From a virus (taxonomy: Duplodnaviria > Caudoviricetes): a stretch of DNA of 64,000 nt. Below, one piece after another: positions 1 to 64,000 of the stretch. The DNA lies in the IMG/VR virus record IMGVR_UViG_3300006045_001036; one strand, written 5' to 3'. Made by a program: the position numbers and the translations under genes. How positions within the stretch are numbered: position 1 is the stretch's first letter; each line of letters begins with the position of its first letter. The notes under the pieces were generated by a model. The model did not search any database, had not been told where the DNA came from, and saw only the letters and a program-made list of their open reading frames with translations.

Positions 1-157
1 CCCACACACCGTAGCAGAAACCGTTCTCGGGTGTCCATATGCGTTCTGCTATGTTGTCTATAAACGGAAGATACTCTTTGAGGTCTTCCATTGTGTACTT
101 CTTTCCAGTATATTGTCCTGTCCGCAAAATACGGAGAATAACACCTTTAATATTCAA
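1..157 (-). CDS. hypothetical protein, 5' part only (runs off the window)
   Basis: TTG at 157 preceded by GGAGGTG and overlapping the stop of 154..369; open to position 1 (MNIKGVILRILRTGQYTGKKY...). Confidence 0.6.
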   Translation of the reverse strand, partial: MNIKGVILRILRTGQYTGKKYTMEDLKEYLPFIDNIAERIWTPENGFCYGVW

Positions 158-369
158 TACGCACCTCCGATACCAACAGAGGAAACTCCGAATACTTCGC
201 CGATTGCCATTACGTTGTTTTTACGGTCAACATCAAGATTAAGTTTCTTGAGGTCAGAGACAGCGTCTTTGCGTTTCTCCCAACTCCGAGGGCAACCATG
301 GCAGTTAACGATTTCTTCGCCGTATACTACGAACCAGCGTTGGTTTGCAGGTAAAAATACAAGTTTCAC
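154..369 (-). CDS. hypothetical protein
   Basis: 71 aa ORF with AAGGAG RBS before GTG, coupled to both neighbours. Confidence 0.7.
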   Translation of the reverse strand: MKLVFLPANQRWFVVYGEEIVNCHGCPRSWEKRKDAVSDLKKLNLDVDRKNNVMAIGEVFGVSSVGIGGAY

Positions 370-482
370 TGATTATTTCTCCTTTTTCGCTCTTTCTCAT
401 CTTCTCTCCGACAAGCCCATGCTGCTAAAAACGCCCCGACCAGTCCACCGACAATAACGCCGACAGCGAATGCAAACCACAT
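366..482 (-). CDS. small single-TM membrane peptide (38 aa)
   Basis: Read manually: GAGGT RBS, MWFAFAVGVIVGGLVGAFLAAWACRREDEKERKRRNNQ*, GTGA overlap with the next gene. Confidence 0.65.
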   Translation of the reverse strand: MWFAFAVGVIVGGLVGAFLAAWACRREDEKERKRRNNQ

Positions 483-497
483 AATCTACCTCATTTC

Positions 498-1211
498 TCA
501 TCGTTTACCTTTCTTCTTAGGTTTCTTCTCTTGTCGAGTGCCTTGCTTCGTCCACTCGGATTTCGCAAAAAGTTGCTTACCCTGCTCGACAAGCCATTCA
601 ATCATATAACTGTCAATCTTGACGTTGGCAACTCTAAGAGAGTTAATGCGTTCCTCGGCAACAATGTTCCCCGAGAAATCCAAGAGTTGAAAAACAATCC
701 ATGCTTGATTCTGACCGTCCTCGAAGTCAATATTCCATTCGAGTTGCTTGGATACGTGCTTATTTAAGCGGTATTCGACCTCCGCTATTATCGAAGGTTT
801 CAGCGGGTGAACAGCCATGTTGTAAGTGCTGCCGACATTGCCGATTCCGTGACTACTCTGTATGCGTGGTAAAGCGACAACTTTCAGCTTCATTACTTTC
901 TGAATAAGAGCGGAGTACCCTTCTTCGTCGGTCGCTTCAATATATCGCTCCTTATTACGAGCAATTTCTTGAACCATCCACCCTTGGTGAGCCACGGCTT
1001 CGTTGCCGTCGATGAACGTGATATAGCTGTCTTTCGATAATCGCAATACATCCGAAGTGTCTAACCCGCTAAACACTTCGTTTCCGTTGTCATCGAAAGA
1101 ACGCCGTTTATACGTCGGCAGTCCGTTCGGTGAAAACGTATCAAGATAATAGCCTTTCCGTGATTGCAAAACAATGTCACATTGTTTCGAGGACGAGCAT
1201 AGTTTAATCAT
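498..1211 (-). CDS. hypothetical protein with head-type leader (MIKLCSSS); candidate capsid-internal protein
   Basis: AAAGGA RBS favours ATG at 1211; N-terminus matches the leader seen on head proteins; internal RIQSS; Lys-rich C-terminus. Confidence 0.7.
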   Translation of the reverse strand: MIKLCSSSKQCDIVLQSRKGYYLDTFSPNGLPTYKRRSFDDNGNEVFSGLDTSDVLRLSKDSYITFIDGNEAVAHQGWMVQEIARNKERYIEATDEEGYSALIQKVMKLKVVALPRIQSSHGIGNVGSTYNMAVHPLKPSIIAEVEYRLNKHVSKQLEWNIDFEDGQNQAWIVFQLLDFSGNIVAEERINSLRVANVKIDSYMIEWLVEQGKQLFAKSEWTKQGTRQEKKPKKKGKR

Positions 1212-1225
1212 AGAAATTCCTTTCA

Positions 1226-1546
1226 TTACACCGCATGACGGCGGGTGTGTATCCAGTCGGTAGCTTTCCGCTCTTCGTAAAAACCCTTGACTTCCTTGTA
1301 AGCGGTCTTTGTCTTCTTGTCGGAAAAGAACGCTTTACCGAACGCTTCTTTCAAAGCTTTGTAGTCAGATTCGGAGCAGCGTTGTCTTAAACCGTCTACA
1401 TATACGAAGTATTTAGCGTCCCACTTCTTGAAATTGTTGCCCCCAATGTTGTAGGTTTCGGAATGAAATTTCTCAAACTGCGTCACGCTGTCGAGGTTGA
1501 TTTCTCTGGATTCATAACCGTTATTAGTTCTGATATTCATTAACAT
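1226..1546 (-). CDS. hypothetical protein
   Basis: Start moved to ATG 1546 because the longer ORF runs through a terminator hairpin and promoter motif. Confidence 0.7.
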   Translation of the reverse strand: MLMNIRTNNGYESREINLDSVTQFEKFHSETYNIGGNNFKKWDAKYFVYVDGLRQRCSESDYKALKEAFGKAFFSDKKTKTAYKEVKGFYEERKATDWIHTRRHAV

Positions 1547-1600
1547 TTCGCACTCTCTTTCTCGGCGAATCGCCGTACAACTTTCTCGTTCACAAGAAGT

Positions 1601-1607
1601 AATGCTA
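1601..1607 (-). promoter_or_regulatory. candidate phage late promoter motif TAGCATT
   Basis: Recurrent intergenic 7-mer; here just downstream of a terminator. Confidence 0.5.
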
Positions 1608-1617
1608 ACTATGAAAC

Positions 1618-1652
1618 GCACTACCGCCAGTCGGCGGTACTGGCGGTAGTGC
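1618..1652. terminator. intrinsic terminator hairpin after the methyltransferase
   Basis: Perfect 14-bp inverted repeat GCACTACCGCCAGT/ACTGGCGGTAGTGC. Confidence 0.75.
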
Positions 1653-1684
1653 AAAAATATAAATAGAGGATGGTGACATAGCTG

Positions 1685-2707
1685 TTAAGAGTTTACTGTC
1701 GGCGGATTCTGTACAATCCACAGAATATTACGAACCTTCGGCGAAGTGACTGTTGTAAACGGAGCCGCAAGGTGCATGGCAGGGTTTGACGGATAATTAG
1801 CGAATATTTGGTTGATGTATGGGAGATTGAAGTGTTCCTGAGCCAGAGCGGAAAACTCTGCAGGATTGTAGAGGTCGTAGATGTTTGGAATTTTCTTCGC
1901 AAGCTGGTCGAGAAATCCTTTCATAACTGCTTTGCTCGGAGCTTTAACATCCTCAGTTTTTAATTGTGACTTAGAAGCACGGATAGGGAACGCTTGAACC
2001 TTCGCAAATCTCGCTTGTAATCTGCTCTTCAACTCTTCAAACCGCCATTCACGAGTATGGTCTTCCGCTTTACCGTACCGTTCGGAGAAATTCGGTGTCG
2101 AAAGAATACAATAGTCTGACATATAGCGGAAGAAGTCAAGGGCTTCATCGAGGGATTTGAATTCATCGGTCTCGCCGTTAAACAGGTATGGGAGATGTTC
2201 AAGAGCTTCGAGAGATATGAGAGCGTCGTATCGCCGTCCTCCCCGCTCGGCAATAAGTCTGTCGGCGGTCTCTCTCCAGTTAGCCCCACAGAAAGACCCA
2301 GGGACAATCTTAGCCCTGCCCTTATCCACTTGCGACTTAATTCTGTCAGAGACCTCCGCACAAACTTTCTCATCATATTCCAAATTGGTATAATGACCTA
2401 AATACATACCCCGACGTTCAGTGTTAAGTGATTCCCACATAAACGCAGAACCGCCACCGCAGTCGATTACCTCAACTCTCGGGTGAGCAATACCCTCAAC
2501 CCCTTTATTATCCATGCGGGATTTATCGTGTGCTTTGCGGAATGTTGTTACCGAGCCGTCGGCAAGATACAGAGGGGCATCAATAGCTTTCTCTGCTGCA
2601 AACGCATAGCGGAGTTCGTGAGCGATGGTGTCCCAGTGTCCTGGGTCGTGGTGGAGTTGCGAGGAAGAGACCCCGCTCTTGTCATAAATAGCTTTGTTTT
2701 TAGGCAT
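1685..2707 (-). CDS. class I SAM-dependent methyltransferase
   Basis: Motif I VIDCGGG, YDALISLEALEHL, ILSTPN, HTREW; N-terminal HxxRY helix. Confidence 0.8.
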   Translation of the reverse strand: MPKNKAIYDKSGVSSSQLHHDPGHWDTIAHELRYAFAAEKAIDAPLYLADGSVTTFRKAHDKSRMDNKGVEGIAHPRVEVIDCGGGSAFMWESLNTERRGMYLGHYTNLEYDEKVCAEVSDRIKSQVDKGRAKIVPGSFCGANWRETADRLIAERGGRRYDALISLEALEHLPYLFNGETDEFKSLDEALDFFRYMSDYCILSTPNFSERYGKAEDHTREWRFEELKSRLQARFAKVQAFPIRASKSQLKTEDVKAPSKAVMKGFLDQLAKKIPNIYDLYNPAEFSALAQEHFNLPYINQIFANYPSNPAMHLAAPFTTVTSPKVRNILWIVQNPPTVNS

Positions 2708-3878
2708 AGTTGTTATATCCTTTCGGGTTTAATATAAGCAAGTCGGGAAACCTTGCAATTGCTTTATCAAGCAAATCTTGATTATCGTCTACGAAGGCAA
2801 CACCTTTTCCTGTTTGGTGTTTTTCTCCAAACTCTTCAATTATTGAGCAGAGTACAGGAAACTTTTCGGATTGGTTTTTTGCCCCAACATAGTCTTTAAA
2901 ACTGAACCCTAACTCAGAAAGGCGGGAAGGTTTTGTTTTCATGTGGTTATTGTAAGGGTTCTCGGTCTCCGCACCGCCTGTAAGAAAAGTAATGTTCCTT
3001 AGGAATCTTGCTAATTCTCCGAAAGGAGTAAGCGGGACATCTGAGTAAAAGTCGTCAGAATTATATATGCTGTATATATCAGATTCTTTTTCCTTTCCGC
3101 ATTTAAGGTAATCGGTCAGTAACCAAGTATCTCTCATACGGATGTCGTTTATGTCGGTCGAAAAATCACCACGAGTTAAACCGTCTTTCGCCCATTGAAA
3201 CCTGTCAACGATTTTCTGGACCCATACAGGAATGATTTCAAGCACGGTTTCATCTACGTCGAAAATAATCTTTTCAAATATTCTATCGGGGTATTCATCA
3301 CATGAGAGTATCTGTTGTGCTGTAAGTATTGGTTTTTGAGTAAACATGACCTCATAACCATTACGCCCATTATCACTGAGACCGAGGTACGCTTGGTAGT
3401 ATTTCTCGCAGTCTTTGTCTAATTGCTCATAGGTACAGCGAATATTGTTTGTTCCGCTCTCACGATTTTGAATTCTGTCCCAGCACTCCCAAGCCTCGGT
3501 TTTCATAAACACGTAAAACGGCTTGATAAATTTACTGTAATCGTAATCCTTAGAGGTTTTGCGGTAACAGAGTTCGCTTGCGAGCCAACGGTCAAATATT
3601 ACGAAAATTCCTTCGTCAATTAGCATTTGTGCTTTCTGGTTCGCTTCGGCAAGGTTTTCGTAAATAAGGTCGGACAGCTCAGTTTCTTCGGTTTCTGAAA
3701 GCTCTTGTTGAGCAAGGAGCTTCTTGATTTTCTCTCCGCTCTTGGACAGATAATTGGGAGTTTTAACGATTGCGACAGGGATGTTGAACGCTAATAACAG
3801 TTGTTCTAACCCTTCGACAAGCGTAGATTTCCCGGAACCATTAACGCCTTCAACCGCTATCGGTGTATGTTTTTTCAT
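2700..3878 (-). CDS. thymidylate kinase-like P-loop kinase fused to a HAD 5'-nucleotidase-like domain
   Basis: IAVEGVNGSGKST and FDRW (dTMP kinase); IIFDVDET and FVDDN (HAD motifs I and IV). Confidence 0.85.
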   Translation of the reverse strand: MKKHTPIAVEGVNGSGKSTLVEGLEQLLLAFNIPVAIVKTPNYLSKSGEKIKKLLAQQELSETEETELSDLIYENLAEANQKAQMLIDEGIFVIFDRWLASELCYRKTSKDYDYSKFIKPFYVFMKTEAWECWDRIQNRESGTNNIRCTYEQLDKDCEKYYQAYLGLSDNGRNGYEVMFTQKPILTAQQILSCDEYPDRIFEKIIFDVDETVLEIIPVWVQKIVDRFQWAKDGLTRGDFSTDINDIRMRDTWLLTDYLKCGKEKESDIYSIYNSDDFYSDVPLTPFGELARFLRNITFLTGGAETENPYNNHMKTKPSRLSELGFSFKDYVGAKNQSEKFPVLCSIIEEFGEKHQTGKGVAFVDDNQDLLDKAIARFPDLLILNPKGYNNYA

Positions 3879-3892
3879 AAGTAATTCCTTTC

Positions 3893-4783
3893 TTATTCCC
3901 AGCGATTAAGATAACTGGATACTGCGATTGTAGCCTCAGGAGTGATAACACGGTCGATATCGTTTTCGAGAAGGAGTTTCTTGCACATCTCACAAGGTTC
4001 GGATTTTCGAGGCTTACCCTCGGTGTCAAGAGACCAAAGATATACGTATGCACCTTTAAGGTCAACAGGGTGTTTGTTTGTAGTGGCGTGAAGATATCGA
4101 AGAGCGTCATAAATTGCTGTTGGCTCGGCATGAACACATCGACAAGCGTCATAGTACCGTGCTTCAGTTCCTTCTCCAAGAGCGTCCCGCCGACAAGTTT
4201 TTCCTTCCGCATTACAAGCAACGTATCCTTTCGGCACACGATTTTGACCTCTGCCGATGATTTTTCCGTCTTTGACAATAATTGCACCGTGTTTTGTTTT
4301 TCGGCAAGTAGAGTCTTGAGCAGCGTCCCAAACATCTTTGGCAAAGTCATGGAAAGCGGTATTGATAACCGTCTCCAAAGCGTTTTCGAAGTTGATGGTA
4401 TTTGGCTTTTTCATTCGGGATTTCATCCTTTCAATATAATCATCTGATAAACGACCAAATTTAAGAAGCTTTTGCTCGTTCTTGTCGTTAACTCGTTTGA
4501 TTGCTTCAAGGTATGCGGTAGAGTCGTTTTTACCGATAGAACGCAGCATCGTCGCCATTGTAAAGATTACATCTCCTGCTTCGTCTATTAAGTCGTCAAT
4601 CGCTTTTTCGTTCGTGGTTCTGCAGGTTTCTTCCTTGACCTGAGTGCGTTGGTACTTCATTAAGCTGGCAAGATACTCCGCTGTCTCTTCCACCACGATA
4701 TCTATTGATAAATAGTGTTTAGGGTCGGGGTTAAACGCTGTAGCCAGCTCGTAGGTACGCTGTAATTCTTGTTCTATGTTCAT
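3893..4783 (-). CDS. MazG-like NTP pyrophosphatase fused to dCMP deaminase
   Basis: EETAE..DEAGDV (MazG); STC..HGAIIV..GRGQN, HAE, PCEMC (Zn-dependent deaminase). Confidence 0.88.
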   Translation of the reverse strand: MNIEQELQRTYELATAFNPDPKHYLSIDIVVEETAEYLASLMKYQRTQVKEETCRTTNEKAIDDLIDEAGDVIFTMATMLRSIGKNDSTAYLEAIKRVNDKNEQKLLKFGRLSDDYIERMKSRMKKPNTINFENALETVINTAFHDFAKDVWDAAQDSTCRKTKHGAIIVKDGKIIGRGQNRVPKGYVACNAEGKTCRRDALGEGTEARYYDACRCVHAEPTAIYDALRYLHATTNKHPVDLKGAYVYLWSLDTEGKPRKSEPCEMCKKLLLENDIDRVITPEATIAVSSYLNRWE

Positions 4784-4843
4784 TATTAAATTCCTCCGAT
4801 TATTTGGTTATTTAAGAAATGCAAAAACGGCAGTTTTCACAAT

Positions 4844-6241
4844 TCAGATGTTGCGTAATACGTGACTCATGTCGGATTTTGATAATCCGACGGCTGTCAT
4901 CAAGTCTTTAATTTTGAATTTGGGGTCGGCTTTAAGAGATTCAAGACCTACCGACACTGCGAGGGGAAGGTGTCTGATGTACTCGTCAACTTCAAGTTGT
5001 CGGACAAAGATTTCACCGTTCACGTCTTCAACGTCTGGTTCCACTTCGTTGTCGTTTTTGTCGGTCTGTTTATCGCTGTCTGTTCCTTTGTAATACTCTG
5101 TCTCGTTACGCAGAAAGTGTATGACCTGAGACACAATTACCTTGTGAGCGAATGTCGAAAATTGAAAGCCTTTCCTCGGTGCAAAGTTAGCTACTGCTTT
5201 CCACAATCCGAACTCGGCAGCTTGTTTTGTCTCTTCGAGAATTGCCGCATCCTTGATTTCGTGAAATTCCTTGCTCTTACGCAGGTACATATGTGCCAGT
5301 TGCCAAGCTAATTGACGATACTGCTCGAAAAGAGCGAGTTCTTCCTCTCGGGATAATTTTGCAGGCATTTCAACGATTGAGATTAGAGAATTGCTGTCTT
5401 TGGCAACAACAGTTCGGGGAAGATGAAGACGTACAGATATTTCGTCTTGAAGGTCTTCGTTGCTCTCGTTAGCGAGTTCTCGTTCGATTAGGTTGTGAGC
5501 AATTTCAGGAACTGAGCGAAGTCGTTTATCAGTGGCGGTTAAGAAATGGGGGATTCGGATTTCGTCGAATAATTTTTCCAGAGGGCGGTCTCCGTAGTAT
5601 CGAGCATAAAGGCGGGTAATTTCAGAATTAAGTAGCAGATACGCTCTGACTTGCCGCTTTTCTTCTGCGAAACACAGCTTAGTGCAACCTTCAAACGGAC
5701 TATAATGAGCAGTTATATACCCTAATCCCTGTTCATCGAATCTATGTTGTACGTAAATCTCAAATCCCTTATTGACAAACCACGAGGAAATAGGTTTTTT
5801 CGTCTTCAAATTTTGCCAAAAATCCGCACTGGCTTCGTTCCAACATTCGAAACGGTCGGCGTCCATCTTGGAATTAGTGAGAAATAAATCAAGTTTCTCA
5901 ACCAATAACGGTAATCCTTTTTCATCGGTAACGAGTTCCCCCGCCATTTTGCGAATAGGTTTGTTATCTTCCATTTCGTGACTTAACACAAACATTGCGG
6001 TAGGTTCTTCGTCCGCAAAATTCCATGTAAATCCTTTGACACAACTATGTTGGAGAATCGCAACACGTGTGTCTTCATATGCGGAATCGAATAAAGCATT
6101 TAATGAACAGACTAATAAAATTCTGTTGTTCGGGTCGTCGAAGCAGTGGAAAGCTTTACGAGATTTTGCGTTTAGTTTCACCATTGAAGTACAATCGTAC
6201 TTCTCGGAAACTAATTCAATTGCTTTTTGAGTTAATCTCAT
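4844..6241 (-). CDS. sigma-70-family factor (SigF/G/B-like region 2) with a ~290 aa unknown N-terminal extension
   Basis: LSREEE..QAAEFGLWKAVANFAPRKGFQFSTFAHKVI..FLRN region 2 signature; HTH-like C-terminus. Confidence 0.75.
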   Translation of the reverse strand: MRLTQKAIELVSEKYDCTSMVKLNAKSRKAFHCFDDPNNRILLVCSLNALFDSAYEDTRVAILQHSCVKGFTWNFADEEPTAMFVLSHEMEDNKPIRKMAGELVTDEKGLPLLVEKLDLFLTNSKMDADRFECWNEASADFWQNLKTKKPISSWFVNKGFEIYVQHRFDEQGLGYITAHYSPFEGCTKLCFAEEKRQVRAYLLLNSEITRLYARYYGDRPLEKLFDEIRIPHFLTATDKRLRSVPEIAHNLIERELANESNEDLQDEISVRLHLPRTVVAKDSNSLISIVEMPAKLSREEELALFEQYRQLAWQLAHMYLRKSKEFHEIKDAAILEETKQAAEFGLWKAVANFAPRKGFQFSTFAHKVIVSQVIHFLRNETEYYKGTDSDKQTDKNDNEVEPDVEDVNGEIFVRQLEVDEYIRHLPLAVSVGLESLKADPKFKIKDLMTAVGLSKSDMSHVLRNI

Positions 6242-6279
6242 AAAGTTTACTCACTATCTATAATTTCTACTTATAATAC

Positions 6280-6286
6280 AATGCTA
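6280..6286 (-). promoter_or_regulatory. candidate phage late promoter motif TAGCATT
   Basis: Intergenic, between the terminator and the sigma-fusion gene. Confidence 0.5.
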
Positions 6287-6299
6287 TTTGCATAGCGAA

Positions 6300-6327
6300 A
6301 CACCGCTTTTCTTTCGAATAGCGGTGT
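6300..6327. terminator. probable terminator hairpin
   Basis: ACACCGCT/AGCGGTGT inverted repeat flanked by A/T runs. Confidence 0.55.
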
Positions 6328-6334
6328 AAAAGTA

Positions 6335-6628
6335 TCACATTTGATTGCGACGTAGACTTGGGTCACGGTCAGTTGGGTCATATCCACCTTGATTTTTTCC
6401 TCGGTACAAATGACTTTTATCGTGTTGATAACTGTTTTCATAAAACAGTGAACCGAAGAAACTTACTCCGTTCTCAAAATCAAGCCGTATAGTCTGTAAC
6501 CCGAACTGCTGTTCCTTCAATTGACTGAGCAACGACGTGTTGAATAATATCGTTCCTCTCGTACCATCCCGCCGTACCATTTCATCGTTATAGGTCAGAG
6601 CTTGCGGAGGGGCGGGGAGTATTCGCAC
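6335..6628 (-). CDS. hypothetical protein, possibly Ig-like (X2-type); frame is open upstream to ~6805
   Basis: GGAGAGGA before GTG; GTILFNTSLLSQL..G..TIRLDFENG resembles the X2 Ig-like pattern. Confidence 0.55.
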   Translation of the reverse strand: MRILPAPPQALTYNDEMVRRDGTRGTILFNTSLLSQLKEQQFGLQTIRLDFENGVSFFGSLFYENSYQHDKSHLYRGKNQGGYDPTDRDPSLRRNQM

Positions 6629-6783
6629 AATCCTCTCCAGTATTGATGGGAAGACTGAAAACCCATCCAGACCGAGGGCGATAATTTTCGGCGGTTGGTC
6701 TGCCAGTATGTTAATACTTGGAAGCTGACCGACCGCCGTTACATCACGTACACACCTTACGAGAGGGTATTCAGTAGAAAGTA

Positions 6784-7284
6784 TTATTTCGGTTTCCTTG
6801 CTTTTCCTTTACCGAGGCTCTTTGCCGAGCTTTCGATGGGAGCTTCCGAAGGAGCGGCAGTAACCACGTTGTCAGGAATGTTTTCAATATCAGTCTTAGC
6901 GATTTCGGCACCGTCTTCATCGGTGGTGATTACAGAGAGAACCTCGCCGTCTTCAACGATGTCGGTGTTGGTGTCTTCACCCATTGCCTGTGAAACTTGG
7001 TCGGCTACGATTTGAGCAACGTCTTCGGGAGCGAAGAAAGTTTCTTCTACGCCAATTTCTCCTGCATCGTCCGCCGAACTTGTCAATGCACCGCCGACAA
7101 CACCTGCGACTGCAGGGGCAGCTAAACCAGCGAGAGCAGGGAGTACAGAGTCAACCTTGGCTCTTTGACTTCCTGAACGCACAGGACTTCTTTTTGGAGC
7201 TGTTTTGCTGCTTTTTACAGGGGTTCTTTTCCTACCTGCGGGAGCGGTTGCAGGGGCTTTAGTTGAACTAATAATTTTCATCAT
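6784..7284 (-). CDS. putative prohead core or internal head protein
   Basis: AAGGAG RBS; leader MKIISSTKAP; motifs VKSS, LTSSA, IESSA; located in the head module. Confidence 0.7.
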   Translation of the reverse strand: MMKIISSTKAPATAPAGRKRTPVKSSKTAPKRSPVRSGSQRAKVDSVLPALAGLAAPAVAGVVGGALTSSADDAGEIGVEETFFAPEDVAQIVADQVSQAMGEDTNTDIVEDGEVLSVITTDEDGAEIAKTDIENIPDNVVTAAPSEAPIESSAKSLGKGKARKPK

Positions 7285-7296
7285 TGTATTCTCCTT

Positions 7297-8025
7297 TTAA
7301 TTAATAAATAGTAAGTCTTCGGCAGAGTCTGCGACTTCTGACCTGATTTCGGCGAATTCCTCTTTCGCTTCCTGTATCAGTCGTTCGCCACCTAACTGTA
7401 CAGACCCTGGAAGATTGACTTTGCCTCGTACCTGCCCTACAGCCATTTTGAGGTAAGCCACTGAAAGACGAAGTAAGTACGTAGACCAACGTTCGTCATC
7501 AATTTCCTCGACGCTTTGATAGTCGGGGACATACCGCACTGTTATATGTGTCGGTAATGGAACTGCGTGAGTGATATACAAATAGCGGTCACCACGGTGG
7601 AAACTGAAATTCAAATCGGTTTGTAAGGTATTCCTTATTTGCCGAGATAACAGCCTCCGAGCAACAGGGGAAATATCGGTGACACCGTTCCCCAGCCCGT
7701 AGTAGTTGCTGTTTAACGAGACCGCCAGTGAGAATACATCTGTACCACCTGCACCAATCGCAGTTCCTTCCAAAGGTTGAGCACGTATGATTTCACTAAC
7801 ACTCTTCGCTTTAATATTAACACTCGGATGTGCTAAATCTATCCGTCTGGCGAAACGTACAGTTCGTTCAACTTCCAGAGAGTCCCACCCTTTCATTTCC
7901 CGAAAAGCCAGTTTAATAGCCGTTACTGTCGGTTTGTTCTCGACATCTCGTATTCTTGGTACAAGAAATTCAACCGATTGAACGAGTTCGGGTAGAGTGA
8001 AAAAGCTCATAGAATTTGCTGACAT
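7297..8025 (-). CDS. neck / head-completion protein (T4 gp13-like)
   Basis: C-terminal GQVRGKVNLPGSVQLGGERLIQEAKEE matches the gp13 pattern; downstream of the capsid gene. Confidence 0.75.
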   Translation of the reverse strand: MSANSMSFFTLPELVQSVEFLVPRIRDVENKPTVTAIKLAFREMKGWDSLEVERTVRFARRIDLAHPSVNIKAKSVSEIIRAQPLEGTAIGAGGTDVFSLAVSLNSNYYGLGNGVTDISPVARRLLSRQIRNTLQTDLNFSFHRGDRYLYITHAVPLPTHITVRYVPDYQSVEEIDDERWSTYLLRLSVAYLKMAVGQVRGKVNLPGSVQLGGERLIQEAKEEFAEIRSEVADSAEDLLFIN

Positions 8026-8034
8026 ACGTTTCTC

Positions 8035-8298
8035 CTATTCCCCTCTTTTCACCGATTTGGCAGATGCAAGTATTCGAGATTTACCCTGCGTCTGTACCGA
8101 ACTTAAAATCCTGTTCATCTTAGCAACATTCACTCTATCGGAAGAAGATAAGGCGGCTTTTGCTGTTTCCACTGCTCCAGCATCTTTCTGCAAGTCTTTA
8201 AGAGAGTCTGCTAACTGCGGAAGAAGTTTTAGAAGTTCGGGGAGTAACGGTAGTAATTGAGGAAGTATTTTTGCCAATGCTGCCATAGGGTTCCTCAT
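8035..8298 (-). CDS. small amphipathic protein with head-type motifs
   Basis: LPxLL repeats; RILSSV and RILASA motifs. Confidence 0.65.
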   Translation of the reverse strand: MRNPMAALAKILPQLLPLLPELLKLLPQLADSLKDLQKDAGAVETAKAALSSSDRVNVAKMNRILSSVQTQGKSRILASAKSVKRGE

Positions 8299-8307
8299 TT
8301 CTCTTGT

Positions 8308-8333
8308 CCCTCGTCCTCCGAAGAAGACGAGGG
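8308..8333 (-). promoter_or_regulatory. stable cUUCGg hairpin (mRNA 3' protector or RBS occluder)
   Basis: 11-bp stem with UUCG tetraloop on the minus strand, no U-tract, 9 nt upstream of ATG 8298. Confidence 0.55.
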
Positions 8334-8348
8334 TTACAAGTCATTTAA

Positions 8349-9041
8349 TTAGGCTACAATCTCAAAGTCAAGCGGAGCCAAAGCACCCTTATAAGCACCG
8401 ATACCCGCAACAGTCACCTTACCTGTTCCGACAGCGTCATTGTCAGCCCAACGGAGAACATAATCTCTACCGACTGTAAGAGTGTTTCCGAAGCGGTCTG
8501 TTACTTCAATGTTGCGAGGTTGAACACCGTTTGTTCCGCCGTCCACAGACAGAGAAAGCTCAGGAGCGTCACCATCAGGAGTTAACCATGCTGCTTTTGC
8601 GTTCGCTACTGTAGTCGAGCCTACAGGCGAAGTACCGCCGATATCAATCAACGGAAGAATGTCAGAAGCACCATCGCCGATAATCTCGATTACGAAGCCC
8701 GAGCCAGCGAGTTGGTCTTGCAGAGTGCGGTAGAATGCCGCATCCTTGGACGACACGTCTGTGAGCGTAATAACCTGTCCGGGAGTGGTGAAGTTGAACT
8801 TGTGGAGAATATTCGCCACAGGCACACCGAATTCGTTGTACGGAGGTACAAGGTCGGGATTACCGAATCCGAATACGTTTTTGTTGTATACAGATTCGCT
8901 GAGTTGTGCGGAGTCTGCGTATGAGTTTGAGGGGTAAGCGATACCCGAAGCAATCGGGTATTGACCGTTCTTGGTGATTCTGGATATAATGTTGTCTAAT
9001 GTCGCTTGAGTTCCCTCAAATCTGATAATTACCTTAAACAT
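8349..9041 (-). CDS. putative capsid decoration protein with C-terminal Ig-like domain
   Basis: Directly after the major capsid gene; GRDYVLRWADNDAVGTGKVTVAGIGAYKG Ig-like signature. Confidence 0.65.
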   Translation of the reverse strand: MFKVIIRFEGTQATLDNIISRITKNGQYPIASGIAYPSNSYADSAQLSESVYNKNVFGFGNPDLVPPYNEFGVPVANILHKFNFTTPGQVITLTDVSSKDAAFYRTLQDQLAGSGFVIEIIGDGASDILPLIDIGGTSPVGSTTVANAKAAWLTPDGDAPELSLSVDGGTNGVQPRNIEVTDRFGNTLTVGRDYVLRWADNDAVGTGKVTVAGIGAYKGALAPLDFEIVA

Positions 9042-9059
9042 ATTATTCCTCTCCTTTCT

Positions 9060-10598
9060 TTAGTAAGAACCAGCGATAGAACCTTTGACCATAGTCATCG
9101 GGTTCACTGTGTTGATTGCGTATGCACCGACGTAACCTTGTTCAACGTCCATGTTCGCACGTTCGAGTCTTTGAGTTGCGGCAATCGGCAAGAAACAGCC
9201 GACCATCATCGAAGCTTTAAGTTTGTCGTTACCTTTGAAGAGCTGTACAAAGTCGTTTGCACCGAGGTTCGGGTCAACGTACACTTTGTAAGCACCGAGC
9301 GAACCTGCGTAGCAAGCTCCGCTGATGTCTTCGGAAATCGTTTCTTCTTGGAATTTCGCCATGTTCTGGAATACACCGAGAACATTTGTGCCGCAGCAGA
9401 TACGGTTTGTTCCCCATTGACGGGTTACTTGACGTACTGCCAAAGAACCTTTATCGAGAACGGTTTTGAAGTTGTTAAAGTAACTAAACTCTCCACCGCC
9501 GTCAACGCTGTTGAATTTACCCGAAGAATTCCACGTCAAGCCTTTCATAGCTGAAGCGTCTCTCCACGCTTGAAGAACAGCGCGGCTGTTGATTTCTGCC
9601 ATTATTTCGCCCATCATCTGAGTTTTTTCAACGTCAGAAAGTTCAGCACCGTATTCCATCTTAGCAGCGTAGTTAGCGAGGTAAGAGCTGTGTGCTTCAA
9701 TTGCGTAAGCTTCTGCTCTGAGTAAGATTCTGTCGAGCTGTAAGTAGGCTTTAACGATATTCGCACCGTAAGTGCCGTCTTCGTGAGCACCGACATTTTC
9801 GTTGTCAAAACGGTAGTTGGCATAAATAGTCAAACCGTCAGAACCGTCCGTCATCGTGATAACACCACGTTCGTAGTCGATTTGTCCCCATTCAGTTGCA
9901 TTCGGGTTGCCGTTCGGGTAGAGATTACCCGCAGCGTCGTCTTTGACTGCGATGGTAGTTCCGTTTGCCTCGTTACGAACTTGGAGTTCAACGTGTCCCG
10001 GAATAATCGCACCACGACCTTCGATACCGAGATAAACAACGTCTCCGGACTCGTCGGGAGTTCTCGCCAATTCCTTCGTCACGAAACTTGAAGCCCAAGT
10101 CGGGTCAGAACCAGACTGAGAGCCGTAAGGCGTGTGCAAAATTTTCTTAGCAGGGGTAGCACCACGTCCTGTTTCGGTAACAACCTTGAAGAAAGGATGC
10201 AAGCTTTCACGACTGTCCATCTCTTGGAAAGAAGCGATTTGGTCAAGGATAGAGTTAGCGACACCAAGAGGAATCAACTCTTTGAATTTCGGAGCAACAG
10301 CAATATTAGTTGTGTTGGTAGCCGATTGAATCCTTGTACCTGCTGCAACAGGAATACGAAGCAATGCAGGGTTTTCTACGCAAGCGGCATCATGAATATC
10401 CATCATTCTTGCGGAGGTGATTGCTTGAGAGTCTCTCAACGCCTTCTGACCACTGGCTTTCAGTGCTATATTCGCTGAAGACAGTATCTTAGCATGACGT
10501 TTGACCGCAGCTTGGTCGGCGGACTGTATCTTGGTCATACCAGCTTTTTGACCTTTGTGTAAGGGCTTCTGTGAAGTCCCACTGTTAATAATAACCAT
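9060..10598 (-). CDS. major capsid protein (T4 gp23-like)
   Basis: 512 aa after the protease; Q-x-M-x-S-x-x-S..F pattern, GEIMAEINSRAV, AGSLGAYKVYVDP; ~92 aa propeptide. Confidence 0.88.
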   Translation of the reverse strand: MVIINSGTSQKPLHKGQKAGMTKIQSADQAAVKRHAKILSSANIALKASGQKALRDSQAITSARMMDIHDAACVENPALLRIPVAAGTRIQSATNTTNIAVAPKFKELIPLGVANSILDQIASFQEMDSRESLHPFFKVVTETGRGATPAKKILHTPYGSQSGSDPTWASSFVTKELARTPDESGDVVYLGIEGRGAIIPGHVELQVRNEANGTTIAVKDDAAGNLYPNGNPNATEWGQIDYERGVITMTDGSDGLTIYANYRFDNENVGAHEDGTYGANIVKAYLQLDRILLRAEAYAIEAHSSYLANYAAKMEYGAELSDVEKTQMMGEIMAEINSRAVLQAWRDASAMKGLTWNSSGKFNSVDGGGEFSYFNNFKTVLDKGSLAVRQVTRQWGTNRICCGTNVLGVFQNMAKFQEETISEDISGACYAGSLGAYKVYVDPNLGANDFVQLFKGNDKLKASMMVGCFLPIAATQRLERANMDVEQGYVGAYAINTVNPMTMVKGSIAGSY

Positions 10599-10628
10599 AG
10601 TAATTCTCCTTATAATTATTGGTTGGCT

Positions 10629-12167
10629 TTAGCCTTTGAAGTTGGTGTAATACTCTTCATCGGTTTCATCAATTTCTTTCACAGCTTGTGGTTGGATAAC
10701 CATGCTCGGAACGACAGCACTGTTAATTTTCGTAATAGAGGCTTGTCGTCTTTGCTGTGTAGAAGCTGTGTCTACGGCAGAACGAATTTGAGCGGGGGTC
10801 GCTGAACTTTCGATTTTGACGCTCGCTACATCGACACCGTAAGCATCTCCGAGAAGTTGCAAATAAGCTTTTTTGAATTCGTCGCTTGTTTGCGGTTGTG
10901 TCTTCGCAGTCCTCGGGGTTGTCCTTGTAGATGACGAAGACTGAATACGTTGGGATTGTTTGCTTTGACGTTTTATTTCGCCTTGAGCCGTCAACAGGTT
11001 TTGACGTGTCTCATTTAATTCAGTGGTTACGGTCTCAAGACGACTCGACAGGTTTCGATTGTCTCGAGCAGACGCCGCTATTTTTGTTCTCGACTTCTGT
11101 TGTGTCTCTTGTAACTCTTGAATTTGTTTGATTAATTCTTCATTCTGAGCCAGAAGTTCAGCGTTGTACGCAGCCACTTCATCAATCTCGGCTTCAGACT
11201 TACGTCGGAATTTATCAAAAACCCCGCTATCGACATTTGCCTGTCTATTTGCACGTAACGCAGTTCGGAGTTCTGATGTTAACTTTACATTCTGTGAACT
11301 AAGTTGTTCTACTTCGGAATTAAGTGCTGCTATTTGTGCTTCTGCGTTCGCTGTTTGATTAGCGGAAGAAGTAATTCGCCGTTGCAATCTTTCATTCTCT
11401 TGTCGTGAAGACCTGAGTTGAGTTGTCTTCCGAGCCAGTGCAGCACTCACTGCCGTTAATCTATCGTCGTCAATTGTGGAGTTTTCAACAATTGTTTGTG
11501 CCGCAGACTCAATTCTTACCTCTGCTAATCGTGTGTCAATTAAGTCGTTGATTAATTTACTGTTAGGGAGTTTGCGGAGTGCGGTAAGAGCTGCCGAGCT
11601 TTCTATCTTCGGTATTTCAGTTTTTGCACTTGCTAACAGTCTGCGGTAGTTCGGATTTTCCGAACTTGCTATTGCTACGATATCGGGAATAGCGTTAGGG
11701 AACGCAGGAAATTGAACAACGTCAAAACCGTTGCATATGAATGTTTCGGGGTCAACCTCTCCAATTGGTTCGCCTGTAGGAGTATCACCCCACCCACGTT
11801 CAGATACACCGAAGCGGGTTCCGCCTTTACAGTAATTGGCTATTAACCGCCCTGTCGGGCAATCAATTATGTCGAACTGAGCCCAGACTTCGCCGTCATC
11901 TAATACCTTAGCATCGTTCAACCGTCCACAGGAATTGGCGGGGTTCGGCTCATCTTCTTCTGGATGTCCAAACCACATTAAGTGACATTTCCGTTTAAGA
12001 CCGTCAATAAACCGTTCAGACCTAAAAGCATTTAACCAAGCACCTTTAGCGAGATAAACACCATTCACGTTATCGACATCGGAATCACCTGAGGTTCCTT
12101 CAATACGCATAACCACTCCGGGCGGTAAATTATCGGTAATTGTCTTAAATTCCGCTCTCTTGCTCAT
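10629..12167 (-). CDS. prohead protease (T4 gp21-like) fused to a coiled-coil scaffold
   Basis: GHP, FGVSERGWG and GFDVVQFPAF catalytic motifs; long coiled-coil C-terminus. Confidence 0.88.
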   Translation of the reverse strand: MSKRAEFKTITDNLPPGVVMRIEGTSGDSDVDNVNGVYLAKGAWLNAFRSERFIDGLKRKCHLMWFGHPEEDEPNPANSCGRLNDAKVLDDGEVWAQFDIIDCPTGRLIANYCKGGTRFGVSERGWGDTPTGEPIGEVDPETFICNGFDVVQFPAFPNAIPDIVAIASSENPNYRRLLASAKTEIPKIESSAALTALRKLPNSKLINDLIDTRLAEVRIESAAQTIVENSTIDDDRLTAVSAALARKTTQLRSSRQENERLQRRITSSANQTANAEAQIAALNSEVEQLSSQNVKLTSELRTALRANRQANVDSGVFDKFRRKSEAEIDEVAAYNAELLAQNEELIKQIQELQETQQKSRTKIAASARDNRNLSSRLETVTTELNETRQNLLTAQGEIKRQSKQSQRIQSSSSTRTTPRTAKTQPQTSDEFKKAYLQLLGDAYGVDVASVKIESSATPAQIRSAVDTASTQQRRQASITKINSAVVPSMVIQPQAVKEIDETDEEYYTNFKG

Positions 12168-12489
12168 CTAATAACACCTCATTTATAATCGGTAGTAGTT
12201 GCTCTTGCAAACTGCGATAATCCTCATCTTTACATCGAGGGTACGTTGCTATAAGTTTACCGATTCTATCTATACCAAGGATATAATACAACATATGGCG
12301 GTCACTTTCCGACATAGCAGGATTTTTCTCGACAAACAACCAATATCGAGTAACTAAAGAAGATAACGCTTTCCAAGTCGGTTGGTTTAGAGAAGGAGCT
12401 TCATCCTTGATTGCGGTGACAAGTTTTCGCCAGTTCGTCGAATTATAGCCACGTATCATATTGAAAAACATTTTACAGTGGTCGTTCAT
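12145..12489 (-). CDS. hypothetical protein
   Basis: AGGAG RBS; between portal and protease. Confidence 0.7.
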   Translation of the reverse strand: MNDHCKMFFNMIRGYNSTNWRKLVTAIKDEAPSLNQPTWKALSSLVTRYWLFVEKNPAMSESDRHMLYYILGIDRIGKLIATYPRCKDEDYRSLQEQLLPIINEVLLDEQESGI

Positions 12490-12504
12490 ATATGCAACTC
12501 CTTT

Positions 12505-14097
12505 CTACATCTCTCCGCCTTCACCGCTCTTTACCTCGACTGTCTTCATAGACGCCATCTGAGCAGTGAAGATAGGCAATATGCGTTCGGTTATTTCTTT
12601 AACAGCTTTAACTCTTTCGTCATGCTCTCCGATACCCAGTTTGTCGCACAAATCAAGTAACGCTTTGGCGTTTTCGATTGCCTGTTGTACCTTGTCTATG
12701 AGGAACGTATCAAGCAACGACAGTGGAGCATTCATGCAGAGTTCGTACTTGCCGATATAATCCTTGTACCCATTTCGTTCCAACATCAAATCAATACCAC
12801 GAGTAATTCCTGTCAGGTATGCCACTTGACCTCGTTGTACACGGCGGTTGAATCTGGACGACATTTGTGTCAGCGTTGTTCCCGAAGCACCAAGACCGCC
12901 CTCCCCACTGTAGTTCATCTGTTGTTTGGGGATAGCAAGAGCAGCAAGTTTCTTGTTAAGGTTGTACTCTACGTCAGCTATATCACGAACATTGACATCG
13001 CCTCCGAGCGTTTTGACATCAATCACACCTTTACCATCACGAGTAAGCGAGTATATTGTGTTTTCAAGAGACTGTGGATTTGCAGTACTCTCAGCAGTAC
13101 CGAGCGTTGTAGACAGAGTCATGTCTTGCTCCATCTTGTTTTTCAACGCCATGAGAGCTTTTTGAGCAGCGTCTTTACGCATGGTTTTGACTTCGAGGGA
13201 CACAAGACGTATAACAAGACTTTTCGTCAGTTTGTTAAGGAGCAGCGAGTCTTGCATCAAGTTGTCTATAACAGTCGGTGTGTATGCTGCCTCAAGAGGC
13301 GGCACATCGACCTCGACACCGTATTCGATTTCGTTGCCGTCTTGGTCTTTGAGATACACCGATAATCCCGAGCTAAGTGATTTCAATTGAACATGAAGGT
13401 AACTTGCTGGCGGGTATTTGTTAGCCACACCTTTGTTTGTCGAGTGTAAAAACAGCATAGAACCGAGCTGAGAGCTTTCGACTTGAGAGCGTTTATCAGG
13501 TCCCAGTGAATAGAAACAAGCGGTTTCTCCTGTTTCTTTGAAGGTCAGCTCTACCACACTGTTTTGAAGTTTGATGTCTCGTGTATTCCATGAGAAGTAT
13601 TTTGTTCGCTCTCCACGGTTATCAAGTCGAACCAACCCGCCGACGCTCATGCGGTCACGAAACACCTCCGTCGATGGAAAACAAAATCCTCCGTGAGTAA
13701 ATAAGACTCTCATATGCCCCCAGCCATATTCTTGAAGGCGTAATTCATAATCAACGATATCTTGAATATGCTTCTGAATAATTTCGTTATCAGATGAAGC
13801 CCATACAATCTGACCTTTCTCGTTAGGAGATGTAGACTCGTCCGCATACATATCAAGAGCCGTGGAAACGTCAGGGTCGGACGCCATTTGCTCAATAGCG
13901 AGATAACGAGATGTGAAATTGCTCATCAGAGCTGACAGAGGCTGAAACCCTGCTAAACTGGCGATACTGCCGTTAAGTAAGTCTTCAGGGACACTCGAAC
14001 TCTCAGGCTTCCCGTATTTTTGTTCCCTCATATTACGGCGATTTTCAGCCGACCGTCTGTACCAATCACCTATATTACTTAAGATAGGAATTTTCAT
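12505..14097 (-). CDS. portal protein (T4 gp20-like)
   Basis: MASDPDVSTALDMYADE, DIADVEYNLNKKLAALAIPK, RFNRRVQRGQ. Confidence 0.88.
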   Translation of the reverse strand: MKIPILSNIGDWYRRSAENRRNMREQKYGKPESSSVPEDLLNGSIASLAGFQPLSALMSNFTSRYLAIEQMASDPDVSTALDMYADESTSPNEKGQIVWASSDNEIIQKHIQDIVDYELRLQEYGWGHMRVLFTHGGFCFPSTEVFRDRMSVGGLVRLDNRGERTKYFSWNTRDIKLQNSVVELTFKETGETACFYSLGPDKRSQVESSQLGSMLFLHSTNKGVANKYPPASYLHVQLKSLSSGLSVYLKDQDGNEIEYGVEVDVPPLEAAYTPTVIDNLMQDSLLLNKLTKSLVIRLVSLEVKTMRKDAAQKALMALKNKMEQDMTLSTTLGTAESTANPQSLENTIYSLTRDGKGVIDVKTLGGDVNVRDIADVEYNLNKKLAALAIPKQQMNYSGEGGLGASGTTLTQMSSRFNRRVQRGQVAYLTGITRGIDLMLERNGYKDYIGKYELCMNAPLSLLDTFLIDKVQQAIENAKALLDLCDKLGIGEHDERVKAVKEITERILPIFTAQMASMKTVEVKSGEGGEM

Positions 14098-15686
14098 AAC
14101 AATACTCCGTTATCTGCCAAAAACTTGTCTTCTGATACCATAGGGATTTTGAACGCTTTCGCTTTTCTCATCTCAGAGCCTATTTGCCCCGACATCAAAC
14201 CGCCGACAACAAAAACTTTCGTTTGTTCTGTCACGTTTTCGTGAATTACTCCGCCGTGGTCGGTGATTAAAGCTTTTACCTTTTCAGGTTTGCCGCAACG
14301 GAAGTTTCCTGAAAGATACACCGACACACCAACAAGCGTATGAGGTTTTTCTTCCTTGTTTTTTACTACGTCGGTAACTTCGATAAGCTCTGATAAAGTT
14401 TTCCACTCGGCAATATTCTCGGGTGTAATCGCCCAGTTGACAAAAGCGTTTTGTGCCGCAGACGAAAGACCCGCAGAATTGTGGAAAGCTCTTGGCTTAT
14501 TAATGAGATAATCGTTGAATATTTTTACACTTCCCCTGCTTGCGTCTACAATTGTGTTTACATCACTGTTGGATAATCCGGGGATTTCCAAACTCCATAA
14601 GAGCTTGAGAAGAGACACCTCAAGTTTCTCGGGGAAATTACGAACATATTCTTTTAACCAAGCAGGGGTGAAATTGTTTATACTCGTTTCTTGACCGAGC
14701 TTGATAGCATCGGATAACGATTTCACTTTGTTTTTCGCAGTCATGCCGAGAATAGTTTCCGAAGTAAACGCTATTCCTAACTGGGTAAGAAAAACGTCAA
14801 GACGTTGGTATAGCTGCGATGTGCAGTTGTAATTACCGCATATCGTTGCTCCGTGACCGACTGTCAGTTTGTCACCACACAGAGGGCATTCTCTTTTCAG
14901 AGGCTCGGCGGGAGAGCCAACAGTACGAACAACATTGTCAAGTGTATCTACGATAAACATTTGGTTGACACCGAGGTTATTACGCAGAATATACGAATAG
15001 CTCTTAGTCAGCACAACATCTTTAGTCGAAGTAATCAACTTGCCTATGAGCTGTCCGTTCGCTTTATAATCCAGTTCGATTTTCTGTATACGAAGCAAAC
15101 GGTAAGGGATTCGAGAAGTTAAGAATTGCTCTTTTCCTGTATTGGATTGCATTACGGTTGTAATCCGACCAGGGTATTGAGATAATTCTTTCGATATACC
15201 GAACTCGGCTATAGTAGCGTTGTAATACTCAAACACACCTTGTTGTTCGGTGGTATCGTTACAAGTAACGAATGACAGGGTTTTGAACCCCATTAAGTTA
15301 AGCAGTTCAATGTGGTCGGTTTGTCGGTTTAATATTGTTGGACACATCAAGAACTTGTGCGGGAAGAATACCCGAGACACGTCTTCTTGCAAGCTCATTG
15401 TCTGAGCTTGCTCGTTCATGTCGCCGAATCCGATATGCGACTTCGGTGTGAGTACCCCCAGCACTTTTGAAGTCCCGCCAGTCAACCCGATTGCATGAGG
15501 GATATTTTCAATCGTATCAAGATTGATAATCTTTTCGCCGTATTTTTCGTGGTTCTGTTCTCCTACAGTTACTCCGATAAGCAACCCTTCTTCAGAATAC
15601 TCGGCAACAACGTCTATGCCGAAAGGGTGATAGTAAGCGGTCATTCCTGTACGGAACACCATTTTCTTTACAGGTGTTTTAGTCAT
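14094..15686 (-). CDS. NAD-dependent DNA ligase-like protein, catalytically degenerate (OB, Zn-finger, HhH, BRCT retained)
   Basis: CPLCGDKL..ICGNYNCTSQ Zn finger, LLWSLEIPGL HhH, VYLSGNF..LITDHGG..MVSEDKF BRCT; KxDG replaced by HPFG. Confidence 0.8.
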   Translation of the reverse strand: MTKTPVKKMVFRTGMTAYYHPFGIDVVAEYSEEGLLIGVTVGEQNHEKYGEKIINLDTIENIPHAIGLTGGTSKVLGVLTPKSHIGFGDMNEQAQTMSLQEDVSRVFFPHKFLMCPTILNRQTDHIELLNLMGFKTLSFVTCNDTTEQQGVFEYYNATIAEFGISKELSQYPGRITTVMQSNTGKEQFLTSRIPYRLLRIQKIELDYKANGQLIGKLITSTKDVVLTKSYSYILRNNLGVNQMFIVDTLDNVVRTVGSPAEPLKRECPLCGDKLTVGHGATICGNYNCTSQLYQRLDVFLTQLGIAFTSETILGMTAKNKVKSLSDAIKLGQETSINNFTPAWLKEYVRNFPEKLEVSLLKLLWSLEIPGLSNSDVNTIVDASRGSVKIFNDYLINKPRAFHNSAGLSSAAQNAFVNWAITPENIAEWKTLSELIEVTDVVKNKEEKPHTLVGVSVYLSGNFRCGKPEKVKALITDHGGVIHENVTEQTKVFVVGGLMSGQIGSEMRKAKAFKIPMVSEDKFLADNGVLL

Positions 15687-15745
15687 TGGATAGGTTTCCT
15701 TTCAACTATTAATACTTAGAGAGCTGTGTATAGCTCTGTTTTATA

Positions 15746-15752
15746 AATGCTA
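15746..15752 (-). promoter_or_regulatory. candidate phage late promoter motif TAGCATT
   Basis: Directly after the terminase stop, upstream of the ligase-like, portal and capsid genes. Confidence 0.5.
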
Positions 15753-17885
15753 TTACATAACGAATGTATCATCCGAGCCGACTGTAACACCCATATTACG
15801 CCATACATCATTCCTTGGGTCTCTGTCAAACTGGTCTTCATCCAACGCTCCGATTATGCAATCAAGTCCACTTTCATTGATGAGAAAATCATCATACCCG
15901 AAGAAACTGTCTGCCATTTCTTCCATTGTTTCAGGTGTACCCCAAGCCTGAGGATTGTGTTCAAAGTTGACCGTGTGATAATCCGCCACGTCCATCTGCA
16001 GTGTCTCAATCATTTCATCTGCCCCGATTGATATGCCCGACAGCTCCGATAACACCGCACCCCAAGTCGCTCCGACAACAGCGTCCGCAATATCCTTGGA
16101 TGAACCGTGTCCATGGTCTACTTTTCTTCCCCCGCTTACTGTACGTAACCCTTGAAGTTCACGTTTCAAAAGTATAGATGACAATAATAAAATACGGCGG
16201 TCGGCAAGGAGCCCTTTGAAAATCTTGTGTCCGTCAATTGTTCGGTCTACAGAACGGTAAGTAACCTTAAAACCGTTCTTCATCAATGTTTGCCGCATAT
16301 CTTCCGACAGATGGGCGTTGTCGGCGGAAATCTCTTCTATATGAAATCCTCCATCCCGCAATGCGTAGATGAATTTTCGAATTTTCTCAAAATCTATACG
16401 GTCTTTCTTAGGAGCTGCGATATCGACTGCGAAAACTTCCTCGTACAATGTCTCGTTATACCAGTCTCCTTCTACGTTCTGTACCTCACGCTCTCCCGCA
16501 ATAACTATACCCGCTATCCCAAAACGGTCTCCGCCTTTACCTTTCTTATCACCCTTGATTGCTGCGTCAAGGTGAATGAACATAGGACAGTCACGGATTT
16601 CCCGAGGAATTCCCCGCCAGTTGAAATAATCAATGATTTCACCCTGAGATGTAATTCCCATTTCTACAACATCCTCAGGGAACGGATTTCCTCTCTGGGT
16701 ATGCCAGCAAGTTTCTAACAACTCCATGCTGTAATAAGCGTATTCGCCTTGTACAGCTATTCCGGCAACGTCCATCAGTGTTTGTTCGTAGTTACTCTCA
16801 AACTCTATACGGAGGGCTTCGGGCGGGTAAACAAGTCTGTAACCTTCGACAAATTCAAGTTGGTTACGATATTCGGGGGTATCAAGCTCTTTCGGAACCA
16901 CAAATCCTTTACGAGATAAATCACCTACTGCTACGGTGCAAGTTGCTTTGTTGCCCGAAGTGTCCCATTTATCCCAAGGAATTACTTCCCATTGAGCTTT
17001 ATCAATTATTTTTGCATAGTCTTTCTCGTTCTTTATCGCTTCTTCCATCTTTGCTTCCATAAAGTCCATGTCAGCGTTGTTTTTAGAAGAAATCGCCCAA
17101 ATACAACCTTCGACAATACCGTTGTATCGGATAGTACCACGGATACGAGTGTTAATTGTGTCAAAGGCATCGGACATTTTGGTTTTCTCAGTCCTGACAT
17201 CACGGTTGCCCTCTGTCCCAAAGTTCATCTCGTCGCACAAAGCACAAAAGACTTGCATACCGAGAGCGTGACGTCCACCTACTGCTGCCGAACCAGTTCT
17301 AAGTCTTATAGCACGGTTATTGGGGATATATTTTGGATTTGCTTCGGATTTTGTGAATTTCCCTTTTTTGTTGAACCACGGCGAAGTTATCAGCATATCG
17401 TTGAATTGGCGGAACGCAACACCCTCTGCCATATCTTTTGTCACGTTGAAAAATAAAAATGTAATGACCGAAAAGCTTGAAATTTTGTATCGTCTCTGCG
17501 GTTTATCCATACAGATAAGAATGTGCAGCATATACGCAATACCATAACAGGCGAGTGTGGTTTTACCTATTCTCGTCGCCCCAGTCACATAAATCTCGGA
17601 GTACTTACACCGTGTTGCACCTCTGCCGCTGAATATCTCTTTGAGTTGCTCCCACCATTCTTCGTATATCTCGTTTCCGTAGTCGGAATAGATTCCAAGA
17701 TATCGTTCGTCGGTTAGGAAGGTTTTAAGGTCAGCAGGTTGTTCTTTGAATCCAACACGTTTTAGCTGTTCGAGGGTAAAGCTTTTACCACCGACAGCTA
17801 TTTCATCCAAAATCGCCTGAAGAATCTTTGCTTCTTCAGGCGAAAGGTTTTGTAATAATGGATTTTTATTCGATAACTTCGCCAT
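15753..17885 (-). CDS. terL: terminase large subunit
   Basis: Walker A GATRIGKT, Walker B ALCDE, nuclease HLDAA and VDHGHGSSKDIADAV. Confidence 0.92.
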   Translation of the reverse strand: MAKLSNKNPLLQNLSPEEAKILQAILDEIAVGGKSFTLEQLKRVGFKEQPADLKTFLTDERYLGIYSDYGNEIYEEWWEQLKEIFSGRGATRCKYSEIYVTGATRIGKTTLACYGIAYMLHILICMDKPQRRYKISSFSVITFLFFNVTKDMAEGVAFRQFNDMLITSPWFNKKGKFTKSEANPKYIPNNRAIRLRTGSAAVGGRHALGMQVFCALCDEMNFGTEGNRDVRTEKTKMSDAFDTINTRIRGTIRYNGIVEGCIWAISSKNNADMDFMEAKMEEAIKNEKDYAKIIDKAQWEVIPWDKWDTSGNKATCTVAVGDLSRKGFVVPKELDTPEYRNQLEFVEGYRLVYPPEALRIEFESNYEQTLMDVAGIAVQGEYAYYSMELLETCWHTQRGNPFPEDVVEMGITSQGEIIDYFNWRGIPREIRDCPMFIHLDAAIKGDKKGKGGDRFGIAGIVIAGEREVQNVEGDWYNETLYEEVFAVDIAAPKKDRIDFEKIRKFIYALRDGGFHIEEISADNAHLSEDMRQTLMKNGFKVTYRSVDRTIDGHKIFKGLLADRRILLLSSILLKRELQGLRTVSGGRKVDHGHGSSKDIADAVVGATWGAVLSELSGISIGADEMIETLQMDVADYHTVNFEHNPQAWGTPETMEEMADSFFGYDDFLINESGLDCIIGALDEDQFDRDPRNDVWRNMGVTVGSDDTFVM

Positions 17886-18333
17886 TCTCGTCTACCTCGA
17901 TTCCTTCAACAACCTGCGTTGCTTCACCGAGTATTGCAGAAGCAGCGTCGATTATCTTGCCTCGCTGTCCTTCTTCCATAGTTTCAAACTCATTTGTCGA
18001 ACCCTCGATTTCAATCGGCTCGTTGGGGTTGAATCCCATACATTCGAAAGTAGTTTTCAGCGTTTTATCCGTTACAGTCACCGCCTTGTTTAACTCACCT
18101 TGAGCAGCAAGGCAGACTTGTAAAGCTTGCGGAGCATCCTCGACAGTGTCGAGGTTTGCCATAACGCTCTGTGTACTTTCTACGAGTTTTGTCTCCACCA
18201 GTTCTCGGGCTTGGTCGAGCCGTTCCACACGCTGTATTTCGTTAAGCACACGCTGTTTTTGAAAATTCTGAATGGTTGTCAGAAAATCAGCGTTGCTCAT
18301 GTGGTTTGCATTTTTCACAAATGTATTACTCAT
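17866..18333 (-). CDS. putative terminase small subunit
   Basis: Helical 155 aa ORF overlapping the terL start (positional inference). Confidence 0.5.
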   Translation of the reverse strand: MSNTFVKNANHMSNADFLTTIQNFQKQRVLNEIQRVERLDQARELVETKLVESTQSVMANLDTVEDAPQALQVCLAAQGELNKAVTVTDKTLKTTFECMGFNPNEPIEIEGSTNEFETMEEGQRGKIIDAASAILGEATQVVEGIEVDENGEVIE

Positions 18334-18655
18334 CGTCTTCTCCTTCTGGCTCGGGAGCGGGGTTCATCTCTTCGAGCAGACTCTCCGCCGACACAGCGAT
18401 TGAGAATAAATCGGCGACAAGTTTCGCAGCCTGTTCCTCAAAACTCGAAAACTGCTTACCCGCAATCGCCAAACTTAGCTTTTCACCAAGTTCGTCACAA
18501 CTTCCCGAAATTAACCCTAATGCAGCAGTTGCTGACATTGTGTTATCGCCGTCCGCCGATTGGATAGCGACTTGAGAATCGACAGGAGCGGTAACTTCTG
18601 CCAAAACCTTGGTTTTTCTTCTCGGAGCTTTTGTTCCACTGTTGATAATTTTCAT
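18326..18655 (-). CDS. putative internal head protein
   Basis: Leader MKIINSGTKAP nearly identical to the capsid (MVIINSGT) and 6784 (MKIISSTKAP) leaders; AIQSA. Confidence 0.65.
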   Translation of the reverse strand: MKIINSGTKAPRRKTKVLAEVTAPVDSQVAIQSADGDNTMSATAALGLISGSCDELGEKLSLAIAGKQFSSFEEQAAKLVADLFSIAVSAESLLEEMNPAPEPEGEDDE

Positions 18656-18659
18656 AATA

Positions 18660-18998
18660 TTATCCTCTCTTATTTCCTGTATTAGACAGTAATATTGTAT
18701 TGTTTTCCATTGTCATTTCCTCGATAGCAGTGTAGAGATTTTCTACCGCATATCGTAAATTTTGTGTTCTACGGTGTCCATCGGTGAAAAATCCTCCTGA
18801 CTCGACAAGAGCGTCAAGAGCTTTTGTCATCTTCTCTTGGTCGGGGAAAGTTTTGCGAATTAACCGTTCAAGTTTTCCGAGTGCTCGAACAGAATCCTCC
18901 GACCACAGATAATCAAGCATTTCATCATATAGGAGAACATACGCAAAATTCAACTTTCGCCGGACTTCGTTCTGCCACATACTTGTATTCTCTTTCAC
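18660..18998 (-). CDS. hypothetical protein
   Basis: GGAGG RBS, operon-packed. Confidence 0.7.
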   Translation of the reverse strand: MKENTSMWQNEVRRKLNFAYVLLYDEMLDYLWSEDSVRALGKLERLIRKTFPDQEKMTKALDALVESGGFFTDGHRRTQNLRYAVENLYTAIEEMTMENNTILLSNTGNKRG

Positions 18999-18999
18999 A

Positions 19000-19218
19000 T
19001 TAACCTCCTAAGCTTCGGAGTGCGTTGTTAATACGTTTATTAGCACCACGCAACTGCGAATTTAATCGCACACACCATGAAACTCCACGATGCTTGAACT
19101 CTGTTAAAGATTTTTCAAACCGCTCTCGGTCATACTCTCGAATACAACAGAAGTACACTTCGTCATAAGAAACAGTATCTCGCCGTACTTCGTGGAGTCT
19201 TTTGATTAAATCAACCAT
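19000..19218 (-). CDS. hypothetical protein
   Basis: Operon-packed, overlaps the upstream gene. Confidence 0.65.
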   Translation of the reverse strand: MVDLIKRLHEVRRDTVSYDEVYFCCIREYDRERFEKSLTEFKHRGVSWCVRLNSQLRGANKRINNALRSLGG

Positions 19219-19573
19219 TCTCTTCTATCTCGTTGTATAGTTTAGTGATTTGCTTATACGTTTCATAAACATCGGCGGGTATTTCGCCAACATCACGCAA
19301 TAGCTTCTCAATAGCTTTATCTTCGGAAATCCCTTTCATTTGAACCTTAGTGTATAGTTCCATTCCAAGCAGTAAACTGTTCAAATCTTCGAGGGTTGGT
19401 ATCTTGATTTGATGACCGCCGAAGTATTTACATAGATTGAATAAACCGTCAATTCCTACGAAAGGTAACAACTCGGGAATAGCCGAATATTCAGGTTCGT
19501 TCTTGAGCGGGTATAGAAACTGCAATGCAAAAATCAAATCCTTATAATCTCGACTATTTTTATTTTCCGTCAC
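19211..19573 (-). CDS. Mor/C-like transcription regulator (putative)
   Basis: VGIDGLFNLCKYFGGHQIKIP resembles the GGxxxxIP motif of Mor-family activators. Confidence 0.55.
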   Translation of the reverse strand: MTENKNSRDYKDLIFALQFLYPLKNEPEYSAIPELLPFVGIDGLFNLCKYFGGHQIKIPTLEDLNSLLLGMELYTKVQMKGISEDKAIEKLLRDVGEIPADVYETYKQITKLYNEIEENG

Positions 19574-19832
19574 ACCGTAAATACCTCACTTCCCGAGAAA
19601 ATCAATTTGCTATAGAATGGATAAACGAAGAAGTTTTGCCGTTTCATTGCAATCGTTATGTCTTACAAGCCATTCGGGACAGTATTGAGTATTCCGTGCA
19701 ACACAGTCGGTATCTTGTCCGCTATCCGCCTGAATTGGAGCGTGGGGCGAAAACTCGCTGTGCTGTTTTAACGAAACTGCTTCTTGTTGCATTAGCACAG
19801 AAATTTGAGTGGGACTGGCGGTATTATCCTAA

Positions 19833-20786
19833 TTAGTCCTTGTTGTTTTTGAGTTCTTGTTTTGCCGTAGCGGAAATGATGTCTTTAATCGCAACATGGA
19901 AATTATCGACATTTTCGTTTTTCGTAGTAATCGTTGTTTCTTCTGAAGAATTGCCGACAACACAGCGGAAATCTGCTGAGAACCCGCCTTTGTCATCCAT
20001 GGCAGTTATAGACGGTATTGTGAGAACTAAATCGTAATCTACCGACGTGCTGTTGATTTGACGAACATCCGCCTCTATCCTAATCGTGTTCCCGATTGCT
20101 TGTTTGGTTACATTCTTCAGCGTTATCCCCCGAGGGCGGAATTTGTCGATATCAAGCTTTGTCTCAAGCCATTCGATTGTGTCTTTCTTCGATTTTGATT
20201 TATTTTCAGCAGAAGAATTGATTTGAGCAGGATTCGGGTCAGCGGGATTTGTCGGCTCAGGTGGCGGAGTTTCATCGGAGTCAACCTTGTTCGTACTGTC
20301 TTTCATTCCGCTTGGCTTCATGGACGGTGCAGCGTGGTTATTGGTATCACCAACACGCTGAACATATACGAGAGCGTTTTCTCCTTCGTCAATCCGCTCG
20401 AAAGCCAGCATAGTGAAATTCCATGCCTGTATCCCTCTCCACATAGGATTAATAACCTTGCGTAAATCGGTGTCTGCCGAGAACACTGCGTAAAGTTCGC
20501 CGTCTTGCTCGTATACTCTTTCGAGTCCACGCAAATCATTATCGTTTTTAAGTTGATGGTATATCGAGTTAACCCAGTCGCTGTCAAACACAACAGGACT
20601 TTTCGACGTGCGGACGTTCACCGACGCATTCCCTGACATTGCCGAACTTTTGACCTCGACACCAAGACGCTGCAGAGCCGTCGCACGTTTAGACGAAGCA
20701 AGCAGCTTTGTAGTCTTATCCTCGCTCTTAATCGAAGAATAAATCTTAGATTTTGACATGAAATCAGCAGTAGATACTATTTTCAT
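19833..20786 (-). CDS. putative internal head protein, two domains
   Basis: GGAGG RBS; MKIVSTA leader; KIYSS, LLASS, VKSSA, QINSSA; Pro-rich linker. Confidence 0.7.
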   Translation of the reverse strand: MKIVSTADFMSKSKIYSSIKSEDKTTKLLASSKRATALQRLGVEVKSSAMSGNASVNVRTSKSPVVFDSDWVNSIYHQLKNDNDLRGLERVYEQDGELYAVFSADTDLRKVINPMWRGIQAWNFTMLAFERIDEGENALVYVQRVGDTNNHAAPSMKPSGMKDSTNKVDSDETPPPEPTNPADPNPAQINSSAENKSKSKKDTIEWLETKLDIDKFRPRGITLKNVTKQAIGNTIRIEADVRQINSTSVDYDLVLTIPSITAMDDKGGFSADFRCVVGNSSEETTITTKNENVDNFHVAIKDIISATAKQELKNNKD

Positions 20787-20788
20787 CG

Positions 20789-21067
20789 TTAATCCTCCTG
20801 TACTTCAGGTAATCTTATTTCCACCAAACCACCAGCTTTCGGAATGATGATATACTTCATATTTTCTAACAGTTTTATCGTAGACGACATCAACGGTGTT
20901 GTCGGAGTCCACTCACTTCCACCATCGTTTGCCATAGTATTTAATCGTAAGGCAATTGCCTCTCTTTCCACACGTTCGGAAGCGTCTTTAGCAATTTTCG
21001 CTAATTCTTGTGCGGGTTTAAGAACATTCAATTGTTCTTGCGGTATAGCGGGTTGTAATTTATCCAT
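20789..21067 (-). CDS. hypothetical protein, first gene of the packaging/head operon
   Basis: AAGGAGG RBS; TAGCATT upstream. Confidence 0.75.
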   Translation of the reverse strand: MDKLQPAIPQEQLNVLKPAQELAKIAKDASERVEREAIALRLNTMANDGGSEWTPTTPLMSSTIKLLENMKYIIIPKAGGLVEIRLPEVQED

Positions 21068-21119
21068 AGTTATAATACCTCCTTAGAGCTTTATAGAGAG
21101 TTTATAGTTTCATTTAATA

Positions 21120-21126
21120 AATGCTA
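21120..21126 (-). promoter_or_regulatory. candidate late promoter TAGCATT, overlapping a plus-strand TGnTATAAT
   Basis: Plus strand reads AATGCTATAAT at the divergence point. Confidence 0.5.
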
Positions 21127-21168
21127 TAATTAAGTCACCAATCTGTAAGAATGATGGCAAACTATGCC

Positions 21169-21197
21169 TTGACAAAACTTTAAATTTGTGTTACACT
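21169..21197 (+). promoter_or_regulatory. sigmaA-type promoter
   Basis: TTGACA-17 nt-TACACT with extended TG. Confidence 0.75.
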
Positions 21198-21226
21198 GAT
21201 GCAAAACCTTGAAAGGATGTACACAA

Positions 21227-21499
21227 ATGTCTATTATATCTAAAGACCCCACCCGCTCTGAGGAACTAATTCGAGAGATTCAAAGAACCGAGATAGAACC
21301 TGATTTTTCCAAGAATTTACACTTGCAAGAACTCAAAGAGCGAGCCGAGAACGGCAATGAGTTAGACGAGATAGCATATAGAGACGAGCTTCACCGTCAA
21401 ACAGAAGAATTCTTCAAAGAAATCGAAACCACCCCCGAATACCAAGAAACCGACACAAAACTTCAAGAGCTATGTGAGCAGTTTGCTGACGAGTGCTAA
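21227..21499 (+). CDS. acidic helical protein, paralogue of the C-terminal part of 60808..61380
   Basis: GAAAGGA RBS; clear by-eye alignment with the 60808 product. Confidence 0.75.
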   Translation: MSIISKDPTRSEELIREIQRTEIEPDFSKNLHLQELKERAENGNELDEIAYRDELHRQTEEFFKEIETTPEYQETDTKLQELCEQFADEC

Positions 21500-21508
21500 T
21501 ACACAAAA

Positions 21509-21538
21509 TTGCCGCTACTCCTGGTTGAATAGCGGCAA
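21509..21538. repeat. palindromic island repeat copy 1 (variant; probable terminator)
   Basis: TTGCCGCTA-12 nt-TAGCGGCAA. Confidence 0.65.
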
Positions 21539-21556
21539 CTTTATTTTCAAAACCCC

Positions 21557-21585
21557 TTGCTTTTCCCCAAATTCTATGTTAAACT
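21557..21585 (+). promoter_or_regulatory. sigmaA-type promoter followed by TAGCATT (21592-21598)
   Basis: TTGCTT-17 nt-TAAACT with extended TG. Confidence 0.6.
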
Positions 21586-21642
21586 AAGCAATAGCATTTG
21601 GTCAATTATGAACCAACGAAACTAAGAAACGAGGTAAATACT

Positions 21643-22503
21643 TTGAAACGATTTTTATCAATCCTATTATCAATCGCTGTATTCACTACAAGTACAGCGT
21701 ATAAATCGCACGAGGTTGAAGCAGACTCTGACATTGAACTTGGTGGGTTTGAGCCTATGAGTGAACCTGTTGAAGAAGGTATTGGGCTTGAAATTAAATT
21801 GAAAACAGTCAGTGGAAACGAGGTTATTGAAATCTCCAATCCGACTGATACTGCAATCTCGTGTAAGGGTCTATACTTGTCTAACGATGTCGAAGAACCT
21901 TTTATGTGGCAAATGCCGAGCGTGATTGTTCGCCCAGGGGAATCGGCTATTTTTGCGGGGGAGGGCGATAACGATACAGCGTTTCTAAAGAGATGTAAGG
22001 TTGATTTTAAGATTGCGGTTAATTATACGGTTCCTGTGTATAATCATATTTTGTTGAGTACGGCTAATGGGGAATATTTGAACTGTAGTGAGGTTAATTG
22101 GTGTAAAGAGTGCAACACCGACGATTGGTTTTACAAAAAAGTATCTATAACTTTAAGGAACAACCAATGGGGGGATGTCTATGAAGACGCACTCTACGCA
22201 ATTATTGATGAACACGAACAAACTATAACCTACTACACGAGATACCCTTTATCTTCGTGGAGAACTTATGAATTTAACGTGTCTGGAGATGGTGTTGAAT
22301 TCGGATATACGTACCTCGTTATACAACATTCTATTCAGCCTCCGCAGGTTTCCATGTCAAACAACAATAAGACGTCTACTATATCGCTGTATCACAATAT
22401 TCCGGGTATTTCTTTACCTGTTACTATCGCCCGACAGAGCTTTAGTGGTAATCCTCATGCAATCGTAATTGATGATGCGTGGGAGGCTTCCATTACCCAG
22501 TAG
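21643..22503 (+). CDS. secreted lamin-tail-domain (LTD) protein
   Basis: GAGGT RBS and TTG; signal peptide MKRFLSILLSIAVF; IEISNPTDTAISCKGLYLSND..WQMPSVIVRPGES LTD signature. Confidence 0.75.
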   Translation: MKRFLSILLSIAVFTTSTAYKSHEVEADSDIELGGFEPMSEPVEEGIGLEIKLKTVSGNEVIEISNPTDTAISCKGLYLSNDVEEPFMWQMPSVIVRPGESAIFAGEGDNDTAFLKRCKVDFKIAVNYTVPVYNHILLSTANGEYLNCSEVNWCKECNTDDWFYKKVSITLRNNQWGDVYEDALYAIIDEHEQTITYYTRYPLSSWRTYEFNVSGDGVEFGYTYLVIQHSIQPPQVSMSNNNKTSTISLYHNIPGISLPVTIARQSFSGNPHAIVIDDAWEASITQ

Positions 22504-22556
22504 AGAGTAATGGCAGAGTTGTAATTACAAGAGTGGAGTGAATACTTAAATAATTT

Positions 22557-22582
22557 AGCCGTTACTTCCACAGGTAACGGCT
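22557..22582. repeat. palindromic island repeat copy 2
   Basis: AGCCGTTAC-8 nt-GTAACGGCT. Confidence 0.75.
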
Positions 22583-22665
22583 TTAAACACATCCAACGAC
22601 AAAATCAATTGATGGCAAGCTGTGTAAAGTATTGTATATACTTATTACCGAAAGGAGAAAATTTC

Positions 22666-23056
22666 ATGATTAAGATTAAGAGTTCAAGCGGTGTCGGGGG
22701 GGGGGCGAATTTGTTCGTCTGCCAACAACGAGTTCAACGACATAAAGGCATTTCTTGAAGATATTCGCAGTCAACAAGGTTCGGAGGACAGATACGTAGC
22801 AGAGACCAAAGGAAATCATACTGTGAATATTCCTGCGAATGCACTCGCACAAGTTGTAGATAAGTTCTTCGGAGCGATGTTAGTTGTTGCTGAGGAAACA
22901 GGGGCAACCTACGATGCTTATGTCAACGGTTTCAACTATTGGTTGAAACTCTCCGAGAAACGTATCAACGACACACACGGTGAAAGTTTGGGAAACGCTT
23001 CAACAGGATTTATCAAATCGGCATTGAAACAGCAAGTGGCTTATGAAATGAGATAG
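22666..23056 (+). pseudogene. head-leader protein frameshifted at a G10 tract (phase-OFF allele or homopolymer error)
   Basis: GAAAGGAG RBS and ATG 22666; with G9 the frame reads MIKIKSSSGVGGGRICSSANNEF... to TAG 23056; with G10 it stops at TGA 22758. Confidence 0.75.
22696..22705 (+). repeat. poly-G tract (G10)
   Basis: Ten consecutive G; the only such run I noticed in the window. Confidence 0.95.
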
Positions 23057-23096
23057 CGAAAATGGCATGGTTGGATGCCGAGAATTAATACACAGC

Positions 23097-23127
23097 TTAG
23101 CCGTTGCCTACGGAAGGTAACGGCTAA
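23097..23127. repeat. palindromic island repeat copy 3
   Basis: TTAGCCGTTGCC..GGTAACGGCTAA. Confidence 0.75.
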
Positions 23128-23170
23128 TTTATAATATTAAGCATTTATTTTGCAGGAGGTGATAAATTTC

Positions 23171-23572
23171 ATGGAAAACGAAGAAAACTCAAAAATTCCC
23201 GAACCAGTCGATGTGCCTGTTCAAGAGTATTTGAAAAGTATTGATACCAATTTAAAGCAACTTGTTATTATACTTGAATCCATTACCAACGACAAAAACG
23301 AAAACAGAGAGCAACAATGTGAGGAAGATGAAGATGAAGAAACTCCATTGGTTTGTTCTGTCTGCGGACACACTACATTAACGTACCATGACATTGAGCT
23401 TTGTGGGATATGTGGAGTAAATTGCATGGCTCGAGGACTTCTCAAACTCCAAGATTTTTTCGAATCGCTTGGTAACGGTGAAATTAATCTTGGCAATAAA
23501 TTTGAATTTGCGAATTGGCAGGTAGAGACTCGACCGTCAGGCTGGAGGTTTGCCCAACAGAAGCAGGGGTGA
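23171..23572 (+). CDS. zinc-ribbon protein
   Basis: AGGAGGTG RBS; CSVC..CGIC. Confidence 0.7.
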   Translation: MENEENSKIPEPVDVPVQEYLKSIDTNLKQLVIILESITNDKNENREQQCEEDEDEETPLVCSVCGHTTLTYHDIELCGICGVNCMARGLLKLQDFFESLGNGEINLGNKFEFANWQVETRPSGWRFAQQKQG

Positions 23573-23762
23573 CAATTTTGCCGTTTTTATTAATGTACAC
23601 ACCTGGGTAATAAACATTACTCGATTCTACTGGATTTTCATTTTCAGCAACAAAGCACTTTTTCGTAATGCAGTTTTGACAGAAGTAGTTTTTGTGGTGG
23701 TTTGTTATTGTCTCTTTCTTAACCGTAAACATACACCCGCATTCGCAAGTGAATAAAAACAT
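23484..23762 (-). CDS. zinc-ribbon protein
   Basis: GAAAGGA RBS, own consensus promoter; CECGC..CQNC. Confidence 0.7.
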   Translation of the reverse strand: MFLFTCECGCMFTVKKETITNHHKNYFCQNCITKKCFVAENENPVESSNVYYPGVYINKNGKIVTPASVGQTSSLTVESLPANSQIQIYCQD

Positions 23763-23794
23763 ATGCAATTCCTTTCTTGGTAGATAATACCCGC

Positions 23795-23823
23795 ATTATA
23801 CCACATTTTGATGAACCTGTCAA
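23795..23823 (-). promoter_or_regulatory. consensus sigmaA promoter
   Basis: TTGACA-17 nt-TATAAT with extended TG. Confidence 0.85.
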
Positions 23824-23830
23824 GTAAACC

Positions 23831-23854
23831 GCCGTTACCTAACGAGGTAACGGC
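23831..23854. repeat. palindromic island repeat copy 4
   Basis: GCCGTTACC-6 nt-GGTAACGGC followed by AAAACTGTGTA. Confidence 0.75.
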
Positions 23855-23916
23855 AAAACTGTGTAAAAGAGCATTTATTTAAGTGTGAAATAAAACGTGG
23901 AAAGGAGGAATGTTTA

Positions 23917-24075
23917 ATGACTTTTAGTGAAAGAGTAGACACTCTAACCCAACCATTAACACCCGAGCAACAAGAACAACACGACAGAGATTTTAATAAG
24001 TGTGTGGAAGCTTTAGCGTCAATCTTTCGGGCAATCCACACCCAAATCCACAGGCAAGAAACCCAGTTTTCTTAA
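23917..24075 (+). CDS. small hypothetical protein (52 aa)
   Basis: Read manually: AAAGGAGG RBS, MTFSERVDTLTQPLTPEQQEQHDRDFNKCVEALASIFRAIHTQIHRQETQFS*. Confidence 0.7.
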   Translation: MTFSERVDTLTQPLTPEQQEQHDRDFNKCVEALASIFRAIHTQIHRQETQFS

Positions 24076-24288
24076 TGAAACTATTGTACTGGCGGTGTTT
24101 AACTCAACGAGCGGTTGAAGTATGTTTGACATGAGTTGTTTTATGGTGTCATCGTTAAAAGCACCACTTTGAATTTTTGCGGAGGTTTCAAAGAAATTTT
24201 CACTTAATGCCGTAGTAAACGCAGGATAGTTTGCAATAGTTTCGGCGACAGTGTCGGGAATGATTTTGTTAATCTCTTCTTTTGACAT
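24019..24288 (-). CDS. hypothetical protein
   Basis: AAAGGAG RBS, own consensus promoter. Confidence 0.75.
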   Translation of the reverse strand: MSKEEINKIIPDTVAETIANYPAFTTALSENFFETSAKIQSGAFNDDTIKQLMSNILQPLVELNTASTIVSLRKLGFLPVDLGVDCPKD

Positions 24289-24324
24289 GGTTTAGGCTCC
24301 TTTGTAAATTTTCAGAATACCTAT

Positions 24325-24353
24325 ATTATAGCATGATTTACCAAGTCTGTCAA
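24325..24353 (-). promoter_or_regulatory. consensus sigmaA promoter
   Basis: TTGACA-17 nt-TATAAT with extended TG. Confidence 0.85.
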
Positions 24354-24369
24354 CCCGCAACTAAAACAA

Positions 24370-24394
24370 AAGTATGGGCGAAAAGCCCATACTT
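24370..24394. terminator. terminator hairpin
   Basis: AAGTATGGGC-GAAAA-GCCCATACTT, T-run on the minus strand. Confidence 0.7.
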
Positions 24395-24475
24395 AAATAA
24401 ATAATTAAGGAGATAAACACATGAAAACACTTATATTAGAAATATCTGAGGAACACGCCTCAAAATAGATGAGAA

Positions 24476-24502
24476 TTGCCAAGCTACGTTGTAGCTTGGC
24501 AA
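24476..24502. terminator. terminator at the end of the tail operon
   Basis: Perfect 12-bp stem TTGCCAAGCTAC/GTAGCTTGGCAA just after the 24508 stop. Confidence 0.75.
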
Positions 24503-24507
24503 AACAA

Positions 24508-25005
24508 CTACCCGTTGAGTTCTTCATCGCTGCAACAAGGGTCAGTGGTCGATATAATTTCGGGGTCAGACTTGGAGGAAGTTTTAGGTTTCTTTTTGGG
24601 TTTTGAAACAGGCTTTGTAGAAGATTGCTCGACATATTCATTACAGCCGTCATCATGGTGTTGCTCGTCTGTACAACCACAACTACATTCCATTGAATCG
24701 TCTGTTGGCGGTTGCCAAGCATCGGGATTTTCGTGTAAATCAATACAAGGAGCATCTCCCCACATTCTGAATATGGCGGTTTCATAGCAACACTTGTTTG
24801 TGCTTCTCAAAAAATATTCAAGCTTTTTTCGTCCTAATGGAGAGTTTCGATATATGTGTTTATCTGTCGGTATTGGAACAGACAAAATTTCTCCTTTATA
24901 CGCTATGATTTCCACTGCCGAAAATTCCACTGAGAACGGAGACAACTTGATTTCAATTTGTTTCGCTGTCGTAGGTGTGTCGGGAGATAAAGGTTGAATC
25001 GTCAT
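24508..25005 (-). CDS. hypothetical protein after the tail fibre, Cys/His-rich C-terminus
   Basis: GAAAGGA RBS; CSCGC..HHDDGC; possibly a fibre assembly factor (positional). Confidence 0.65.
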   Translation of the reverse strand: MTIQPLSPDTPTTAKQIEIKLSPFSVEFSAVEIIAYKGEILSVPIPTDKHIYRNSPLGRKKLEYFLRSTNKCCYETAIFRMWGDAPCIDLHENPDAWQPPTDDSMECSCGCTDEQHHDDGCNEYVEQSSTKPVSKPKKKPKTSSKSDPEIISTTDPCCSDEELNG

Positions 25006-25024
25006 AGTTTTATTCCTTTCTTAA

Positions 25025-28000
25025 TTAGGTTAATTTCTTCGTTATTATTACTTTGCCATGACCGTAGTTACGTGGTTTCGATAATCCAGGGTCAGTTATT
25101 GATGAAATTGGATTACTTCCTGTGATATATCCGTTTTGCCTTGTTGCATCGGTGTCTATAGAGCTACGTCCTGCATTTCCACCAGCATTGATGTTTACTG
25201 CACCTGCACCTCCTAAGTTGCCCGAGCCACCACCGCCCCAGTCCGAACTTAAGCTGTGCCCTCCTGCTCCATAGCTATCTGCGTTCGTTGTATTTCCCTC
25301 GTGGTCTGTAGATGTAAGATTAGTAGGACGCCCATTAGTAATCATACTTGCACCACCTCCACCGCCAGCACATAGAATAGGTTCTCCTTTACCAGAGATA
25401 GGCGAGTTAGGGTTGTAGAATAGTTGGAAAGGTTTGAAGTCTTCGATAATATTCTGCGTTCGAGCGACGATTTTAAATATCATCAAATCTCCCGACACAC
25501 CTCCGAGGTCGGTGGAATGACTTGTTGAGTTTCGAGTGCAACGAATTTGGAATGTCCCGCTACTGCCATTTGGAATGTTTTTGATAAGAACACGAACCGC
25601 CGTTGTCCCTGCTAATTCTTCTGTAGTGAAGTCTGAACCGTTGGATTTTCGAAGTAGATGTCCGATTGAATATTTCCAATCTATATTTGAGCCAACGGCA
25701 GGTAGATTGCTTGGCTCGGTGGTAGGTACGGTTGCTTCGGATTGCAAAATTCGAGTAACCCCTGTTTCGGTGTCGTATGCTGAAACTTCATAACGAAGCC
25801 CCGAAGCAGACAAGTCAACAAGGCTGTTATTTCGAGTGATTGACTGTATGATACAACGAGACGAAAAGTGATTCCACCCCGAGCGGTTTAAGTGCGATGC
25901 AGGGGTATATTCTAATTCAAGCGTAACTGTGGAAGCATTAGTGGAGTCGCCGATAGGATAGCTGTAATTTTGTCCTACAGCGTCACCTATGTTTTTCTCA
26001 TCTTTAACGAAAGTACCTCCTATGCGGGTTATGGAACTGACATCACGACAAGGGTATACACGTACATATGAACAACCGCCCCCACCGTATCCTCTCGGTA
26101 AGTTCAAAGTTGCGTGACGACTTCCATCACCTGCATCGCCACCTTGTGGGAATCCACCGACTCCATTATTACTTGGTTTCTCACCAACACCAATATAAAA
26201 AGTGCATGGTGCAGAAAGCCTAACTTCGGCAGATTTGTACATCCCCATACCGCCTTGATTTCTACCATCCAAACCCGACCTGTCGCTTCTATCCCCTCCG
26301 CCCTCTGCACCCCAACACTCCATTAGGTATTTTCCCGCAGATAAGGTAATTTGCTGCTCACCCTTTGTGCAATGAAACTCCCAACCCTCATCAAGTTTGT
26401 CTCGGGTAATCTCTCCAGGCGGTATCATATCATTCGTCAATTTTCCCCATTCCGAGTTACGGTCATTATTACTCGCTTTATTAAGACTACGCATCAGCAT
26501 ATCACCGCTTGACGCAGGTGAGTTGTTTCTGTTGTGCGGCAGAATTTTGTTAGGGGTTACAGCTTTATCTTTAATCGCTACAGGGATAACAACTTCATTA
26601 TTTGTAGAGTTGTTATCGAGTTTGCGGTTGGCTTCCTCGGCAGATGTTAAAGCACGATAACTTGTGTCTGTTGTGGGTAAACGACTTGGCAACATCACAT
26701 CACCGTCATCAGTTCTAAACGATTTTTCACCGAATTTAAGAATTTGCCCCCAAGTCTTTTTAAGTATTACATACAACGAGTCACTCTCACCCCAAGTATC
26801 ATCGTCGGGAGTATCGTTGCCGACTACAATATTTGCAAGTCGTTTTTGAGTAACAGCGATTGAAGTGTTTTCGGGGAATTTGTGTCCTGTTCTGTTAGCA
26901 GCGTTGTAAGTTCTTACAGTTTGTGTTACAGGGTCGTAATCAACGTCCCAAGCAGCAATGTATTGACGAAAATCGAGTGGATATATAGCGTTAACCGTGT
27001 CTCTTACACGGAATACAAAAACATTGCCGCTACCTGTTTCGGGTATTCTCGGCAATCCCCAACGGGGACCGAAACTCGAAGAGTGTCCTCCCGCACCAAC
27101 TCCAGTTGGAGTAATCCTACTTGGACTCGTAGTACTGCCCCAGTTAACACATCTAATGGCGAGGCGGTCTCCATTCTGCACTTGATTATCGCCAGTACCG
27201 TAAGGTATTTTCAACCGAAAACTTCCTGAAATCCTTTCAGTAAGACTTTCAGACACATCACTAAACGATACAGCTAATCTTGCCATAGTAGCGAAATCAC
27301 TGTCAGTATTAGCGGGGTTGAATGTTTTGAACGTCGGGTTTGGATTGTTTGAAGACCAGTCATATTCTTCGCTGTCGTTGTAAGCACCTTGCAACGAAGT
27401 AAATGTACGTTTTTCGCTTCCCCTAATCCTTACCAAGTGCATTGTTGTGCAACCATTAGTGTTTTCGGTTCTTGACAAAGTAGATACCATGTGCATTGCT
27501 GACGGAACATCAAGAGTGAGAAATACATCTTTATCTGCTTCCATAACTCTACCGAACTCAATGTTAAAATCTCGTGACTCTCCGTCTTCAGCAAATACTA
27601 CACCACCATCACTTGTAAGCCCTGTGCCATTAGACTGAACTGTGCCTTGCATAGTCAAAGGCGACGGTGATGTCGAACCCCTAACCCCTGTTATATTACC
27701 TGTACTTGGGTTTATTAATACTGTAGAATATCTTGTTACAGGAGCATTTCGACCACTCACATACGCACTGTGAGATGGGTCAGGGAATAAACCCTTGTCT
27801 ATCGCATTTACCCCCGAGCGACTCAAATTTCTCAGTATCTTACCCCATGTAACAGGGTCGTCAACACTGAAATATCGAGGGTCTCTCTCAGTCGCTGTAC
27901 CGCCGACATTTGCGTTGCCTGAGGGATAAGGGGCATCCTCATAATAATTAGCTTTATCTTCGACATTACGTATTGCAGGTACGCTGAATTTCTCGAACGG

Positions 28001-28996
28001 TGTTTCTACAAATACTATGGATTTGTCACTGGCTGTACCGCTTATTTTTGTCGAAACATCTTCACGGTTTACTTTGACATTGGCTCCACCGCTTGTCGCA
28101 AGTATACATTGTCCGTAACCCATTCCCCATTCGTTGGGGATTGTTGCTCCTGTTCCTATGGTGTCGCCAAGGTCTGCAAGCATATCGGGGATTCCCGCCG
28201 TACCCGCATCGTTAGTTGTTAGTATGCTCCCTGCAGAGTTAGTTGCTTTGTAGAGTGCTTCAAGGCTTAGTCCTTTGACAACGAGACGGAGGGGGAAACC
28301 ATTGAATCTTGCGGCATAGGTGTTATTACTCGCTGTTGTTATTGGAGTTGTATCCTGCGAACCGCCTTTCGGCACGATTATAAATGAGATATACCCTGCT
28401 GTCCGTAATCCTGTAACCATGTTAGAGCTGTTTTTGAAATATCCCGCCCTGTTGCCTTTGTCATCAGAGATGTATGCGTCAATGATGTGGCTGAATGCTT
28501 CGAGGGATTTACGATTGGCTTCACGGTCATTAGTCGAATGACTGTCAGGAAGCACGGAGTCAGCCGTTGTCGGCTGTGCCGTGGTATTTGTCGGAGCGTT
28601 CGGGTGTGGTGTGCCGTTGCTTTGTGATTGATTAGGAGTTGTACCGCTACGTATGGGCGGTGTCTCCACACCAGAAGTGTGTTGTCTCGGTAGCAACGGA
28701 GTAATAACAGGCATATAACCGAAATCTGCACCATAACAACGCACTGTTACTCTCCAGCGATTTGAACCAAGATTAACCCACTGTCCTACTCCGTTACCCG
28801 AAGCGAACGCAGGTATGGTTATTCTTGACGAAATCCCTTGCATCATTAACTGCTGCCAACGCCATTCAGGGATTTTAACACTGTCAGGTAATTCAGGCGG
28901 TAATTGACGTAAAAAGCTTTCGTAAGCGGATATACCAACATTTCTTCCTAAGTTATGAAGTTGTTTTGTAGACATATTAATACAAAGTCCTTCCAT
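25025..28996 (-). CDS. tail fibre / receptor-binding protein with C-terminal glycine-rich domain
   Basis: GISAYE N-terminal motif, IKDKAVTPNKI/IPPGEITRDKL fibre repeats, GKYLMECWGAEGG..GGGGCSYV..AGGGGG. Confidence 0.75.
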   Translation of the reverse strand: MEGLCINMSTKQLHNLGRNVGISAYESFLRQLPPELPDSVKIPEWRWQQLMMQGISSRITIPAFASGNGVGQWVNLGSNRWRVTVRCYGADFGYMPVITPLLPRQHTSGVETPPIRSGTTPNQSQSNGTPHPNAPTNTTAQPTTADSVLPDSHSTNDREANRKSLEAFSHIIDAYISDDKGNRAGYFKNSSNMVTGLRTAGYISFIIVPKGGSQDTTPITTASNNTYAARFNGFPLRLVVKGLSLEALYKATNSAGSILTTNDAGTAGIPDMLADLGDTIGTGATIPNEWGMGYGQCILATSGGANVKVNREDVSTKISGTASDKSIVFVETPFEKFSVPAIRNVEDKANYYEDAPYPSGNANVGGTATERDPRYFSVDDPVTWGKILRNLSRSGVNAIDKGLFPDPSHSAYVSGRNAPVTRYSTVLINPSTGNITGVRGSTSPSPLTMQGTVQSNGTGLTSDGGVVFAEDGESRDFNIEFGRVMEADKDVFLTLDVPSAMHMVSTLSRTENTNGCTTMHLVRIRGSEKRTFTSLQGAYNDSEEYDWSSNNPNPTFKTFNPANTDSDFATMARLAVSFSDVSESLTERISGSFRLKIPYGTGDNQVQNGDRLAIRCVNWGSTTSPSRITPTGVGAGGHSSSFGPRWGLPRIPETGSGNVFVFRVRDTVNAIYPLDFRQYIAAWDVDYDPVTQTVRTYNAANRTGHKFPENTSIAVTQKRLANIVVGNDTPDDDTWGESDSLYVILKKTWGQILKFGEKSFRTDDGDVMLPSRLPTTDTSYRALTSAEEANRKLDNNSTNNEVVIPVAIKDKAVTPNKILPHNRNNSPASSGDMLMRSLNKASNNDRNSEWGKLTNDMIPPGEITRDKLDEGWEFHCTKGEQQITLSAGKYLMECWGAEGGGDRSDRSGLDGRNQGGMGMYKSAEVRLSAPCTFYIGVGEKPSNNGVGGFPQGGDAGDGSRHATLNLPRGYGGGGCSYVRVYPCRDVSSITRIGGTFVKDEKNIGDAVGQNYSYPIGDSTNASTVTLELEYTPASHLNRSGWNHFSSRCIIQSITRNNSLVDLSASGLRYEVSAYDTETGVTRILQSEATVPTTEPSNLPAVGSNIDWKYSIGHLLRKSNGSDFTTEELAGTTAVRVLIKNIPNGSSGTFQIRCTRNSTSHSTDLGGVSGDLMIFKIVARTQNIIEDFKPFQLFYNPNSPISGKGEPILCAGGGGGASMITNGRPTNLTSTDHEGNTTNADSYGAGGHSLSSDWGGGGSGNLGGAGAVNINAGGNAGRSSIDTDATRQNGYITGSNPISSITDPGLSKPRNYGHGKVIITKKLT

Positions 28997-30605
28997 TCAT
29001 ATTTAACTCGTTGTCAGTGTGTTCTACATAGTCCTGTCGGAATAAATCACGAGACAAGTCAAGTGCAAGAAGCTGTACTTTCCACTCAATCTGCACTACC
29101 TGACCTTTACCGACTCGGGGGATTGAACGTTGAAGCTGACGCATCCTACGTCTGTAGCGTTGAGCAGCCGTGACCAAAATTCGCTCGCCGACATAACTCT
29201 TATCTTCTCCGTTCGGTACATCATAAAAATCATCTGTCAAATCCTGCGGAGACCATTCTTTAGGGAATACACGATAACCAGCAAGCAATTCGGCAGGAGC
29301 TTGGTATCGGTTTCGTAAGATTTCGGGAATATCCGGATTGTTAGGATATTTTTCACCGTTCCACCGAGTTCCCCACAGTCCGCATTCGGGAATGAAGAGA
29401 TAATCTCTATCCCCTCGCATAGATTTCAAAGCACCGAGAGATATCAACGCAGTGTAAACAACGTCGATTGAGCGAACTGTTTCCGCTGTGTTCATACCAT
29501 CGGTACGAGACATAGGGTAGAACGCTCTTCTTGCTTGTATCGGTACACGGTTATGTTGATGAGTCACCAATTCACATTCTAAAGGCAGAGGGGAAGGAAC
29601 TGGCAAACCTGTTGCACTTCCGACATTACAACAACTACAATGACAGTTACAGTCAGGGTTGCCGCAGAGATTGATTCCCTCGACTTGACGGCGGTAATTC
29701 TCTTTTTCATCAATGTAAACAAAAACTCTCGACCCTGCGGGGAGTGTTCCCCCGCCGAAAGCTGATTGTATAAATACCTTGTTTTGATTTGCGGCACGGT
29801 CAATATCAACAATCACCCGAGGACCCACAATATCTGTTTCATTTCGGCGAATATATAGCAAATCTCCTATTCGAAAAGATGAAGCGTCTGCTACCCTTAG
29901 CTCGACAGCCGTGCTGTTTTCTTGAAAACTTAATGTTGTCGGAGCAACGTACTCATAGCCTCGGATATAATCATCGACGTGCTGTGCGTATGGAATTCCT
30001 ATGCCGCTTTTCTTTCTCTCGTTATTATCATACTGCCACATAACATCCTCTGTTCGAATATCGGCGTCAAATCCTGGAGCATGAGTGAAGTAATTTCTTC
30101 TCGGTATTTTTATCGAGCTATTCGAGTCATTAACGCTGATTGAAGTAGTTACAGGATGTGGGTATCGGTAGTGTAGATTATCTCCGATTTGTTTCGTTTC
30201 TACGCCGTTATACCAAAGCTCACCGCCGTCAATAGAACTTAACAGAGGAACTCTTCTGCGTGTCGGGATATCTTGAGGGAAATGTAGCGTATTAATGTCG
30301 TCAACAGGCTCGTTGTCTTCTTCCCACATCTGAGCAAGTTGAATTGCATTTCCTTCAGAATCTTCGCCAACACCGTTTAATCCCATTGTCCCAAGTGAAA
30401 TATACTGCGGCAAGTAGTTTTTCAACAAACCGCCGACATTATCAAACCCATATCCTTGCAAGTAGTGAGCAATCCCCTCTAACAAAGTTGTGGTTACAGA
30501 GTTTTGCCCTTTATGAACTTGGTCTACTCGCCCAGTGGCTTCGTCAATAACTTTTATAGTGACATTATTAATTGCGGTAGCAGTTTTGTGGCTTTTCATT
30601 CGCAC
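28977..30605 (-). CDS. baseplate / fibre-attachment protein (gp8-like position)
   Basis: NVTIKVID..HKGQNSVT..YISLGT..IPECGLW..IEWKVQ pattern of fibre-proximal baseplate proteins. Confidence 0.6.
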   Translation of the reverse strand: MRMKSHKTATAINNVTIKVIDEATGRVDQVHKGQNSVTTTLLEGIAHYLQGYGFDNVGGLLKNYLPQYISLGTMGLNGVGEDSEGNAIQLAQMWEEDNEPVDDINTLHFPQDIPTRRRVPLLSSIDGGELWYNGVETKQIGDNLHYRYPHPVTTSISVNDSNSSIKIPRRNYFTHAPGFDADIRTEDVMWQYDNNERKKSGIGIPYAQHVDDYIRGYEYVAPTTLSFQENSTAVELRVADASSFRIGDLLYIRRNETDIVGPRVIVDIDRAANQNKVFIQSAFGGGTLPAGSRVFVYIDEKENYRRQVEGINLCGNPDCNCHCSCCNVGSATGLPVPSPLPLECELVTHQHNRVPIQARRAFYPMSRTDGMNTAETVRSIDVVYTALISLGALKSMRGDRDYLFIPECGLWGTRWNGEKYPNNPDIPEILRNRYQAPAELLAGYRVFPKEWSPQDLTDDFYDVPNGEDKSYVGERILVTAAQRYRRRMRQLQRSIPRVGKGQVVQIEWKVQLLALDLSRDLFRQDYVEHTDNELNMNGRTLY

Positions 30606-30611
30606 ACTCCT

Positions 30612-31268
30612 TTACGGTATTTCGTCGGCGAAGATAAATTTATCAGAATTATTTTCGTAACTTGAAGGGTCAATTAAAACCACGGCTTGGTTGAGGGAGT
30701 TGAAATTACCTATTTTAATCTCATTCTTATCAATCAAATCTTGGTCTACCCTGACGTGAAGATTATAAGCGGTAAACCCCGCTCGGTCTCGGTCAAGCAT
30801 CTCATTAAAGGTGAAAGCGTCGGGATAAGGCTTTGCGTTTGTTGGTCTGCCGCCTAATGTTTGCCCGTATCGTGTATACTGAGCAGGTAAGTAATTCGCC
30901 CAACGTGGTCGTGTTGTCGGGTTGTCGTTCGTAGGTTTCCACATCCAAATATCATAAGAAGACAGTTGTAACAAGGAAAATGCCGCAGGAGGTGCAAGTG
31001 GGTTTAATCCGCTTGCAGTTCTCAGAATTGGATTACCACCGCTCGTTATCAACTCAGAATATTGTTCTGCCAGAGGGATTCCCAACATCCGATTATCTTG
31101 TGGAACACTCCGACCTTGGAAGATGTTATACTCTGCTGTTGATAGCGTTTCTTGTGCTATTGTTGTTCCGTTTGCTCGGGTGTCTCTTATATAACTCGGT
31201 GTGTTAGGAGAGCGAGGCAGTTTGCCATCCATCATTGCATGAGTATACCCGCTATTGTGATTAGCCAA
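30612..31268 (-). CDS. hypothetical tail-region protein
   Basis: GGAG-8 nt-TTG start preferred over GTG 31277. Confidence 0.65.
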   Translation of the reverse strand: MANHNSGYTHAMMDGKLPRSPNTPSYIRDTRANGTTIAQETLSTAEYNIFQGRSVPQDNRMLGIPLAEQYSELITSGGNPILRTASGLNPLAPPAAFSLLQLSSYDIWMWKPTNDNPTTRPRWANYLPAQYTRYGQTLGGRPTNAKPYPDAFTFNEMLDRDRAGFTAYNLHVRVDQDLIDKNEIKIGNFNSLNQAVVLIDPSSYENNSDKFIFADEIP

Positions 31269-31331
31269 TTTGCTCACTCCTTCCCAATTTAACCTACTGT
31301 GAAAGAGTTTATCGAATTACGAACAAAGCAC

Positions 31332-31365
31332 AAAAATACCGAGGATAAGATTCCTCGGTATTTTT
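31332..31365. terminator. bidirectional intrinsic terminator
   Basis: AAAAATACCGAGGA-6 nt-TCCTCGGTATTTTT. Confidence 0.8.
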
Positions 31366-31379
31366 GAAAGTGGCGAGTG

Positions 31380-31946
31380 TTACAGTTTCCCCAACCATTT
31401 ATCTATGCCATCATAGGCATCATCGTAGTTATTATAAGTAGCTTTTGCACAACCGCTTACTACGATATTATGCAGTTTCCACCTTTGCTTTGGATTTCCT
31501 GTCAATTTTGCTGACTGTGCTTGATGCTTCTTGTTATCTTGTTTCTCCAAAGGAGCTTTCTCTGCGTTTGTTTTTCTTGCATGGCGAAAATGATTAGATA
31601 ATCGAAATATGATTAGACATTTACTCGTGCTGTTGGGCGGGAAAAAGTACCAATAGTGAGACATCCCGCTCTGCTCGCTAATGACATAATCAAGTGGCTC
31701 AATGTTATGAGTATAAAACAACCCCATAACACTTTGTACAAAATCTTCGTATTCGCCTAATACGAAGTTTTCAATGACAGCTCCCGATGCTATCTTAGTC
31801 GTAGGATAGGACGCCGCAATCGGGACAGTTTTGTCTAACCCCTCCAACTCCACATCTACCACGATAACATTTTCCAACGATATGCCGTGTTGTGTAGCCA
31901 GTTGCTGTATTGATTTTGCACTGCTTAATAATCTAATCATTATCAA
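31380..31946 (-). CDS. inserted gene with head-type leader (MIRLLSSAK); candidate capsid-internal protein
   Basis: GAGGTG RBS, own TAGCATT motif and terminator; IFRLSNH motif. Confidence 0.7.
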   Translation of the reverse strand: MIMIRLLSSAKSIQQLATQHGISLENVIVVDVELEGLDKTVPIAASYPTTKIASGAVIENFVLGEYEDFVQSVMGLFYTHNIEPLDYVISEQSGMSHYWYFFPPNSTSKCLIIFRLSNHFRHARKTNAEKAPLEKQDNKKHQAQSAKLTGNPKQRWKLHNIVVSGCAKATYNNYDDAYDGIDKWLGKL

Positions 31947-31966
31947 TCACCTCGCTTTACTTTATT

Positions 31967-31973
31967 AATGCTA
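31967..31973 (-). promoter_or_regulatory. candidate phage late promoter motif TAGCATT
   Basis: Intergenic, ~20 nt upstream of the 31946 start. Confidence 0.5.
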
Positions 31974-31998
31974 CCACGAATTAATGATTTTGTCAAGA

Positions 31999-34341
31999 TT
32001 AATCCTCGTTTCCTGTCGGCTTTTGCTTATCTTTAGGAATGCTCGTAACTTTCAAACCATCGGTGATTGTGTTCTCAGCATCAACTTTCGGCACGTTTTC
32101 AAGTGTTGGGTTAACTCCAGGAGCTAAAGCCCACGCATCATTCCCAACATTGAGATATTCGGGAGTTCCTGTCAGCAAGGCATTCCCTGTACCGTTGTCG
32201 TCTCCAAATCGGATTTTGCCCCGCAGTAAATTCAGTTGTAAGGTTTGACCAGCACTTTCTTCAAGAGCCGAAGGAAGTTCTTCCGCCGTCAACCGCTCGT
32301 CAGCGTATTGAAGATTGAACATTCGTACTTTCTCTTGTTTGTCACCGCTCATCCAATCCACGGTAATCGGAGAAGGATTCCCTGTCTTGTTTCTTGTATG
32401 AGTCGGCAGATATCCGAGTTCGAAGATTTTCGGCATAAGTCGCTTGACAGTGTGTTCGTTGTTAGATAATTGGAAAGAATACAGCGTGTTGTACCCTGCA
32501 TCGTATTCAGGCGGGAGTACGTAAGGGTTATAGTTCGCAAGGTCAGGATTGCCTTGGTGTGGTTGACTTGGGTCAAGCGGTCTTTTATTTGGGTTTGAGT
32601 TCTGGTCAGGGTCGATATTCGTACTGTTCCTTGACCAAAACTTTTTACGATTGTGATTAGGGATAAGAGTTCCTCGGGGAGAAGGAAATATCCGCTTAAA
32701 CAGAGCTTGCGTGGAAGATGTGCTCATTAACTCACGAATAACTTCTTTTCTTGGTACATTGGTTGTGCTTACGACCTCCGCATTCTCGTTTTTAAATACG
32801 CTTGCTTCTGTAGAAAAACTTCGACGACGGTTTTCTCTGTACGTGGTTTGACCTCCGACAGTATTCTCAAAAACAGTGAATATCGCTGTACCAACAGGCA
32901 GGGTAAGTTCCCATTTCGCCTCTCCTGCTTTATTCAAAATAATAATACTTGAAGCCTTGTTAATATCAGTGATAGTACGAAGATTAGTTCCATCTGTCGT
33001 ATTACCGTCACGACGAAAAGATATTTGGTCTCCAATACGGAATTGGAAAATGCTAACAACCCTTATCGCCGTTGCCCCGCTCTCCATCCGGTGAGACAGG
33101 GTTGTCGGCGAAACAAATTGCTCGGTATCGTATATCGGTTTGCCATTATCATCCCACCCTATTTCCTGTGCAATATTCGCAGCATTGTCTTCAAGCCATT
33201 GTTGGAAACCCGCATTATCAGAACTTTGGTATAGTGGGTGGTTTAATTCGTCTCGTAATGGTGGTTGACCTGCATCAGTCCATGTTGCAGGGTTAGTAGT
33301 ATCCGTACCGTCGTTTAACGGAATTGAGTGTGTCGGTCGTGAATTGTTTGTCTGCGGGTTAAGTCCGTCAGCCCCGCTACCACTCAATCTTGGTAATTCA
33401 ATATTCTGCGGATTGAGACCTGCAAATGGGTGAGCAGCGTATTGTTGCAGTGTAGAAAAGTCAGGACGATTATAATCACCGATACCGCCGTAAATTGACG
33501 GCGAAAACTTCTCATTCGGGTTAATTCGAGTGTTGTCCGCAAGCTGGTCACCCAGGGACGGATGAATTAATATACGGTTGTGAGCTGAGAGTTTTACCCC
33601 CGCTTGTTGGAAAAGATAAAGCCCGAGAGGTCTAACATATTCTAAACAAGCGTCCGTAGGCACGACTTCAGAGAAGTATACGACGTTAATGTAATAAGGT
33701 TCATTTCGCACAAATCGCACTCTTCCCTGTGAATCCTTCAACAAAGCATCCGAGTTAACGCTGACAGCGACAGCGTTATTTGGTAGAGTAGTCTCGTCTA
33801 ATCGGTCTTCGGTGATTGCCCTCGCTCTCATCTCGGCTTCAAAATTCACAGCGTCCGACTTAACCGTGAGTTTTGGGTCAGCGTTGTGGTCGATGCCGTT
33901 ATAAGCGACACCGCCTGTATTTTCGTCAACAACTTCAACACCTCGGGAATAAGCGTTACGGAAATTGTCAATGAAATATTGAAATTCTCTGTCTGACACC
34001 GCATCCATATTGTCAAGCCCCAAGGACGCCAAATTCGTTAAAGCTCCGATTGTTACCCCTGTTCGACTACCACGGTTATAAATCATACTTGGAAAATGGT
34101 AGAGTACAAGGCGATTAAACTGCGGTTGAAATCTCCAGTCGTATACAAACCCCATTCGGTGAGCAAGCAAGGGGATAAGGTTTTCTTGAACTTGAAGCGG
34201 GTCAAGATTATCAGTTATACGGTCAGTTTTGTCAGATGTTTCGGAAAACGCTTGGTCGATTGCGTTAAGAAATACTTGAAATTCCTCCGACTCCCGCCAG
34301 TAGGTTTCGGGAGTTAGGTTAATAGATTTAATGATTGCCAT
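31999..34341 (-). CDS. baseplate wedge protein (P2 gpI / T4 gp7-like)
   Basis: LDPLQVQENLIPLLAHRMGF..YNRGSRTGV..LEYVRPLG; follows the gp6-like gene. Confidence 0.75.
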   Translation of the reverse strand: MAIIKSINLTPETYWRESEEFQVFLNAIDQAFSETSDKTDRITDNLDPLQVQENLIPLLAHRMGFVYDWRFQPQFNRLVLYHFPSMIYNRGSRTGVTIGALTNLASLGLDNMDAVSDREFQYFIDNFRNAYSRGVEVVDENTGGVAYNGIDHNADPKLTVKSDAVNFEAEMRARAITEDRLDETTLPNNAVAVSVNSDALLKDSQGRVRFVRNEPYYINVVYFSEVVPTDACLEYVRPLGLYLFQQAGVKLSAHNRILIHPSLGDQLADNTRINPNEKFSPSIYGGIGDYNRPDFSTLQQYAAHPFAGLNPQNIELPRLSGSGADGLNPQTNNSRPTHSIPLNDGTDTTNPATWTDAGQPPLRDELNHPLYQSSDNAGFQQWLEDNAANIAQEIGWDDNGKPIYDTEQFVSPTTLSHRMESGATAIRVVSIFQFRIGDQISFRRDGNTTDGTNLRTITDINKASSIIILNKAGEAKWELTLPVGTAIFTVFENTVGGQTTYRENRRRSFSTEASVFKNENAEVVSTTNVPRKEVIRELMSTSSTQALFKRIFPSPRGTLIPNHNRKKFWSRNSTNIDPDQNSNPNKRPLDPSQPHQGNPDLANYNPYVLPPEYDAGYNTLYSFQLSNNEHTVKRLMPKIFELGYLPTHTRNKTGNPSPITVDWMSGDKQEKVRMFNLQYADERLTAEELPSALEESAGQTLQLNLLRGKIRFGDDNGTGNALLTGTPEYLNVGNDAWALAPGVNPTLENVPKVDAENTITDGLKVTSIPKDKQKPTGNED

Positions 34342-34365
34342 GATTACCTCCTTGCCGTAAAAATC

Positions 34366-36552
34366 CTATTCACTGCGAAAATCGTTAATACACTCGGGAG
34401 CCACAACCAACGACCGCCAAGGCGAGCCATCGGCAAACCGTCCCATTCTTACAGGGTTTGCGGGTTCTCCGATATACCGTGCAAACGATATGAAATTGAA
34501 ATAGTCAATATCCATCCCTTCGTCATACTCAATTGCTGGGTGTCCAACCGTCCCTGGGTCATAGAAACGAATATTCTCATCTGCTTCCAGTATAACTTCC
34601 GTTAAATCAAGCAACTTTGGTTTCTCGGACATACGAGCGTTTCCGGGAGCATAAGCGATGGAAATTGCTTGTTTGATTTTGTTAATAAGTAACTCGGCAT
34701 TCTGTTTTGATACAGGGCGGTGAGTGTAGATTGTACCGACACAAAACCAGTTAAACACTCTAATATATCCGAAGCTGATAGTCGCCGTCATAACTTGGAG
34801 TGCCTCGTAGTCTGCTCGAATAAGCTCTTGAACTTTATTTGACGGCTTATATCGGTGGAAATGTCCTCCCGTTGTCTCTATATCTGAGTGTAAGTCTGTA
34901 TCAGTTGTTACCTGTGTCATGTCGAAGTCGTTCCAAACAGCAAAACACATTGCAGTATGTGTTTTGAAGTTGGCATCAAACAGCAATTTCGTCGGGTCTT
35001 CGGGGTCGTAGCCGATTGCAGATTCCCAGTCAATAACATAGTTTGAGCGGGTGAAATCACGGTTGGTAATATACTGACCGTTTTTCTTGTCATCGGGTAT
35101 GAGTGGGTGAGCGTATATCGCTTTATTAATCTCAATAGCTTTCTGACAATCGAGAACAACCCCTGTACTAATTCCCGGACTTGAGAGTAAAAACCGCAAG
35201 AAATCATGAACGGTTGACAGAGAGTACCATGTGTTAATATACAGACGTGAATTTTCTCGAGCCTCATTAGCTGTTTCAGGCGATTTACCTGTGAACGTCC
35301 AAGTATGCGGTATCTCAATTGTGTTGGGAAGGTTCTGCACCCCGACATACTCCGCAGCCGATTGACCGTTAAAAGTATTGTCTTTACGCCCAACCATTGC
35401 CGATATGTCGATATCGTCTGTTTCGTTGATTCTGGCAAGAGTGAGATTTCCGAGCATATTTTCACCGACAGAACCCAAAGCCCCTGTCGTATCTATCCAG
35501 TGTACTATAAGACGGTTATTACGCAAATTATCCATTGCACCGAGGTACGGTGAAATCTCGATTTGTGCATTGTCGTATATATCCGTAGTTATCGCAAATC
35601 TCGGTTGAGGTTCGATGAATTCAGCAGTCGATTGAAGTTGTACCCAGTTTTGAGTAAAGACGTTGGAGTCATCAGACACCCAAACACATGACTTGTCGAT
35701 GTGTTGTGACGGAAGCGGAATTACGTAATCATTATTAATTACTTCATTAACCGATACAGCGAAAGACCGTAACGTACCTTCGATACCGAGAACCGAAGCC
35801 GACTGAGCGTGTCGAGAGCAGTCATAAGTACCGTCTTCGTTTTCGGGGAACTCAACAACAACTTCAAAAGGTTCAGCAGACAGAGCTTGCCGAGGGTTAA
35901 TAGAGAAATCTCGATACCGCCGTGAATCCGAGCGTCCCATAGATGACGAGAACGGAATGATGTTGTATATTATTTGCCGAGGGTCTCCGTTTACATCAGT
36001 CTCAGCCGTCACGGTTGCAAAATCCTGACCGTTATATCCTAAGTCAAGAACCGCTTTTGAAACAAATTCTTCGGGGAAATCCTTCTTCGACAGATTCTTC
36101 AACGAAGTAACTACTTCAACAGGACTTAACGCACCTTCCGCCGTATTCGGGACAACAGGCGGGGGAAGAGTGAAAGATATTTCGGTTTTTGCCGCAGTAT
36201 ACTGAGCTAAGTAGTAATTGTGTTGAGCAAGAATACGAGCTATGTTCTTTCGCTGTTTGACAGAGTCAAGAAAACATTCACCCGCCATCTCATCAAGGGC
36301 TTTTGCCGCAATGTTATTAACGGAAGCAATCTGGTGGTATAGTACGTACCCTGGGTCATCTCCTGCCTCAGGACGCCAGAGCTTCGTCATAACTGCTGTA
36401 TTCGTAATCAAATCAGACAGCGTTGATTCAAAGTCCCGAGACACGTAATTAATTGTCATCTTTGTTTTTAAGTCTTCCAATTCTCGCCGTTTTTCATCCA
36501 TACGGTTGTGAAAAGCATCGAGATGATTGTCAAATCTATTAAGATTATCCAT
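34366..36552 (-). CDS. baseplate wedge subunit (T4 gp6 / P2 gpJ-like)
   Basis: INYVSRDFES, DDPG, ECFLDSVKQRKNI, TGKSPET. Confidence 0.85.
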   Translation of the reverse strand: MDNLNRFDNHLDAFHNRMDEKRRELEDLKTKMTINYVSRDFESTLSDLITNTAVMTKLWRPEAGDDPGYVLYHQIASVNNIAAKALDEMAGECFLDSVKQRKNIARILAQHNYYLAQYTAAKTEISFTLPPPVVPNTAEGALSPVEVVTSLKNLSKKDFPEEFVSKAVLDLGYNGQDFATVTAETDVNGDPRQIIYNIIPFSSSMGRSDSRRYRDFSINPRQALSAEPFEVVVEFPENEDGTYDCSRHAQSASVLGIEGTLRSFAVSVNEVINNDYVIPLPSQHIDKSCVWVSDDSNVFTQNWVQLQSTAEFIEPQPRFAITTDIYDNAQIEISPYLGAMDNLRNNRLIVHWIDTTGALGSVGENMLGNLTLARINETDDIDISAMVGRKDNTFNGQSAAEYVGVQNLPNTIEIPHTWTFTGKSPETANEARENSRLYINTWYSLSTVHDFLRFLLSSPGISTGVVLDCQKAIEINKAIYAHPLIPDDKKNGQYITNRDFTRSNYVIDWESAIGYDPEDPTKLLFDANFKTHTAMCFAVWNDFDMTQVTTDTDLHSDIETTGGHFHRYKPSNKVQELIRADYEALQVMTATISFGYIRVFNWFCVGTIYTHRPVSKQNAELLINKIKQAISIAYAPGNARMSEKPKLLDLTEVILEADENIRFYDPGTVGHPAIEYDEGMDIDYFNFISFARYIGEPANPVRMGRFADGSPWRSLVVAPECINDFRSE

Positions 36553-36570
36553 TATTGATTTCTCCTATCG

Positions 36571-37047
36571 TTATTTATTCCAGTCTGCCGACCAACGGAA
36601 GCTGCCTCGGGTTGTATTCCCGTCCGAATCAATGTTTTCCATTTTGATATCGACCTCAATTTCACTGAATCGGGTAACGATTGCTACCGTGGCTTCGAGT
36701 TTGTTCGGAGAAACTTCTTCTGCGTCTCCGTTAACATCTCCGTATTTATTTGCGGGACGTTTAGCCAGTACAGTCATTTCGGGAAACACCATCGGTTCAT
36801 ATTTAGCCAACTGGTCTTTTATCCGTTGTTCCAACAAAGCGTGAGTAATCGGAGTATTGTACCTAAGTTGATACTGAGGAAAACCAACCCCAAAATCAAC
36901 ACCGTTATATAGCTGTCCTGGACAGGACAAAAGCAACAGACGAGTGCGGTTAGTCACACTCGCATCGTCTTCCAAAACTGCCACACGATTTCTCGCACCG
37001 TCAAACATACGAGGGAATCGCAGAGAGGTTGTCATAGCCATAATCAA
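36571..37047 (-). CDS. baseplate wedge / sheath initiator (gp25-like)
   Basis: LLLLSCPGQLYNGVDFGVG..LAKYEP. Confidence 0.8.
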   Translation of the reverse strand: MIMAMTTSLRFPRMFDGARNRVAVLEDDASVTNRTRLLLLSCPGQLYNGVDFGVGFPQYQLRYNTPITHALLEQRIKDQLAKYEPMVFPEMTVLAKRPANKYGDVNGDAEEVSPNKLEATVAIVTRFSEIEVDIKMENIDSDGNTTRGSFRWSADWNK

Positions 37048-37349
37048 GACCTTCCTTCTATATTAGCACTGCCGAGCAGTGAACCCATTCTATTTACTAC
37101 TACCCAATCTTCCTTGTTGTTTCTCGTAGACTCCAACATTACGGTTTCGCCGTTTACGAGCGGAGAAGAAAACATTGCACATTGATACTGCGGGAGCTTG
37201 TTGTCAGGTATTCGATTATGCCGTTCTTGTGAACCACGGTAATCTCGTATATTTGCCGCACCGTGTATTGAGGGAATCCGCAGTTTTACCCACGTAGTTC
37301 CGTCAGGGCGGGTCTCAGACCTACCAACGACTGTTCCGTATATAATCAT
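37044..37349 (-). CDS. baseplate central spike OB-fold protein (gp5 N-terminal-like, short)
   Basis: GTVV..D..VKLRIPSIHG..LP; between hub and gp25-like genes. Confidence 0.6.
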   Translation of the reverse strand: MIIYGTVVGRSETRPDGTTWVKLRIPSIHGAANIRDYRGSQERHNRIPDNKLPQYQCAMFSSPLVNGETVMLESTRNNKEDWVVVNRMGSLLGSANIEGRS

Positions 37350-37362
37350 ACCAATACCTCTA

Positions 37363-38850
37363 TTAGAATATTAGATTATCAAACGTGTTTGTCAAGTTAC
37401 CTAACTCGACTAAACGAGGGGAAATTATATTTTTTGTCTGACTCTGGCGGATAGCTCTATGTAGCAGAGAGTCTCCTGCTATTGTTGCAACAGCGTCTGC
37501 TCCATCGGTTGCCCCATTAGCGGCATCATTGGGAGACCCTGTATCAAGTCTTTGACACACCAAAGTTGTAATAAACCGAGTGTCTAAACGATGTGTGACC
37601 TCCATAACACGATATATTCCTGATATCGGAGATAGAGAATTGCCTGATAATACGGTAACGGTTACAGGCTGAGCCAGTTCATAACCACGAATATTCCCCG
37701 CCATCGTGATTGTTATTTTTGACGAGAACTGTGTAGCTATTGCATTGACATTGTTAATCTCGTTGGCACTGTTAAATACTTCTGCAAGCGAGCCTGAGAA
37801 CGAGGATACAGACGGTTGCACGGAAGCAATTGAATTACCTGTACCGTCAACAGTAAATCCAATTCGTCCTGTGTTGATATTTTTCAGTGTATAAGCGACT
37901 GAATCATAAGTTCCGCTTAAAGAGAAAATGTTGGTTTCGTTTCCGCCGAGAATAAGTTGGTCGTGGTTTTGCTTAACTCGGAGTACGGCATCGGATTTGA
38001 AATTGATTTTCCCTCTCTGTGTCATAGTAGGCTCATCTACCCAAAACGAAAAAGTATTAACCGTGTCAGGACGGTCGTTAACGTCACTACGGAAGTATGA
38101 AGCCCTTTCTCCCTCCCGCACATTATTAACCAACATACCCATATTTCGCACTCTGTCTGTATTAAGACCGTAGGCTTGGTCGCTGCTAAGTATTTGTGTT
38201 GCCAACGGTTGCAATCCGGGGAAATCACCGAAACCGTCTTCTGATGTTCTGTTGCCTCTGACATATCGGGTGAAACTGGTTTGCACTACGCCATGAGACA
38301 AGTAGGTTGGCGTGTCCGTGCGGTCTATATCAAGGTCATAATAATTGTCTGCTTTCAAGCTCTTACACAATGCTTCGAGAACCGCCGACGGCTGAACCAC
38401 CCCACGAATAGCGGGGATTCGGATTGTCGGCATATTAGAAGGAACTGCTGTTTGTCCGTAACCCTTTATCGTGTATTGCAGATACTGTGATTCAGGGACA
38501 TTGACACCGAACTGCATTGTCCAACCTTCGATATCCATACATTCCAATACTTGACCGTCGGGACTCTGCCAACCCAAAATAATTGACACAGGAATTCCTC
38601 GGCGATAGCCTGAGTTCTTCGCCGCTTTCTCTGCTTGATACCACAGCCCCTCAATCGCAGCAATGTTCGCTTTTCTCGAAGCATCACCTACTACGTTGAG
38701 GGTTAACTCCCACATAAGAGCGGAGCGTACTGTGGCATTCGATATAGTTATCCCGACGAGTGGGGAAGGAATTTTGAAACCAAGGTCGGTGAGAGATACA
38801 CCTGCAAGGCTGACAGCGATGAAGGGTATTTCGTCTCTCTGTTTACGCAT
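37363..38850 (-). CDS. baseplate hub protein (gp27 / gpD-like)
   Basis: C-terminal ITMAGN..ISGIYRVMEVTHRL..FITTL. Confidence 0.75.
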   Translation of the reverse strand: MRKQRDEIPFIAVSLAGVSLTDLGFKIPSPLVGITISNATVRSALMWELTLNVVGDASRKANIAAIEGLWYQAEKAAKNSGYRRGIPVSIILGWQSPDGQVLECMDIEGWTMQFGVNVPESQYLQYTIKGYGQTAVPSNMPTIRIPAIRGVVQPSAVLEALCKSLKADNYYDLDIDRTDTPTYLSHGVVQTSFTRYVRGNRTSEDGFGDFPGLQPLATQILSSDQAYGLNTDRVRNMGMLVNNVREGERASYFRSDVNDRPDTVNTFSFWVDEPTMTQRGKINFKSDAVLRVKQNHDQLILGGNETNIFSLSGTYDSVAYTLKNINTGRIGFTVDGTGNSIASVQPSVSSFSGSLAEVFNSANEINNVNAIATQFSSKITITMAGNIRGYELAQPVTVTVLSGNSLSPISGIYRVMEVTHRLDTRFITTLVCQRLDTGSPNDAANGATDGADAVATIAGDSLLHRAIRQSQTKNIISPRLVELGNLTNTFDNLIF

Positions 38851-38854
38851 AGGC

Positions 38855-39226
38855 TCACTCCTGTCTAAGGTTGAGGGTAAACGGCGGTATTGCCGCCAGC
38901 ACCTCCCCTTTATTAATCAAATCAAAGAAATTGTCAATTACTGCGAGTTTTGTTCCAGCGTTAACGCTGAAACCATCGGTAATATTATTCATTCTAACAA
39001 TAACCCAACTGTACATTTCTGAGCCGTAAATCTCTTTAGCAATACGGTCAAGGCGGTTTTCCTGTTCCTGAGTTACGGTATGCCAACGGACAGGAAGCCG
39101 AGACCGCCACGGATTAGTTGTTTCCAACGATACGTGGTTTGTGTCTTTATCCGCTATTTGTCTTAAACCTCGATATCGAGACAAGTGCGGAAAATCATAA
39201 GGATGGAGGTATTGAATCTTTTTCAT
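38855..39226 (-). CDS. LysM-type baseplate protein (gp53-like)
   Basis: RLDRIAKEIYGSEMYSWVIVRMNNI..GTKLAV. Confidence 0.8.
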   Translation of the reverse strand: MKKIQYLHPYDFPHLSRYRGLRQIADKDTNHVSLETTNPWRSRLPVRWHTVTQEQENRLDRIAKEIYGSEMYSWVIVRMNNITDGFSVNAGTKLAVIDNFFDLINKGEVLAAIPPFTLNLRQE

Positions 39227-40362
39227 CTGTAACTACCACTGCCTTTCCCGCCTATATCTCGGCGAATAGCATCAGCGTTGAGCGGGGTATCAGACACTTC
39301 TTGTATAGTGATTTTGAGGTCGGCGAGAAGAGGTTTCAAGTCTTCGCCAAACTCACCATACCAGTTAACACCCACGCTATGTACATGCCCTCGTATTTTG
39401 AAATATTCTCCGCATATCAAGGTGACAAGCGGCATATCGACTAATGCCCCAAGGTAATTACAATACGCTGCCGACTGACAATAACGAATAAGGTTTTCAC
39501 AATGTCCGTCTCTGTAATCTCCACTCCACAATACACGAGCGAGTTTGAATACGGCGGTAACAGTTCTTCCGCCCGAACTCTTGTAGATTTGCCACGGCTC
39601 ATACTGGTGTCGAGCCTCAGGCATTTCCTCATAGTTAGCGTTGAACTCGTCTGGAATACCGCCGTCAGGGTAACACGGTATCATCATGTATGCTGGTGTA
39701 GCTCTGTCGATTGCAATACCTACTTCCTCGGCAAGTGTAATATGCCAATTTCCACCGTTATCACCACTGCCGTTAACTATTTGCGGTACAGTTAATGATT
39801 GTGTCATTGCTGCAAAATTCGGCGATGAAAACGGAGCTTGACCTGCGTCAACTGCGTCGAGAGCAGACCTCAGCGTTAACGCTGGCACGGCTGTACCATT
39901 ACCAACAACTCCGGAAGTTAGAGGCGAGTGGTCAGGGATATGAACTTTATCTGGGAATAAATTCTCTCTCCCCAGTATTTGAAGTTCTTGTAAATCCAGT
40001 GTTACGGCTGCTGCAAACGTATCGGTCGAAGTCGCTGCGATTGTTAAAGCTCGTCGTGCATCATTTATCCGCTGATTAATAAATTGATTAGTTATTTGAT
40101 TTCGTATTTCTGAAGGTGTACCGAGGGGGAACTCAGGAAAATCGGGGTAACGTCCAACAGGCACTCGTCCTGTTTCGACCAAAGCTACACTCTCTGCTCT
40201 TGTCATCGGTGCAGTGAGAGCTTGATATCTCTCCCTTACCTGACCTGCAAAATTAGGGTCAGCTCTTAGTCCATTCGTTGCCAGAATACTGTTGGTATCG
40301 TTGCCAAATTTATTGCGTACTTGGGTAAGAGTGGTGTTGTGTTCTACCTCATAAAACTTCAT
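39223..40362 (-). CDS. tail tube initiator-like baseplate protein with N-terminal LysM-like segment
   Basis: Position; PWQIYKSSGGRTV..PLVTLICG..GHVHSVGVNW tube-fold pattern. Confidence 0.6.
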   Translation of the reverse strand: MKFYEVEHNTTLTQVRNKFGNDTNSILATNGLRADPNFAGQVRERYQALTAPMTRAESVALVETGRVPVGRYPDFPEFPLGTPSEIRNQITNQFINQRINDARRALTIAATSTDTFAAAVTLDLQELQILGRENLFPDKVHIPDHSPLTSGVVGNGTAVPALTLRSALDAVDAGQAPFSSPNFAAMTQSLTVPQIVNGSGDNGGNWHITLAEEVGIAIDRATPAYMMIPCYPDGGIPDEFNANYEEMPEARHQYEPWQIYKSSGGRTVTAVFKLARVLWSGDYRDGHCENLIRYCQSAAYCNYLGALVDMPLVTLICGEYFKIRGHVHSVGVNWYGEFGEDLKPLLADLKITIQEVSDTPLNADAIRRDIGGKGSGSYR

Positions 40363-41420
40363 ATTCTTACCTCTCTCTGACGCAGTTCTTTATAAGTCCC
40401 TGCTTCACAGTATGGAGAAGCGTGTACGCTCTGCATAAACCGTACATCTGTGTTGTAGTTCACCGAGATTTCTGTATTGTTCGGATGATTCGGCGGAGCT
40501 TGTCGGTGAATTACATTAGTTTCTGCCATTTCCACGTATGTTGCTTCTTTGTTAATAGCAAAAACAGCTTTTTGCGAAGGGAGACCGTAGCCATATATTT
40601 CTTCGCCTTTTCGTACATCGAAATCCAACAAGAGGTTGACTTCGGCTATTATGGTTAGAAGTCTGTGTTCCTCTATCTCGTCTTGCCAGTCTGTTCGTCC
40701 GACAACAAGCCCGAGAGCGTAAGCATATAAAGTCGGGTCCCAATGTTCAGGCGGTAAATTAGTCATAATATCCCAGAATTTAGCAAGTTTCTCTCCCCAC
40801 TGACTACGCATATTGAAAGACTCGGGAAACTCTTCGTACTCCACGTTAATCCCCGCTTCTTTCTCGATGCGAAACTCCGCTCTGGGGTAAGGGTAAGCGG
40901 TCAAGAGCTTACCACTTTTCCAACTCTTCTCTGTAATGTAGTAATTGGTATGTTCGTTCGGTCGAGTTCTTAATATCTGTGTGCATTTCCGAGGGTCTGG
41001 CGTTTCATTCGTGCTGTCGGCAAGTTCTTGCCGACACTTAGCACACATATCATCCAAGCTATTGATTGTTGCCCGAGTATAGATTTCTGTTACAGGCGGT
41101 TGTTCCTCAACCCATTCTGCCGAAGTTCCGGGAATTTCTTCCAACTGTCCAAATTTAGGATTGAGAAGAGCGTCCCGAACCTCGTATTGTGTAATATGCG
41201 AAGCAGGGCGGTCAGGTAAATAACCGCCGTAACGCAACTCTCTTATAACCATGTTAAACAGCGTGTAACCGTCAGGCATATGATTAGGTCGTTTTGGTTG
41301 CTTATCTCCTGGTATACCATAGGGGAATTGCGGGTATACCATTGGACTAAAATTCCCCTCTTGTTTTCTCATTAATGTTGGGGAAAGTAAGGCTTGCCAA
41401 TTGACTTGACTCATCCTCAT
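40359..41420 (-). CDS. hypothetical tail-region protein
   Basis: 353 aa, ATGA-coupled on both sides. Confidence 0.7.
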   Translation of the reverse strand: MRMSQVNWQALLSPTLMRKQEGNFSPMVYPQFPYGIPGDKQPKRPNHMPDGYTLFNMVIRELRYGGYLPDRPASHITQYEVRDALLNPKFGQLEEIPGTSAEWVEEQPPVTEIYTRATINSLDDMCAKCRQELADSTNETPDPRKCTQILRTRPNEHTNYYITEKSWKSGKLLTAYPYPRAEFRIEKEAGINVEYEEFPESFNMRSQWGEKLAKFWDIMTNLPPEHWDPTLYAYALGLVVGRTDWQDEIEEHRLLTIIAEVNLLLDFDVRKGEEIYGYGLPSQKAVFAINKEATYVEMAETNVIHRQAPPNHPNNTEISVNYNTDVRFMQSVHASPYCEAGTYKELRQREVRI

Positions 41421-44400
41421 GTCCTCCCTTTAACATACACAGGTGTGTTTGCCGCCCAAGCGTTATTTAGGGCGATATTTTTACGAGCTTCTTCAGTGCG
41501 GTCTACCACGTTGTCAATTTTTTCCACCTTTTGAAAATGGATTAACACCGTTCCGCCTCGAACACCGATTTCGTTGTCCTCGGCAATTGACTCGGTGGCA
41601 ATATTGACGTCCATCTCCATAAACATCCAACCATCACCACGTTCATACATAGTAGTTATTTTTCCTTGAAGACTAATAGAGTCTTTCAACGCTGCTTGCG
41701 GTATTTGATTTACACTTCCGAAGCTTATTGCTACAGGCATCATAAACGTCATCCCTTTAGCAGGTTCAAGTATATTCATGTTAAATTGCGTTGTGGCGTT
41801 TCTCATTTGCAACCCTATAGCAGTGATAATTCCACTCGGTGAAAACTGTAAGTCGCAAATTCGTGCTTGAACATTAACTCCAGCCTCTCCAGGACTGAAT
41901 GTTGCGAGTGAAAACCAATTGCTGTTTCCGTGGAAATGTACAGTCATTTGGTCGGCAGTTGTGTACTCAGAACCGTTAACAATTAACCGCCCTGTCGGGT
42001 CACGTTCTTCGTGTCTGAATACTTCGGGATATTCCCGTACCCGAGCAGTTGCGGCAAAGAACTCTTTGTACCAAAAGCGTATTCCGAAAATACCTGACCG
42101 AGTTCCGACAGTAAGAGCTTGCTGTATTATTGAAGCATCGTAGTACAACTCGCTGTTTCTTATTGCGATTTCGAGTTCCCCAGCAGTATTGTCGATAATA
42201 CGGATACGGTCACAATCAGTGAATTGTACAGGGATTGCATCCGCACTGCCTTCGAAAATAAAGGTCGTACTGCCTTGGTATACGGAGCCCATAACGATAT
42301 TAAGAACCTCATCTGACCGAGCAACACCGCCTGAGTCATCTCTGTCGGGCAGCCAGACTTTAACAACGTTGTCTTTAATGGAAGCACGTTTATGCACCAT
42401 GACTTCAAGTTCAAGACGTAGTTCGTTAAGGTTTTGACCTGCCAAAGTTTCATAGTCATCTTTTAGGAATTTCCAAGCCCCGCCAGCATATAAATCATCG
42501 TAATCCATAAGACGAATGTACCCGAATTCGTCGATATAGCAATAACCTTTATCAAGGAAATCATTAGCGTTATCTCCATCAAGCGGAATCGAGTACACAG
42601 CACCACGAGAATCATCTTTAGCAAGCGGTAGTCTGGGAGTAAGCCATAGAGCGTTCGACCAGTCTTTAACGATATTTGCTAATCGTATTTGACGGAAGTG
42701 GGTCCGCTGCCCCGATGGATGAGCAGGGTTTCCGCCTGACGTAGCTATCGCAGGGATTTGAGGATGGCAGATAACAACCCGCACATAGCTTGACGCACTG
42801 CTGCTATCTTCAAAACCGTCTAAAGCACGTCCTTCAAACAATTTCTTGCGTATCTCTCCCCACCCAGTATCAGAGAAATTTGCATCATTTGATGTGATGT
42901 TTTGCGGCGTGTTCATCGCAGTATCACCGCCCGATAGTCCAATAGGAAAATCTTGGTCGGCAGATATAGAACCATCTGCAGAGGCAGCGGGTCCTGTCGT
43001 ATTGCGTGAATTATTCCATATGAAACGGTCGGCACGTAGAGAGAATACTCTCTGAGAGCTTTTCTCCGCCACCTCTATACCGTCAGCCGTTTCAGTAGTT
43101 GGCAATGAATCTACATACACTGTGAAATCGGCAACAAGCGGAATACTGGCTGGCTGAGTGTTTGCAGGGTTAGGAACAGTCCCCGAAGGAATTGAAATAG
43201 TGTTAAAAAATCGAATATCCGACTCTCTTTCAGGTGTTGTAGTTATAACCCTCATAGTAGAGGGGACTGAATCAATATCACTGGCTTCAATCGGCGAAGC
43301 GGGTCGTCCTGTGTCTCTGTCGTTGGCAAGAAAGTCTTTGAGAATATACACAGCATCGCCAGACTCGAAGTTATTCGATATCGGCGGAAGAGAGTTTAAC
43401 GATGGGAAAGTTGTCGAGTATTCTGTCAATGAGTCTATCACTCGTTTTAATCGTCCGTATTTATGTGAACCGACTACAAGAGCATCGTTCATACGAATAA
43501 GCTCTTCAATCTTATCCTTGTAGTATTTCCCCATCATACCTGCGTTGCTTTGGAACGCAGGATTAGCGTTTGGAAACACAAAACGAAACTCATTATCAAG
43601 CGGGTAGTTGTCAATCTGATAAGGATTTCGCTTGTACGGAGCTACGAAAGACACACGGTCAGAATTTTCGTCGTACTCAATCCGTGCTTGTAGAAGATTA
43701 AGCATATCGAACGTAATATCCGTCCATACATCATGATTGAATTCACCTTCATCTTGCTCAGGTTTTCTTGTAGAATACGCATAAAGCTTAGAAGGGTCTA
43801 CTGTATCCTTGCCTGTGAACGGACTGTGAGAAGAACCGCCTTCTCCTGAATTGATAATACGTTCTGCCCCGATAAATTGAAGCTTTCCCGAACTATAATT
43901 AACTACCGAGCCGTCAGCGATTCCACCGCCGACAACACCTTGTATAACTTCTTGTTGCCATACAAAAGAGCCTAACTTCAAATGACAGTTAACACGGTCA
44001 CGGTCAGTTGTTTTCCAACAGTCAGCAGGAGTTCTTAGTCTTTTATCATCATCGCCGACTTTACCGATAACAACGGCAACACCGCCGAACATTCCGCTCT
44101 GACCAAACAGCTTAGTAGTGCCGTCTACTGTACCTGCAATCTGAGTTTCTCTTCCAGGAGGTTGGGAAGCAAGTGTCGAATCTCCTGAGTAGACGGCAAC
44201 AAGACCGATTTCATACGTGCCGCTTTCAAGAATATCAGCGTCGATTGCACTGTCTATTCCTGTCTTTGACAGCAGATTGATACGTTGTCTGCCAAGCACT
44301 TCTAAGAAGTGTCCGTCAATAATAGCTCGGTTTGATAACCCGCTTACCTTGCCAATAAACAAAGAAGCGGGTTCAGTTCCGCCAACTTCAGCAAGTGCAA

Positions 44401-44608
44401 AATCCGAAGATGTTTGGGCGTAAGAGGGGTACGAAGCCCATTGAATTCTGGGATTACCCATCACACTGTCTGTCTGTTTTAAATTCCATTCTGATACGAG
44501 TTGTCCGCCGTTGGTATCATTGGCAACAGGGAACATATTCGTAAGCATTGACGGAAAGATTTGCATCGTCCTTGTCGGCATAGATGTATTAGCCATATTA
44601 TTCTCCAA
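41417..44608 (-). CDS. large virion structural protein (tail/baseplate associated)
   Basis: 1063 aa beta-rich ORF directly after the tape measure gene. Confidence 0.65.
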   Translation of the reverse strand: MENNMANTSMPTRTMQIFPSMLTNMFPVANDTNGGQLVSEWNLKQTDSVMGNPRIQWASYPSYAQTSSDFALAEVGGTEPASLFIGKVSGLSNRAIIDGHFLEVLGRQRINLLSKTGIDSAIDADILESGTYEIGLVAVYSGDSTLASQPPGRETQIAGTVDGTTKLFGQSGMFGGVAVVIGKVGDDDKRLRTPADCWKTTDRDRVNCHLKLGSFVWQQEVIQGVVGGGIADGSVVNYSSGKLQFIGAERIINSGEGGSSHSPFTGKDTVDPSKLYAYSTRKPEQDEGEFNHDVWTDITFDMLNLLQARIEYDENSDRVSFVAPYKRNPYQIDNYPLDNEFRFVFPNANPAFQSNAGMMGKYYKDKIEELIRMNDALVVGSHKYGRLKRVIDSLTEYSTTFPSLNSLPPISNNFESGDAVYILKDFLANDRDTGRPASPIEASDIDSVPSTMRVITTTPERESDIRFFNTISIPSGTVPNPANTQPASIPLVADFTVYVDSLPTTETADGIEVAEKSSQRVFSLRADRFIWNNSRNTTGPAASADGSISADQDFPIGLSGGDTAMNTPQNITSNDANFSDTGWGEIRKKLFEGRALDGFEDSSSASSYVRVVICHPQIPAIATSGGNPAHPSGQRTHFRQIRLANIVKDWSNALWLTPRLPLAKDDSRGAVYSIPLDGDNANDFLDKGYCYIDEFGYIRLMDYDDLYAGGAWKFLKDDYETLAGQNLNELRLELEVMVHKRASIKDNVVKVWLPDRDDSGGVARSDEVLNIVMGSVYQGSTTFIFEGSADAIPVQFTDCDRIRIIDNTAGELEIAIRNSELYYDASIIQQALTVGTRSGIFGIRFWYKEFFAATARVREYPEVFRHEERDPTGRLIVNGSEYTTADQMTVHFHGNSNWFSLATFSPGEAGVNVQARICDLQFSPSGIITAIGLQMRNATTQFNMNILEPAKGMTFMMPVAISFGSVNQIPQAALKDSISLQGKITTMYERGDGWMFMEMDVNIATESIAEDNEIGVRGGTVLIHFQKVEKIDNVVDRTEEARKNIALNNAWAANTPVYVKGRT

Positions 44609-44630
44609 TCGTATTTATTGAGGTCTTGTG

Positions 44631-47600
44631 TTATTGAGGTTGACCGTAGGAAGCAGCAGAAAGCATATCCCAGAAATTTCCGCTGTCCCCGACACCGCCG
44701 TATCCGCCTGAAAGAGTTTGAGCTAAATTACCCATTAATTTAACAAGTGTCGCTAATAAGATATTAGTTTGCTCTACTGGATTCGCTGTGTTATTTGCTT
44801 TTGCTTGGTCGGAGAGCATAGTAACCAGTTGTTCCAAGCTCAGACTTACATCATGAATAGCGTGTTCTCCTGCCGCTAATGCCCTGTATGCGGGGTTATT
44901 TCCGTTAATAAACTCGCCATTCGGACCCAATCCTTGTGTAAATCCGGAACCATTGGCTTCACGCCCTTGACCTTTGACATTGAAAACTTCTCCGAATTCA
45001 TCTCTAATCGAAGAGATTTGTTGCAAATTCTGTATTGCAAATCGGTTGAAATCGCTGTGATACCTTGCAAATTCGTCTCGGTAAGCTCTAAATTCAGACC
45101 GATAGCTGCCAGTAGTGCTTTCGCTAACACCAAAATACTGTTCAGAATACGTTTTGAACTGTTCACGATAGCTACCCGCCCTATTAGAAGCGTCTCCGAA
45201 CCATTCTTCGGAGTATCGTTGGAATTGATGTCTGTAATTATTTTGAGAACCGACTTTACCAAAACTTGTAGAAAACTCATCAAACTGAGACCTGTAGTTA
45301 GCGTGACCGAATAGAGTATCCCGCCCGAAAGAGCCGTGATACCGCCAGAATTCTGTTCTCCAGTTATCATCACCGCTCGGGCTGTTGATACCAAAGTTTT
45401 CACGATATTTATGAAACTGGTCTCTATAGTCTTTGTTTTCGCCGTCAACACCAAAACTTACACGGTGTAACCGCAGGTGTTCCTCAATATCTTCCAACAC
45501 AGCTTTCTGTGAGCGGTCGCTTTTCTCAAGCTCGGTAACAATCTCGCCGTTTTCAGAACCCGAACCCGACCAGTGCCGACGTTTACCCGCTAATTCCCAA
45601 GTCTCCCGAGTTTCCATTTCTTCGGCAAGAGCGGTAAGCATCCGTTCTTCAAACATTTCAGGTTGTTCTACTTCCGAGGCTTTGAACACGTTTTGTATAA
45701 CCCCACGGAACGTACCAAACATCCTTTGAAAAATGCTTTCGGTCTTCTTTTCCTCAAATTCATTCATGGTAAATTCGAGATTTTCTTGGTATCCGAGAGC
45801 TTTGGACTGTATTATAGTTCCCGCAACTATCGCCGAGTGAACACGTTGGGTTTCGTGAAGCATTTCCTTCCACCAGCGTTCCTCTGTTTGAAGCCGTACA
45901 GCGTTCATTGCTGCACCTTGCTCAACTTGACCCTCGTTGAAAGCGTCAACAATTGCTTGCTCTGACTGCCCCGCTTGTTTGGAAAGTTGCTCAATATTTC
46001 GACCAAGCTGTTTCTGTTGAGCAGTAAATTCTTCGTAAGTACCGACGAATTTCTTCGCATCCTTCTCCACTTGCTCAAGAACTTTCTCCGCTCTCTGAGC
46101 AGCTCGTTCCGTCGCATCCTCTGAAGCCGATAAATTCGTTAAATTCGGATTCTTGTTTGCTCCACCGCTATGTCCTGAAGCAGCACGAAGTCCCGAACCA
46201 CCGCCGAGAACATTTTTCCAGTCATACATAGACCGCCCAAACCCTGTACCGACAGCACTGACGATTGTTGGAGTCAACGCTTGACGCAGATTATTCCAAC
46301 TTGTAGCACCGTAAGAATTGAATAAGCGGTCACTGCCTCGTTGCATATTGGGAGCGTTTATACGGCTACCTCGAATCGCACCATCTGAAATCATAGAAGC
46401 ATAATCTTGTGATATTTTGAGGTCGAGAGCTTTCCCCGCCGTCATTATGTTTGCGTACATGAAATTAGCGGGATTACCAACTACACCAGCTTTTAATACA
46501 GCTTCACGGTTTTTGTCAACTTTTGATACTTCATTTGCTTTTTTGAAAAACGCTACTATCGACCCCAACGGATTGAGGAATTTGAGTATTGAAGAAACCC
46601 CTTCTTTCAAAGATTGTAAGAGGTTGTTGGTCTCGCCTTTAATTTCTACAGCCCACGTTGCTGCTTGTGCGTCACGTTGCCGTTGTTCGTCAAGCTGGTT
46701 TTTATACATCATCATTGCGACGTCGTTATCAATTAACCACCCGAGACCATCATCAGCAATCTGTTTATTAATCTCTGCCATTCTTGCTTGTGCTGAATTA
46801 ATAGTTGTTTCTCCCGACTTCAACAAATCCAAACTTTGTTGGAAAGTGCGGTCGCCGTTTAACCCGCCTCGCATAGCTTCACCCATCATTGAGAAATCAA
46901 TACCCGAGAACGCATCAGGCGGAATATTGAACACTGGTGCAAGTTGGTCGGCAACAGTCATATATGCGTCGGGAGCGATACGTTGACGTTGAGCCAGTTC
47001 GTCGAAAATAGTACCCAATAATCGAGAAGGGTCTTGAGAGAAGCTGCGTAAGAATTCCGTTGCTTCTGCACCTTGCCCTGCTAAAGCTCGAAAAGCCACA
47101 ATTGCGGCATCATTACTGCCCGATGTAGCTTGTGTAATTGCTTCGATTAGTCCTGTTGACAGTCTGCTGTCTATTGCACCTGCGACAGCAGAGACTTTTG
47201 TCAAGGCTTCAAGTATTTCAGTATTGTCACTGACCCGAGCATTACGAGCGATTTGATTAGCAGAGTCGAGGATACTCTTCATATCCTTTAACCCTGTGCC
47301 AATACCTTGTGTAAGTTCTCGACCCGCAGCCATGAACATTCCCGCAGTACTCTGGAGTGAAGCACTGGCGGTTGCTATGGCTTCTGATTGAGAGCGTCCC
47401 TTAGTCAGTTCTTGAGCTACGATACTGCCGAATGTATCTGCGTATTGAAAGAAATCTTCGCCTGTTGTCGCTTTAAGAACGGTAGCGAGATAAGTAAATT
47501 CCTCTGCCACAACCCCTGTTAATCCTGAAGATATTACCCCTGCTAAGTTGCTGGTTAATTCTGTTGCATCCAATATACGTGATAAGCCGTCTTTTTCAAG

Positions 47601-48875
47601 ACGTGCCGACATCTTCGACATCATATCAAGCATTGCGTCTTTAGTATAGCCTTGAGCTTGCCCGACTTCACGTAGATTTCCCTCCCACACAGATTTCACC
47701 GCTTGAGCAGCTTCTTCCATGATTTGGAAAGGTTTTTCTATAATCGCCTTGACGTCTGCGGCAAGTCGTTGGTCTGCTAAAGCTTTGTACTGCTTACGCA
47801 TTTCTTTCTCAGCACCACGAGAAAATCCCGACATGATGTTAGACACCGACTGTTTCATTTCACCGACAGTGGATTTCAGGTCACTAACTAACCCTCCGAC
47901 AGCATGACCGACAACTTTACCGACAACCATTCCAACGGGACCGCCGATAGCCATGCCGATTTTGCCAGTGACTTGACCTATTACCTTACCAATAATAACG
48001 TCTGTTTTTACTTCAGGAGTTCGCTGTGATGTATCGGCTAATCCGTTAGAGTCTAATTCATCACTATCGTTTAAAGTCCCGCCTACAACCCAAACAGGAG
48101 CGGCATTGTCTTTATATTGTTTTGAGCTGTTGTCTCCGCTAAGATTTCCGCCAAGACCACCACCTAACAAACCTCCAACTGCACCCGAAGTATCTTGTTC
48201 TTTATCCTTCTTGCCAAATCCGGGAACTCCTTCAAAAAGAAAATCCTTGGTAGAGTTTCCGATTTTTGATGCAGCTCTTCCTATACTTCCCGATACACCG
48301 CCGTTATCCTTCCATTTTTGGAAATTTTCTTTCTTATTTCGGAATTCTGGTGTACCGTACCCAAATATATTTTGTGTCGCACGTCCCGGAAGTTCGCCGA
48401 TATTTTTGCCAATCTGACCCATCTTATTGCTAAAAGCAGCACGGTCAGCCCGACGCTTTTGATTGTGCAATTCATAACTACCGAAGCTTGTGCCGTGAGG
48501 TAATGAGCCAGGAGCATACCTACCTGTTTCAGAACCAGCAACAGGCAAGAGACCTTTTTGTTGTAGCCACCCTGTACCCGCACCCGATTGAAACCCGCTT
48601 CCTGCTGTCGAGCGTAACCCGCCTTGCCTCTGTTGACTTTGCTTGTTACTACTTAACCACTTTGAACCTGAGTTATCACGCCCTCCACCCATTGTAGAAC
48701 TTCCACGTTGCATGGAGCGGAGAATAGAGTTTTGTTCCTGAGTCAGTCCTAACAGTTGGTCGATTTTGCGGACAATGTTGATAGTAGAGGTCTCTGTAAG
48801 ACCTCTACTATCGTTATGAGCAGTCCCCGCAGTCTGTTGAAACAAGGACAGAAGGTCGTTATTAGCGTCCATCAT
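44631..48875 (-). CDS. tape measure protein
   Basis: 1414 aa, Ala/Gly/Ser-rich and helical, after tube and chaperone; Gly-zipper segment; aromatic repeats. Confidence 0.8.
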   Translation of the reverse strand: MMDANNDLLSLFQQTAGTAHNDSRGLTETSTINIVRKIDQLLGLTQEQNSILRSMQRGSSTMGGGRDNSGSKWLSSNKQSQQRQGGLRSTAGSGFQSGAGTGWLQQKGLLPVAGSETGRYAPGSLPHGTSFGSYELHNQKRRADRAAFSNKMGQIGKNIGELPGRATQNIFGYGTPEFRNKKENFQKWKDNGGVSGSIGRAASKIGNSTKDFLFEGVPGFGKKDKEQDTSGAVGGLLGGGLGGNLSGDNSSKQYKDNAAPVWVVGGTLNDSDELDSNGLADTSQRTPEVKTDVIIGKVIGQVTGKIGMAIGGPVGMVVGKVVGHAVGGLVSDLKSTVGEMKQSVSNIMSGFSRGAEKEMRKQYKALADQRLAADVKAIIEKPFQIMEEAAQAVKSVWEGNLREVGQAQGYTKDAMLDMMSKMSARLEKDGLSRILDATELTSNLAGVISSGLTGVVAEEFTYLATVLKATTGEDFFQYADTFGSIVAQELTKGRSQSEAIATASASLQSTAGMFMAAGRELTQGIGTGLKDMKSILDSANQIARNARVSDNTEILEALTKVSAVAGAIDSRLSTGLIEAITQATSGSNDAAIVAFRALAGQGAEATEFLRSFSQDPSRLLGTIFDELAQRQRIAPDAYMTVADQLAPVFNIPPDAFSGIDFSMMGEAMRGGLNGDRTFQQSLDLLKSGETTINSAQARMAEINKQIADDGLGWLIDNDVAMMMYKNQLDEQRQRDAQAATWAVEIKGETNNLLQSLKEGVSSILKFLNPLGSIVAFFKKANEVSKVDKNREAVLKAGVVGNPANFMYANIMTAGKALDLKISQDYASMISDGAIRGSRINAPNMQRGSDRLFNSYGATSWNNLRQALTPTIVSAVGTGFGRSMYDWKNVLGGGSGLRAASGHSGGANKNPNLTNLSASEDATERAAQRAEKVLEQVEKDAKKFVGTYEEFTAQQKQLGRNIEQLSKQAGQSEQAIVDAFNEGQVEQGAAMNAVRLQTEERWWKEMLHETQRVHSAIVAGTIIQSKALGYQENLEFTMNEFEEKKTESIFQRMFGTFRGVIQNVFKASEVEQPEMFEERMLTALAEEMETRETWELAGKRRHWSGSGSENGEIVTELEKSDRSQKAVLEDIEEHLRLHRVSFGVDGENKDYRDQFHKYRENFGINSPSGDDNWRTEFWRYHGSFGRDTLFGHANYRSQFDEFSTSFGKVGSQNNYRHQFQRYSEEWFGDASNRAGSYREQFKTYSEQYFGVSESTTGSYRSEFRAYRDEFARYHSDFNRFAIQNLQQISSIRDEFGEVFNVKGQGREANGSGFTQGLGPNGEFINGNNPAYRALAAGEHAIHDVSLSLEQLVTMLSDQAKANNTANPVEQTNILLATLVKLMGNLAQTLSGGYGGVGDSGNFWDMLSAASYGQPQ

Positions 48876-48907
48876 TCACCTCATATAGAATTACTTATAC
48901 TTTTCTT

Positions 48908-49063
48908 TTACTTTTCAGGTTTGTTACGCTCTTCAATTTCTTTCATGGCTTCATAATACCATTTATTAACCGTTCCGACTGGTTTCTTAGCCACGTATTC
49001 GGGATTTGTTTTCCACGCACGAGCAACAAACATTATCTTTTCTTCCCATCTGTCATACTGCAA
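48908..49063 (-). CDS. small tail-assembly chaperone partner (gp51 / gpT-like); start uncertain
   Basis: LQYDRWEEKIMFVARAWKTNPEYVAKKPV..WYYE in the +1 frame, overlapping the chaperone 3' end. Confidence 0.5.
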   Translation of the reverse strand: MQYDRWEEKIMFVARAWKTNPEYVAKKPVGTVNKWYYEAMKEIEERNKPEK

Positions 49064-49994
49064 CCGCCTCGGACTCTTCTCCTGCGTCGGCAAGTCGGTT
49101 TGTGTTGACGTCGCTGTCGGTGAGGGGTTGTTTGGATTTTTTGGCTTTGATGAGTTCCTCTCTACGTAGTCTCTTCTCTCGTAAGGACGGTCTAAGAAAT
49201 CGTTCCTCCACAGGAGCGTAGAACCTCGCTTCCGCACCACATTTTGGACAAGGAACTGTCCCACTCATCTCAATTCCATAACCTCCGAAAGTTTTGTTGT
49301 AAGCGGTCAATAAACCGTCAAAATCCAAATCATTCATTGCCGCTAATCCTGTATAGAGTTCCCGCCTGTCTTCAACAGCTTTTTTATTACAATGAGTTAT
49401 CGCATAAGCAAACTGCACGATTAAATCGTCCCAAGGGTCAATATACCCCTCTCCCTTAGCTTTCTTTACGGCAATCGCTCTGAAAGTTGGGTCTTTGCGA
49501 GCGTGAAGCATATCGCCGACACGAGGGAAGCGAATCGACAAATCCCACTTCCAATCAATAAACGTGTCTGCTGCCTTGATTTCAAGTATTTTCTCACAAT
49601 TCGCAGGAGGTTGACGGAAACCAATGTTTGACAGAGAAACACGATGGTCACCGAATACCCGCCCCATTTCATCAGAATCCTTGCACCCGAAATTGTTTTC
49701 TCCGCCAGTACAAGCAATCGCATTGACAAAATGTGTCGCTCCCCAAGATACGATGTGCAATGCTCGGCATATCCAGTGGAAGTCAATCAGCAACAATGAT
49801 TTGTAGTCGCAGGTTTGACTATCAGTAGGTATGACGCATTTAGGGAAAATCTCGTCTACGATGAACTGGTCGAGATTTTCAGCCCCGATTGTTTCCAACC
49901 GAAGCTCCGCCGTAATTGTTTTGATTGTGAAATGCCGTGGATATCCCTCAGGGTATAAGTGCGGTGGGGATAATAAGGTAAGTTCTTCGTTCAT
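49053..49994 (-). CDS. tail/baseplate assembly chaperone (T4 gp26-like, Zn-binding)
   Basis: LLLIDFHWICRALHIVSWG, IRFPRVGD, CPKCG..FLRPS; between tube and tape measure. Confidence 0.75.
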   Translation of the reverse strand: MNEELTLLSPPHLYPEGYPRHFTIKTITAELRLETIGAENLDQFIVDEIFPKCVIPTDSQTCDYKSLLLIDFHWICRALHIVSWGATHFVNAIACTGGENNFGCKDSDEMGRVFGDHRVSLSNIGFRQPPANCEKILEIKAADTFIDWKWDLSIRFPRVGDMLHARKDPTFRAIAVKKAKGEGYIDPWDDLIVQFAYAITHCNKKAVEDRRELYTGLAAMNDLDFDGLLTAYNKTFGGYGIEMSGTVPCPKCGAEARFYAPVEERFLRPSLREKRLRREELIKAKKSKQPLTDSDVNTNRLADAGEESEAVAV

Positions 49995-50057
49995 GATTAA
50001 TGAACTCCTTTCTAATTATTCCCACCGACTTTACAGTATTCTTTTGTTAACGAACGC

Positions 50058-50645
50058 TTAACCGCCATACTCTGCTCGGTCAAGCCACTCTAAGACTGAA
50101 ATCGTCAAAGTTAACGTAATCTGAGCAACAGAACCGCCGACCATGTCGTTTTGACCGTAGTCCACATTACCAAGCCATACACCTCTTGCACGGCACACCG
50201 CTCTCGGCATACCTTGACCGTCGAAACGGCTGTAAGTAAGTGTTTTAGCGTAGATAGAGGGTGTTCCTTGTTTACCGCTACGAGGATTATAAACCGCTTT
50301 GTCAAGTTTCTTAACAGTTTGGATAACGTCAGGTTCACAGAACCAGTTAACTGTCCAAGAAACGTCATTCCACGTAGTTTTTCCGGGTACTTTGTACACG
50401 CCGTGTACAAAGTGTATTGGGATTACCTCTCTTTGTGAAGTAAACGGACTAAGTTGAGCCGTTGAAAAATCAAGGTCTTCGGCATAAGATGTTGCGTCGT
50501 TACCCGATACGTTGTGAAGCCGAACTTGGAACTGGTTCACAGTGAGTGCGACATATGAGTCGTTCTCAAACATATGGTTCGTATTTAGGTACGTAGGCGA
50601 ATACTCACTCGGGGGAGTGTAGACATCATCAGGATTAAAAGCCAT
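50058..50645 (-). CDS. tail tube protein (gp19-like)
   Basis: KVPGKTTWNDVSWT..GVWLGNV..ITLTL; follows the sheath gene. Confidence 0.85.
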   Translation of the reverse strand: MAFNPDDVYTPPSEYSPTYLNTNHMFENDSYVALTVNQFQVRLHNVSGNDATSYAEDLDFSTAQLSPFTSQREVIPIHFVHGVYKVPGKTTWNDVSWTVNWFCEPDVIQTVKKLDKAVYNPRSGKQGTPSIYAKTLTYSRFDGQGMPRAVCRARGVWLGNVDYGQNDMVGGSVAQITLTLTISVLEWLDRAEYGG

Positions 50646-50666
50646 AATAAATATCTCCTTTATATT

Positions 50667-50673
50667 AATGCTA
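50667..50673 (-). promoter_or_regulatory. candidate phage late promoter motif TAGCATT
   Basis: In the 36-bp sheath-tube spacer, a few nt before the AAGGAG RBS; no sigmaA -35. Confidence 0.55.
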
Positions 50674-50681
50674 ATTCTCGA

Positions 50682-53366
50682 TTAGGAAGTGAACTGTGAC
50701 AGGTCTGTGCCAGGGGGAAGTGCGATTAACGCTATGTCAATGTCTTGGACTACTCCGTTGACAATAAGGTAGATGTTTCCGACAACGCTGTTGGCGTTAA
50801 CATGGTCGAGTCCGTTGATATCCGGATTGATTAATATCAAGTAACCGTCTATCGCACCCGCATCCACCATTGAATCAAGAGTAGGATACATTGCCGCTTT
50901 GAACCGTCCCATCGCAGTCGCATTGTTGTATGTCAACTGAATTCTCCGCCCTGCGTCAAACGCTTGTTTGCTGACTTCGTTAAACAGGTATCTTGTCGAA
51001 AGATTACGAAGAGCGTTATATGTCATTTCGGGTTGGTCGTATAATGTGAAGTTTCCTCTGAGCAACACACCCATCTGCGGGTCGTTCACAATCGGGTTAA
51101 CTCCAACACCTCTGTCGTTATCTTGCCAGTATTCGAGTAACACTTGACCGACTTTTTTGTCTACCTTACCAAATCTCAATGTATGAGTTTGGTTAGTCGG
51201 CTGACACCAGAACTGTTGAATAGCCTGTTGTTTAAGCTGAGTTCTGCGAATAATCAGATTGGCAAGCGAAGGACTTATTGCAGCACGGATATTTCCGAGC
51301 ATCGGGAACGTGTATTCAACCCAGTTCGCAACCATATGAGCTTTTGTGCTTCTGAGCGGTTCGCCGTCAAGAGACACCGTATTGTTTGTGTTATCAAGTC
51401 CGATGTCTAAGTTGTCGAATTCTACTGAGGTTTGCGGTATAGCTTGAGACAATTGCTGTGCGATACCGCCGTCTTCGTAGTTCTTCAAACACTTGAACGG
51501 TATAAACCTCGGGGCATCCAGCGAAGCAACACCGCATTTACCCCAAACACAGACCGCAGTCATTATCCTGTGAAGCTGAGACATCTTGTAATCGTTGTTA
51601 TCGGCAGTCCCGCCTTCCGCAGTTGCGGCAACTTCTGCACCGAAGTTTTGGTCATCCCATCCAGGAAGGATTAAAACTTCAAACTCGTAGAAGATTTTAT
51701 CAGTCAAAGCGGGGATGGCTTTCATACAGTAGAATAACGCTGCTTGACGAACTGCTTCCAGCTTGAGTTGAGATTGAGACATTCCTTGAATCCCGATGTC
51801 GGGATTTCCTTTGTAGTAATCCATCCATAACGGAGAGAAGTCACCTTTATCGTTGGCGTTTCCGGGGTCTGCGTACCTTGGTGCAATATAATTATCAATG
51901 ATTAACTCGGCTGTAACAAACCCAGGATGTTGATAATAGTCTGTACCCAGTCGTCCAGAGCGTTCAAGTTCCGCAGGTACGGCGGGTATCGCAGGAGTAC
52001 AACGTGCTACGTTGGGGTCGGGGTCATCTTTATTCGGGCAGTTTGCGTTGAACACTGCAACAGGAGAAATAGCCGTACTCATTACGCAACCACAAGCTGT
52101 TTCTTCGACAGCAGGGATAGCGGGAGTGATAGTAATACGACATTCGGAAATCCAGAACCCGAAGTCACGTCTTTCCCACCGATGATTAAGAGCAGAGCCG
52201 TCTTTACTCGGTATGCCTGTACCGTTACCCGAACCGTTGAATACGAAGAAGTTATCAACGTATATGATGTTTTCAGTCAGTGCCAAGTAGCCGAGTTCAG
52301 GGTCAAACTCTTGAGGAATACCCGCCGCATCAACTACGGTGATGTTAACAGGGTTATCTTCATTACGGTTGTCAACGATAAAGAAACTACCATCGTCAGC
52401 TTTATCAACAGTAATATTGCCGAAACTGTCTGCAGAACGAACAATCGGGAACATTTCGCCGTCTTCGTTTTCTTCCCATTCAGGTTCTCTCGGCAGGTCA
52501 AGGTTTGTGGCATCAAGCGAAACAAACTTCGATTGAGTTTGAGAACCGCTATATGCTTCTCTCCAGTACGGAGCGGTGTCAGAAGCGTCTTCCACGGTTA
52601 ACGAGAATGTAAACGACTCAACAGCTTTACGAACACCTTGGTCGTCCATAACGAATACAGTTGCTGTTCTCCAACATTTTTTAACATCAGTGCCAGCATC
52701 GGATTTTTGATTGAAACGTCCTTTATATTGACGGATTCTCAGCCATAAACGATTACCGAAAGTTCCGGGAAACCTTGCAACAACATTAATAGGTCGTCTT
52801 CCTTCTGCTCCGACGTCAGGTAACTGAAGAACAGGCGGTGCAATTATCATGATAGGCTGGTCTAATTTGTTAGTTTCACCAGTGTCAATCATAATATATT
52901 TGCCGTTTTCATCTACCTCATGAGCATATCTGAAGTTCAATGCTTCGTAACCGTCGCATATACGAGTTACGATAATATCGTAGCCGTTAAGCAACAGAGT
53001 GAGAGCATAGCCGTAGGAGTAGTCCTTCAAAGATGAGAACTTATCACAAGCCCCACGGAATGTCGAGATAAATTTACCAATACCTTCTTGATTTGCCTCG
53101 AATCTCTGCCACGGAATGTCATGTGTTGAAGGAGTAACTCCGGGAGGGGCTTGCTTGGTTTGCAATTCACCATAATCAGACTCTGACATATCAGCGGGAC
53201 GAGATGTTTCGTTGTAATAACCGTATGTTGCTTCGGTATCGGTGTCACGTTTAGCAATACAGCCATCTCCCCACGCAGACATGATAGGGAGAGCTACAGT
53301 CGCAAACCGTCTGTTAGGTAACGAATATGCGTAATTTTCGCTAACTTCGGTAACGTTGATTTTCAT
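50682..53366 (-). CDS. tail sheath protein (gp18-like)
   Basis: ARFPGTFGN, VNPIV..GNFTL..LRNLSTRYLF C-terminal sheath signature. Confidence 0.88.
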   Translation of the reverse strand: MKINVTEVSENYAYSLPNRRFATVALPIMSAWGDGCIAKRDTDTEATYGYYNETSRPADMSESDYGELQTKQAPPGVTPSTHDIPWQRFEANQEGIGKFISTFRGACDKFSSLKDYSYGYALTLLLNGYDIIVTRICDGYEALNFRYAHEVDENGKYIMIDTGETNKLDQPIMIIAPPVLQLPDVGAEGRRPINVVARFPGTFGNRLWLRIRQYKGRFNQKSDAGTDVKKCWRTATVFVMDDQGVRKAVESFTFSLTVEDASDTAPYWREAYSGSQTQSKFVSLDATNLDLPREPEWEENEDGEMFPIVRSADSFGNITVDKADDGSFFIVDNRNEDNPVNITVVDAAGIPQEFDPELGYLALTENIIYVDNFFVFNGSGNGTGIPSKDGSALNHRWERRDFGFWISECRITITPAIPAVEETACGCVMSTAISPVAVFNANCPNKDDPDPNVARCTPAIPAVPAELERSGRLGTDYYQHPGFVTAELIIDNYIAPRYADPGNANDKGDFSPLWMDYYKGNPDIGIQGMSQSQLKLEAVRQAALFYCMKAIPALTDKIFYEFEVLILPGWDDQNFGAEVAATAEGGTADNNDYKMSQLHRIMTAVCVWGKCGVASLDAPRFIPFKCLKNYEDGGIAQQLSQAIPQTSVEFDNLDIGLDNTNNTVSLDGEPLRSTKAHMVANWVEYTFPMLGNIRAAISPSLANLIIRRTQLKQQAIQQFWCQPTNQTHTLRFGKVDKKVGQVLLEYWQDNDRGVGVNPIVNDPQMGVLLRGNFTLYDQPEMTYNALRNLSTRYLFNEVSKQAFDAGRRIQLTYNNATAMGRFKAAMYPTLDSMVDAGAIDGYLILINPDINGLDHVNANSVVGNIYLIVNGVVQDIDIALIALPPGTDLSQFTS

Positions 53367-53373
53367 ATCTTAG

Positions 53374-54039
53374 TTATTTCCTCTCATTTAATAATCTGGG
53401 GATGTCTCCTGGGTTAATTGCTCCAGTGCCATCTTCCAGCTTCTCTACGATTTTATCTAACTCTAAGTGCATAATCTTTCTTCTGTCACTGAATAACATT
53501 ACTGCACCGTTTGTCCAGAGAGGAACAGACTTTTGGTATAGTGTACCAACAGCGTGATACTCCGAGCTTCCAGTCTGTGTAACAATGTCATCACCGCACT
53601 CTAACCCGAACGAAATCTTTCTGTTAATACCATAGGGAGCTGTGAATTCGTGGAAATACCTACGACGTAAGCAAGCCCACAGAGAACGGATAATCTCGTC
53701 AGCTATCCACGTTTTATCCGCCATTACTTGTAGAGAGTATTCAAGAGCTATCGGAATGGAATACTCGTAGATAACTTCATTTCTGTTTCCCTCGTTATCA
53801 ATTCTGACAGGAAAACCGAACTTTTCCCGAGCGAAGTTATACCGTTGTCTGTCAACTGGCTCGGAGGTACGCACAAGCGAAACAACAGGAAGCGGCACGG
53901 TGTCGTTGTTAAGCAGTGCAACGAGTTCATGTATATTTTCGGGACGGTATACCTTAACCTTCGCCCAATCCTCGTTTTTCGAAGATTTTAACCGTTCTTG
54001 AAGATAATCAGCAATGACTTTGTCGTATAGGTGTATCAT
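53374..54039 (-). CDS. tail terminator / sheath stabiliser (gp15-like)
   Basis: YDKVI..PLPVVSLVR..IPIALEYSLQV; upstream of the sheath gene. Confidence 0.65.
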   Translation of the reverse strand: MIHLYDKVIADYLQERLKSSKNEDWAKVKVYRPENIHELVALLNNDTVPLPVVSLVRTSEPVDRQRYNFAREKFGFPVRIDNEGNRNEVIYEYSIPIALEYSLQVMADKTWIADEIIRSLWACLRRRYFHEFTAPYGINRKISFGLECGDDIVTQTGSSEYHAVGTLYQKSVPLWTNGAVMLFSDRRKIMHLELDKIVEKLEDGTGAINPGDIPRLLNERK

Positions 54040-54341
54040 TAACTGCCTCCCTGCTCTCGGTCATAGTTTCCTATACATCCGAGTAACCAGTTTTCATAAC
54101 CTTCTTCCCCGCAACTCGGGCAATCCTTATTAGCAATTTCGTTGAGTTTGGATACAGAGCCGTTCAACTCTACGTACAGACGGTGGTCGCATTTACAACA
54201 GATGAATACGAATTCGGCTTTGTTCTGTTCGCCGTGTTGAACTTCGTAAGTATCAAAGTTAAAGTACCCTACGGCTTTTCCTTCGTTGTTTCGAAGGTAA
54301 GCGTCTTGGTTTTTCGTGTTAATTTCTAAATGAGTTTTCAT
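54039..54341 (-). CDS. small zinc-ribbon protein
   Basis: CCKC..CPSCG; GGAGG RBS. Confidence 0.7.
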   Translation of the reverse strand: MKTHLEINTKNQDAYLRNNEGKAVGYFNFDTYEVQHGEQNKAEFVFICCKCDHRLYVELNGSVSKLNEIANKDCPSCGEEGYENWLLGCIGNYDREQGGS

Positions 54342-54358
54342 AAAAACCTCCTAACAAC

Positions 54359-54976
54359 CTAAATATCGCCGTCGGTAAGGTCGTATACCTCACCACGGTA
54401 ATCACTCTCTTCCTCGAAGAACAGCGTTTCTTTGTCAAGTAACTTTTGTTTAGCGACAGCGTCTTCAGCAATACCGCCGTCTTTTCTGTATTGAGGAATA
54501 ACCTCGCATATGATGTGGTCAGGAACTTGAAACTCCATCGACATACGTTCGACAACAAATTCCCGAGTCGGTAATCCTGTATGAAGCCCTGCGAAGAAAA
54601 ACTTTGAACCTTTCTGTATTTCGGGAAGGTTAAACGATACGTGGAGTAAGAACGGCAACTCCGAAGAGTTTTCTACCACCCATCCTAATTTCTTCAGGGT
54701 AGCGATTTTCGGTTGTGCTTCCACTCCACAGAATGTATCAATTAGTTCGGAGAACGCATCCGCAGCTTGTTCGCCGTAAAGGTTGTAATCATTCTTGAGC
54801 GGATACTGATACTGAACAGGGACCCCTTGCATTTCCAACCCCTCGTCATACATCTCCCTCAACATCTGAACCTCTTCGTCAACTATAAGCTGACGGTTGG
54901 TGTGTGCGTAAGGTTTGTCAGGCGGTCGATTTCGTTTATCGTTAACAGGCATAGCCCAAGGGTCGTGATTATCCAC
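54359..54976 (-). CDS. neck / head-closure protein (gp14-like)
   Basis: EGLEMQGVPVQYQYP..TLKKLGWVVE; position. Confidence 0.6.
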   Translation of the reverse strand: MDNHDPWAMPVNDKRNRPPDKPYAHTNRQLIVDEEVQMLREMYDEGLEMQGVPVQYQYPLKNDYNLYGEQAADAFSELIDTFCGVEAQPKIATLKKLGWVVENSSELPFLLHVSFNLPEIQKGSKFFFAGLHTGLPTREFVVERMSMEFQVPDHIICEVIPQYRKDGGIAEDAVAKQKLLDKETLFFEEESDYRGEVYDLTDGDI

Positions 54977-55625
54977 AAGTACACCTCCCTCGACATCGAC
55001 ACGGAGACACTGTAAATCTTGTTACCAAATCGTTAATATCGGCGACAAAATGAAGCCAGTTCCACGAAAATTGTTTATAGTTTTCTTGCTTATCCACCTG
55101 AATAATACCGCAAGTCAATAACTCGTTCCACTCCTGTCTCTGAAATTCATAAGTGCTGTCGAGCAGCTTGTGAGGAAAATTACGGGAATACTTCAATAAC
55201 CGTTTATCGTTTGCGTTGAAAGCAACGAGAAAAGTTTCCTGTATACCCTTAACATTCAAAGCTCGCATATGAGTACACCCCATGTTGAGGAATGAGCGGA
55301 TAAATTCACTCTGAGCCCTCGATAAGTTGAACTCGGGCGAAAACTCTACATTAAATCCCCAACGAGACAACTCTTGAAGAATTTGCTCGACAGAGAGTTC
55401 GTTGACCTGACTGTTTGGCAACGAGCCTTGTGCGTTAATCGTATACGCAAATACCGTACCTCTCTTCGGGTCGGTTATATTGATGTTAATCCCTTGAAGT
55501 ATCTCGCTGTTGCAATATTCTGACACCTTAATCCTTACCGCCGACGAGTTGTCAGACGGTATTTTATTGAGTTGCGTCCATTTATTTATTCGATAACGTC
55601 GAGGTGATGTTCGTAAAGGTACCAT
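54969..55625 (-). CDS. hypothetical protein with Cys-rich C-terminus
   Basis: AAGGAG RBS; ends PCRCRGRCTCG. Confidence 0.7.
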   Translation of the reverse strand: MVPLRTSPRRYRINKWTQLNKIPSDNSSAVRIKVSEYCNSEILQGININITDPKRGTVFAYTINAQGSLPNSQVNELSVEQILQELSRWGFNVEFSPEFNLSRAQSEFIRSFLNMGCTHMRALNVKGIQETFLVAFNANDKRLLKYSRNFPHKLLDSTYEFQRQEWNELLTCGIIQVDKQENYKQFSWNWLHFVADINDLVTRFTVSPCRCRGRCTCG

Positions 55626-55641
55626 ATCTTTCTCCTTTCTA

Positions 55642-58011
55642 TCATCTATAGCTTCCGTAGTTTCCTACTTTGGCAATTCTGTTAACCTTACCATCTCCGA
55701 ATGGAAGATTTGTAGAAGCAGCCGTCCAAGCGGGTCCGTTGTGAAGATACTCGGTGACACACTTTCCGCCGTCGTGTCCGTATATGCTGTTAGCGTCCGC
55801 ACCCTTCCACTCACCGCAGATACACTTAATTGTTTTCGCAGTTCCTCCAGTCGGTGTAAAGGTGACATTAAGATAATCACCGATGGTAACTGGTAGAATA
55901 TTTCCAATATTAGGTCGGGTCGCTATCACGTAACGGTCATCGACCATAATCATTTTGGCATTACCTGAAGGGATGTCTGCTGCTCTAAATCGTCCGTTAG
56001 CGATAGCGTGTTCAACAAACTTCCTCTGTTCTGAAGCCATACCGTTACAGAAGTAACTCATATTAGTCCATTTAATACCCATACCCTCAGGAATATCAAC
56101 AAACATTCCTGGTTCGCCAGTTCCTTCGCCGTCTTCCCATTCGGGGTCATCATTTCCGGGAGGTGTTCCCGTACTCACAATAACTTGATTCTCTGACACT
56201 GCCGCAATTGCACACTCAAACACCATTGTTCCCGCTACAGCCGAGGAACTTGTTAATACTCCGCCAGTGGTGACTCCGCCTTGTAGAACAACAAGAGGCG
56301 GTTTCGGGTCAACTTCATCTAAACCACTCCACACCGTATCTTGTCTTACCATGCCGTTTCCCGCAATCTCTTCTTGCAATCTATCTGCCAAATCATTTTC
56401 AGGGGAAATGAAAGCTACTATAGGACGTCGCTCTTCTGGTTCAATGCTTCGAACAACTGTGTTTCGAGCAGAGTTTCCAGTGATGTATCCCTGTCTTATA
56501 AATCCGTATTTACGCAGATACCGCATAAACATTTCGTAAGTTTCGGGTTTACTGTTTCTGACAAAGATACCGAAAGGCAACGGTTTGAATTCATACTGCC
56601 GAGCAATTCGGTGAGCTTGTCGTTCATGGCTCTCGTTCGTCATTTCTACTGTTGCTCCAAGAGCTACGTCGTTATCCAGTGTAATTGTTCTGACTTGGTG
56701 TTGATTTCCATCAGTGTCGTTGGTTCGAAGTAATACGCCTTTAATTAAATCAGGACGATATAAGAGAAGAACTTTCAAATCTTCAATTGTTCGAGAACTC
56801 ATGTTAGGCAACAGTAAGTACAGTTCGGGAGGTAGTTCAACGTGTTCTTCGTATTCTCCCGAGTAATCACCTCCGCTTGGTGGTGTCACATAATCTTGCC
56901 AGCCATCTAACCACGGAGACTCATGTGATTGTATCCCTGTTAACCATGTGAAAGGGTCTTCCGCCCAACCGCTCATTCCGGGGACAGAGCGACCTACCGA
57001 ATAATTTGATAATCGGTGAGTATTGCCGTATTCAAAGTGTAAATGTACTCCTGTGCTTCTACCAGTTGTCCCTTCGACACCGACAACATCCCCAGCATTA
57101 AGTTCATCACCGAGACCTACAGCAATTGATTCCATGTGTGCAAACCTAATCCATTCGTTGCCGGATATCTTGAGAACTACGGTATTACCCCAACCGCCGT
57201 TATACCCTCCACCGCCGTAGGCTTCAATAACTGTACCGCTAATAGGAGAATGCAAGGTATTATCTCCGCTATGTGTCGAGTCACACCCTAAGTGTTCACC
57301 TCCGTATTTTTGCCAGTCCGCACTCCCCGAGACCACAGCGTAGCCGTAATTGATGTAAGTCGGGTTACTGTATATCCCACACATATTAGTGGGTCCGTAA
57401 GGATAAGAATACGAGTTGGTTAATAATCCTCCTGACTGTAACGGATGTTCCGGAGTAGCACCACTTCCGCCCTCGGGGATTTCTCCGGGATTCGGAGCAT
57501 TCTGCGAAGTCAGCCATTGGCGAGGGTCAAAAGTCACTCCGTTGTTTTGAGCGGCAAAGTGAAGGTGTTGCCCATCACTTCTCCCTGTGTCGCCCTCTGT
57601 ACCAATAACTGTTCCTGCGGTCACAGGCTCACCCTGCGACACCAAAATTTCGTGTAAGTGAGCGTAGGTCAAAGTTAAATGAGAGTGATTACCGCTCCCT
57701 TGAATAGTGACGTAATTACCGAGAGCAGGACTACTTGTAACATGACGAAAACTGTCGGTGAATTTCGAAGCAGTTTGCACGTAACCATCAATCGCTGATA
57801 TTAACATACGAGCGTTACGAGTGCTGTTAATCAATTCTGTTGTTACTGTCGAATTCCGAGAGATAAACCCCCCTCTGGTTTGTGTATCAATTGCCAAGTG
57901 TCCTGCGTGGTATCCTTGGGTTTCTTCAGGACCCCGCCCAGTCGCAGGGTTAACAACTGATTCTCTATACAACATTTTTCCGTAAGTATCATGAATAGGT
58001 GTTTGAGCCAT
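55642..58011 (-). CDS. multi-domain cell-wall hydrolase: two M23 peptidase domains plus further domains
   Basis: HLAID..YAHL..GRSDGQHLHF and HLGCD..FAHM..GRSTGVHLHFE. Confidence 0.85.
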   Translation of the reverse strand: MAQTPIHDTYGKMLYRESVVNPATGRGPEETQGYHAGHLAIDTQTRGGFISRNSTVTTELINSTRNARMLISAIDGYVQTASKFTDSFRHVTSSPALGNYVTIQGSGNHSHLTLTYAHLHEILVSQGEPVTAGTVIGTEGDTGRSDGQHLHFAAQNNGVTFDPRQWLTSQNAPNPGEIPEGGSGATPEHPLQSGGLLTNSYSYPYGPTNMCGIYSNPTYINYGYAVVSGSADWQKYGGEHLGCDSTHSGDNTLHSPISGTVIEAYGGGGYNGGWGNTVVLKISGNEWIRFAHMESIAVGLGDELNAGDVVGVEGTTGRSTGVHLHFEYGNTHRLSNYSVGRSVPGMSGWAEDPFTWLTGIQSHESPWLDGWQDYVTPPSGGDYSGEYEEHVELPPELYLLLPNMSSRTIEDLKVLLLYRPDLIKGVLLRTNDTDGNQHQVRTITLDNDVALGATVEMTNESHERQAHRIARQYEFKPLPFGIFVRNSKPETYEMFMRYLRKYGFIRQGYITGNSARNTVVRSIEPEERRPIVAFISPENDLADRLQEEIAGNGMVRQDTVWSGLDEVDPKPPLVVLQGGVTTGGVLTSSSAVAGTMVFECAIAAVSENQVIVSTGTPPGNDDPEWEDGEGTGEPGMFVDIPEGMGIKWTNMSYFCNGMASEQRKFVEHAIANGRFRAADIPSGNAKMIMVDDRYVIATRPNIGNILPVTIGDYLNVTFTPTGGTAKTIKCICGEWKGADANSIYGHDGGKCVTEYLHNGPAWTAASTNLPFGDGKVNRIAKVGNYGSYR

Positions 58012-58019
58012 AACCTCTC

Positions 58020-58505
58020 CTAATCAAAATCAAATCCATAACGCAGGAAGTTTCGTTCGCCAGTGGTAAGGATTTCGCCATCGTCACGTTTCTCCCGCAG
58101 TTGCTGTAATTTTGCTTTACGCTCACGCTCCTGTTGTTCTTGAAGAGCTTCCTGTCTACGTAATTCAGCAACTCGACCTGCTGACTCTCGACGTTGTTTT
58201 TCAAACTTGATAACCGCTTCTGCTTCCATAGTTTCGTTACACCACATCTTGATAGTGAAGACAACCGAGTCAATCATTCTCGGGTCGTTAACAAGCCCGA
58301 CTATCCGCCGATATACTTCTTCCTTCGGAATATTCACCTTAACAGGTTGCGGTGGGTTAAGTAATTCCTTGTGCTTCTCCACAATCGGCGGTTCAACCTT
58401 TAAGGATTGATGCGGAGACCGATATTGTTTGATAGTTATTGTCGCCCATATCGCTATAGCGATGATAACGATAGCGATTATTACACCGATAACGAATTGA
58501 GACAT
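58020..58505 (-). CDS. membrane-anchored protein with coiled coil
   Basis: N-terminal hydrophobic helix FVIGVIIAIVIIAIAIWA. Confidence 0.7.
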   Translation of the reverse strand: MSQFVIGVIIAIVIIAIAIWATITIKQYRSPHQSLKVEPPIVEKHKELLNPPQPVKVNIPKEEVYRRIVGLVNDPRMIDSVVFTIKMWCNETMEAEAVIKFEKQRRESAGRVAELRRQEALQEQQERERKAKLQQLREKRDDGEILTTGERNFLRYGFDFD

Positions 58506-58514
58506 AAAATCCTC

Positions 58515-58835
58515 CTACGTCTGTTTTAATCGTTGGTATTGAATTCGTGGGTTGTTCCTCACTTCTTTCCAAAAGTGCTTACCTGCCGACGGTTTTGTAA
58601 AGAAAGCACGGTACACCTTATCAGGCACGTCATAATAAACATACGTTGCACTGGGTACACCGCCTTTGTGGAATCTGACAAGCATGGTTCGAGATGAAGC
58701 ATCATAAGCCACAGCGTAGATATTCGACGAATCAACTTTTCGGAAAGTCTTAGACAGCTCCCGAGTACTGACCGCCGAATTAATCTGCACCGCCGTTATT
58801 AAGTGACCTCGATAACACGACAGTAATCTTATCAT
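58515..58835 (-). CDS. KTSC domain protein with head-type leader
   Basis: VDSSNIYAVAYD..LVRF..YVYYDVP..SAGKHF; N-terminus MIRLLSC..QINSA. Confidence 0.85.
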   Translation of the reverse strand: MIRLLSCYRGHLITAVQINSAVSTRELSKTFRKVDSSNIYAVAYDASSRTMLVRFHKGGVPSATYVYYDVPDKVYRAFFTKPSAGKHFWKEVRNNPRIQYQRLKQT

Positions 58836-58838
58836 GAC

Positions 58839-59261
58839 TTACTCCTTAACCTTGGCAACAGTGCGAGTGATAGCTTCGTGTATCTGTGTATTCGTTTGCC
58901 CGACACTCACAACGTCAAGCGACATATCTGAGCTATAGAACGCTCTGCTTAATCCGTTATAGAAATCACGAAGCACTTTAGTCAGTTGTTTTTGATTACC
59001 CGAAGTAGTCCAATTAGGCAGCGTACTCTCCAATTCCCATACATATCCGTCTCTTAATAATAATGCGAAACTATACACACCTTGCTTGGTTTTCCCACTT
59101 ACAGCCCAGTATGCTCGCACTGACTCTGCACCACTGACAGCTATACTCATAGGAGCGTACTCTGCTTCGATAACTGTAGCAGCGTCATGAACTTTAATCT
59201 TCTCCTGTATCTTTTCATCGAATTTCTTGAATTCCTCACGAGTCATTAGTAACTTTTCCAT
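58839..59261 (-). CDS. hypothetical protein
   Basis: AAGGAG RBS, operon-packed. Confidence 0.7.
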   Translation of the reverse strand: MEKLLMTREEFKKFDEKIQEKIKVHDAATVIEAEYAPMSIAVSGAESVRAYWAVSGKTKQGVYSFALLLRDGYVWELESTLPNWTTSGNQKQLTKVLRDFYNGLSRAFYSSDMSLDVVSVGQTNTQIHEAITRTVAKVKE

Positions 59262-59278
59262 AGCTATTTCTCCTTATA

Positions 59279-60190
59279 TTATTTAGGGCTTTCTTCCACG
59301 TATTGCCAAATTATTCCGTTACCTTGCTCTCGAACAAATAGGAGCGGGGTTTCGTCAGGTATTATCGGAGCAACCGTTGTTAAGTTCCACCGAGTATTAG
59401 CTCTGTGAACACCATCGGTAACAAGCACTGTTGTATTTGCGACAGCGTCACGTATTACAAAGTCAGTAGCCCTACTAAGAACGGCGGGTTCGGTCTCTGT
59501 ACCAGTGTTGGTAACAATATAAATTCCGTTGTAAGCTCGGTCGGATTCGGCGGTATTGTGTTCACCACCTGCGATAAGAACACGCTGCCCGACAATTACA
59601 GGAACTCCATCAATTTCAAGCACACCGTTCTCGTCGGAAACAAACGCCGTGGTGAGCTTAGAATACGTTAACCCTGCTTGAGAGGTTAAAGACAACGACA
59701 CCTTGAACCACGGCATAGTAAGGTGAAAATCGTTACCAACTTTGTCTGCGGGTTCGTTGTTGACGAAGATATTAAACGGTAAGCGGTCTATGCCGTCACG
59801 TCCGCAGCATTCCGAGATTACTTCGATTGTTGCAAGGTCACGAAGCTGAATGCTTCGTATCTGTCCTGCGGGAATACTCTCTAAATACCAACCCCAGATT
59901 TCGGGATTACCGTTGACAGCGTACCAGCCTTTACATACTCTCCACGGCGAATCATCGAACTTGTTAAGACGGATAACACTACCTTCCCAGATAACTGTAC
60001 TTACGCCTTCAAGCTTGAGAAAGTCCCTACCTGTGTAGATTGCAAACCCTGACTCAATTACTCTGTTGTCCTCAGTCTGTATACCTACGACTTGACCGCC
60101 TCGTACATATGCCGCTTTCACCGCTAATTCTTGACCCATAGAGTCTATGGCGAACAGAGTGTTGTCGCTTACTTTAACTTGGTTATCCAT
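59279..60190 (-). CDS. virion structural protein with fibre/decoration-type domain
   Basis: IDGVPVIVGQRVLI..NGIYIV..LSRATD. Confidence 0.65.
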   Translation of the reverse strand: MDNQVKVSDNTLFAIDSMGQELAVKAAYVRGGQVVGIQTEDNRVIESGFAIYTGRDFLKLEGVSTVIWEGSVIRLNKFDDSPWRVCKGWYAVNGNPEIWGWYLESIPAGQIRSIQLRDLATIEVISECCGRDGIDRLPFNIFVNNEPADKVGNDFHLTMPWFKVSLSLTSQAGLTYSKLTTAFVSDENGVLEIDGVPVIVGQRVLIAGGEHNTAESDRAYNGIYIVTNTGTETEPAVLSRATDFVIRDAVANTTVLVTDGVHRANTRWNLTTVAPIIPDETPLLFVREQGNGIIWQYVEESPK

Positions 60191-60479
60191 TCGAACCTCC
60201 TATACGTCGGTCAGACTTAGCACCGTTGCACTCGGCACACAAGGTTTGACCGTTACTAAGTATTGTTTTCCCGCCTTGAGAGAAAGGAATTATATGGTCT
60301 ACAACGAGCTTGGTGTCGGCAGAAGAAGCTCCGCAAAACACACAGCGAAAGTTGTCTCGGGTTAGCACCTCCAACCTCAATTTTCCTGTAAAACACCTGC
60401 TTTGGTCGGCGGTTCTCTGGGAATTAATCAAGCTGTTAAGACCCGGAACAGACTTCCGAGACGCTCGGTAAATATTCAT
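60183..60479 (-). CDS. HNH endonuclease
   Basis: RLEVLTRDNFRCVFCG..VDHIIPFSQGG..NGQTLCAECNGAKSD. Confidence 0.9.
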   Translation of the reverse strand: MNIYRASRKSVPGLNSLINSQRTADQSRCFTGKLRLEVLTRDNFRCVFCGASSADTKLVVDHIIPFSQGGKTILSNGQTLCAECNGAKSDRRIGGSNG

Positions 60480-60553
60480 AGCTATAACTTCTCCAAGTTC
60501 TCTTATTGTTATAGTTTACTCCGCAGAGTGTATAAGCTCTGCGGAGTTGTAGT

Positions 60554-60814
60554 TTATCCATCGAGGGTGTCAGGGTCAGTGTAAGGGTCGGCATCGAGGT
60601 CGTGTTTGTCGGAAATTGCAGTGTTAATTCGGGCGAGTGTTTCTTCTCCGCCAAGCACATAAATATCTCGGGCAAATTCTCCGAGGACTTCTTTAAGTAA
60701 GGATTGCAAGGAGTTTAGCATTTCCGCCGTGAGTTTGTAGTCATGCTCTTTAGCCACGGCAAAACACACTCTGCTAACTGCTTCCTTGACTAATGTGTCG
60801 AACTTCATCAACAT
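60554..60814 (-). CDS. hypothetical protein
   Basis: AAGGAGG RBS. Confidence 0.7.
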   Translation of the reverse strand: MLMKFDTLVKEAVSRVCFAVAKEHDYKLTAEMLNSLQSLLKEVLGEFARDIYVLGGEETLARINTAISDKHDLDADPYTDPDTLDG

Positions 60815-61380
60815 CCTCCTTCGGCAATTTGTTTTATATTTTCAGCGAAACCATTTTGAACGTATTGCCAAGCACCTTTACACTCTCTTTGGGCTTCATC
60901 AATTTCTTCGTGTATCTCGCCATATCGCTTACATAACTCTGTCAACTTTAAGTCGTTTTCACGGTATTCATCAGTATCTTCGATTTCTTTAAAAGCTTTC
61001 TCATTCTGGTTATACAGCCAATCTCTATACTCAATTTCGGCGGTCTCGTCGCCGTTTAATGCTCGTTCTAAAAGTGCTTGCATAGCGGGGTCTTTGTCGA
61101 GTTCGGGTTCGGGGGATTTTTGAATATCTATTTCTAATCTCTTACATTCCTCGTTAAACTCTTTAACTCTTACCACACAACCGAGATAATGAATTATGCG
61201 GTCTACCAAATCGCTGTGTATCAGCTTGTCAATAATTTCAATCGAAGTTGTGTCAAGCTCTCTTAAATGTTTTACGGTTGATTCCGACAGCCCTGTATAG
61301 CGGCATACGACTTGGGAGTCTGTGTCGGCATTTGCATCATCGGCTTTTATGCCGTCGCAAATCTCTATATCCTTATTCAT
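60808..61380 (-). CDS. hypothetical protein; paralogue of 21227..21499
   Basis: VCRYTGLSESTVKHL segment; shared acidic helical domain. Confidence 0.7.
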   Translation of the reverse strand: MNKDIEICDGIKADDANADTDSQVVCRYTGLSESTVKHLRELDTTSIEIIDKLIHSDLVDRIIHYLGCVVRVKEFNEECKRLEIDIQKSPEPELDKDPAMQALLERALNGDETAEIEYRDWLYNQNEKAFKEIEDTDEYRENDLKLTELCKRYGEIHEEIDEAQRECKGAWQYVQNGFAENIKQIAEGGC

Positions 61381-61771
61381 CCTGGTTCTCAGTCGTCTCC
61401 TTTCGCAACGCCGTAGTCACCCTATAATAACCAGCGTCAGCGTAGTCATCGTCTTGGACGATTCCCCCGAACGAAGATATAATATTCCTCATTATCTCAG
61501 GGCTGTCGTCTAAGTAAGTCATCGACAAGAATGTTACCTCGTCGGGCAGTTTAAAACCGTAGTCTTGTCCCGATTTCTCGGAGTCATAGAGATTAGTGTT
61601 AGAGGTTATTCGTAGGTCTCTCGTATACTTCCCCGCTTTGAACACTAAAACAGCGTAATCGTCTGTAGCTTTTGGGTCATCTTTTACGTTCTTGTAGTTC
61701 TGCTCAAGGACTTTGATAATTTCTTTTCGGCTTACCTTCTTAGCAATAATACCGTTTGTTGCTCGTGCCAT
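61373..61771 (-). CDS. hypothetical protein
   Basis: AAGGAGG RBS. Confidence 0.75.
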   Translation of the reverse strand: MARATNGIIAKKVSRKEIIKVLEQNYKNVKDDPKATDDYAVLVFKAGKYTRDLRITSNTNLYDSEKSGQDYGFKLPDEVTFLSMTYLDDSPEIMRNIISSFGGIVQDDDYADAGYYRVTTALRKETTENQDE

Positions 61772-61795
61772 GTTTCCTCCTTAGAGATTAAATTA

Positions 61796-61822
61796 GTCGG
61801 ACGGTTAATTTCACCGTCCGAC
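61796..61822. terminator. hairpin, probable terminator
   Basis: GTCGGACGGT/ACCGTCCGAC 10-bp stem. Confidence 0.6.
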
Positions 61823-61835
61823 AGATTAAATGCTT

Positions 61836-62201
61836 TTAAACACTTGATTCGACTCGCTGTCTTTTTCGTCTCGTCGCTCTCCGTTCTCGAAGTAGCTTCC
61901 GAAACCGCCAAACTCGACAATACCGAGTAACAGCGATTGCAACAAATCCATAGCAAGCGAGCGAGAGTATAGCCAAACCAATTGGCAAATACCGAACCCC
62001 TTGAATTATCGGCGGAATTATACAAAAAAGTATTGTTAATCCCCAAGACAGTACCTGCACAACATACAGGGTTGTTGACGGCTCGATACACTCAGCAGCA
62101 ACACGGTGAAGGTATATAGCTAACTGTATACCTAAACAAAGAAATACCACTGCTTGTAACTGCCAAAGTATAATGGGTAAGATATCCATAATCGTTACCA
62201 T
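61836..62201 (-). CDS. multi-pass membrane protein (3 TM, basic tail)
   Basis: Three hydrophobic segments and an Arg-rich C-terminus; holin-like topology but not adjacent to a lysin. Confidence 0.6.
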   Translation of the reverse strand: MVTIMDILPIILWQLQAVVFLCLGIQLAIYLHRVAAECIEPSTTLYVVQVLSWGLTILFCIIPPIIQGVRYLPIGLAILSLACYGFVAIAVTRYCRVWRFRKLLRERRATRRKRQRVESSV

Positions 62202-62213
62202 CCTTTCACGTAA

Positions 62214-62239
62214 TTGGTGTACCTGCGAGGGTACACCAA
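62214..62239. terminator. hairpin, probable terminator
   Basis: TTGGTGTACC/GGTACACCAA 10-bp stem. Confidence 0.6.
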
Positions 62240-62251
62240 AGAAATGTTATA

Positions 62252-62404
62252 TTATTTGTTATTACGAGGTTTCGGTGGAGAACTCCGTTTCATATTAGGA
62301 CAACCGAGACAACGCTGTGGAACATCCAAAAGCATTAACCCGCTCCATTGCTTTTCTTTGCAATGGAAAAACGGCGATGACTTTGTGTATTGCTTACAAC
62401 TCAT
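62252..62404 (-). CDS. small Cys-containing protein (50 aa)
   Basis: Read manually: GAAAGGA RBS, MSCKQYTKSSPFFHCKEKQWSGLMLLDVPQRCLGCPNM... Confidence 0.55.
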   Translation of the reverse strand: MSCKQYTKSSPFFHCKEKQWSGLMLLDVPQRCLGCPNMKRSSPPKPRNNK

Positions 62405-62458
62405 GTTATTATCCTTTCACAAGAGAAAGGCGAAACTGTTAACCGTTCCGCATCTCGT

Positions 62459-63598
62459 TTATTCACGATTTTCATATTGTTCAAGCCAGTCGGCACAGAG
62501 GTCACGAAGCAACTCCACAGACTTTGCAGGTAGGTGAACGTCACGTTGAGCAACACCGCCGATAACGATTTCGAGTTGAAGTATCTTATCTTCAACTCCC
62601 CATTTGCCTTTGACGTGGAGGGCTTTCTTTACTCCGCAGACAGGAAGGGCTTCGACTTCTCGCCCTTGGGTCGGCAGAGTTGCACCACGGTTAGAGCGGT
62701 CAGCCTGAGCGTCTGCTTTTAGTTTTCTGCCATAACCAAGTGAATCGCTTTTCTCTTCAGGGTCTGCCGAGACATAACAAGCATGGCAAAGTTCTTCGGA
62801 GATATTAGTGTAATGTCTCATAGGTTGTTTACCGCACCGTTGACATAATTGTTCTTCATCAGGTTGTAGAACTTCGAAAGTCACACCCTCGGCAAGAGCT
62901 TTATTGAAACTATCATAAACGAATTGGCGATGTATCCTCGCCTCATGCCACTCTCTCAAATCCTTGGCACGATAAGAGTTGCCGTTAATCTCTTTGTAAA
63001 GTTTGACACCGAAGAAATCACACATCAATTTGTCTCTATGGAATTCAGGTGTCCAATTCTTCTCTCGACATTCTTCACGATATAAACAATAGCAACAATA
63101 ATCAAAGTGGTCTGATTGGGTATCAGACAGTTTGCAACCGTCAAGCCCTGTAAATCTCCGAGCTTTGTCTTCAAAAATCTCTTGTTTTACCTGCTCGACA
63201 ATATCCGCTCTTGTCGGGTCGAGCGTTTCGTCAAATCCGTCGTTATGCCGCTCTAACAAATTCAAGTTATCGCAGACGTAGCCATCCTTGTCAAATGTAC
63301 AAGCCCAATTTGACTCCGAGCATTGAACCCTGTCTAAGCAATGTCGGCAATACTTGAAATTGCCGAGAGGTTTCGCCTTACTCTCTGTACCGTGCTTATC
63401 AGCGTAAGTGTAGTTATCCTTTTGGCAGTAACTGTCTTCCCGCAAATCTAACCCAACGATATATGAGCAAGTCGGGTCGTCAACTGCTCGACAGTGGTAG
63501 TGTCTGAGTTCAGGTTCGGCACATTTAACCACTGCGGACACCTCTTCCTCATCCATAGTCGTTATTGTGACGTTATCGCCGTTAACGTAAGTCTTCAT
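62459..63598 (-). CDS. Cys-rich multi-domain hypothetical protein
   Basis: AAGGAG RBS; duplicated YCxxCxxRxxC..W..F..C module; CQRC..CHAC. Confidence 0.7.
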   Translation of the reverse strand: MKTYVNGDNVTITTMDEEEVSAVVKCAEPELRHYHCRAVDDPTCSYIVGLDLREDSYCQKDNYTYADKHGTESKAKPLGNFKYCRHCLDRVQCSESNWACTFDKDGYVCDNLNLLERHNDGFDETLDPTRADIVEQVKQEIFEDKARRFTGLDGCKLSDTQSDHFDYCCYCLYREECREKNWTPEFHRDKLMCDFFGVKLYKEINGNSYRAKDLREWHEARIHRQFVYDSFNKALAEGVTFEVLQPDEEQLCQRCGKQPMRHYTNISEELCHACYVSADPEEKSDSLGYGRKLKADAQADRSNRGATLPTQGREVEALPVCGVKKALHVKGKWGVEDKILQLEIVIGGVAQRDVHLPAKSVELLRDLCADWLEQYENRE

Positions 63599-63864
63599 TC
63601 AATACTCCTTTCATACCCAACGCCTACGAAGTCGGCGATGCCGTCAATTGCTTCGTAGCGTGTTCCGTTGTGGTTGGTCTCTTTCTTAGAGCAGCGATGA
63701 ACAGTGGTTTTAGCGATACCACTGTAATCTTTTCCGTCTCCAACTCGGTAATCATCAAAATCTGTTATTCTCAAACCGTCATCATCATAGTTATCTATCG
63801 CCTTTGATGTTTGTGCAAATTCAGTGTTGCAAATTCGACACTTGTAAATTAAATGAGCTATCAT
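63595..63864 (-). CDS. small putative Zn-binding protein
   Basis: YKCRIC..HRC; GGAGG RBS. Confidence 0.7.
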   Translation of the reverse strand: MIAHLIYKCRICNTEFAQTSKAIDNYDDDGLRITDFDDYRVGDGKDYSGIAKTTVHRCSKKETNHNGTRYEAIDGIADFVGVGYERSIE

Positions 63865-64000
63865 CAGCTAACCTCCATTGTAAGACCGCACTTGTTGCAC
63901 CGAGACCGAACCGTCACATAACCGCTACTGGAAGTAACACGATGTAATTTGGCAAGCTCTTCAATAAGTGTTGTGTCGCAACGTTTACAGGCGGGGCAAC
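63864..64000 (-). CDS. zinc-ribbon protein, 3' part only
   Basis: CPAC..RCNKCG ending in TGA that overlaps the next ATG. Confidence 0.55.
   Translation of the reverse strand, partial: CPACKRCDTTLIEELAKLHRVTSSSGYVTVRSRCNKCGLTMEVS

Follow-up and report, generated by a model that had tools for sequence, protein, structure and literature searches.

Whether a T4-type prohead protease can be directed to a residue other than glutamate is the question raised by the head genes in a 64,000-nucleotide stretch of DNA from a tailed virus (Duplodnaviria; Caudoviricetes; IMG/VR record IMGVR_UViG_3300006045_001036), the whole of which is here called the window. T4 gp21 belongs to MEROPS family S77 (PF03420), and its substrates are gp22, gp23, gp24, gp67, gp68, IPI-III and Alt. 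The characterised proteases of this type, from T4, phiKZ, 201phi2-1 and SPN3US, all cut after Glu (PMC5694885, PMC9026906, PMC10052503). An earlier note, made from the sequence alone, had proposed that the enzyme of the window cuts after Ser and that a short leader marks unrelated proteins as its head-packaged substrates. We think it likely, with a probability of about 0.72, that a gp21-like protease has indeed been retargeted from Glu to Ser and that its cut sites and the leaders have changed to match. This view is inferred from sequence comparison, and no cleavage has been measured. It is based on homology, aligned sites, motif statistics, co-variation across phages and leader conservation, while cleavage itself, the exact bond, targeting and the presence of the more distant proteins in the virion are inferences.

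The window comes from a phage of about 220 kb and contains its head and tail modules; the capsid, portal, neck and protease proteins are of T4 type. The portal protein of the gp20 family (12505-14097, minus strand; PF07230, E=1.6e-30), a protease-scaffold fusion (10629-12167) and the major capsid protein (9060-10598) follow each other, so that protease and scaffold lie between portal and capsid, as expected of a gp21-like enzyme. The same layout of portal, fusion and capsid is found in the related loci L001, L008, L009 and L011 and in Streptococcus phage vB_SagM-GXN1 (PQ819873.1; GXN1 below), the cultured phage with the most closely related protease domain. No match to cultured phages was obtained by Megablast with the head genes, and none in the viral contig collection that was scanned with the capsid; the close relatives present in protein collections are L001 and L011 only. 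The phage of the window, which we call S-type as opposed to Glu-type, and its close relatives are all uncultured.

Residues 1-165 of the fusion form the protease domain (11673-12167, minus strand), annotated as head maturation protease (phrog_207). Taken alone, this protein remains below every Pfam threshold, and a single-sequence phmmer search of the PDB returned only noise, so a profile was needed for a match to a known structure. The profile, built from the window protease and six homologues (7 sequences), matches T4 gp21 (5JBL) with E=6.4e-11. PF03420 is recognised on all of the 120 fusions listed by a profile search of the protein collection except those of the window's own clade. An AlphaFold model of the domain (pLDDT 78) retrieved the 5JBL chains at ranks 1-3 in Foldseek (E=1.5e-8, TM 0.64-0.72), followed by herpesvirus proteases. 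The putative catalytic residues His68 (in H68-P) and Ser122 (in G-V-S122-x-R-G) are invariant in the 7 sequences and also in an alignment of 95, and in the alignment with 5JBL they coincide with its active-site positions. Homology, fold and the catalytic His/Ser pair show that the domain is gp21-like. The trait shared by every characterised gp21-like member, cutting after Glu in (I/L)-x-E, is not met here, as judged by proxy from the sequence and without biochemical data.

The boundary between protease domain and scaffold carries the predicted self-cleavage site I166-A-S168|S169 (11661-11672, minus strand), which aligns with I-T-E|S of T4 gp21. Of 90 Glu-type fusions, 88 have Glu in this column, and each of the five aligned S-type proteins has Ser or Ala. 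The coiled-coil scaffold part of the fusion (10629-11660, minus strand) contributes ten more [ILV]-x-S-[SAG] sites. The nine protease-scaffold sites IASS166, LASA178, IESSA188, IESAA219, LRSS251, ITSSA265, IQSS408, IRSA461 and INSA481 had been listed before, and all were found, together with two that the earlier list lacked, VDSG312 and IESSA452. These 11 occurrences compare with 2.0 expected (p<=0.001), and none falls inside the protease domain. Expected motif counts of individual proteins were derived from composition-preserving shuffles, which do not preserve heptad periodicity. In L001, which is 60% identical overall, 8 of the 11 scaffold sites are retained.

A scan that assumes no particular P1 residue led to the same result. 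All 20 residues were tried, and the over-represented [ILVM]-x-Z triplet was sought in each scaffold. Of the 120 homologous gp21-scaffold fusions, 104 had Glu as the top residue, and this validates the scan. Ser was returned for the window, L011 and L001 (z from 3.0 to 5.2) and likewise for L006 (z=2.9), and in L002 Ser (z=3.3) was followed by Ala (z=2.0), while the Glu-type controls L008, L009 and L010 gave Glu with z from 2.7 to 5.2. In the window scaffold itself, [ILVM]xS reaches z=3.9 and [ILVM]xE, of which 8 triplets are present, only z=0.9. The scaffold enrichment changes from [ILVM]xE to [ILVM]xS exactly in those phages that have Ser or Ala at the capsid maturation site.

This capsid site is the second position at which a direct comparison with T4 is possible. 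The mature major capsid protein (9060-10322, minus strand) belongs to the gp23 family (PF07068, E=1.2e-9), and a profile of its homologues matches full-length T4 gp23 (6uzc) with E=2.4e-50. It is preceded by a propeptide of 92 residues (10323-10598, minus strand), which begins with the leader MVIINS|GT and has internal sites at positions 24, 38, 60 and 90 before the predicted final cut S92|A93. All six [ILV]-x-S-[SAG] copies of the capsid protein (2.0 expected) lie in residues 1-93 and none in 94-512; they comprise INSG4, IQSA24, ILSS/LSSA38-39, ITSA60 and IQSA90, and the last reads RIQS92|A93TNTTNIA. In the profile alignment the L-T-E65|A column of gp23 corresponds to I-Q-S92|A of the window. 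The earlier note had left it to such an alignment whether S92 occupies the Glu cleavage position, and it does: across 48 homologues the column of gp23 Glu65 contains E in 40, S in 4, Q in 2, A in 1 and G in 1, and the P3 column is occupied by L/I/M/F/V. On the capsid tree P0063, P0005 and P0021 seem to depart from Glu at this site, but judged by the aligned residues this looks like alignment offsets or insertions. Between the capsids of the window and L001, conservation climbs to 100% immediately past I-x-S-A. The capsid thus has both gp23-type homology and an N-terminal propeptide that ends at the conserved maturation site.

It could be objected that the excess of [ILV]-x-S-[SA] merely arises, as a by-product, from coiled-coil and disordered sequence rich in Ser and Ala, and that the protease still cuts after Glu or another residue. 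In favor of this objection, the shuffles ignore heptad periodicity, the eight [ILVM]xE triplets are available in the scaffold, and biochemical data are absent. Against it stands the contrast between the low [ILVM]xE score of the window scaffold and the scores of Glu-type scaffolds, and also the recovery of Glu as top residue in the large majority of fusions. Moreover, both sites that can be aligned with T4, gp23 Glu65 and the C-terminal I-T-E of gp21, are Ser here, no [ILV]xE site is found in the capsid propeptide close to its boundary with the mature protein, and residues that are invariant in Glu-type enzymes have been lost. We therefore regard this explanation as very improbable.

The lost residues are R34, R37, E65, R72, S123 and R160: none of them varies among 90 Glu-type domains, and each of the five aligned S-type domains has replacements at these positions. 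T4 gp21 has R34, R37, Y39, E65 and S123, so that of the four arginines invariant in Glu-type fusions and lost by the S-type, two are clearly present in T4. A first guess for the Glu-binding residue, based on K-A-R at 158-160 as against A-I-P, was weakened by T4: gp21 carries Trp in column 160, and R160 is invariant among the fusions only. By alignment, and not by a location in the substrate pocket, positions 34, 37, 65, 72, 123 and 160 are candidate specificity residues. In the protease tree the six S-type proteases all fall to one side of a single branch, and the co-variation of enzyme and sites may therefore stem from one historical switch and not from independent events. The capsid tree suggests two S-type lineages, but as the protease tree unites all S-type enzymes, independent origins are not claimed.

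The same motif appears at the very N-terminus of otherwise unrelated proteins. The leaders reported before, MVIINSGT (capsid), MKIINSGTKAP, MKIISSTKAP, MKIVSTA, MIKLCSSS, MIKIKSSS, MIRLLSSA and MIRLLSC..INSA, were all confirmed, and an analysis of the first residues revealed that the serine has a fixed position: M..[ILV].S at residues 1-6 is found in 8 of 68 window proteins against 3.0 expected (Fisher p=5e-4). This count depends on start codons, whose choice decides three of the eight matches, and with longest-ORF starts only, 5 proteins remain. Less specific measures are weak. [ILV]xS at N-termini is barely more frequent than internally (14 vs 11.1), [ILV]xS[SAG] within 12 N-terminal residues occurs 6 times against 2.9 expected, and the best pair in an ungapped 10-mer N-terminal comparison (BLOSUM) scores 25, about the 95th percentile of the null; being marginal, this similarity is not used as main evidence. 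The leader signal resides instead in the fixed position and in an asymmetry between Ser and Glu. Within the first 10 residues, S-type loci have [ILV]xS and [ILV]xE in a ratio of 26:11, and Glu-type loci in a ratio of 5:15 (p=0.0019); the internal frequencies are equal. L004, classed as S-type solely from its capsid site, lacks such an excess of S-type leaders (1 vs 7). Among gp23-like capsids in general, 56 of 102 have [ILV]xE in residues 2-12, compared with 13 expected.

Proteins that share a leader have no similarity left once the first 10 residues are removed, and orthologues keep the leader while the residues past it diverge. The window, L006, the Glu-type L008 and GXN1 each possess their own leader of fixed length on several unrelated proteins, ending in the P1 residue of the respective phage. 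GXN1 provides the clearest case, with MRL[VI][KR]L.E on five unrelated proteins, and IRLLS of the window protein g31380 differs from IRLLE of GXN1 only at P1. The leader is thus a tag common to unrelated proteins that ends in the cognate cut motif, whereas head targeting and removal are inferred.

An alternative origin of the shared N-termini would be selection on translation initiation, as A/U-rich early codons such as AAA AUU AUU may be favored in highly expressed late genes. MK-I-I starts are indeed common in low-GC phages, and all leader genes have strong ribosome-binding sites. But the leader codons differ synonymously (ATT/ATC, GGG/GGA, ACT/ACA) and encode the same amino acids, which points to selection on the protein and not on the RNA; the serine at position 6 becomes Glu in Glu-type phages of similar composition; and these proteins contain further, internal copies of the motif. 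Selection on initiation is thus hardly a plausible explanation.

Returning to the leaders as protein tags, the predicted substrates include, besides scaffold and capsid, several small head-core proteins. A comparison of motif densities, which the earlier note had proposed as a check, revealed 3.0 motifs per 100 aa in the putative substrates and 0.34 in the other proteins, and [ILV]xS is followed directly by S, A or G at 65% of the sites in the former and 23% in the latter (p=6e-9). The protein g6784 (6784-7284, minus strand; 165 or 166 aa, as the start may read MMKIIS or MKIIS) is encoded beside the gp13-like neck gene and is a predicted cleaved head-core protein with the leader MKIISS|T. Its N-terminal part is basic and contains VKSS and VRSG, its core is acidic, IESS|A lies towards the C-terminus, and there are 5 sites against 1.0 expected (p=0.004); its orthologues begin with MRIISS in L001 and MKIISST in L011, and the sites are kept. 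The acidic 109-aa protein g18326 (18326-18655, minus strand), a predicted head-core or internal protein, starts with MKIINS|GT and has a second site at IQS33|ADGDN. Its L011 orthologue keeps MKIINS and VAIQSADGDN, while the intervening stretch of approximately 25 residues has diverged and acquired the sites VRSG and VKSA. For the 317-aa g19833 (19833-20786, minus strand), neither a family match nor a usable ESM Atlas match was obtained, but with MKIVS|TA, IYSS, LASS and VKSS in the first 50 residues, and 6 sites against 1.3 expected (p=0.002), it is a predicted propeptide-bearing head protein. Its L011 orthologue begins with MKIISTADF and keeps the sites. The small head-module protein g8035 (8035-8298, minus strand) has orthologues in L001 and L011 and carries the C-terminal sites LSSS, ILSS and LASA (3 vs 0.7 expected). 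A weak leader candidate is the portal protein, which starts with MKIPILS|N, an N-terminus that L011 shares and L001 lacks. The M23 peptidase protein (55642-58011) was not counted as a substrate in spite of 7 motif copies (2.6 expected), because its sites are scattered and P3 is mostly L or V.

Other carriers lie further away. The KTSC-domain protein (58515-58835, minus strand; PF13619 over residues 35-95) is far from the head module and has a 34-residue N-terminal extension, MIRLLS|C...QINS20|A, with 3 sites against 0.39 expected, which makes it a candidate leader-bearing substrate. It shares 46% identity with the KTSC protein of the S-type L006, whose gene adjoins the portal gene and whose extension has an I-I-S-T site at about the position of QINSA, as placed by eye. 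The 186-aa protein g31380 (31380-31940, minus strand) is encoded among baseplate genes and starts with MIRLLS|SA at an ATG at 31940 that was chosen by all three public gene callers. It has 4 sites against 0.7 expected and is a candidate substrate, but its Atlas model weakly resembles gp25-like baseplate wedge proteins (TM 0.32/0.41), and it may possibly be just a tail protein. Also g31999, among the baseplate genes of the tail module, bears a leader. In the 237-aa protein g498 (498-1211, minus strand), a candidate substrate of unknown function, MIKLCS|SS begins at the internal Met6, which has a better ribosome-binding site than the upstream start; one public gene caller took this internal Met and others the upstream Met. 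IQSS is found at residue 117. No orthologues were recovered in searches for g498 and g31380. Finally, the g22666 frame (22666-23056, plus strand) begins with MIKIKS|SS and runs into a G10 tract (22696-22705), after which this frame of 30 codons ends at a stop at 22758. The downstream frame contains RICSS|A, and a change of the tract length by one base would fuse both frames.

The claim that the leader marks unrelated proteins is therefore supported as far as the tag is concerned, while the virion presence of g498, g22666, g31380 and the KTSC protein remains inferred. It is conceivable that the cut sites are real but that the N-terminal motif is a mere trimming site or a coincidence without a role in head targeting, and that the distant carriers g498, g22666, g31380, the KTSC protein and g31999 are ordinary non-virion or tail proteins. 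This is supported by the modest N-terminal count of [ILV]xS[SAG] (only 6 vs 2.9), the best leader pair near the 95th percentile of the null, the baseplate location of g31380 and g31999 with the weak gp25 likeness of the former, the lack of orthologues for g498 and g31380, and the absence of the leader-like portal start from L001. It is opposed by the fixed position of P1, which is residue 6 in eight proteins (p=5e-4), by the own leaders of GXN1, L006 and L008 that end in their own P1, including the IRLLS/IRLLE pair, by the L006 KTSC homologue next to the portal gene with its I-x-S at about the same extension position, and by the demonstration that equivalent tags of T4 direct proteins into the head (PMC9026906). 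On balance we think that this explanation is unlikely, although it is less remote than the by-product and initiation alternatives.

In the preferred reading, the protease would recognise [I/L/V]-x-Ser followed by a small residue and cut after the Ser. It would first free itself at I-A-S168|S, after which the scaffold would be chopped at approximately ten sites and the 92-residue capsid propeptide removed in several cuts, the last being S92|A93. The small head-core proteins g6784, g18326, g19833 and g8035 would be trimmed as well. The six-residue tag M-x-x-[ILV]-x-S would be the Ser version of the short propeptides or capsid-targeting sequences of T4, bringing a protein into the prohead core before being cut off.

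Most of this scheme resembles T4. The enzyme shares with gp21 the fold, the catalytic His/Ser and a gene order of portal, small protein, protease, scaffold, capsid and neck; a hydrophobic P3, any P2 and a small P1' are common to both, as is, by prediction, the repeated cutting of the scaffold. The long capsid propeptide has its final site at the position of gp23 Glu65, and the C-terminal self-cleavage sites align. The differences are the predicted P1 Ser (Ala in the L002 branch), the replacement of R34, R37, E65 and S123, the protease-scaffold fusion, which GXN1 and many metagenomic relatives also have, and the lack of an I-x-S site near the N-terminus of the enzyme, where gp21 has L-I-E9, a segment that sits in the active site in 5JBL. 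The propeptides of T4 have 7-65 residues and its capsid-targeting sequence has 10 (PMC5694885, PMC9026906, PMC10052503). As with MKTYQEFIAE of IPII/IPIII and the short Alt and gp24 propeptides, the tag is short (6 residues, 7-10 in T4), occurs on unrelated proteins, ends at the cut site and has a hydrophobic residue two positions ahead of it; unlike in T4, the consensus is M-[KVI]-[IKR]-[IL]-x-S with another P1, the major capsid protein itself is tagged, and targeting is inferred.

Among the giant phages, gp175 of phiKZ, the 201phi2-1 enzyme and gp245 of SPN3US are likewise gp21 homologues that process many head and ejection proteins, which is here only predicted, and redundant cut sites in propeptides and specificity drift between related phages are shared features. 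In the giant phages the drift concerns P3 (S/A/G for I/L) while the P1 Glu stays (PMC5694885, PMC10052503); in the window P3 is kept and P1 is changed. GXN1 has a protease-scaffold fusion, a gp23-like capsid and a leader family like the window (an eight-residue leader on its five small proteins), but it is wholly Glu-type, with a scaffold [ILVM]xE z of 4.7, the capsid site L-L-E|S and the Glu-ending leader. In the literature searched, neither a non-Glu T4-type protease nor a study of GXN1 virions was found. The herpesvirus assemblins (MEROPS S21) have the consensus (V/L/I)-x-A|S. The motif predicted here is nearly identical to it (aliphatic P3, small P1 and P1'), the folds are related and scaffold proteins are substrates in both, here by prediction. 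Pseudorabies virus and HCMV proteases were the next matches after gp21 in the fold search (E ~7e-3 or weaker, TM about 0.4-0.46). The enzyme is nevertheless not a member of S21, as by sequence and best structural match it is gp21-like, and the resemblance in specificity, which concerns a predicted motif only, would be convergent.

A bolder proposal would be that the switch from Glu to Ser is adaptive, permitting escape from host sensors or inhibitors that act on prohead proteases with Glu specificity, and that the leader-tagged set represents packaged and ejected anti-defence cargo. As a joint claim, both parts are doubtful and we consider them unlikely to hold, and the ejection of cargo into the host, suggested as a possibility in the earlier note, remains an inference. 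The cargo of this proposal would comprise the KTSC protein and the G10-interrupted gene and, in the Glu-type L008, an S-AdoMet lyase. It has been described that 'tripwire' loops of CD-NTases are cleaved by T4 gp21 at I/L-x-E (PMC12991175). Prohead-protease activity can be sensed by host immunity via the cut motif, and a change of this motif may therefore bear on the conflict between phage and host.

As to the main reading, the comparison supports the claim that the protease cuts after Ser, with cleavage itself being inferred. Cutting after Glu has so far been taken as constant in the family of T4-type prohead proteases. If the claim is correct, a clade with Ser or Ala at P1 would break this rule for the first time. 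An essential protease and about 30 predicted substrate sites in the window would have been re-coded together, and the motif of a phage enzyme would approach the (V/L/I)-x-A|S of its herpesvirus relatives. The P1 scan offers a sequence-only readout of phage protease specificity and, together with the N-terminal tag, can nominate head-internal proteins of uncultured phages.

The window is part of a contig of 219,530 bases and has nearly all of its genes on the minus strand. Family searches identified a large terminase (15753-17885), a BRCT/ligase-like protein (14094-15686, minus strand), a portal of the T4 gp20 type (12505-14097), a "head maturation protease" of 512 aa whose tail is a coiled coil (10629-12167, minus strand), a capsid of the gp23 family (9060-10598) and a neck protein resembling gp13 (7297-8025), with tail tube, sheath and baseplate genes further along the window. 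No DNA-level match was found among cultured phages, and the only close relatives in protein collections are L001 and L011, both on JGI metagenome contigs; the L001 capsid is 78% identical to that of the window, and the L011 protease domain 93%. The 530-aa BRCT/ligase-like protein combines a BRCT domain with a likeness to the C-terminal half of NAD-dependent DNA ligase, and its position between terminase and portal is kept in both relatives. The large terminase (710 aa) has no intein-splicing domain (PF14890), unlike those of the related loci L006 (29-2983) and L008 (3273-5684). Downstream of the head module, a 465-aa protein (4844-6241, minus strand) might be a phage sigma factor, as sigma-70 region 2 (PF04542) matches are recorded for its orthologues in L001 (faint) and L011.

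The window protease is of the T4 type. A profile of its domain and six homologues matches the T4 gp21 structure 5JBL (E=6.4e-11) with the active-site motifs H-P and G-V-S-x-R-G lined up, and an AlphaFold model (pLDDT 78) also finds 5JBL as its best match (E=1.5e-8, TM 0.65-0.72), followed by herpesvirus proteases. Searching the protein collection by profile returned 787 proteins with the same protease-scaffold fusion; among the 120 listed, PF03420 is present in all except the window's own clade. The motif predicted for the window resembles the consensus of herpesvirus assemblin (S21), but the window protein is a gp21 relative and not a member of S21.

Cleavage after Glu is the rule for all characterised T4-type proteases, whose known drift in specificity concerns P3 (PMC5694885, PMC10052503, PMC9026906), whereas the change predicted here affects P1, the residue before the cut. 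The earlier note had proposed that this protease cuts after Ser, which holds as an inference from four concordant lines: the capsid site, the junction site, an unbiased P1 scan and the enzyme residues. T4 gp23 aligns over its entire length with a profile of 48 capsid homologues (E=2.4e-50), and S92 of the window capsid shares a column with the known T4 cut L-T-E65/A (slash, cut), a correspondence that the note had raised. This column is Glu in 40 of the 48 homologues, with L, I, M, F or V in the P3 column. Compared with the window, the L001 capsid has diverged upstream of I-x-S-A, including a six-residue gap, and is identical downstream. Just after the protease domain, 88 of 90 Glu-type fusions carry [VLI]-x-E-[SG]; this junction is I-T-E/S in T4 gp21 and I-A-S/S in the window, and Ser or Ala occupies P1 in all five aligned S-type proteins, that is, those of phages whose protease is predicted to cut after Ser or Ala. 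In the P1 scan, [ILVM]-x-Z was counted in the scaffold part for all 20 residues Z against shuffles, without assuming any P1. Glu showed the strongest excess in 104 of 120 homologous fusions, so that the scan arrives at the T4 rule by itself; the window, L011 and L001 gave Ser (z from 3.0 to 5.2). Two more distant phages with a non-Glu capsid site again prefer Ser in the scaffold, namely L002 (capsid I-T-A/A; Ser z=3.3, Ala z=2.0) and L006 (capsid I-R-S-G immediately before the boundary; Ser z=2.9). Three Glu-type control scaffolds gave z from 2.7 to 5.2 for Glu and no excess of Ser.

In the enzyme itself, T33, R34, R37, Y39, E65, R72, S123 (adjoining the nucleophile) and R160 are invariant or nearly so across 90 Glu-type domains and are replaced in all five aligned S-type domains. 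The far more distant T4 gp21 retains R34, R37, Y39, E65 and S123, and the S-type states are therefore derived. Loss of several arginines would be expected if the pocket no longer binds a carboxylate, although these residues have not been placed in the pocket. On the capsid tree, where deep support is weak, non-Glu phages occupy two separate positions; on the protease tree all six S-type enzymes, which have long branches, fall on the same side of a branch with good support, so that a single historical switch from Glu to Ser is possible. Co-variation across phages is no proof of many independent events, and the independent part of the evidence is the number of separate sites per genome that have changed alike. 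The pattern persists among S-type members at only 28-39% identity in the protease domain.

All motifs and N-termini quoted in the earlier note are present, and the enrichment of [ILV]-x-S-[SAG] was judged against shuffles preserving the composition of each protein. The protease-scaffold has 11 copies (2.0 expected), every one after residue 165, and the six capsid copies are confined to residues 1-93, the remaining 419 residues having none. Excesses were also found in the proteins g6784 (5 vs 1.0), g19833 (6 vs 1.3) and g31380 (4 vs 0.7), named by gene coordinate, and in the KTSC protein (58515-58835; 3 vs 0.39). The motif is concentrated in the putative substrate set, with 3.0 copies per 100 residues vs 0.34 elsewhere, and S, A or G follows [ILV]-x-S at 65% of sites in this set vs 23% elsewhere (p=6e-9). 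The set was selected partly by the motif itself; members fixed by homology alone reach 3.2 (scaffold part) and 6.5 (capsid propeptide) per 100 residues. A 789-aa protein with two M23 peptidase domains (55642-58011, minus strand), which adjoins the tail genes and is likely a virion-associated cell-wall hydrolase, has 7 scattered copies (2.6 expected), an excess that is probably unrelated to the head protease.

The claim of a shared leader also held, M-x-x-[ILV]-x-S occupying residues 1-6 in 8 of 68 window proteins. I, L or V is found at position 4 in eight of the nine proteins with Ser-6 (Fisher p=5e-4), and the count at fixed position falls to five with longest-ORF starts. M-[KV]-I-I-[NS]-S-[GS]-T is common to the capsid, g18326 and g6784, g19833 begins MKIVST, and a second group, M-I-[KR]-[LI]-x-S-S, comprises g498, g22666, g31380 and the KTSC protein. 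Without their first ten residues these proteins are unrelated, and the leader codons vary at synonymous positions. L011 and L001 retain MKIINS, MKIISS/MRIISS, MKIIST and MVIINSGT, while the following 20-25 residues diverge. An ungapped similarity test gave only a marginal signal, and the weight therefore rests on the comparison across phages. At 22666-23056 (plus strand), ten consecutive G (22696-22705) split a 30-codon frame starting MIKIKSSS from a 121-codon frame continuing RICSSANNEF; a length change by one base would fuse both, and either phase variation or an assembly error is conceivable.

Within the first ten residues, the ratio of [ILV]xS to [ILV]xE is 26:11 in S-type loci vs 5:15 in Glu-type loci (p=0.0019), with L004 as an exception, and both are equally frequent in protein interiors. 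At least four proteins of L006 carry a leader peculiar to that phage, M-x-Y-x-[RK]-[IV]-x-S-[SA], and the Glu-type L008 has ML[KR]I.[IY]E on three. One of these L008 genes (2224-2871) encodes an S-AdoMet lyase domain (PF23780) and starts MLRINIE, a leader shared with two neighbours, a mere hint that an anti-restriction enzyme could be packaged in the head. The nearest cultured relative, the Glu-type Streptococcus phage vB_SagM-GXN1 (PQ819873.1, loci L013-L016), has in its complete genome five otherwise unrelated small proteins, unannotated in the record, that start MRL[VI][KR]L[NTL]E (98803, 122094, 132585, 132841 and 134401), four near head genes and one 24 kb off. By analogy, this set resembles a T4-style capsid-targeting family; in T4, a capsid-targeting sequence of 10 residues is common to unrelated internal proteins, and 7 residues are removed from Alt (PMC9026906), the same leader pattern as in GXN1 and the window. 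MRLIRLLE of GXN1 and MIRLLS of the window differ essentially at P1 alone. Among gp23-like capsids (homologues P0003-P0151), 56 of 102 have [ILV]xE within residues 2-12 (13 expected; four times the internal rate), suggesting that a first cut or tag of very few residues, right at the N-terminus, may be common in this family.

That the leader marks packaged and possibly ejected cargo, as also proposed, remains an inference, stronger for some proteins than for others. g18326, g6784, g19833 and g8035 are encoded within or next to the head module, have multiple internal sites and conserved orthologues, and are likely head-core or internal proteins; no orthologues were recovered for g498 and g22666. 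The KTSC protein lies 40 kb from the head module, but its L006 homologue adjoins the portal gene and has an N-terminal extension with an I-x-S site in roughly the same position, judged by eye. g31380, which weakly resembles gp25, and g31999 are surrounded by baseplate genes; they could be tail proteins that match the leader by chance. For all of these proteins, ejection into the host is a possibility inferred without ejection data.

No non-Glu T4-type protease was found in the literature searched. Given its relatedness to gp21 and its Ser-type sites, as against the Glu-only known cases, we class this as a gp21-type system with altered P1, differing from T4 gp21 in the predicted Ser instead of Glu. 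Although inferred from sequence alone and without cleavage data, it is likely that this phage has a gp21-type maturation system in which a changed P1 would be matched by a re-coding of the substrates and leaders.

Follow-up and report, generated by a model that had tools for sequence, protein, structure and literature searches.

Introduction

The NAD+-dependent DNA ligase of bacteria and phages (LigA, EC 6.5.1.2) is represented by several structures (PDB 2owo, 5tt5, 1dgs and 1tae) in which a nucleotidyltransferase (NTase) domain is followed by an OB domain, a four-cysteine (Cys4) zinc finger, an HhH domain and a BRCT domain. In phages the enzyme also occurs in pieces, as in the PR1/T5-type heterodimeric ligase with its subunit B (PDB 9hu3_B; phrog_3498), and such pieces ligate DNA in partnership with a subunit A that is catalytically competent. 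There are also viral LigAs whose Ia domain is separate (PMC9503650). In poxviruses, the middle domain of the polymerase cofactor A20 (A22 in MPXV) is an inactive ligase that serves as a structural bridge within a machine that handles DNA (PMC11142717).

In this study, we followed up one open reading frame in a 64,000-nucleotide stretch of Caudoviricetes DNA (the window; IMG/VR record IMGVR_UViG_3300006045_001036), located between a TerL-like large terminase gene and a portal gene. By the usual view, a portal, TerL and in most cases a small terminase (TerS) suffice for a phage packaging motor. The original prediction, made from the sequence of the window, described the intervening gene as a catalytically dead LigA scaffold and proposed that it serves as a DNA clamp or nick/end-binding factor, or as a decoy of host ligase, rather than as a replication enzyme. 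In the literature we found no report on this protein family, nor on an inactive NAD-ligase in phage packaging.

Results

The features of the locus are collected in Table 1. The predicted 530-aa frame is intact, but it lies on the minus strand, the plus strand being full of stops. Its expected overlap with the portal start is present, as the stop codon shares ATGA with the portal ATG, an arrangement by which the two proteins may be made together through translational coupling. The TAGCATT that had been pointed out ahead of the gene comes straight after the stop codon of TerL, and the window as a whole shows no enrichment of the word (10 observed, 7.5 expected). Also in this spacer are an RBS-like GAAAGGAAA upstream of the ATG and, at 15720-15737, the 6-bp inverted repeat AGAGCT/AGCTCT.

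Table 1. Features of the terminase-portal block, listed in the direction of transcription, with the domains of the pseudo-ligase
Feature	Coordinates	Strand	Basis or remark
155-aa helical-hairpin ORF, candidate small terminase by position only	17866..18333	minus	directly upstream of TerL
TerL-like large terminase, 710 aa, upstream neighbour of the pseudo-ligase	15753..17885	minus	Walker A GATRIGKT; phrog_2 E 5e-5
Spacer between TerL and pseudo-ligase, 66 nt	15687..15752	minus	TAGCATT (15746-15752), then TATAAAA; RBS-like GAAAGGAAA
Whole ORF of the LigA-derived pseudoenzyme (P0001), 530 aa	14094..15686	minus	ATG at 15686, stop codon 14094-14096
Degenerate nucleotidyltransferase (adenylation) domain, residues 6-195	15102..15671	minus	VIA fold match, column statistics
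OB-fold domain, residues 196-262	14901..15101	minus	five beta-strands in model, hhalign to LigA OB
Cys4 zinc finger, residues 263-295	14802..14900	minus	C267, C270, C283, C288; PDB alignment to 1dgs
Helical HhH-derived domain, residues 296-440	14367..14801	minus	hairpin glycines mostly lost
BRCT domain, residues 448-530	14097..14345	minus	T/S-G kept, canonical Lys lost
T4-type portal, 530 aa, downstream neighbour of the pseudo-ligase	12505..14097	minus	Pfam Portal_T4 E 1.6e-30

Profile-profile alignment with hhalign placed the protein on LigA (probability 99.9-100, E 1e-36, 476-493 columns aligned), and so did its AlphaFold (AF2) model (pLDDT 89), which matched full-length LigA in Foldseek at E 1e-18 to 1e-27 and LigA adenylation domains in VIA with Z 11.5-12.6 and rmsd 3.6-4.0 over ~180 residues. 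The domain order NTase-OB-Cys4 zinc finger-HhH-BRCT that had been read from the sequence was recovered by both approaches, and subdomain Ia is missing as proposed: alignment and model begin at LigA residue ~85-90 (residues 5 onward of the model equal LigA 87 onward), and none of the conserved Ia columns of LigA is aligned to the protein. Plain HMM and phmmer searches detected the C-terminal half only, from zinc finger to BRCT (residues 258-526 with PHROG and PDB phmmer). BRCT was the sole Pfam match (PF00533; 29.5 bits against a gathering cut-off of 21.3, residues 451-522) and was also found in 34 of 46 family members scanned, while neither PF01653 (DNA_ligase_aden) nor PF03120 (DNA_ligase_OB) scored above gathering in P0001 or in these 46 members. 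Because such searches see the C-terminal half alone, LigA homology of the N-terminal part rests on profile-profile and structural comparison. Judged on these alignments and the model, the protein is a full-length, Ia-less paralogue of LigA.

The C-terminal half is homologous to the split or truncated phage LigA pieces, including subunit B of the PR1/T5-type enzyme (PHROG 1e-13, Foldseek 2e-8); unlike them, the window protein carries a dead NTase-OB half in cis. The A20 middle domain (PDB 8k8s, 8hg1, 8q3r) resembles it in being a viral NTase-OB fold with a dead active site (Foldseek E ~1e-6), but belongs to the ATP-type ligase lineage, has no zinc finger, HhH or BRCT domain and acts in replication, and is thus an analogue rather than a LigA relative.

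The segment proposed as motif I, YHPFGIDVVAEYSEEGLLIGVTVG, corresponds to residues 19-42, and the LGV read in place of RGE to residues 76-78. In the hhalign alignment, H20-P21-F22-G23 falls on the K-x-D-G of LigA (HPFG, K to H), T40-V41-G42 on T-R-G and L76-G77-V78 on R-G-E, so that V41 stands for the TRGDG Arg and V78 for the RGE Glu; S169 occupies the position of the motif IV Asp, and the Lys of motif V (AxKF) is unaligned. The same losses run through the 113-member family. The column of the motif I Lys holds V in 70 members, I in 18, L in 8, H in 5 and A in 5 and never K, and K is present at no more than 4% in any column within 4 residues of the motif; the D column is hydrophobic, the RGE Glu is V in 87 members, the TRGDG Arg and the motif IV Asp are gone, and motif V is unaligned. 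What has been kept from LigA are structural glycines, the motif I Tyr and the four cysteines, the last being invariant in 113/113 members. The catalytic residues were lost long ago, and on these alignments the protein is predicted to be unable to adenylate or to seal DNA, in line with the original view of a dead scaffold rather than a replication enzyme.

Nor is it the phage's ligase, since an intact LigA (641-705 aa, with KLDG and RGE) is encoded elsewhere in the genome in 5/5 complete relatives. Their intact LigAs are separated from the pseudo-ligases in the tree by a 100% branch. A true LigA was not found within the 64-kb window, and in a profile search with the relatives' LigA no protein of the 219,530-bp contig to which the window belongs was among the best 120 matches. 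Unlike LigA, the pseudo-ligase has its gene among those for head and packaging and not with replication genes. It is well preserved: dN/dS, which had been proposed as a check, comes to 0.066 for the whole protein and 0.05-0.09 for its single domains, indicating strong purifying selection, compared with 0.04 for the portal and 0.03 for TerL.

These data leave very little room for an active ligase whose nucleophile is non-canonical or whose Ia is encoded separately, or for a decaying pseudogene. Split viral enzymes of that kind are known, as noted above, and the frame is split in one of 32 loci (L023); however, none of the 113 members has retained the Lys nucleophile or any other catalytic residue, mostly hydrophobic residues standing in their place, and decay is excluded by the dN/dS of 0.07 and by intact frames in the remaining 31 loci. 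Random decay without a conserved position had been named in advance as the outcome that would count against a retained function, and both selection and synteny went against it. The loss of every catalytic residue in a copy that is otherwise so well preserved therefore points to a non-enzymatic job, probably in head or packaging assembly.

The gene order TerL-pseudo-ligase-portal, another of the checks proposed, was found in all 32 loci retrieved through the pseudo-ligase, and in IMG/VR the gene stood directly upstream of the portal in 64/64 loci retrieved through the portal alone. The lineage that carries it is a large one of uncultured phages of 120-250 kb with T4-type portals; in SP-15 and LIS04, the cultured phages whose portals are closest, TerL adjoins the portal with nothing of this family between them. 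Homologues of the TerL match four PHROG TerL families, some with inteins, and the TerL of the window has no sequence match in PDB, even by profile. A search for longer forms fused to TerL or portal found none, which is weak evidence against a function in contact with either of them.

We consider it very improbable that the pseudo-ligase replaces or complements the small terminase in DNA recognition and TerL activation. It adjoins TerL, and nothing in the block matched a recognisable TerS family; yet the canonical TerS slot is filled in 24/24 loci with enough flank by the conserved 155-aa ORF, whereas the pseudo-ligase sits downstream of TerL, is without conserved DNA-binding residues and has no TerS match in PHROG or Pfam. 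The AF2 model of the 155-aa candidate shows long helices in a generic helical hairpin (pLDDT 66), with no fold or family match and no significant match in PDB.

The window protein matches the family profile HMM at E 8e-101 over residues 12-531 and falls in a rare sister clade that branches deeply and has four known sequences. For the pattern search of IMG/VR, the 113-sequence alignment was too diverse and a 10-sequence sub-alignment was used instead; a scan of IMG/VR with P0001 as a single sequence gave no match, and tblastn with two members against 50,697 GenBank phages retrieved no family member. Two UniProt/BFVD entries, A0A8S5UC97 ("BRCT domain-containing protein") and A0A8S5UEV8 ("DNA ligase"), are of the same family (TM 0.58-0.60, E 1e-33) and share the domain arrangement, but are only ~15-17% identical to the window protein. 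Their public annotations do not recognise the inactivity.

The surfaces with which LigA holds DNA have fared differently from the fold. All ten of the conserved basic LigA positions checked in the NTase, OB, HhH and BRCT domains are acidic or neutral in the window protein and its family; the replaced set comprises the invariant NPRN Arg (to E/D), an Arg of the OB domain, Gly and Lys of HhH, and Arg and Lys of BRCT. This mapping depends on a profile alignment at 18% identity, in which local misplacement is possible, but counts that need no alignment agree with it, as K+R is lower than in LigA in every domain and the mean net charge is -12.6 in the family against -3.8 in LigA. Within the family, BRCT and zinc finger are the most conserved domains and OB the least. 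The notion that constraint is simply inverted relative to LigA held in part: OB has gone from most to least conserved, but conservation of BRCT is high in LigA and in this family alike.

An exapted clamp that encircles DNA at nicks or ends in the manner of LigA, whether to mark or protect them for terminase, to protect ends after ejection or to offer late transcription a loading site, is on balance unlikely. The entire ring-forming architecture of LigA is retained together with the Cys4 finger, and the BRCT domain is nearest to the 5'-phosphate-binding BRCT of RFC1 (VIA Z 12, rmsd 1.9) and has retained its T/S-G dipeptide. Even so, a nick clamp of the LigA type is unsupported, because the DNA-contact residues have been replaced, the family is acidic and the parts best kept are BRCT and zinc finger; the HhH glycines are lost, and the HhH2-like segment is deleted in 108/113 relatives. 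The protein of the window itself is net neutral rather than acidic, its clade has kept the HhH2-like segment, and in the main clade BRCT still begins with a small basic cluster, so some DNA binding is possible. From its residues, the pseudo-ligase probably binds protein rather than DNA.

Loss of chemistry with retention of shape, an acidic surface and a BRCT domain, typically a protein-interaction module, as the best conserved part would also suit a decoy or counter-defence factor that imitates host LigA or provides a shield for TerL or the portal, titrating an immune sensor or some partner in the host, with the late-operon position reflecting timing only. We regard this as improbable. Counter-defence genes are usually variable and accessory, whereas this gene is universal, single-copy and fixed between two core morphogenesis genes (64/64 loci), which it matches in low dN/dS.

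Discussion

Taken as a whole, the explanation we favour, with somewhat better than even confidence, is that the protein is a dead LigA paralogue that has become a protein-contact accessory or adaptor of the terminase-portal machinery. Its gene position is circumstantial evidence for this. In the head and packaging module the gene appears to have been retained as a core gene, and its product most likely acts via protein contacts in portal-vertex assembly or in DNA packaging, with the BRCT domain and the zinc finger as its probable main functional surfaces. Of the original prediction, the dead scaffold without Ia, the purifying selection and the fixed position between TerL and portal have stood, and the LigA-style DNA clamp or nick/end binder has not.

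A bolder form of this explanation is that the protein is an obligatory third packaging protein, either a LigA-shaped C-clamp docked between the portal and the TerL ring, as a protein counterpart of the phi29 pRNA adaptor, or an initiator of portal assembly. We offer it tentatively and think it less likely to be true than not by a wide measure; if it were true, an entire lineage of large phages from gut and rumen would have a packaging motor of a new architectural type.

All sampled members of the lineage have the pseudo-ligase, strictly conserved, as a fourth gene between TerL and portal, which suggests that head assembly or packaging has a component that had gone unrecognised. An entire enzyme of five domains would here have been remodelled into a scaffold without catalytic function, for which the inactive ligase of poxvirus A20 offers a parallel and a precedent. 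Database labels such as "DNA ligase" or "BRCT domain-containing protein" for members of this family mislead the annotation of metabolism and of replication modules in gut phages.

LigA Homology and Loss of Catalysis

Ordinary HMM searches reach only residues 258-526 of P0001 (the 530-aa LigA-derived protein encoded between the TerL and portal genes), comprising its Zn finger, HhH and BRCT part, with matches to Pfam BRCT, phrog_3869 (E 1e-23) and PDB 1dgs. An exhaustive search recovered 277 relatives; in clustering at 50% identity, proteins of ~520 aa that align to P0001 end to end at ~20-25% identity make up at least 113 clusters. When the profile of this family was compared with a profile of 19 true LigAs, the match ran from residue 21 of P0001 to the C-terminus (probability 99.9, E 1.1e-36, 476 columns), and global mode gave E 2.5e-57. 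From the 113-sequence alignment AlphaFold2 gave a confident model (pLDDT 89, pTM 0.75). Its Foldseek matches to structures of full-length LigA lie at E 1e-18 to 1e-27, those to isolated adenylation domains at E ~1e-5. With VIA-align, ~180 residues of the adenylation domain (NTase; model 5-195 on LigA 87-318) superposed at Z 11.5-12.6 and 3.6-4.0 Å rmsd, and the BRCT domain superposed on that of RFC1 at Z 12 and 1.9 Å. The N-terminal NAD-binding domain Ia of LigA is missing from the model. These profile and fold matches, with Ia absent, therefore uphold the anatomy given in the original prediction.

The same prediction held the scaffold to be catalytically dead, and replacements across the 113 members agree with this. 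The column of the motif I lysine, the obligatory nucleophile of covalent nucleotidyltransferases, holds Val in 70, Ile in 18, Leu in 8, His in 5, Ala in 5 and Lys in 0 of 113, and no column within four residues of motif I reaches a Lys frequency of 4%. The motif I Asp column is hydrophobic, the TRGDG Arg column varies, and the RGE Glu is Val in 87/113. Glu or Asp replaces the NPRN Arg that is invariant in LigA, and Ser, Ala, Met or Thr replaces the motif IV Asp; the family alignment contains no counterpart of the motif V AxKF segment. Structural residues are retained, namely the KxDG Gly, Y30, P63, G77, G211, all four Cys and the BRCT Gly. Because the nucleophile is absent, the family, judged by its sequences, cannot ligate. 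P0001 has the architecture and Zn finger of the LigA enzyme family but lacks Ia and all catalytic motifs and falls short of the Pfam adenylation and OB thresholds; it is a LigA homologue outside that enzyme family. We found no description of the family in the literature. The UniProt/BFVD members A0A8S5UEV8 and A0A8S5UC97 are labelled 'DNA ligase' or 'BRCT domain-containing protein', the former a misannotation since the family is without any catalytic residue.

DNA-Binding Equipment

All ten conserved basic LigA columns that could be mapped, located in the NTase, OB, HhH and BRCT domains and including the invariant NPRN Arg and an invariant BRCT Lys, are acidic or neutral both in the family and in P0001. 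Most glycines of the HhH hairpins are lost, and K+R content, a count independent of residue-level alignment, lies below that of LigA in every domain. The OB domain ranks first in conservation among the LigAs sampled but last in the family, where BRCT and the Zn finger rank highest. A DNA clamp or nick/end binder had been proposed, and a LigA-like grip on nicked DNA is not supported by these data; a protein-binding scaffold is favoured. Of the earlier interpretation, the dead scaffold thus stands and the LigA-style clamp lacks support.

Mean net charge is -12.6 in the family against -3.8 in LigA, and P0001 itself is neutral. HhH2 is deleted in 108/113 members and retained, as an HhH2-like segment, in the clade of P0001 and its closest kin; a short basic cluster at the BRCT start is present in the main clade and absent from P0001. 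By its HhH2-like segment and neutral charge, the P0001 clade looks nearer to the LigA ancestor.

Locus, Selection and Origin

Features of the TerL-portal region in the window, in minus-strand order
Feature	Coordinates	Strand	Remarks
Small acidic ORF	18326-18655	-	begins MKIINSGT
Conserved 155-aa ORF	17866..18333	-	first in 5′ to 3′ order of the block
TerL-like gene	15753..17885	-	710 aa; phrog_2, E 5e-5
Motifs behind TerL	15720-15752	-	TAGCATT directly after the TerL stop, TATAAAA, 6-bp inverted repeat AGAGCT/AGCTCT
Spacer between TerL and P0001		-	66 nt
P0001 gene	14094..15686	-	intact ORF, 530 aa
HhH2-like segment	14643-14678	-	P0001 residues about 337-348
T4-type portal	12505..14097	-	Pfam Portal_T4, E 1.6e-30
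114-aa ORF	12145-12489	-	directly behind portal
Genes after portal		-	protease/scaffold-like gene and gp23-like capsid gene, behind the small conserved ORF

The P0001 frame is intact, as predicted, and its stop overlaps the portal start in an ATGA. TAGCATT lies directly behind the TerL stop codon and is not enriched across the window (10 observed vs 7.5 expected). The TATAAAA that follows resembles the T4 late promoter TATAAATA, and P0001 and portal may thus begin a late transcript of their own.

The order TerL-P0001-portal is kept in 32/32 loci found through P0001, and in IMG/VR loci gathered via portal alone the gene directly precedes portal in 64/64 of those with enough upstream sequence. 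In the cultured phages nearest by portal (SP-15 and LIS04; ~24% identity) it is absent and TerL adjoins portal. Comparison with an 85%-identical homologue gave a dN/dS of 0.066 for the whole gene and 0.05-0.09 per domain, the dead NTase included; the ratio is 0.04 for portal and 0.03 for TerL, all values being approximate since dS exceeds 1. This purifying selection and the constant gene order rule out a decaying gene. The sole broken copy among the 32 loci, on a 6.8-kb IMG/VR contig (L023:1414-3010), is split into two overlapping frames by either a genuine frameshift or an assembly error.

All five complete IMG/VR genomes (160-214 kb) bearing the gene encode a separate LigA of 641-705 aa elsewhere, whose PF01653 score exceeds the Pfam cut-off and whose KLDG and RGE motifs are intact, and none of the five encodes an ATP-dependent ligase. 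The parent contig of the window measures 219,530 bp; no true LigA was found within the 64-kb window. In the maximum-likelihood tree, a branch of 100% support parts the pseudo-ligases from all active LigAs, those of the same phages included, and the P0001 clade, with four known sequences, branches off deeply as sister to the main one. This separation is consistent with a single, old origin of P0001 and not with recent duplication of the ligase that these phages carry.

Homologues of the window TerL match four PHROG TerL families, and some are enlarged, with frames of 1070 and 1328 aa among them, or split (L005:5632-7995, L016:2752-5964, L025:1964-5950, L027/L028:3395-5976). Among the TerL frames scanned for inteins, an intein-splicing domain was matched in that of L005 (787 aa) alone, and none was found in the window TerL. 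The 114-aa ORF is kept in 31 related loci, has no family match and occupies the slot of the small T4 prohead-core genes. The small acidic ORF lies outside the conserved block around TerL and has a homologue in the closest relative, L002, only.

Proposed Role

An ORF of 155-200 aa lies directly 5′ of TerL in 24/24 loci, drawn from the window, L002, L005 and L008-L032. Its AlphaFold2 model is a long antiparallel helical hairpin with a C-terminal helix and an acidic tail, without a Pfam, PHROG or PDB match, and by its position only it is likely the small terminase. That P0001 substitutes for TerS is therefore disfavoured, as a separate conserved ORF occupies the TerS position. A decoy of host ligase, as originally suggested, or another counter-defence role does not sit well with a core gene that is universal and fixed in its position.

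The analogue closest in function comes from poxvirus A20/A22, whose middle domain (Foldseek E ~1e-6 to the P0001 model) is an inactive ligase of NTase and OB domains and forms a structural bridge within the polymerase holoenzyme (PMC11142717). The fixed slot between TerL and portal, the translational coupling by which P0001 would be made with portal, and a constraint as strong as theirs fit a protein-binding scaffold. We consider it somewhat probable that P0001 serves the terminase-portal machinery as an accessory or adaptor without catalytic activity, which would act through protein contacts.

Follow-up and report, generated by a model that had tools for sequence, protein, structure and literature searches.

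Phase-variable genes with poly-G or poly-C tracts occur in Neisseria, Haemophilus and Campylobacter. Among phages, the receptor-binding genes of Fletchervirus (Campylobacter) are reported to carry hypermutable poly-G tracts (Sorensen et al. 2021, Cell Rep 35:109214), and contingency loci have been described for phages T2 and T4 (Gomez, Barrick and Waters 2025, bioRxiv 10.1101/2025.10.21.683753). Phage head proteins, in turn, may carry removable leaders. The internal proteins of T4 possess a capsid targeting sequence, and the gp21 prohead protease is described as cutting at [LI]-x-E (PMC10052503; Mullaney and Black 1996, cited therein); head proteins of SPN3US feature short N-terminal propeptides (PMC10052503). 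Here we describe a phage gene in which a run of ten G lies inside a candidate leader of this general type and, as assembled, interrupts the reading frame. The best explanation, to which we assign a probability of about 0.5, is a real slippage-prone tract whose majority genotype is OFF and whose ON subpopulations would arise through replication slippage.

A frameshifted gene and its reading frames

The window, by which we mean the whole 64,000-nucleotide stretch of DNA analyzed here, belongs to a 219,530-bp contig of a large uncultured T4-type (Gp23 capsid) phage. Its head module lies on the minus strand and encodes a Gp23-family capsid protein (PF07068, E = 1.2e-9; PDB T4 gp23, E = 3e-4), a head maturation protease, half of which is coiled coil (phrog_207, E = 4.9e-14), a portal and a terminase. 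The frameshifted gene is located in a small plus-strand island (21209-23572) amid minus-strand genes, where it forms its own cassette bracketed by two related hairpins. The principal features are as follows.

22557-22582, plus strand: upstream hairpin of the GCCGTTAC...GGTAACGGC family, closing the preceding cassette
22650-22657, plus strand: Shine-Dalgarno sequence GAAAGGAG, a strong ribosome-binding site (RBS) 8 nt before ATG 22666
22666-22695, plus strand: ancestral ATG and first ten codons of the leader (MIKIKSSSGV), with the N-terminus kept in the relatives L001, P0003, P0009 and P0010
22666-22758, plus strand: 30-codon reading frame of the ATG in the assembled sequence (OFF state), with stop TGA at 22756-22758
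22675-22686, plus strand: motif 1, I-K-S-S, codons 4-7
22691-22693, plus strand: GTG start of the Logan/ENA gene call (P0002, 121 aa), an ORF in the +1 frame that runs to TAG 23054-23056; not the ancestral start
22696-22705, plus strand: G10 homopolymer from codon 11 on, encoding Gly-Gly-Gly plus one extra G that moves the rest of the gene into the +1 frame
22706-23056, plus strand: gene body in the +1 frame, comprising motif 2, the conserved N-domain from A-N-N-E-F to A-Y-E-M, and TAG 23054-23056
22709-22720, plus strand: motif 2, I-C-S-S, 3' of the tract
22823-22825, plus strand: internal GTG, start of the 77-aa JGI call P0001, with AGGA 9 nt upstream; first usable start if the tract is G8, G11 or G14
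23097-23127, plus strand: downstream hairpin resembling an intrinsic terminator (13 pairs, T-rich tail), at the end of the cassette

As assembled, the ATG frame reads MIKIKSSSGVGGG and continues for 17 residues out of frame, for a total of 30 aa. The first-pass annotation had described a strong RBS and ATG at 22666, ten G at 22696-22705, a 30-aa frame ending at TGA 22758 and a motif on either side of the tract, and all of these are located where it placed them. Its judgment that GTG 22691, the start in the ORF track, lacks a good RBS likewise holds; the site is weak, with only AAGAG 8 nt upstream. The DNA directly upstream of the gene contained no convincing sigma-70 promoter.

Near-identical hairpins (GCCGTTAC, loop, GGTAACGGC) at 22557-22582, 23097-23127 and 23831-23854 bracket the small cassettes of the island, and the family looks like a set of shared bidirectional terminators. 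The plus-strand neighbor at 21598-22503 encodes a 301-aa product whose hydrophobic N-terminus resembles a signal or anchor sequence and which weakly matches the Lamin Tail Domain (E = 2.8e-4, below the Pfam cut-off); the only G6 run of the window (22169-22174) is inside this gene.

The consequences of tract length were examined in silico by replacing the run with 6 to 14 G. Lengths divisible by three (6, 9 and 12) join leader and body into a single protein of 128-130 aa from ATG 22666, or 129 aa when the gene is read with G9, as the first-pass annotation had proposed for G9 and G12. With 7, 10 or 13 G (n = 1 mod 3), translation from the same ATG yields 29-30 aa and a separate ORF of 120-122 codons begins at GTG 22691; with 8, 11 or 14 G (n = 2 mod 3), it yields 25-26 aa and only a 77-codon ORF from GTG 22823 is left. 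Contingency genes are recognized by a mononucleotide run of roughly 7 or more in coding sequence or promoter and by length changes of a single base that toggle between full-length and truncated products. The G10 tract is of sufficient length, and the toggling occurs in silico.

Public gene calls differ at this locus. The six neighboring genes on both sides have identical sequences recorded from JGI/IMG, Logan and ENA, whereas the frameshifted locus is represented by the 121-aa call P0002 in Logan and ENA, as expected for G10, and by the 77-aa call P0001 in JGI/IMG. The latter derives from a 4090-bp JGI contig, starts exactly at GTG 22823 and is the exact ORF predicted for G8, G11 or G14. It hints at tract-length variation but is only suggestive, since another choice of start (AGGA precedes GTG 22823) or a contig end would give the same call. 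The ON allele of 128-130 aa is absent from a collection of 15 billion proteins. An exact look-up of the upstream peptides expected for G8 and G11 found neither; the G10 control peptides were likewise uncalled, and the look-up is therefore uninformative.

Homologs, start site and truncation

The family was searched exhaustively over 1.8 billion representatives and by a word-indexed search over 5.8 billion clusters. Only five proteins were recovered, with L001, encoded on a JGI metagenome contig, as one further relative; a scan of a single JGI metagenome returned L001 alone, at 65% identity. The locus had zero matches among phage GenBank records (blastn, distant mode) and no match in GTDB genomes. 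IMG/VR gave no match when queried by protein, by family alignment, by the exact flank pattern with a variable tract, or with two of the neighboring genes.

Four relatives (L001, P0003, P0009 and P0010) are intact, and each encodes 252-290 aa in a single frame. All four start M-[IV]-K-(L)-L-A-S-A, continue through a Ser/Gly/Lys/Arg-rich linker of variable length, and then feature [IV]-x-S-A-S-[NA]-E-F followed by the conserved domain. Read with G9, the window gene follows the same plan (MIKIKSS, SGVGGGR, ICSS, ANNEF), and L001 has an RBS, AAGGGAG, at a spacing that matches that of the window gene. Conservation of the N-terminus in four intact homologs establishes ATG 22666 as the ancestral start, in agreement with the earlier claim that the upstream ATG is the true one. 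The gene as assembled is therefore shifted by a single base, and G9 or G12 restores it.

This comparison also bears on whether the real product might be leaderless, beginning at GTG 22691 (121 aa) or GTG 22823 (77 aa), with the ATG leader vestigial or encoding a separate 30-aa peptide. Gene callers picked both GTGs, and the second is preceded by AGGA at 9 nt. Yet GTG 22691, with its poor upstream sequence, falls within the frame opened by ATG 22666 and its strong RBS; a product of 77 aa would be missing helix 1 and the beta-hairpin from the predicted folded domain; and in the homologs leader and body are one protein. We therefore give a leaderless product hardly any weight.

None of the four homologs contains a long G run. 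In L001, the two glycines are encoded by GGA GGA, and the longest run is G5; the leader of P0003 reads I-G-G-R at the corresponding site. The absence of the tract from homologs indicates that it is specific to the lineage of the window phage. The first-pass annotation had stated that homologs lacking the tract and starting downstream would count against its interpretation; they do lack the tract, and they start not downstream but at an equivalent upstream ATG.

Relative to these homologs, the window copy is truncated at its C-terminus. It ends directly after the A-Y-E-M that closes the N-domain, while all four intact relatives extend into a disordered linker and a helical C-domain of roughly 120 aa. 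No trace of the missing linker and C-domain was found within the 64-kb window, nor did the window contain counterparts of the genes that neighbor L001. In the L001 contig itself, the first 23 residues encoded by the gene that follows the homolog (1093-1521) include I-L-S-C, I-A-S-A and I-N-S-S, and the next ORF (1592-1735) opens like a CHAP/NlpC-type peptidase (G-A-Q-C-W-D-G). A full-length paralog, P0009, has 266 aa, an intact leader and C-terminal domain, and 63% identity over the N-domain. It is recorded outside the window on a contig that is also 219,530 bp long, and we infer that P0009 and the window gene share one contig. Neither the truncation nor a full-length copy on a contig of the same size had featured in the first-pass annotation. 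By the alignments, the protein is a truncated, N-domain-only paralog in a five-member family.

The window copy is no recent duplicate: in the N-domain tree, its branch (0.37) is about as long as that of intact P0010 (0.41). Between the window body and L001, dN is 0.29, whereas pS has reached saturation (0.83), and the window copy has lost none of the family-invariant residues. By these comparisons the N-domain is intact and has experienced purifying selection over a long period.

Structure prediction and a Foldseek search had both been suggested earlier as checks. The 121-residue N-domain folds on its own (AF2 pLDDT 83.5, with the leader remnant disordered), and the full-length model is unusable (pLDDT 50.8). 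The fold has no match: Foldseek of the N-domain model against PDB and BFVD gave E values of at least 0.2, and VIA wide returned a flat list with a best Z of 5.2. Likewise, profile searches of PHROGs, Pfam and PDB with the protein found no match, and the best ESM Atlas score of 0.86 is at chance level. Residues 39-81 of the 22691-23056 ORF gave weak but repeated matches to YDG-domain repeats in giant bacterial surface proteins (P0004-P0008, E 1e-9 to 1e-3). We rejected kinship with the YDG domain, as Pfam YDG does not match the phage protein and the likeness to YDG repeats is probably a short-motif similarity. Family, fold and context offer no hint of the two roles that the first-pass annotation had given as examples, an anti-defense factor or a trigger of host defense; they neither support nor exclude the former.

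A domain that is conserved, foldable and under selection implies that the frame break is recent, reversible or artefactual. One candidate explanation is decay of a redundant copy, in which a run born of drift happened to slip by +1 and inactivated a truncated duplicate, and no adaptive switching took place. The loss of the linker and helical domain, together with a full-length P0009 on a contig of matching length, makes simple decay a serious rival, and it draws further support from the unrecorded ON allele and from a tract seen in no homolog. Opposed to it are the lack of other lesions, with a 121-codon frame still open in DNA of 39% GC and every family-invariant residue in place; the retention of a strong RBS, both leader motifs and the gene's own terminator; a historical dN/dS well below 1, on a branch that does not exceed an intact relative's in length; and a remaining domain that folds confidently alone. 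With no other lesions, selection on the sequence and a foldable domain, any inactivation must be recent, and at G10 it is readily reversible. Overall, we regard decay as unlikely.

The tract, chance and assembly error

The G10 tract is the sole homopolymer of at least 7 bases in the 64-kb window, where the next longest runs are 6 bases. From base composition, 64 kb would be expected to contain about 16 runs of at least 7 and 0.0085 runs of G10. Homopolymer avoidance is strong across positions 1-64000: apart from G10, there are zero runs of at least 7 of any base, compared to expectations from base composition of about 10 for T, 3.5 for A, 1.8 for C and 0.9 for G. Codon usage is similarly unusual at the tract. 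GGG is the rarest glycine codon (14.5%), and the tract uses it three times; among 17 large genes, none of the 16 Gly-Gly-Gly triplets and one of the 98 Gly-Gly pairs is all GGG.

Homopolymers of about ten G are classic sites of indel miscalls, and the simplest alternative is that the true sequence has G9 (or G12), so that the gene is intact and merely contains an odd Gly-Gly-Gly codon run. Removal of a single G yields a flawless full-length protein that begins with the conserved leader, and noisy reads could account for the mismatch between the JGI and Logan/ENA calls. Against this, 96% of the window is coding, ORFs as long as 1414 codons run without a break, and each of the 23 runs of six bases sits inside an intact ORF. 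The only broken gene is that with the only long run, and the six-base runs all lie in intact genes; a general homopolymer error is thus not apparent in the assembly. Logan and ENA both record the 121-aa call, and G9 would still be physically slippery; it would remove the OFF state but not the hypermutability. We consider a sequencing or assembly indel unlikely, while granting it a real share of the probability.

The sequence of the tract could also suggest that G10 is a working arrangement, in which programmed recoding sets a low level of product through a +1 slip of tRNA-Gly on GGG-G or through slippage of RNA polymerase. The string GGG GGG GGG G lets the P-site tRNA pair again without mismatch after a shift to the +1 frame, a G run approximates an internal Shine-Dalgarno sequence as in prfB, and slippage by +1 at the final GGG would generate exactly the G9-type product. 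The context is nonetheless unfavorable. The A-site codon would be GCG, which is neither a stop nor rare (18.5% of Ala codons) and so departs from prfB/RF2-type sites; no stable RNA structure was found downstream of the tract (z = -0.54); and the four homologs are read in a single frame without any such site, which leaves the shift unconserved. To our knowledge, bacterial transcriptional slippage sites are A/T runs, and the tract is a G run. Recoding is, in our estimation, very unlikely.

A possibly switchable leader and known contingency loci

The first-pass annotation had described the motifs that flank the tract as head-type. We scanned the 786 ATG-started frames of the window with the pattern M-[IVK]-[IKR]-[ILV]-x(0-2)-S-[SAGTC]. 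Eight frames match, each of them a gene with a good RBS, against a chance expectation well under one. The N-terminal leader is therefore common to the frameshifted gene, the Gp23-type major capsid protein and six others, one of which is a KTSC-domain protein, consistent with that description.

498-1211, 6784-7281, 9060-10598, 18326-18655, 19833-20786, 31380-31940, 58515-58835: seven further leader genes (M-[IVK]-[IKR]-[ILV]-x-S-[SGT]), including the Gp23-type capsid protein and the KTSC-domain protein

In most of these seven, [ILV]-x-S-[SAG] recurs 15-40 residues into the protein. The density of this motif is 0.49 per 100 aa across the window proteins and 2.1 per 100 aa, or about four times higher, in the protease-scaffold protein. 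Within the family, all five members have [ILV]-x-S-[SA] at both ends of the leader, and the linker between varies. This comparison of homologs provides the first comparative support for a shared [ILV]-x-S-[SA] leader in this phage group. The glycine codons of the tract fall in the disordered, length-variable linker between the two conserved motifs, which bears out the claim that the tract lies within the leader.

By analogy with T4, we propose that the leader may be a capsid-targeting propeptide cut by the head protease, with [ILV]-x-S-[SA] as a putative Ser-type cleavage motif. Since the major capsid protein and six more genes have this leader in common with it, the gene product is a plausible candidate for head cargo. 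If the propeptide model is right, in-frame changes in a tract that lies between both motifs would be invisible in the mature protein.

Our preferred reading, of a slippage-prone tract with OFF and ON genotypes, takes as precedents the poly-G tracts of Fletchervirus and the contingency loci of T2 and T4. The assembled majority would be OFF, with translation from the conserved ATG 22666 stopping after 30 codons. During phage DNA replication, slipped-strand mispairing would remove one G (G9) or add two (G12) and rejoin leader to body in a protein of 129-130 aa, such that phage populations would become mixtures of ON and OFF subpopulations. Were the leader a prohead-targeting propeptide removed by the head protease, G6, G9 and G12 would leave the mature protein unaltered, and the ON/OFF state would be the sole thing that tract changes alter. 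This scenario supposes that G10 is the true tract length, as assembled, that the tract would really vary in length, and that the variation would be useful to the phage rather than merely tolerated. Counting against switching are the unrecorded ON allele and the homologs without a tract; moreover, with a full-length paralog on a contig of the same size, loss of the truncated extra copy may be neutral.

A more elaborate version places the poly-G tract inside a cleaved capsid-targeting leader, so that each burst would mix virions with and without one packaged and possibly ejected protein, as bet-hedging on virion cargo instead of on receptor binding or DNA modification. We regard this version as doubtful. 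Overall, the interpretation advanced in the first-pass annotation is partly supported.

If switching is true, phage contingency loci are no longer confined to genes for receptor binding and DNA modification but include one for a candidate head-internal protein. The gene would then help the phage in some hosts and harm it in others, perhaps by encoding a protein sensed by host defense. If the tract is an indel error or the gene a dying duplicate, the finding is ordinary.

The bacterial poly-G/C loci are similar to this one in tract length, composition, 5'-proximal coding placement and three-frame logic; they differ in being cellular, whereas this tract is viral and appears without a repertoire, as the only one in 64 kb. 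The Fletchervirus tracts resemble it in having a G run (7-11) in a phage gene, where slippage by a single base shifts the gene into or out of frame, and in lying near the 5' end, such that OFF yields a short peptide. For those tracts, however, length variation and its phenotypic effect are reported as demonstrated experimentally, and the targets are tail receptor-binding proteins. For the window gene, length variation is predicted; the gene encodes a small protein with a capsid-type leader, and the tract is absent from its relatives.

The T2 and T4 loci are likewise from T4-type phages, where a short mononucleotide repeat in a non-essential gene undergoes reversible +/-1 frameshifts through polymerase slippage, with bet-hedging as the proposed benefit (10.1101/2025.10.21.683753). 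Those loci differ in featuring short A runs for which the frequencies of mutants and revertants were measured and the selective agent (host defense) is known, in contrast to the much longer G run here.

Finally, the leaders of T4 and SPN3US resemble the one described here in that a short N-terminal segment is common to otherwise unrelated proteins and the major capsid protein, and in that a short repeated motif closes this segment before the folded domain begins; genes for a Gp23-type capsid protein and for a head maturation protease are present in the window phage as well. The motif differs, being [ILV]-x-S-[SAG] rather than x-x-E, and cleavage and packaging are putative for the window protein. 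Poly-G switching in phage genes has already been published, and what this locus would add is a predicted target of the capsid-leader type.
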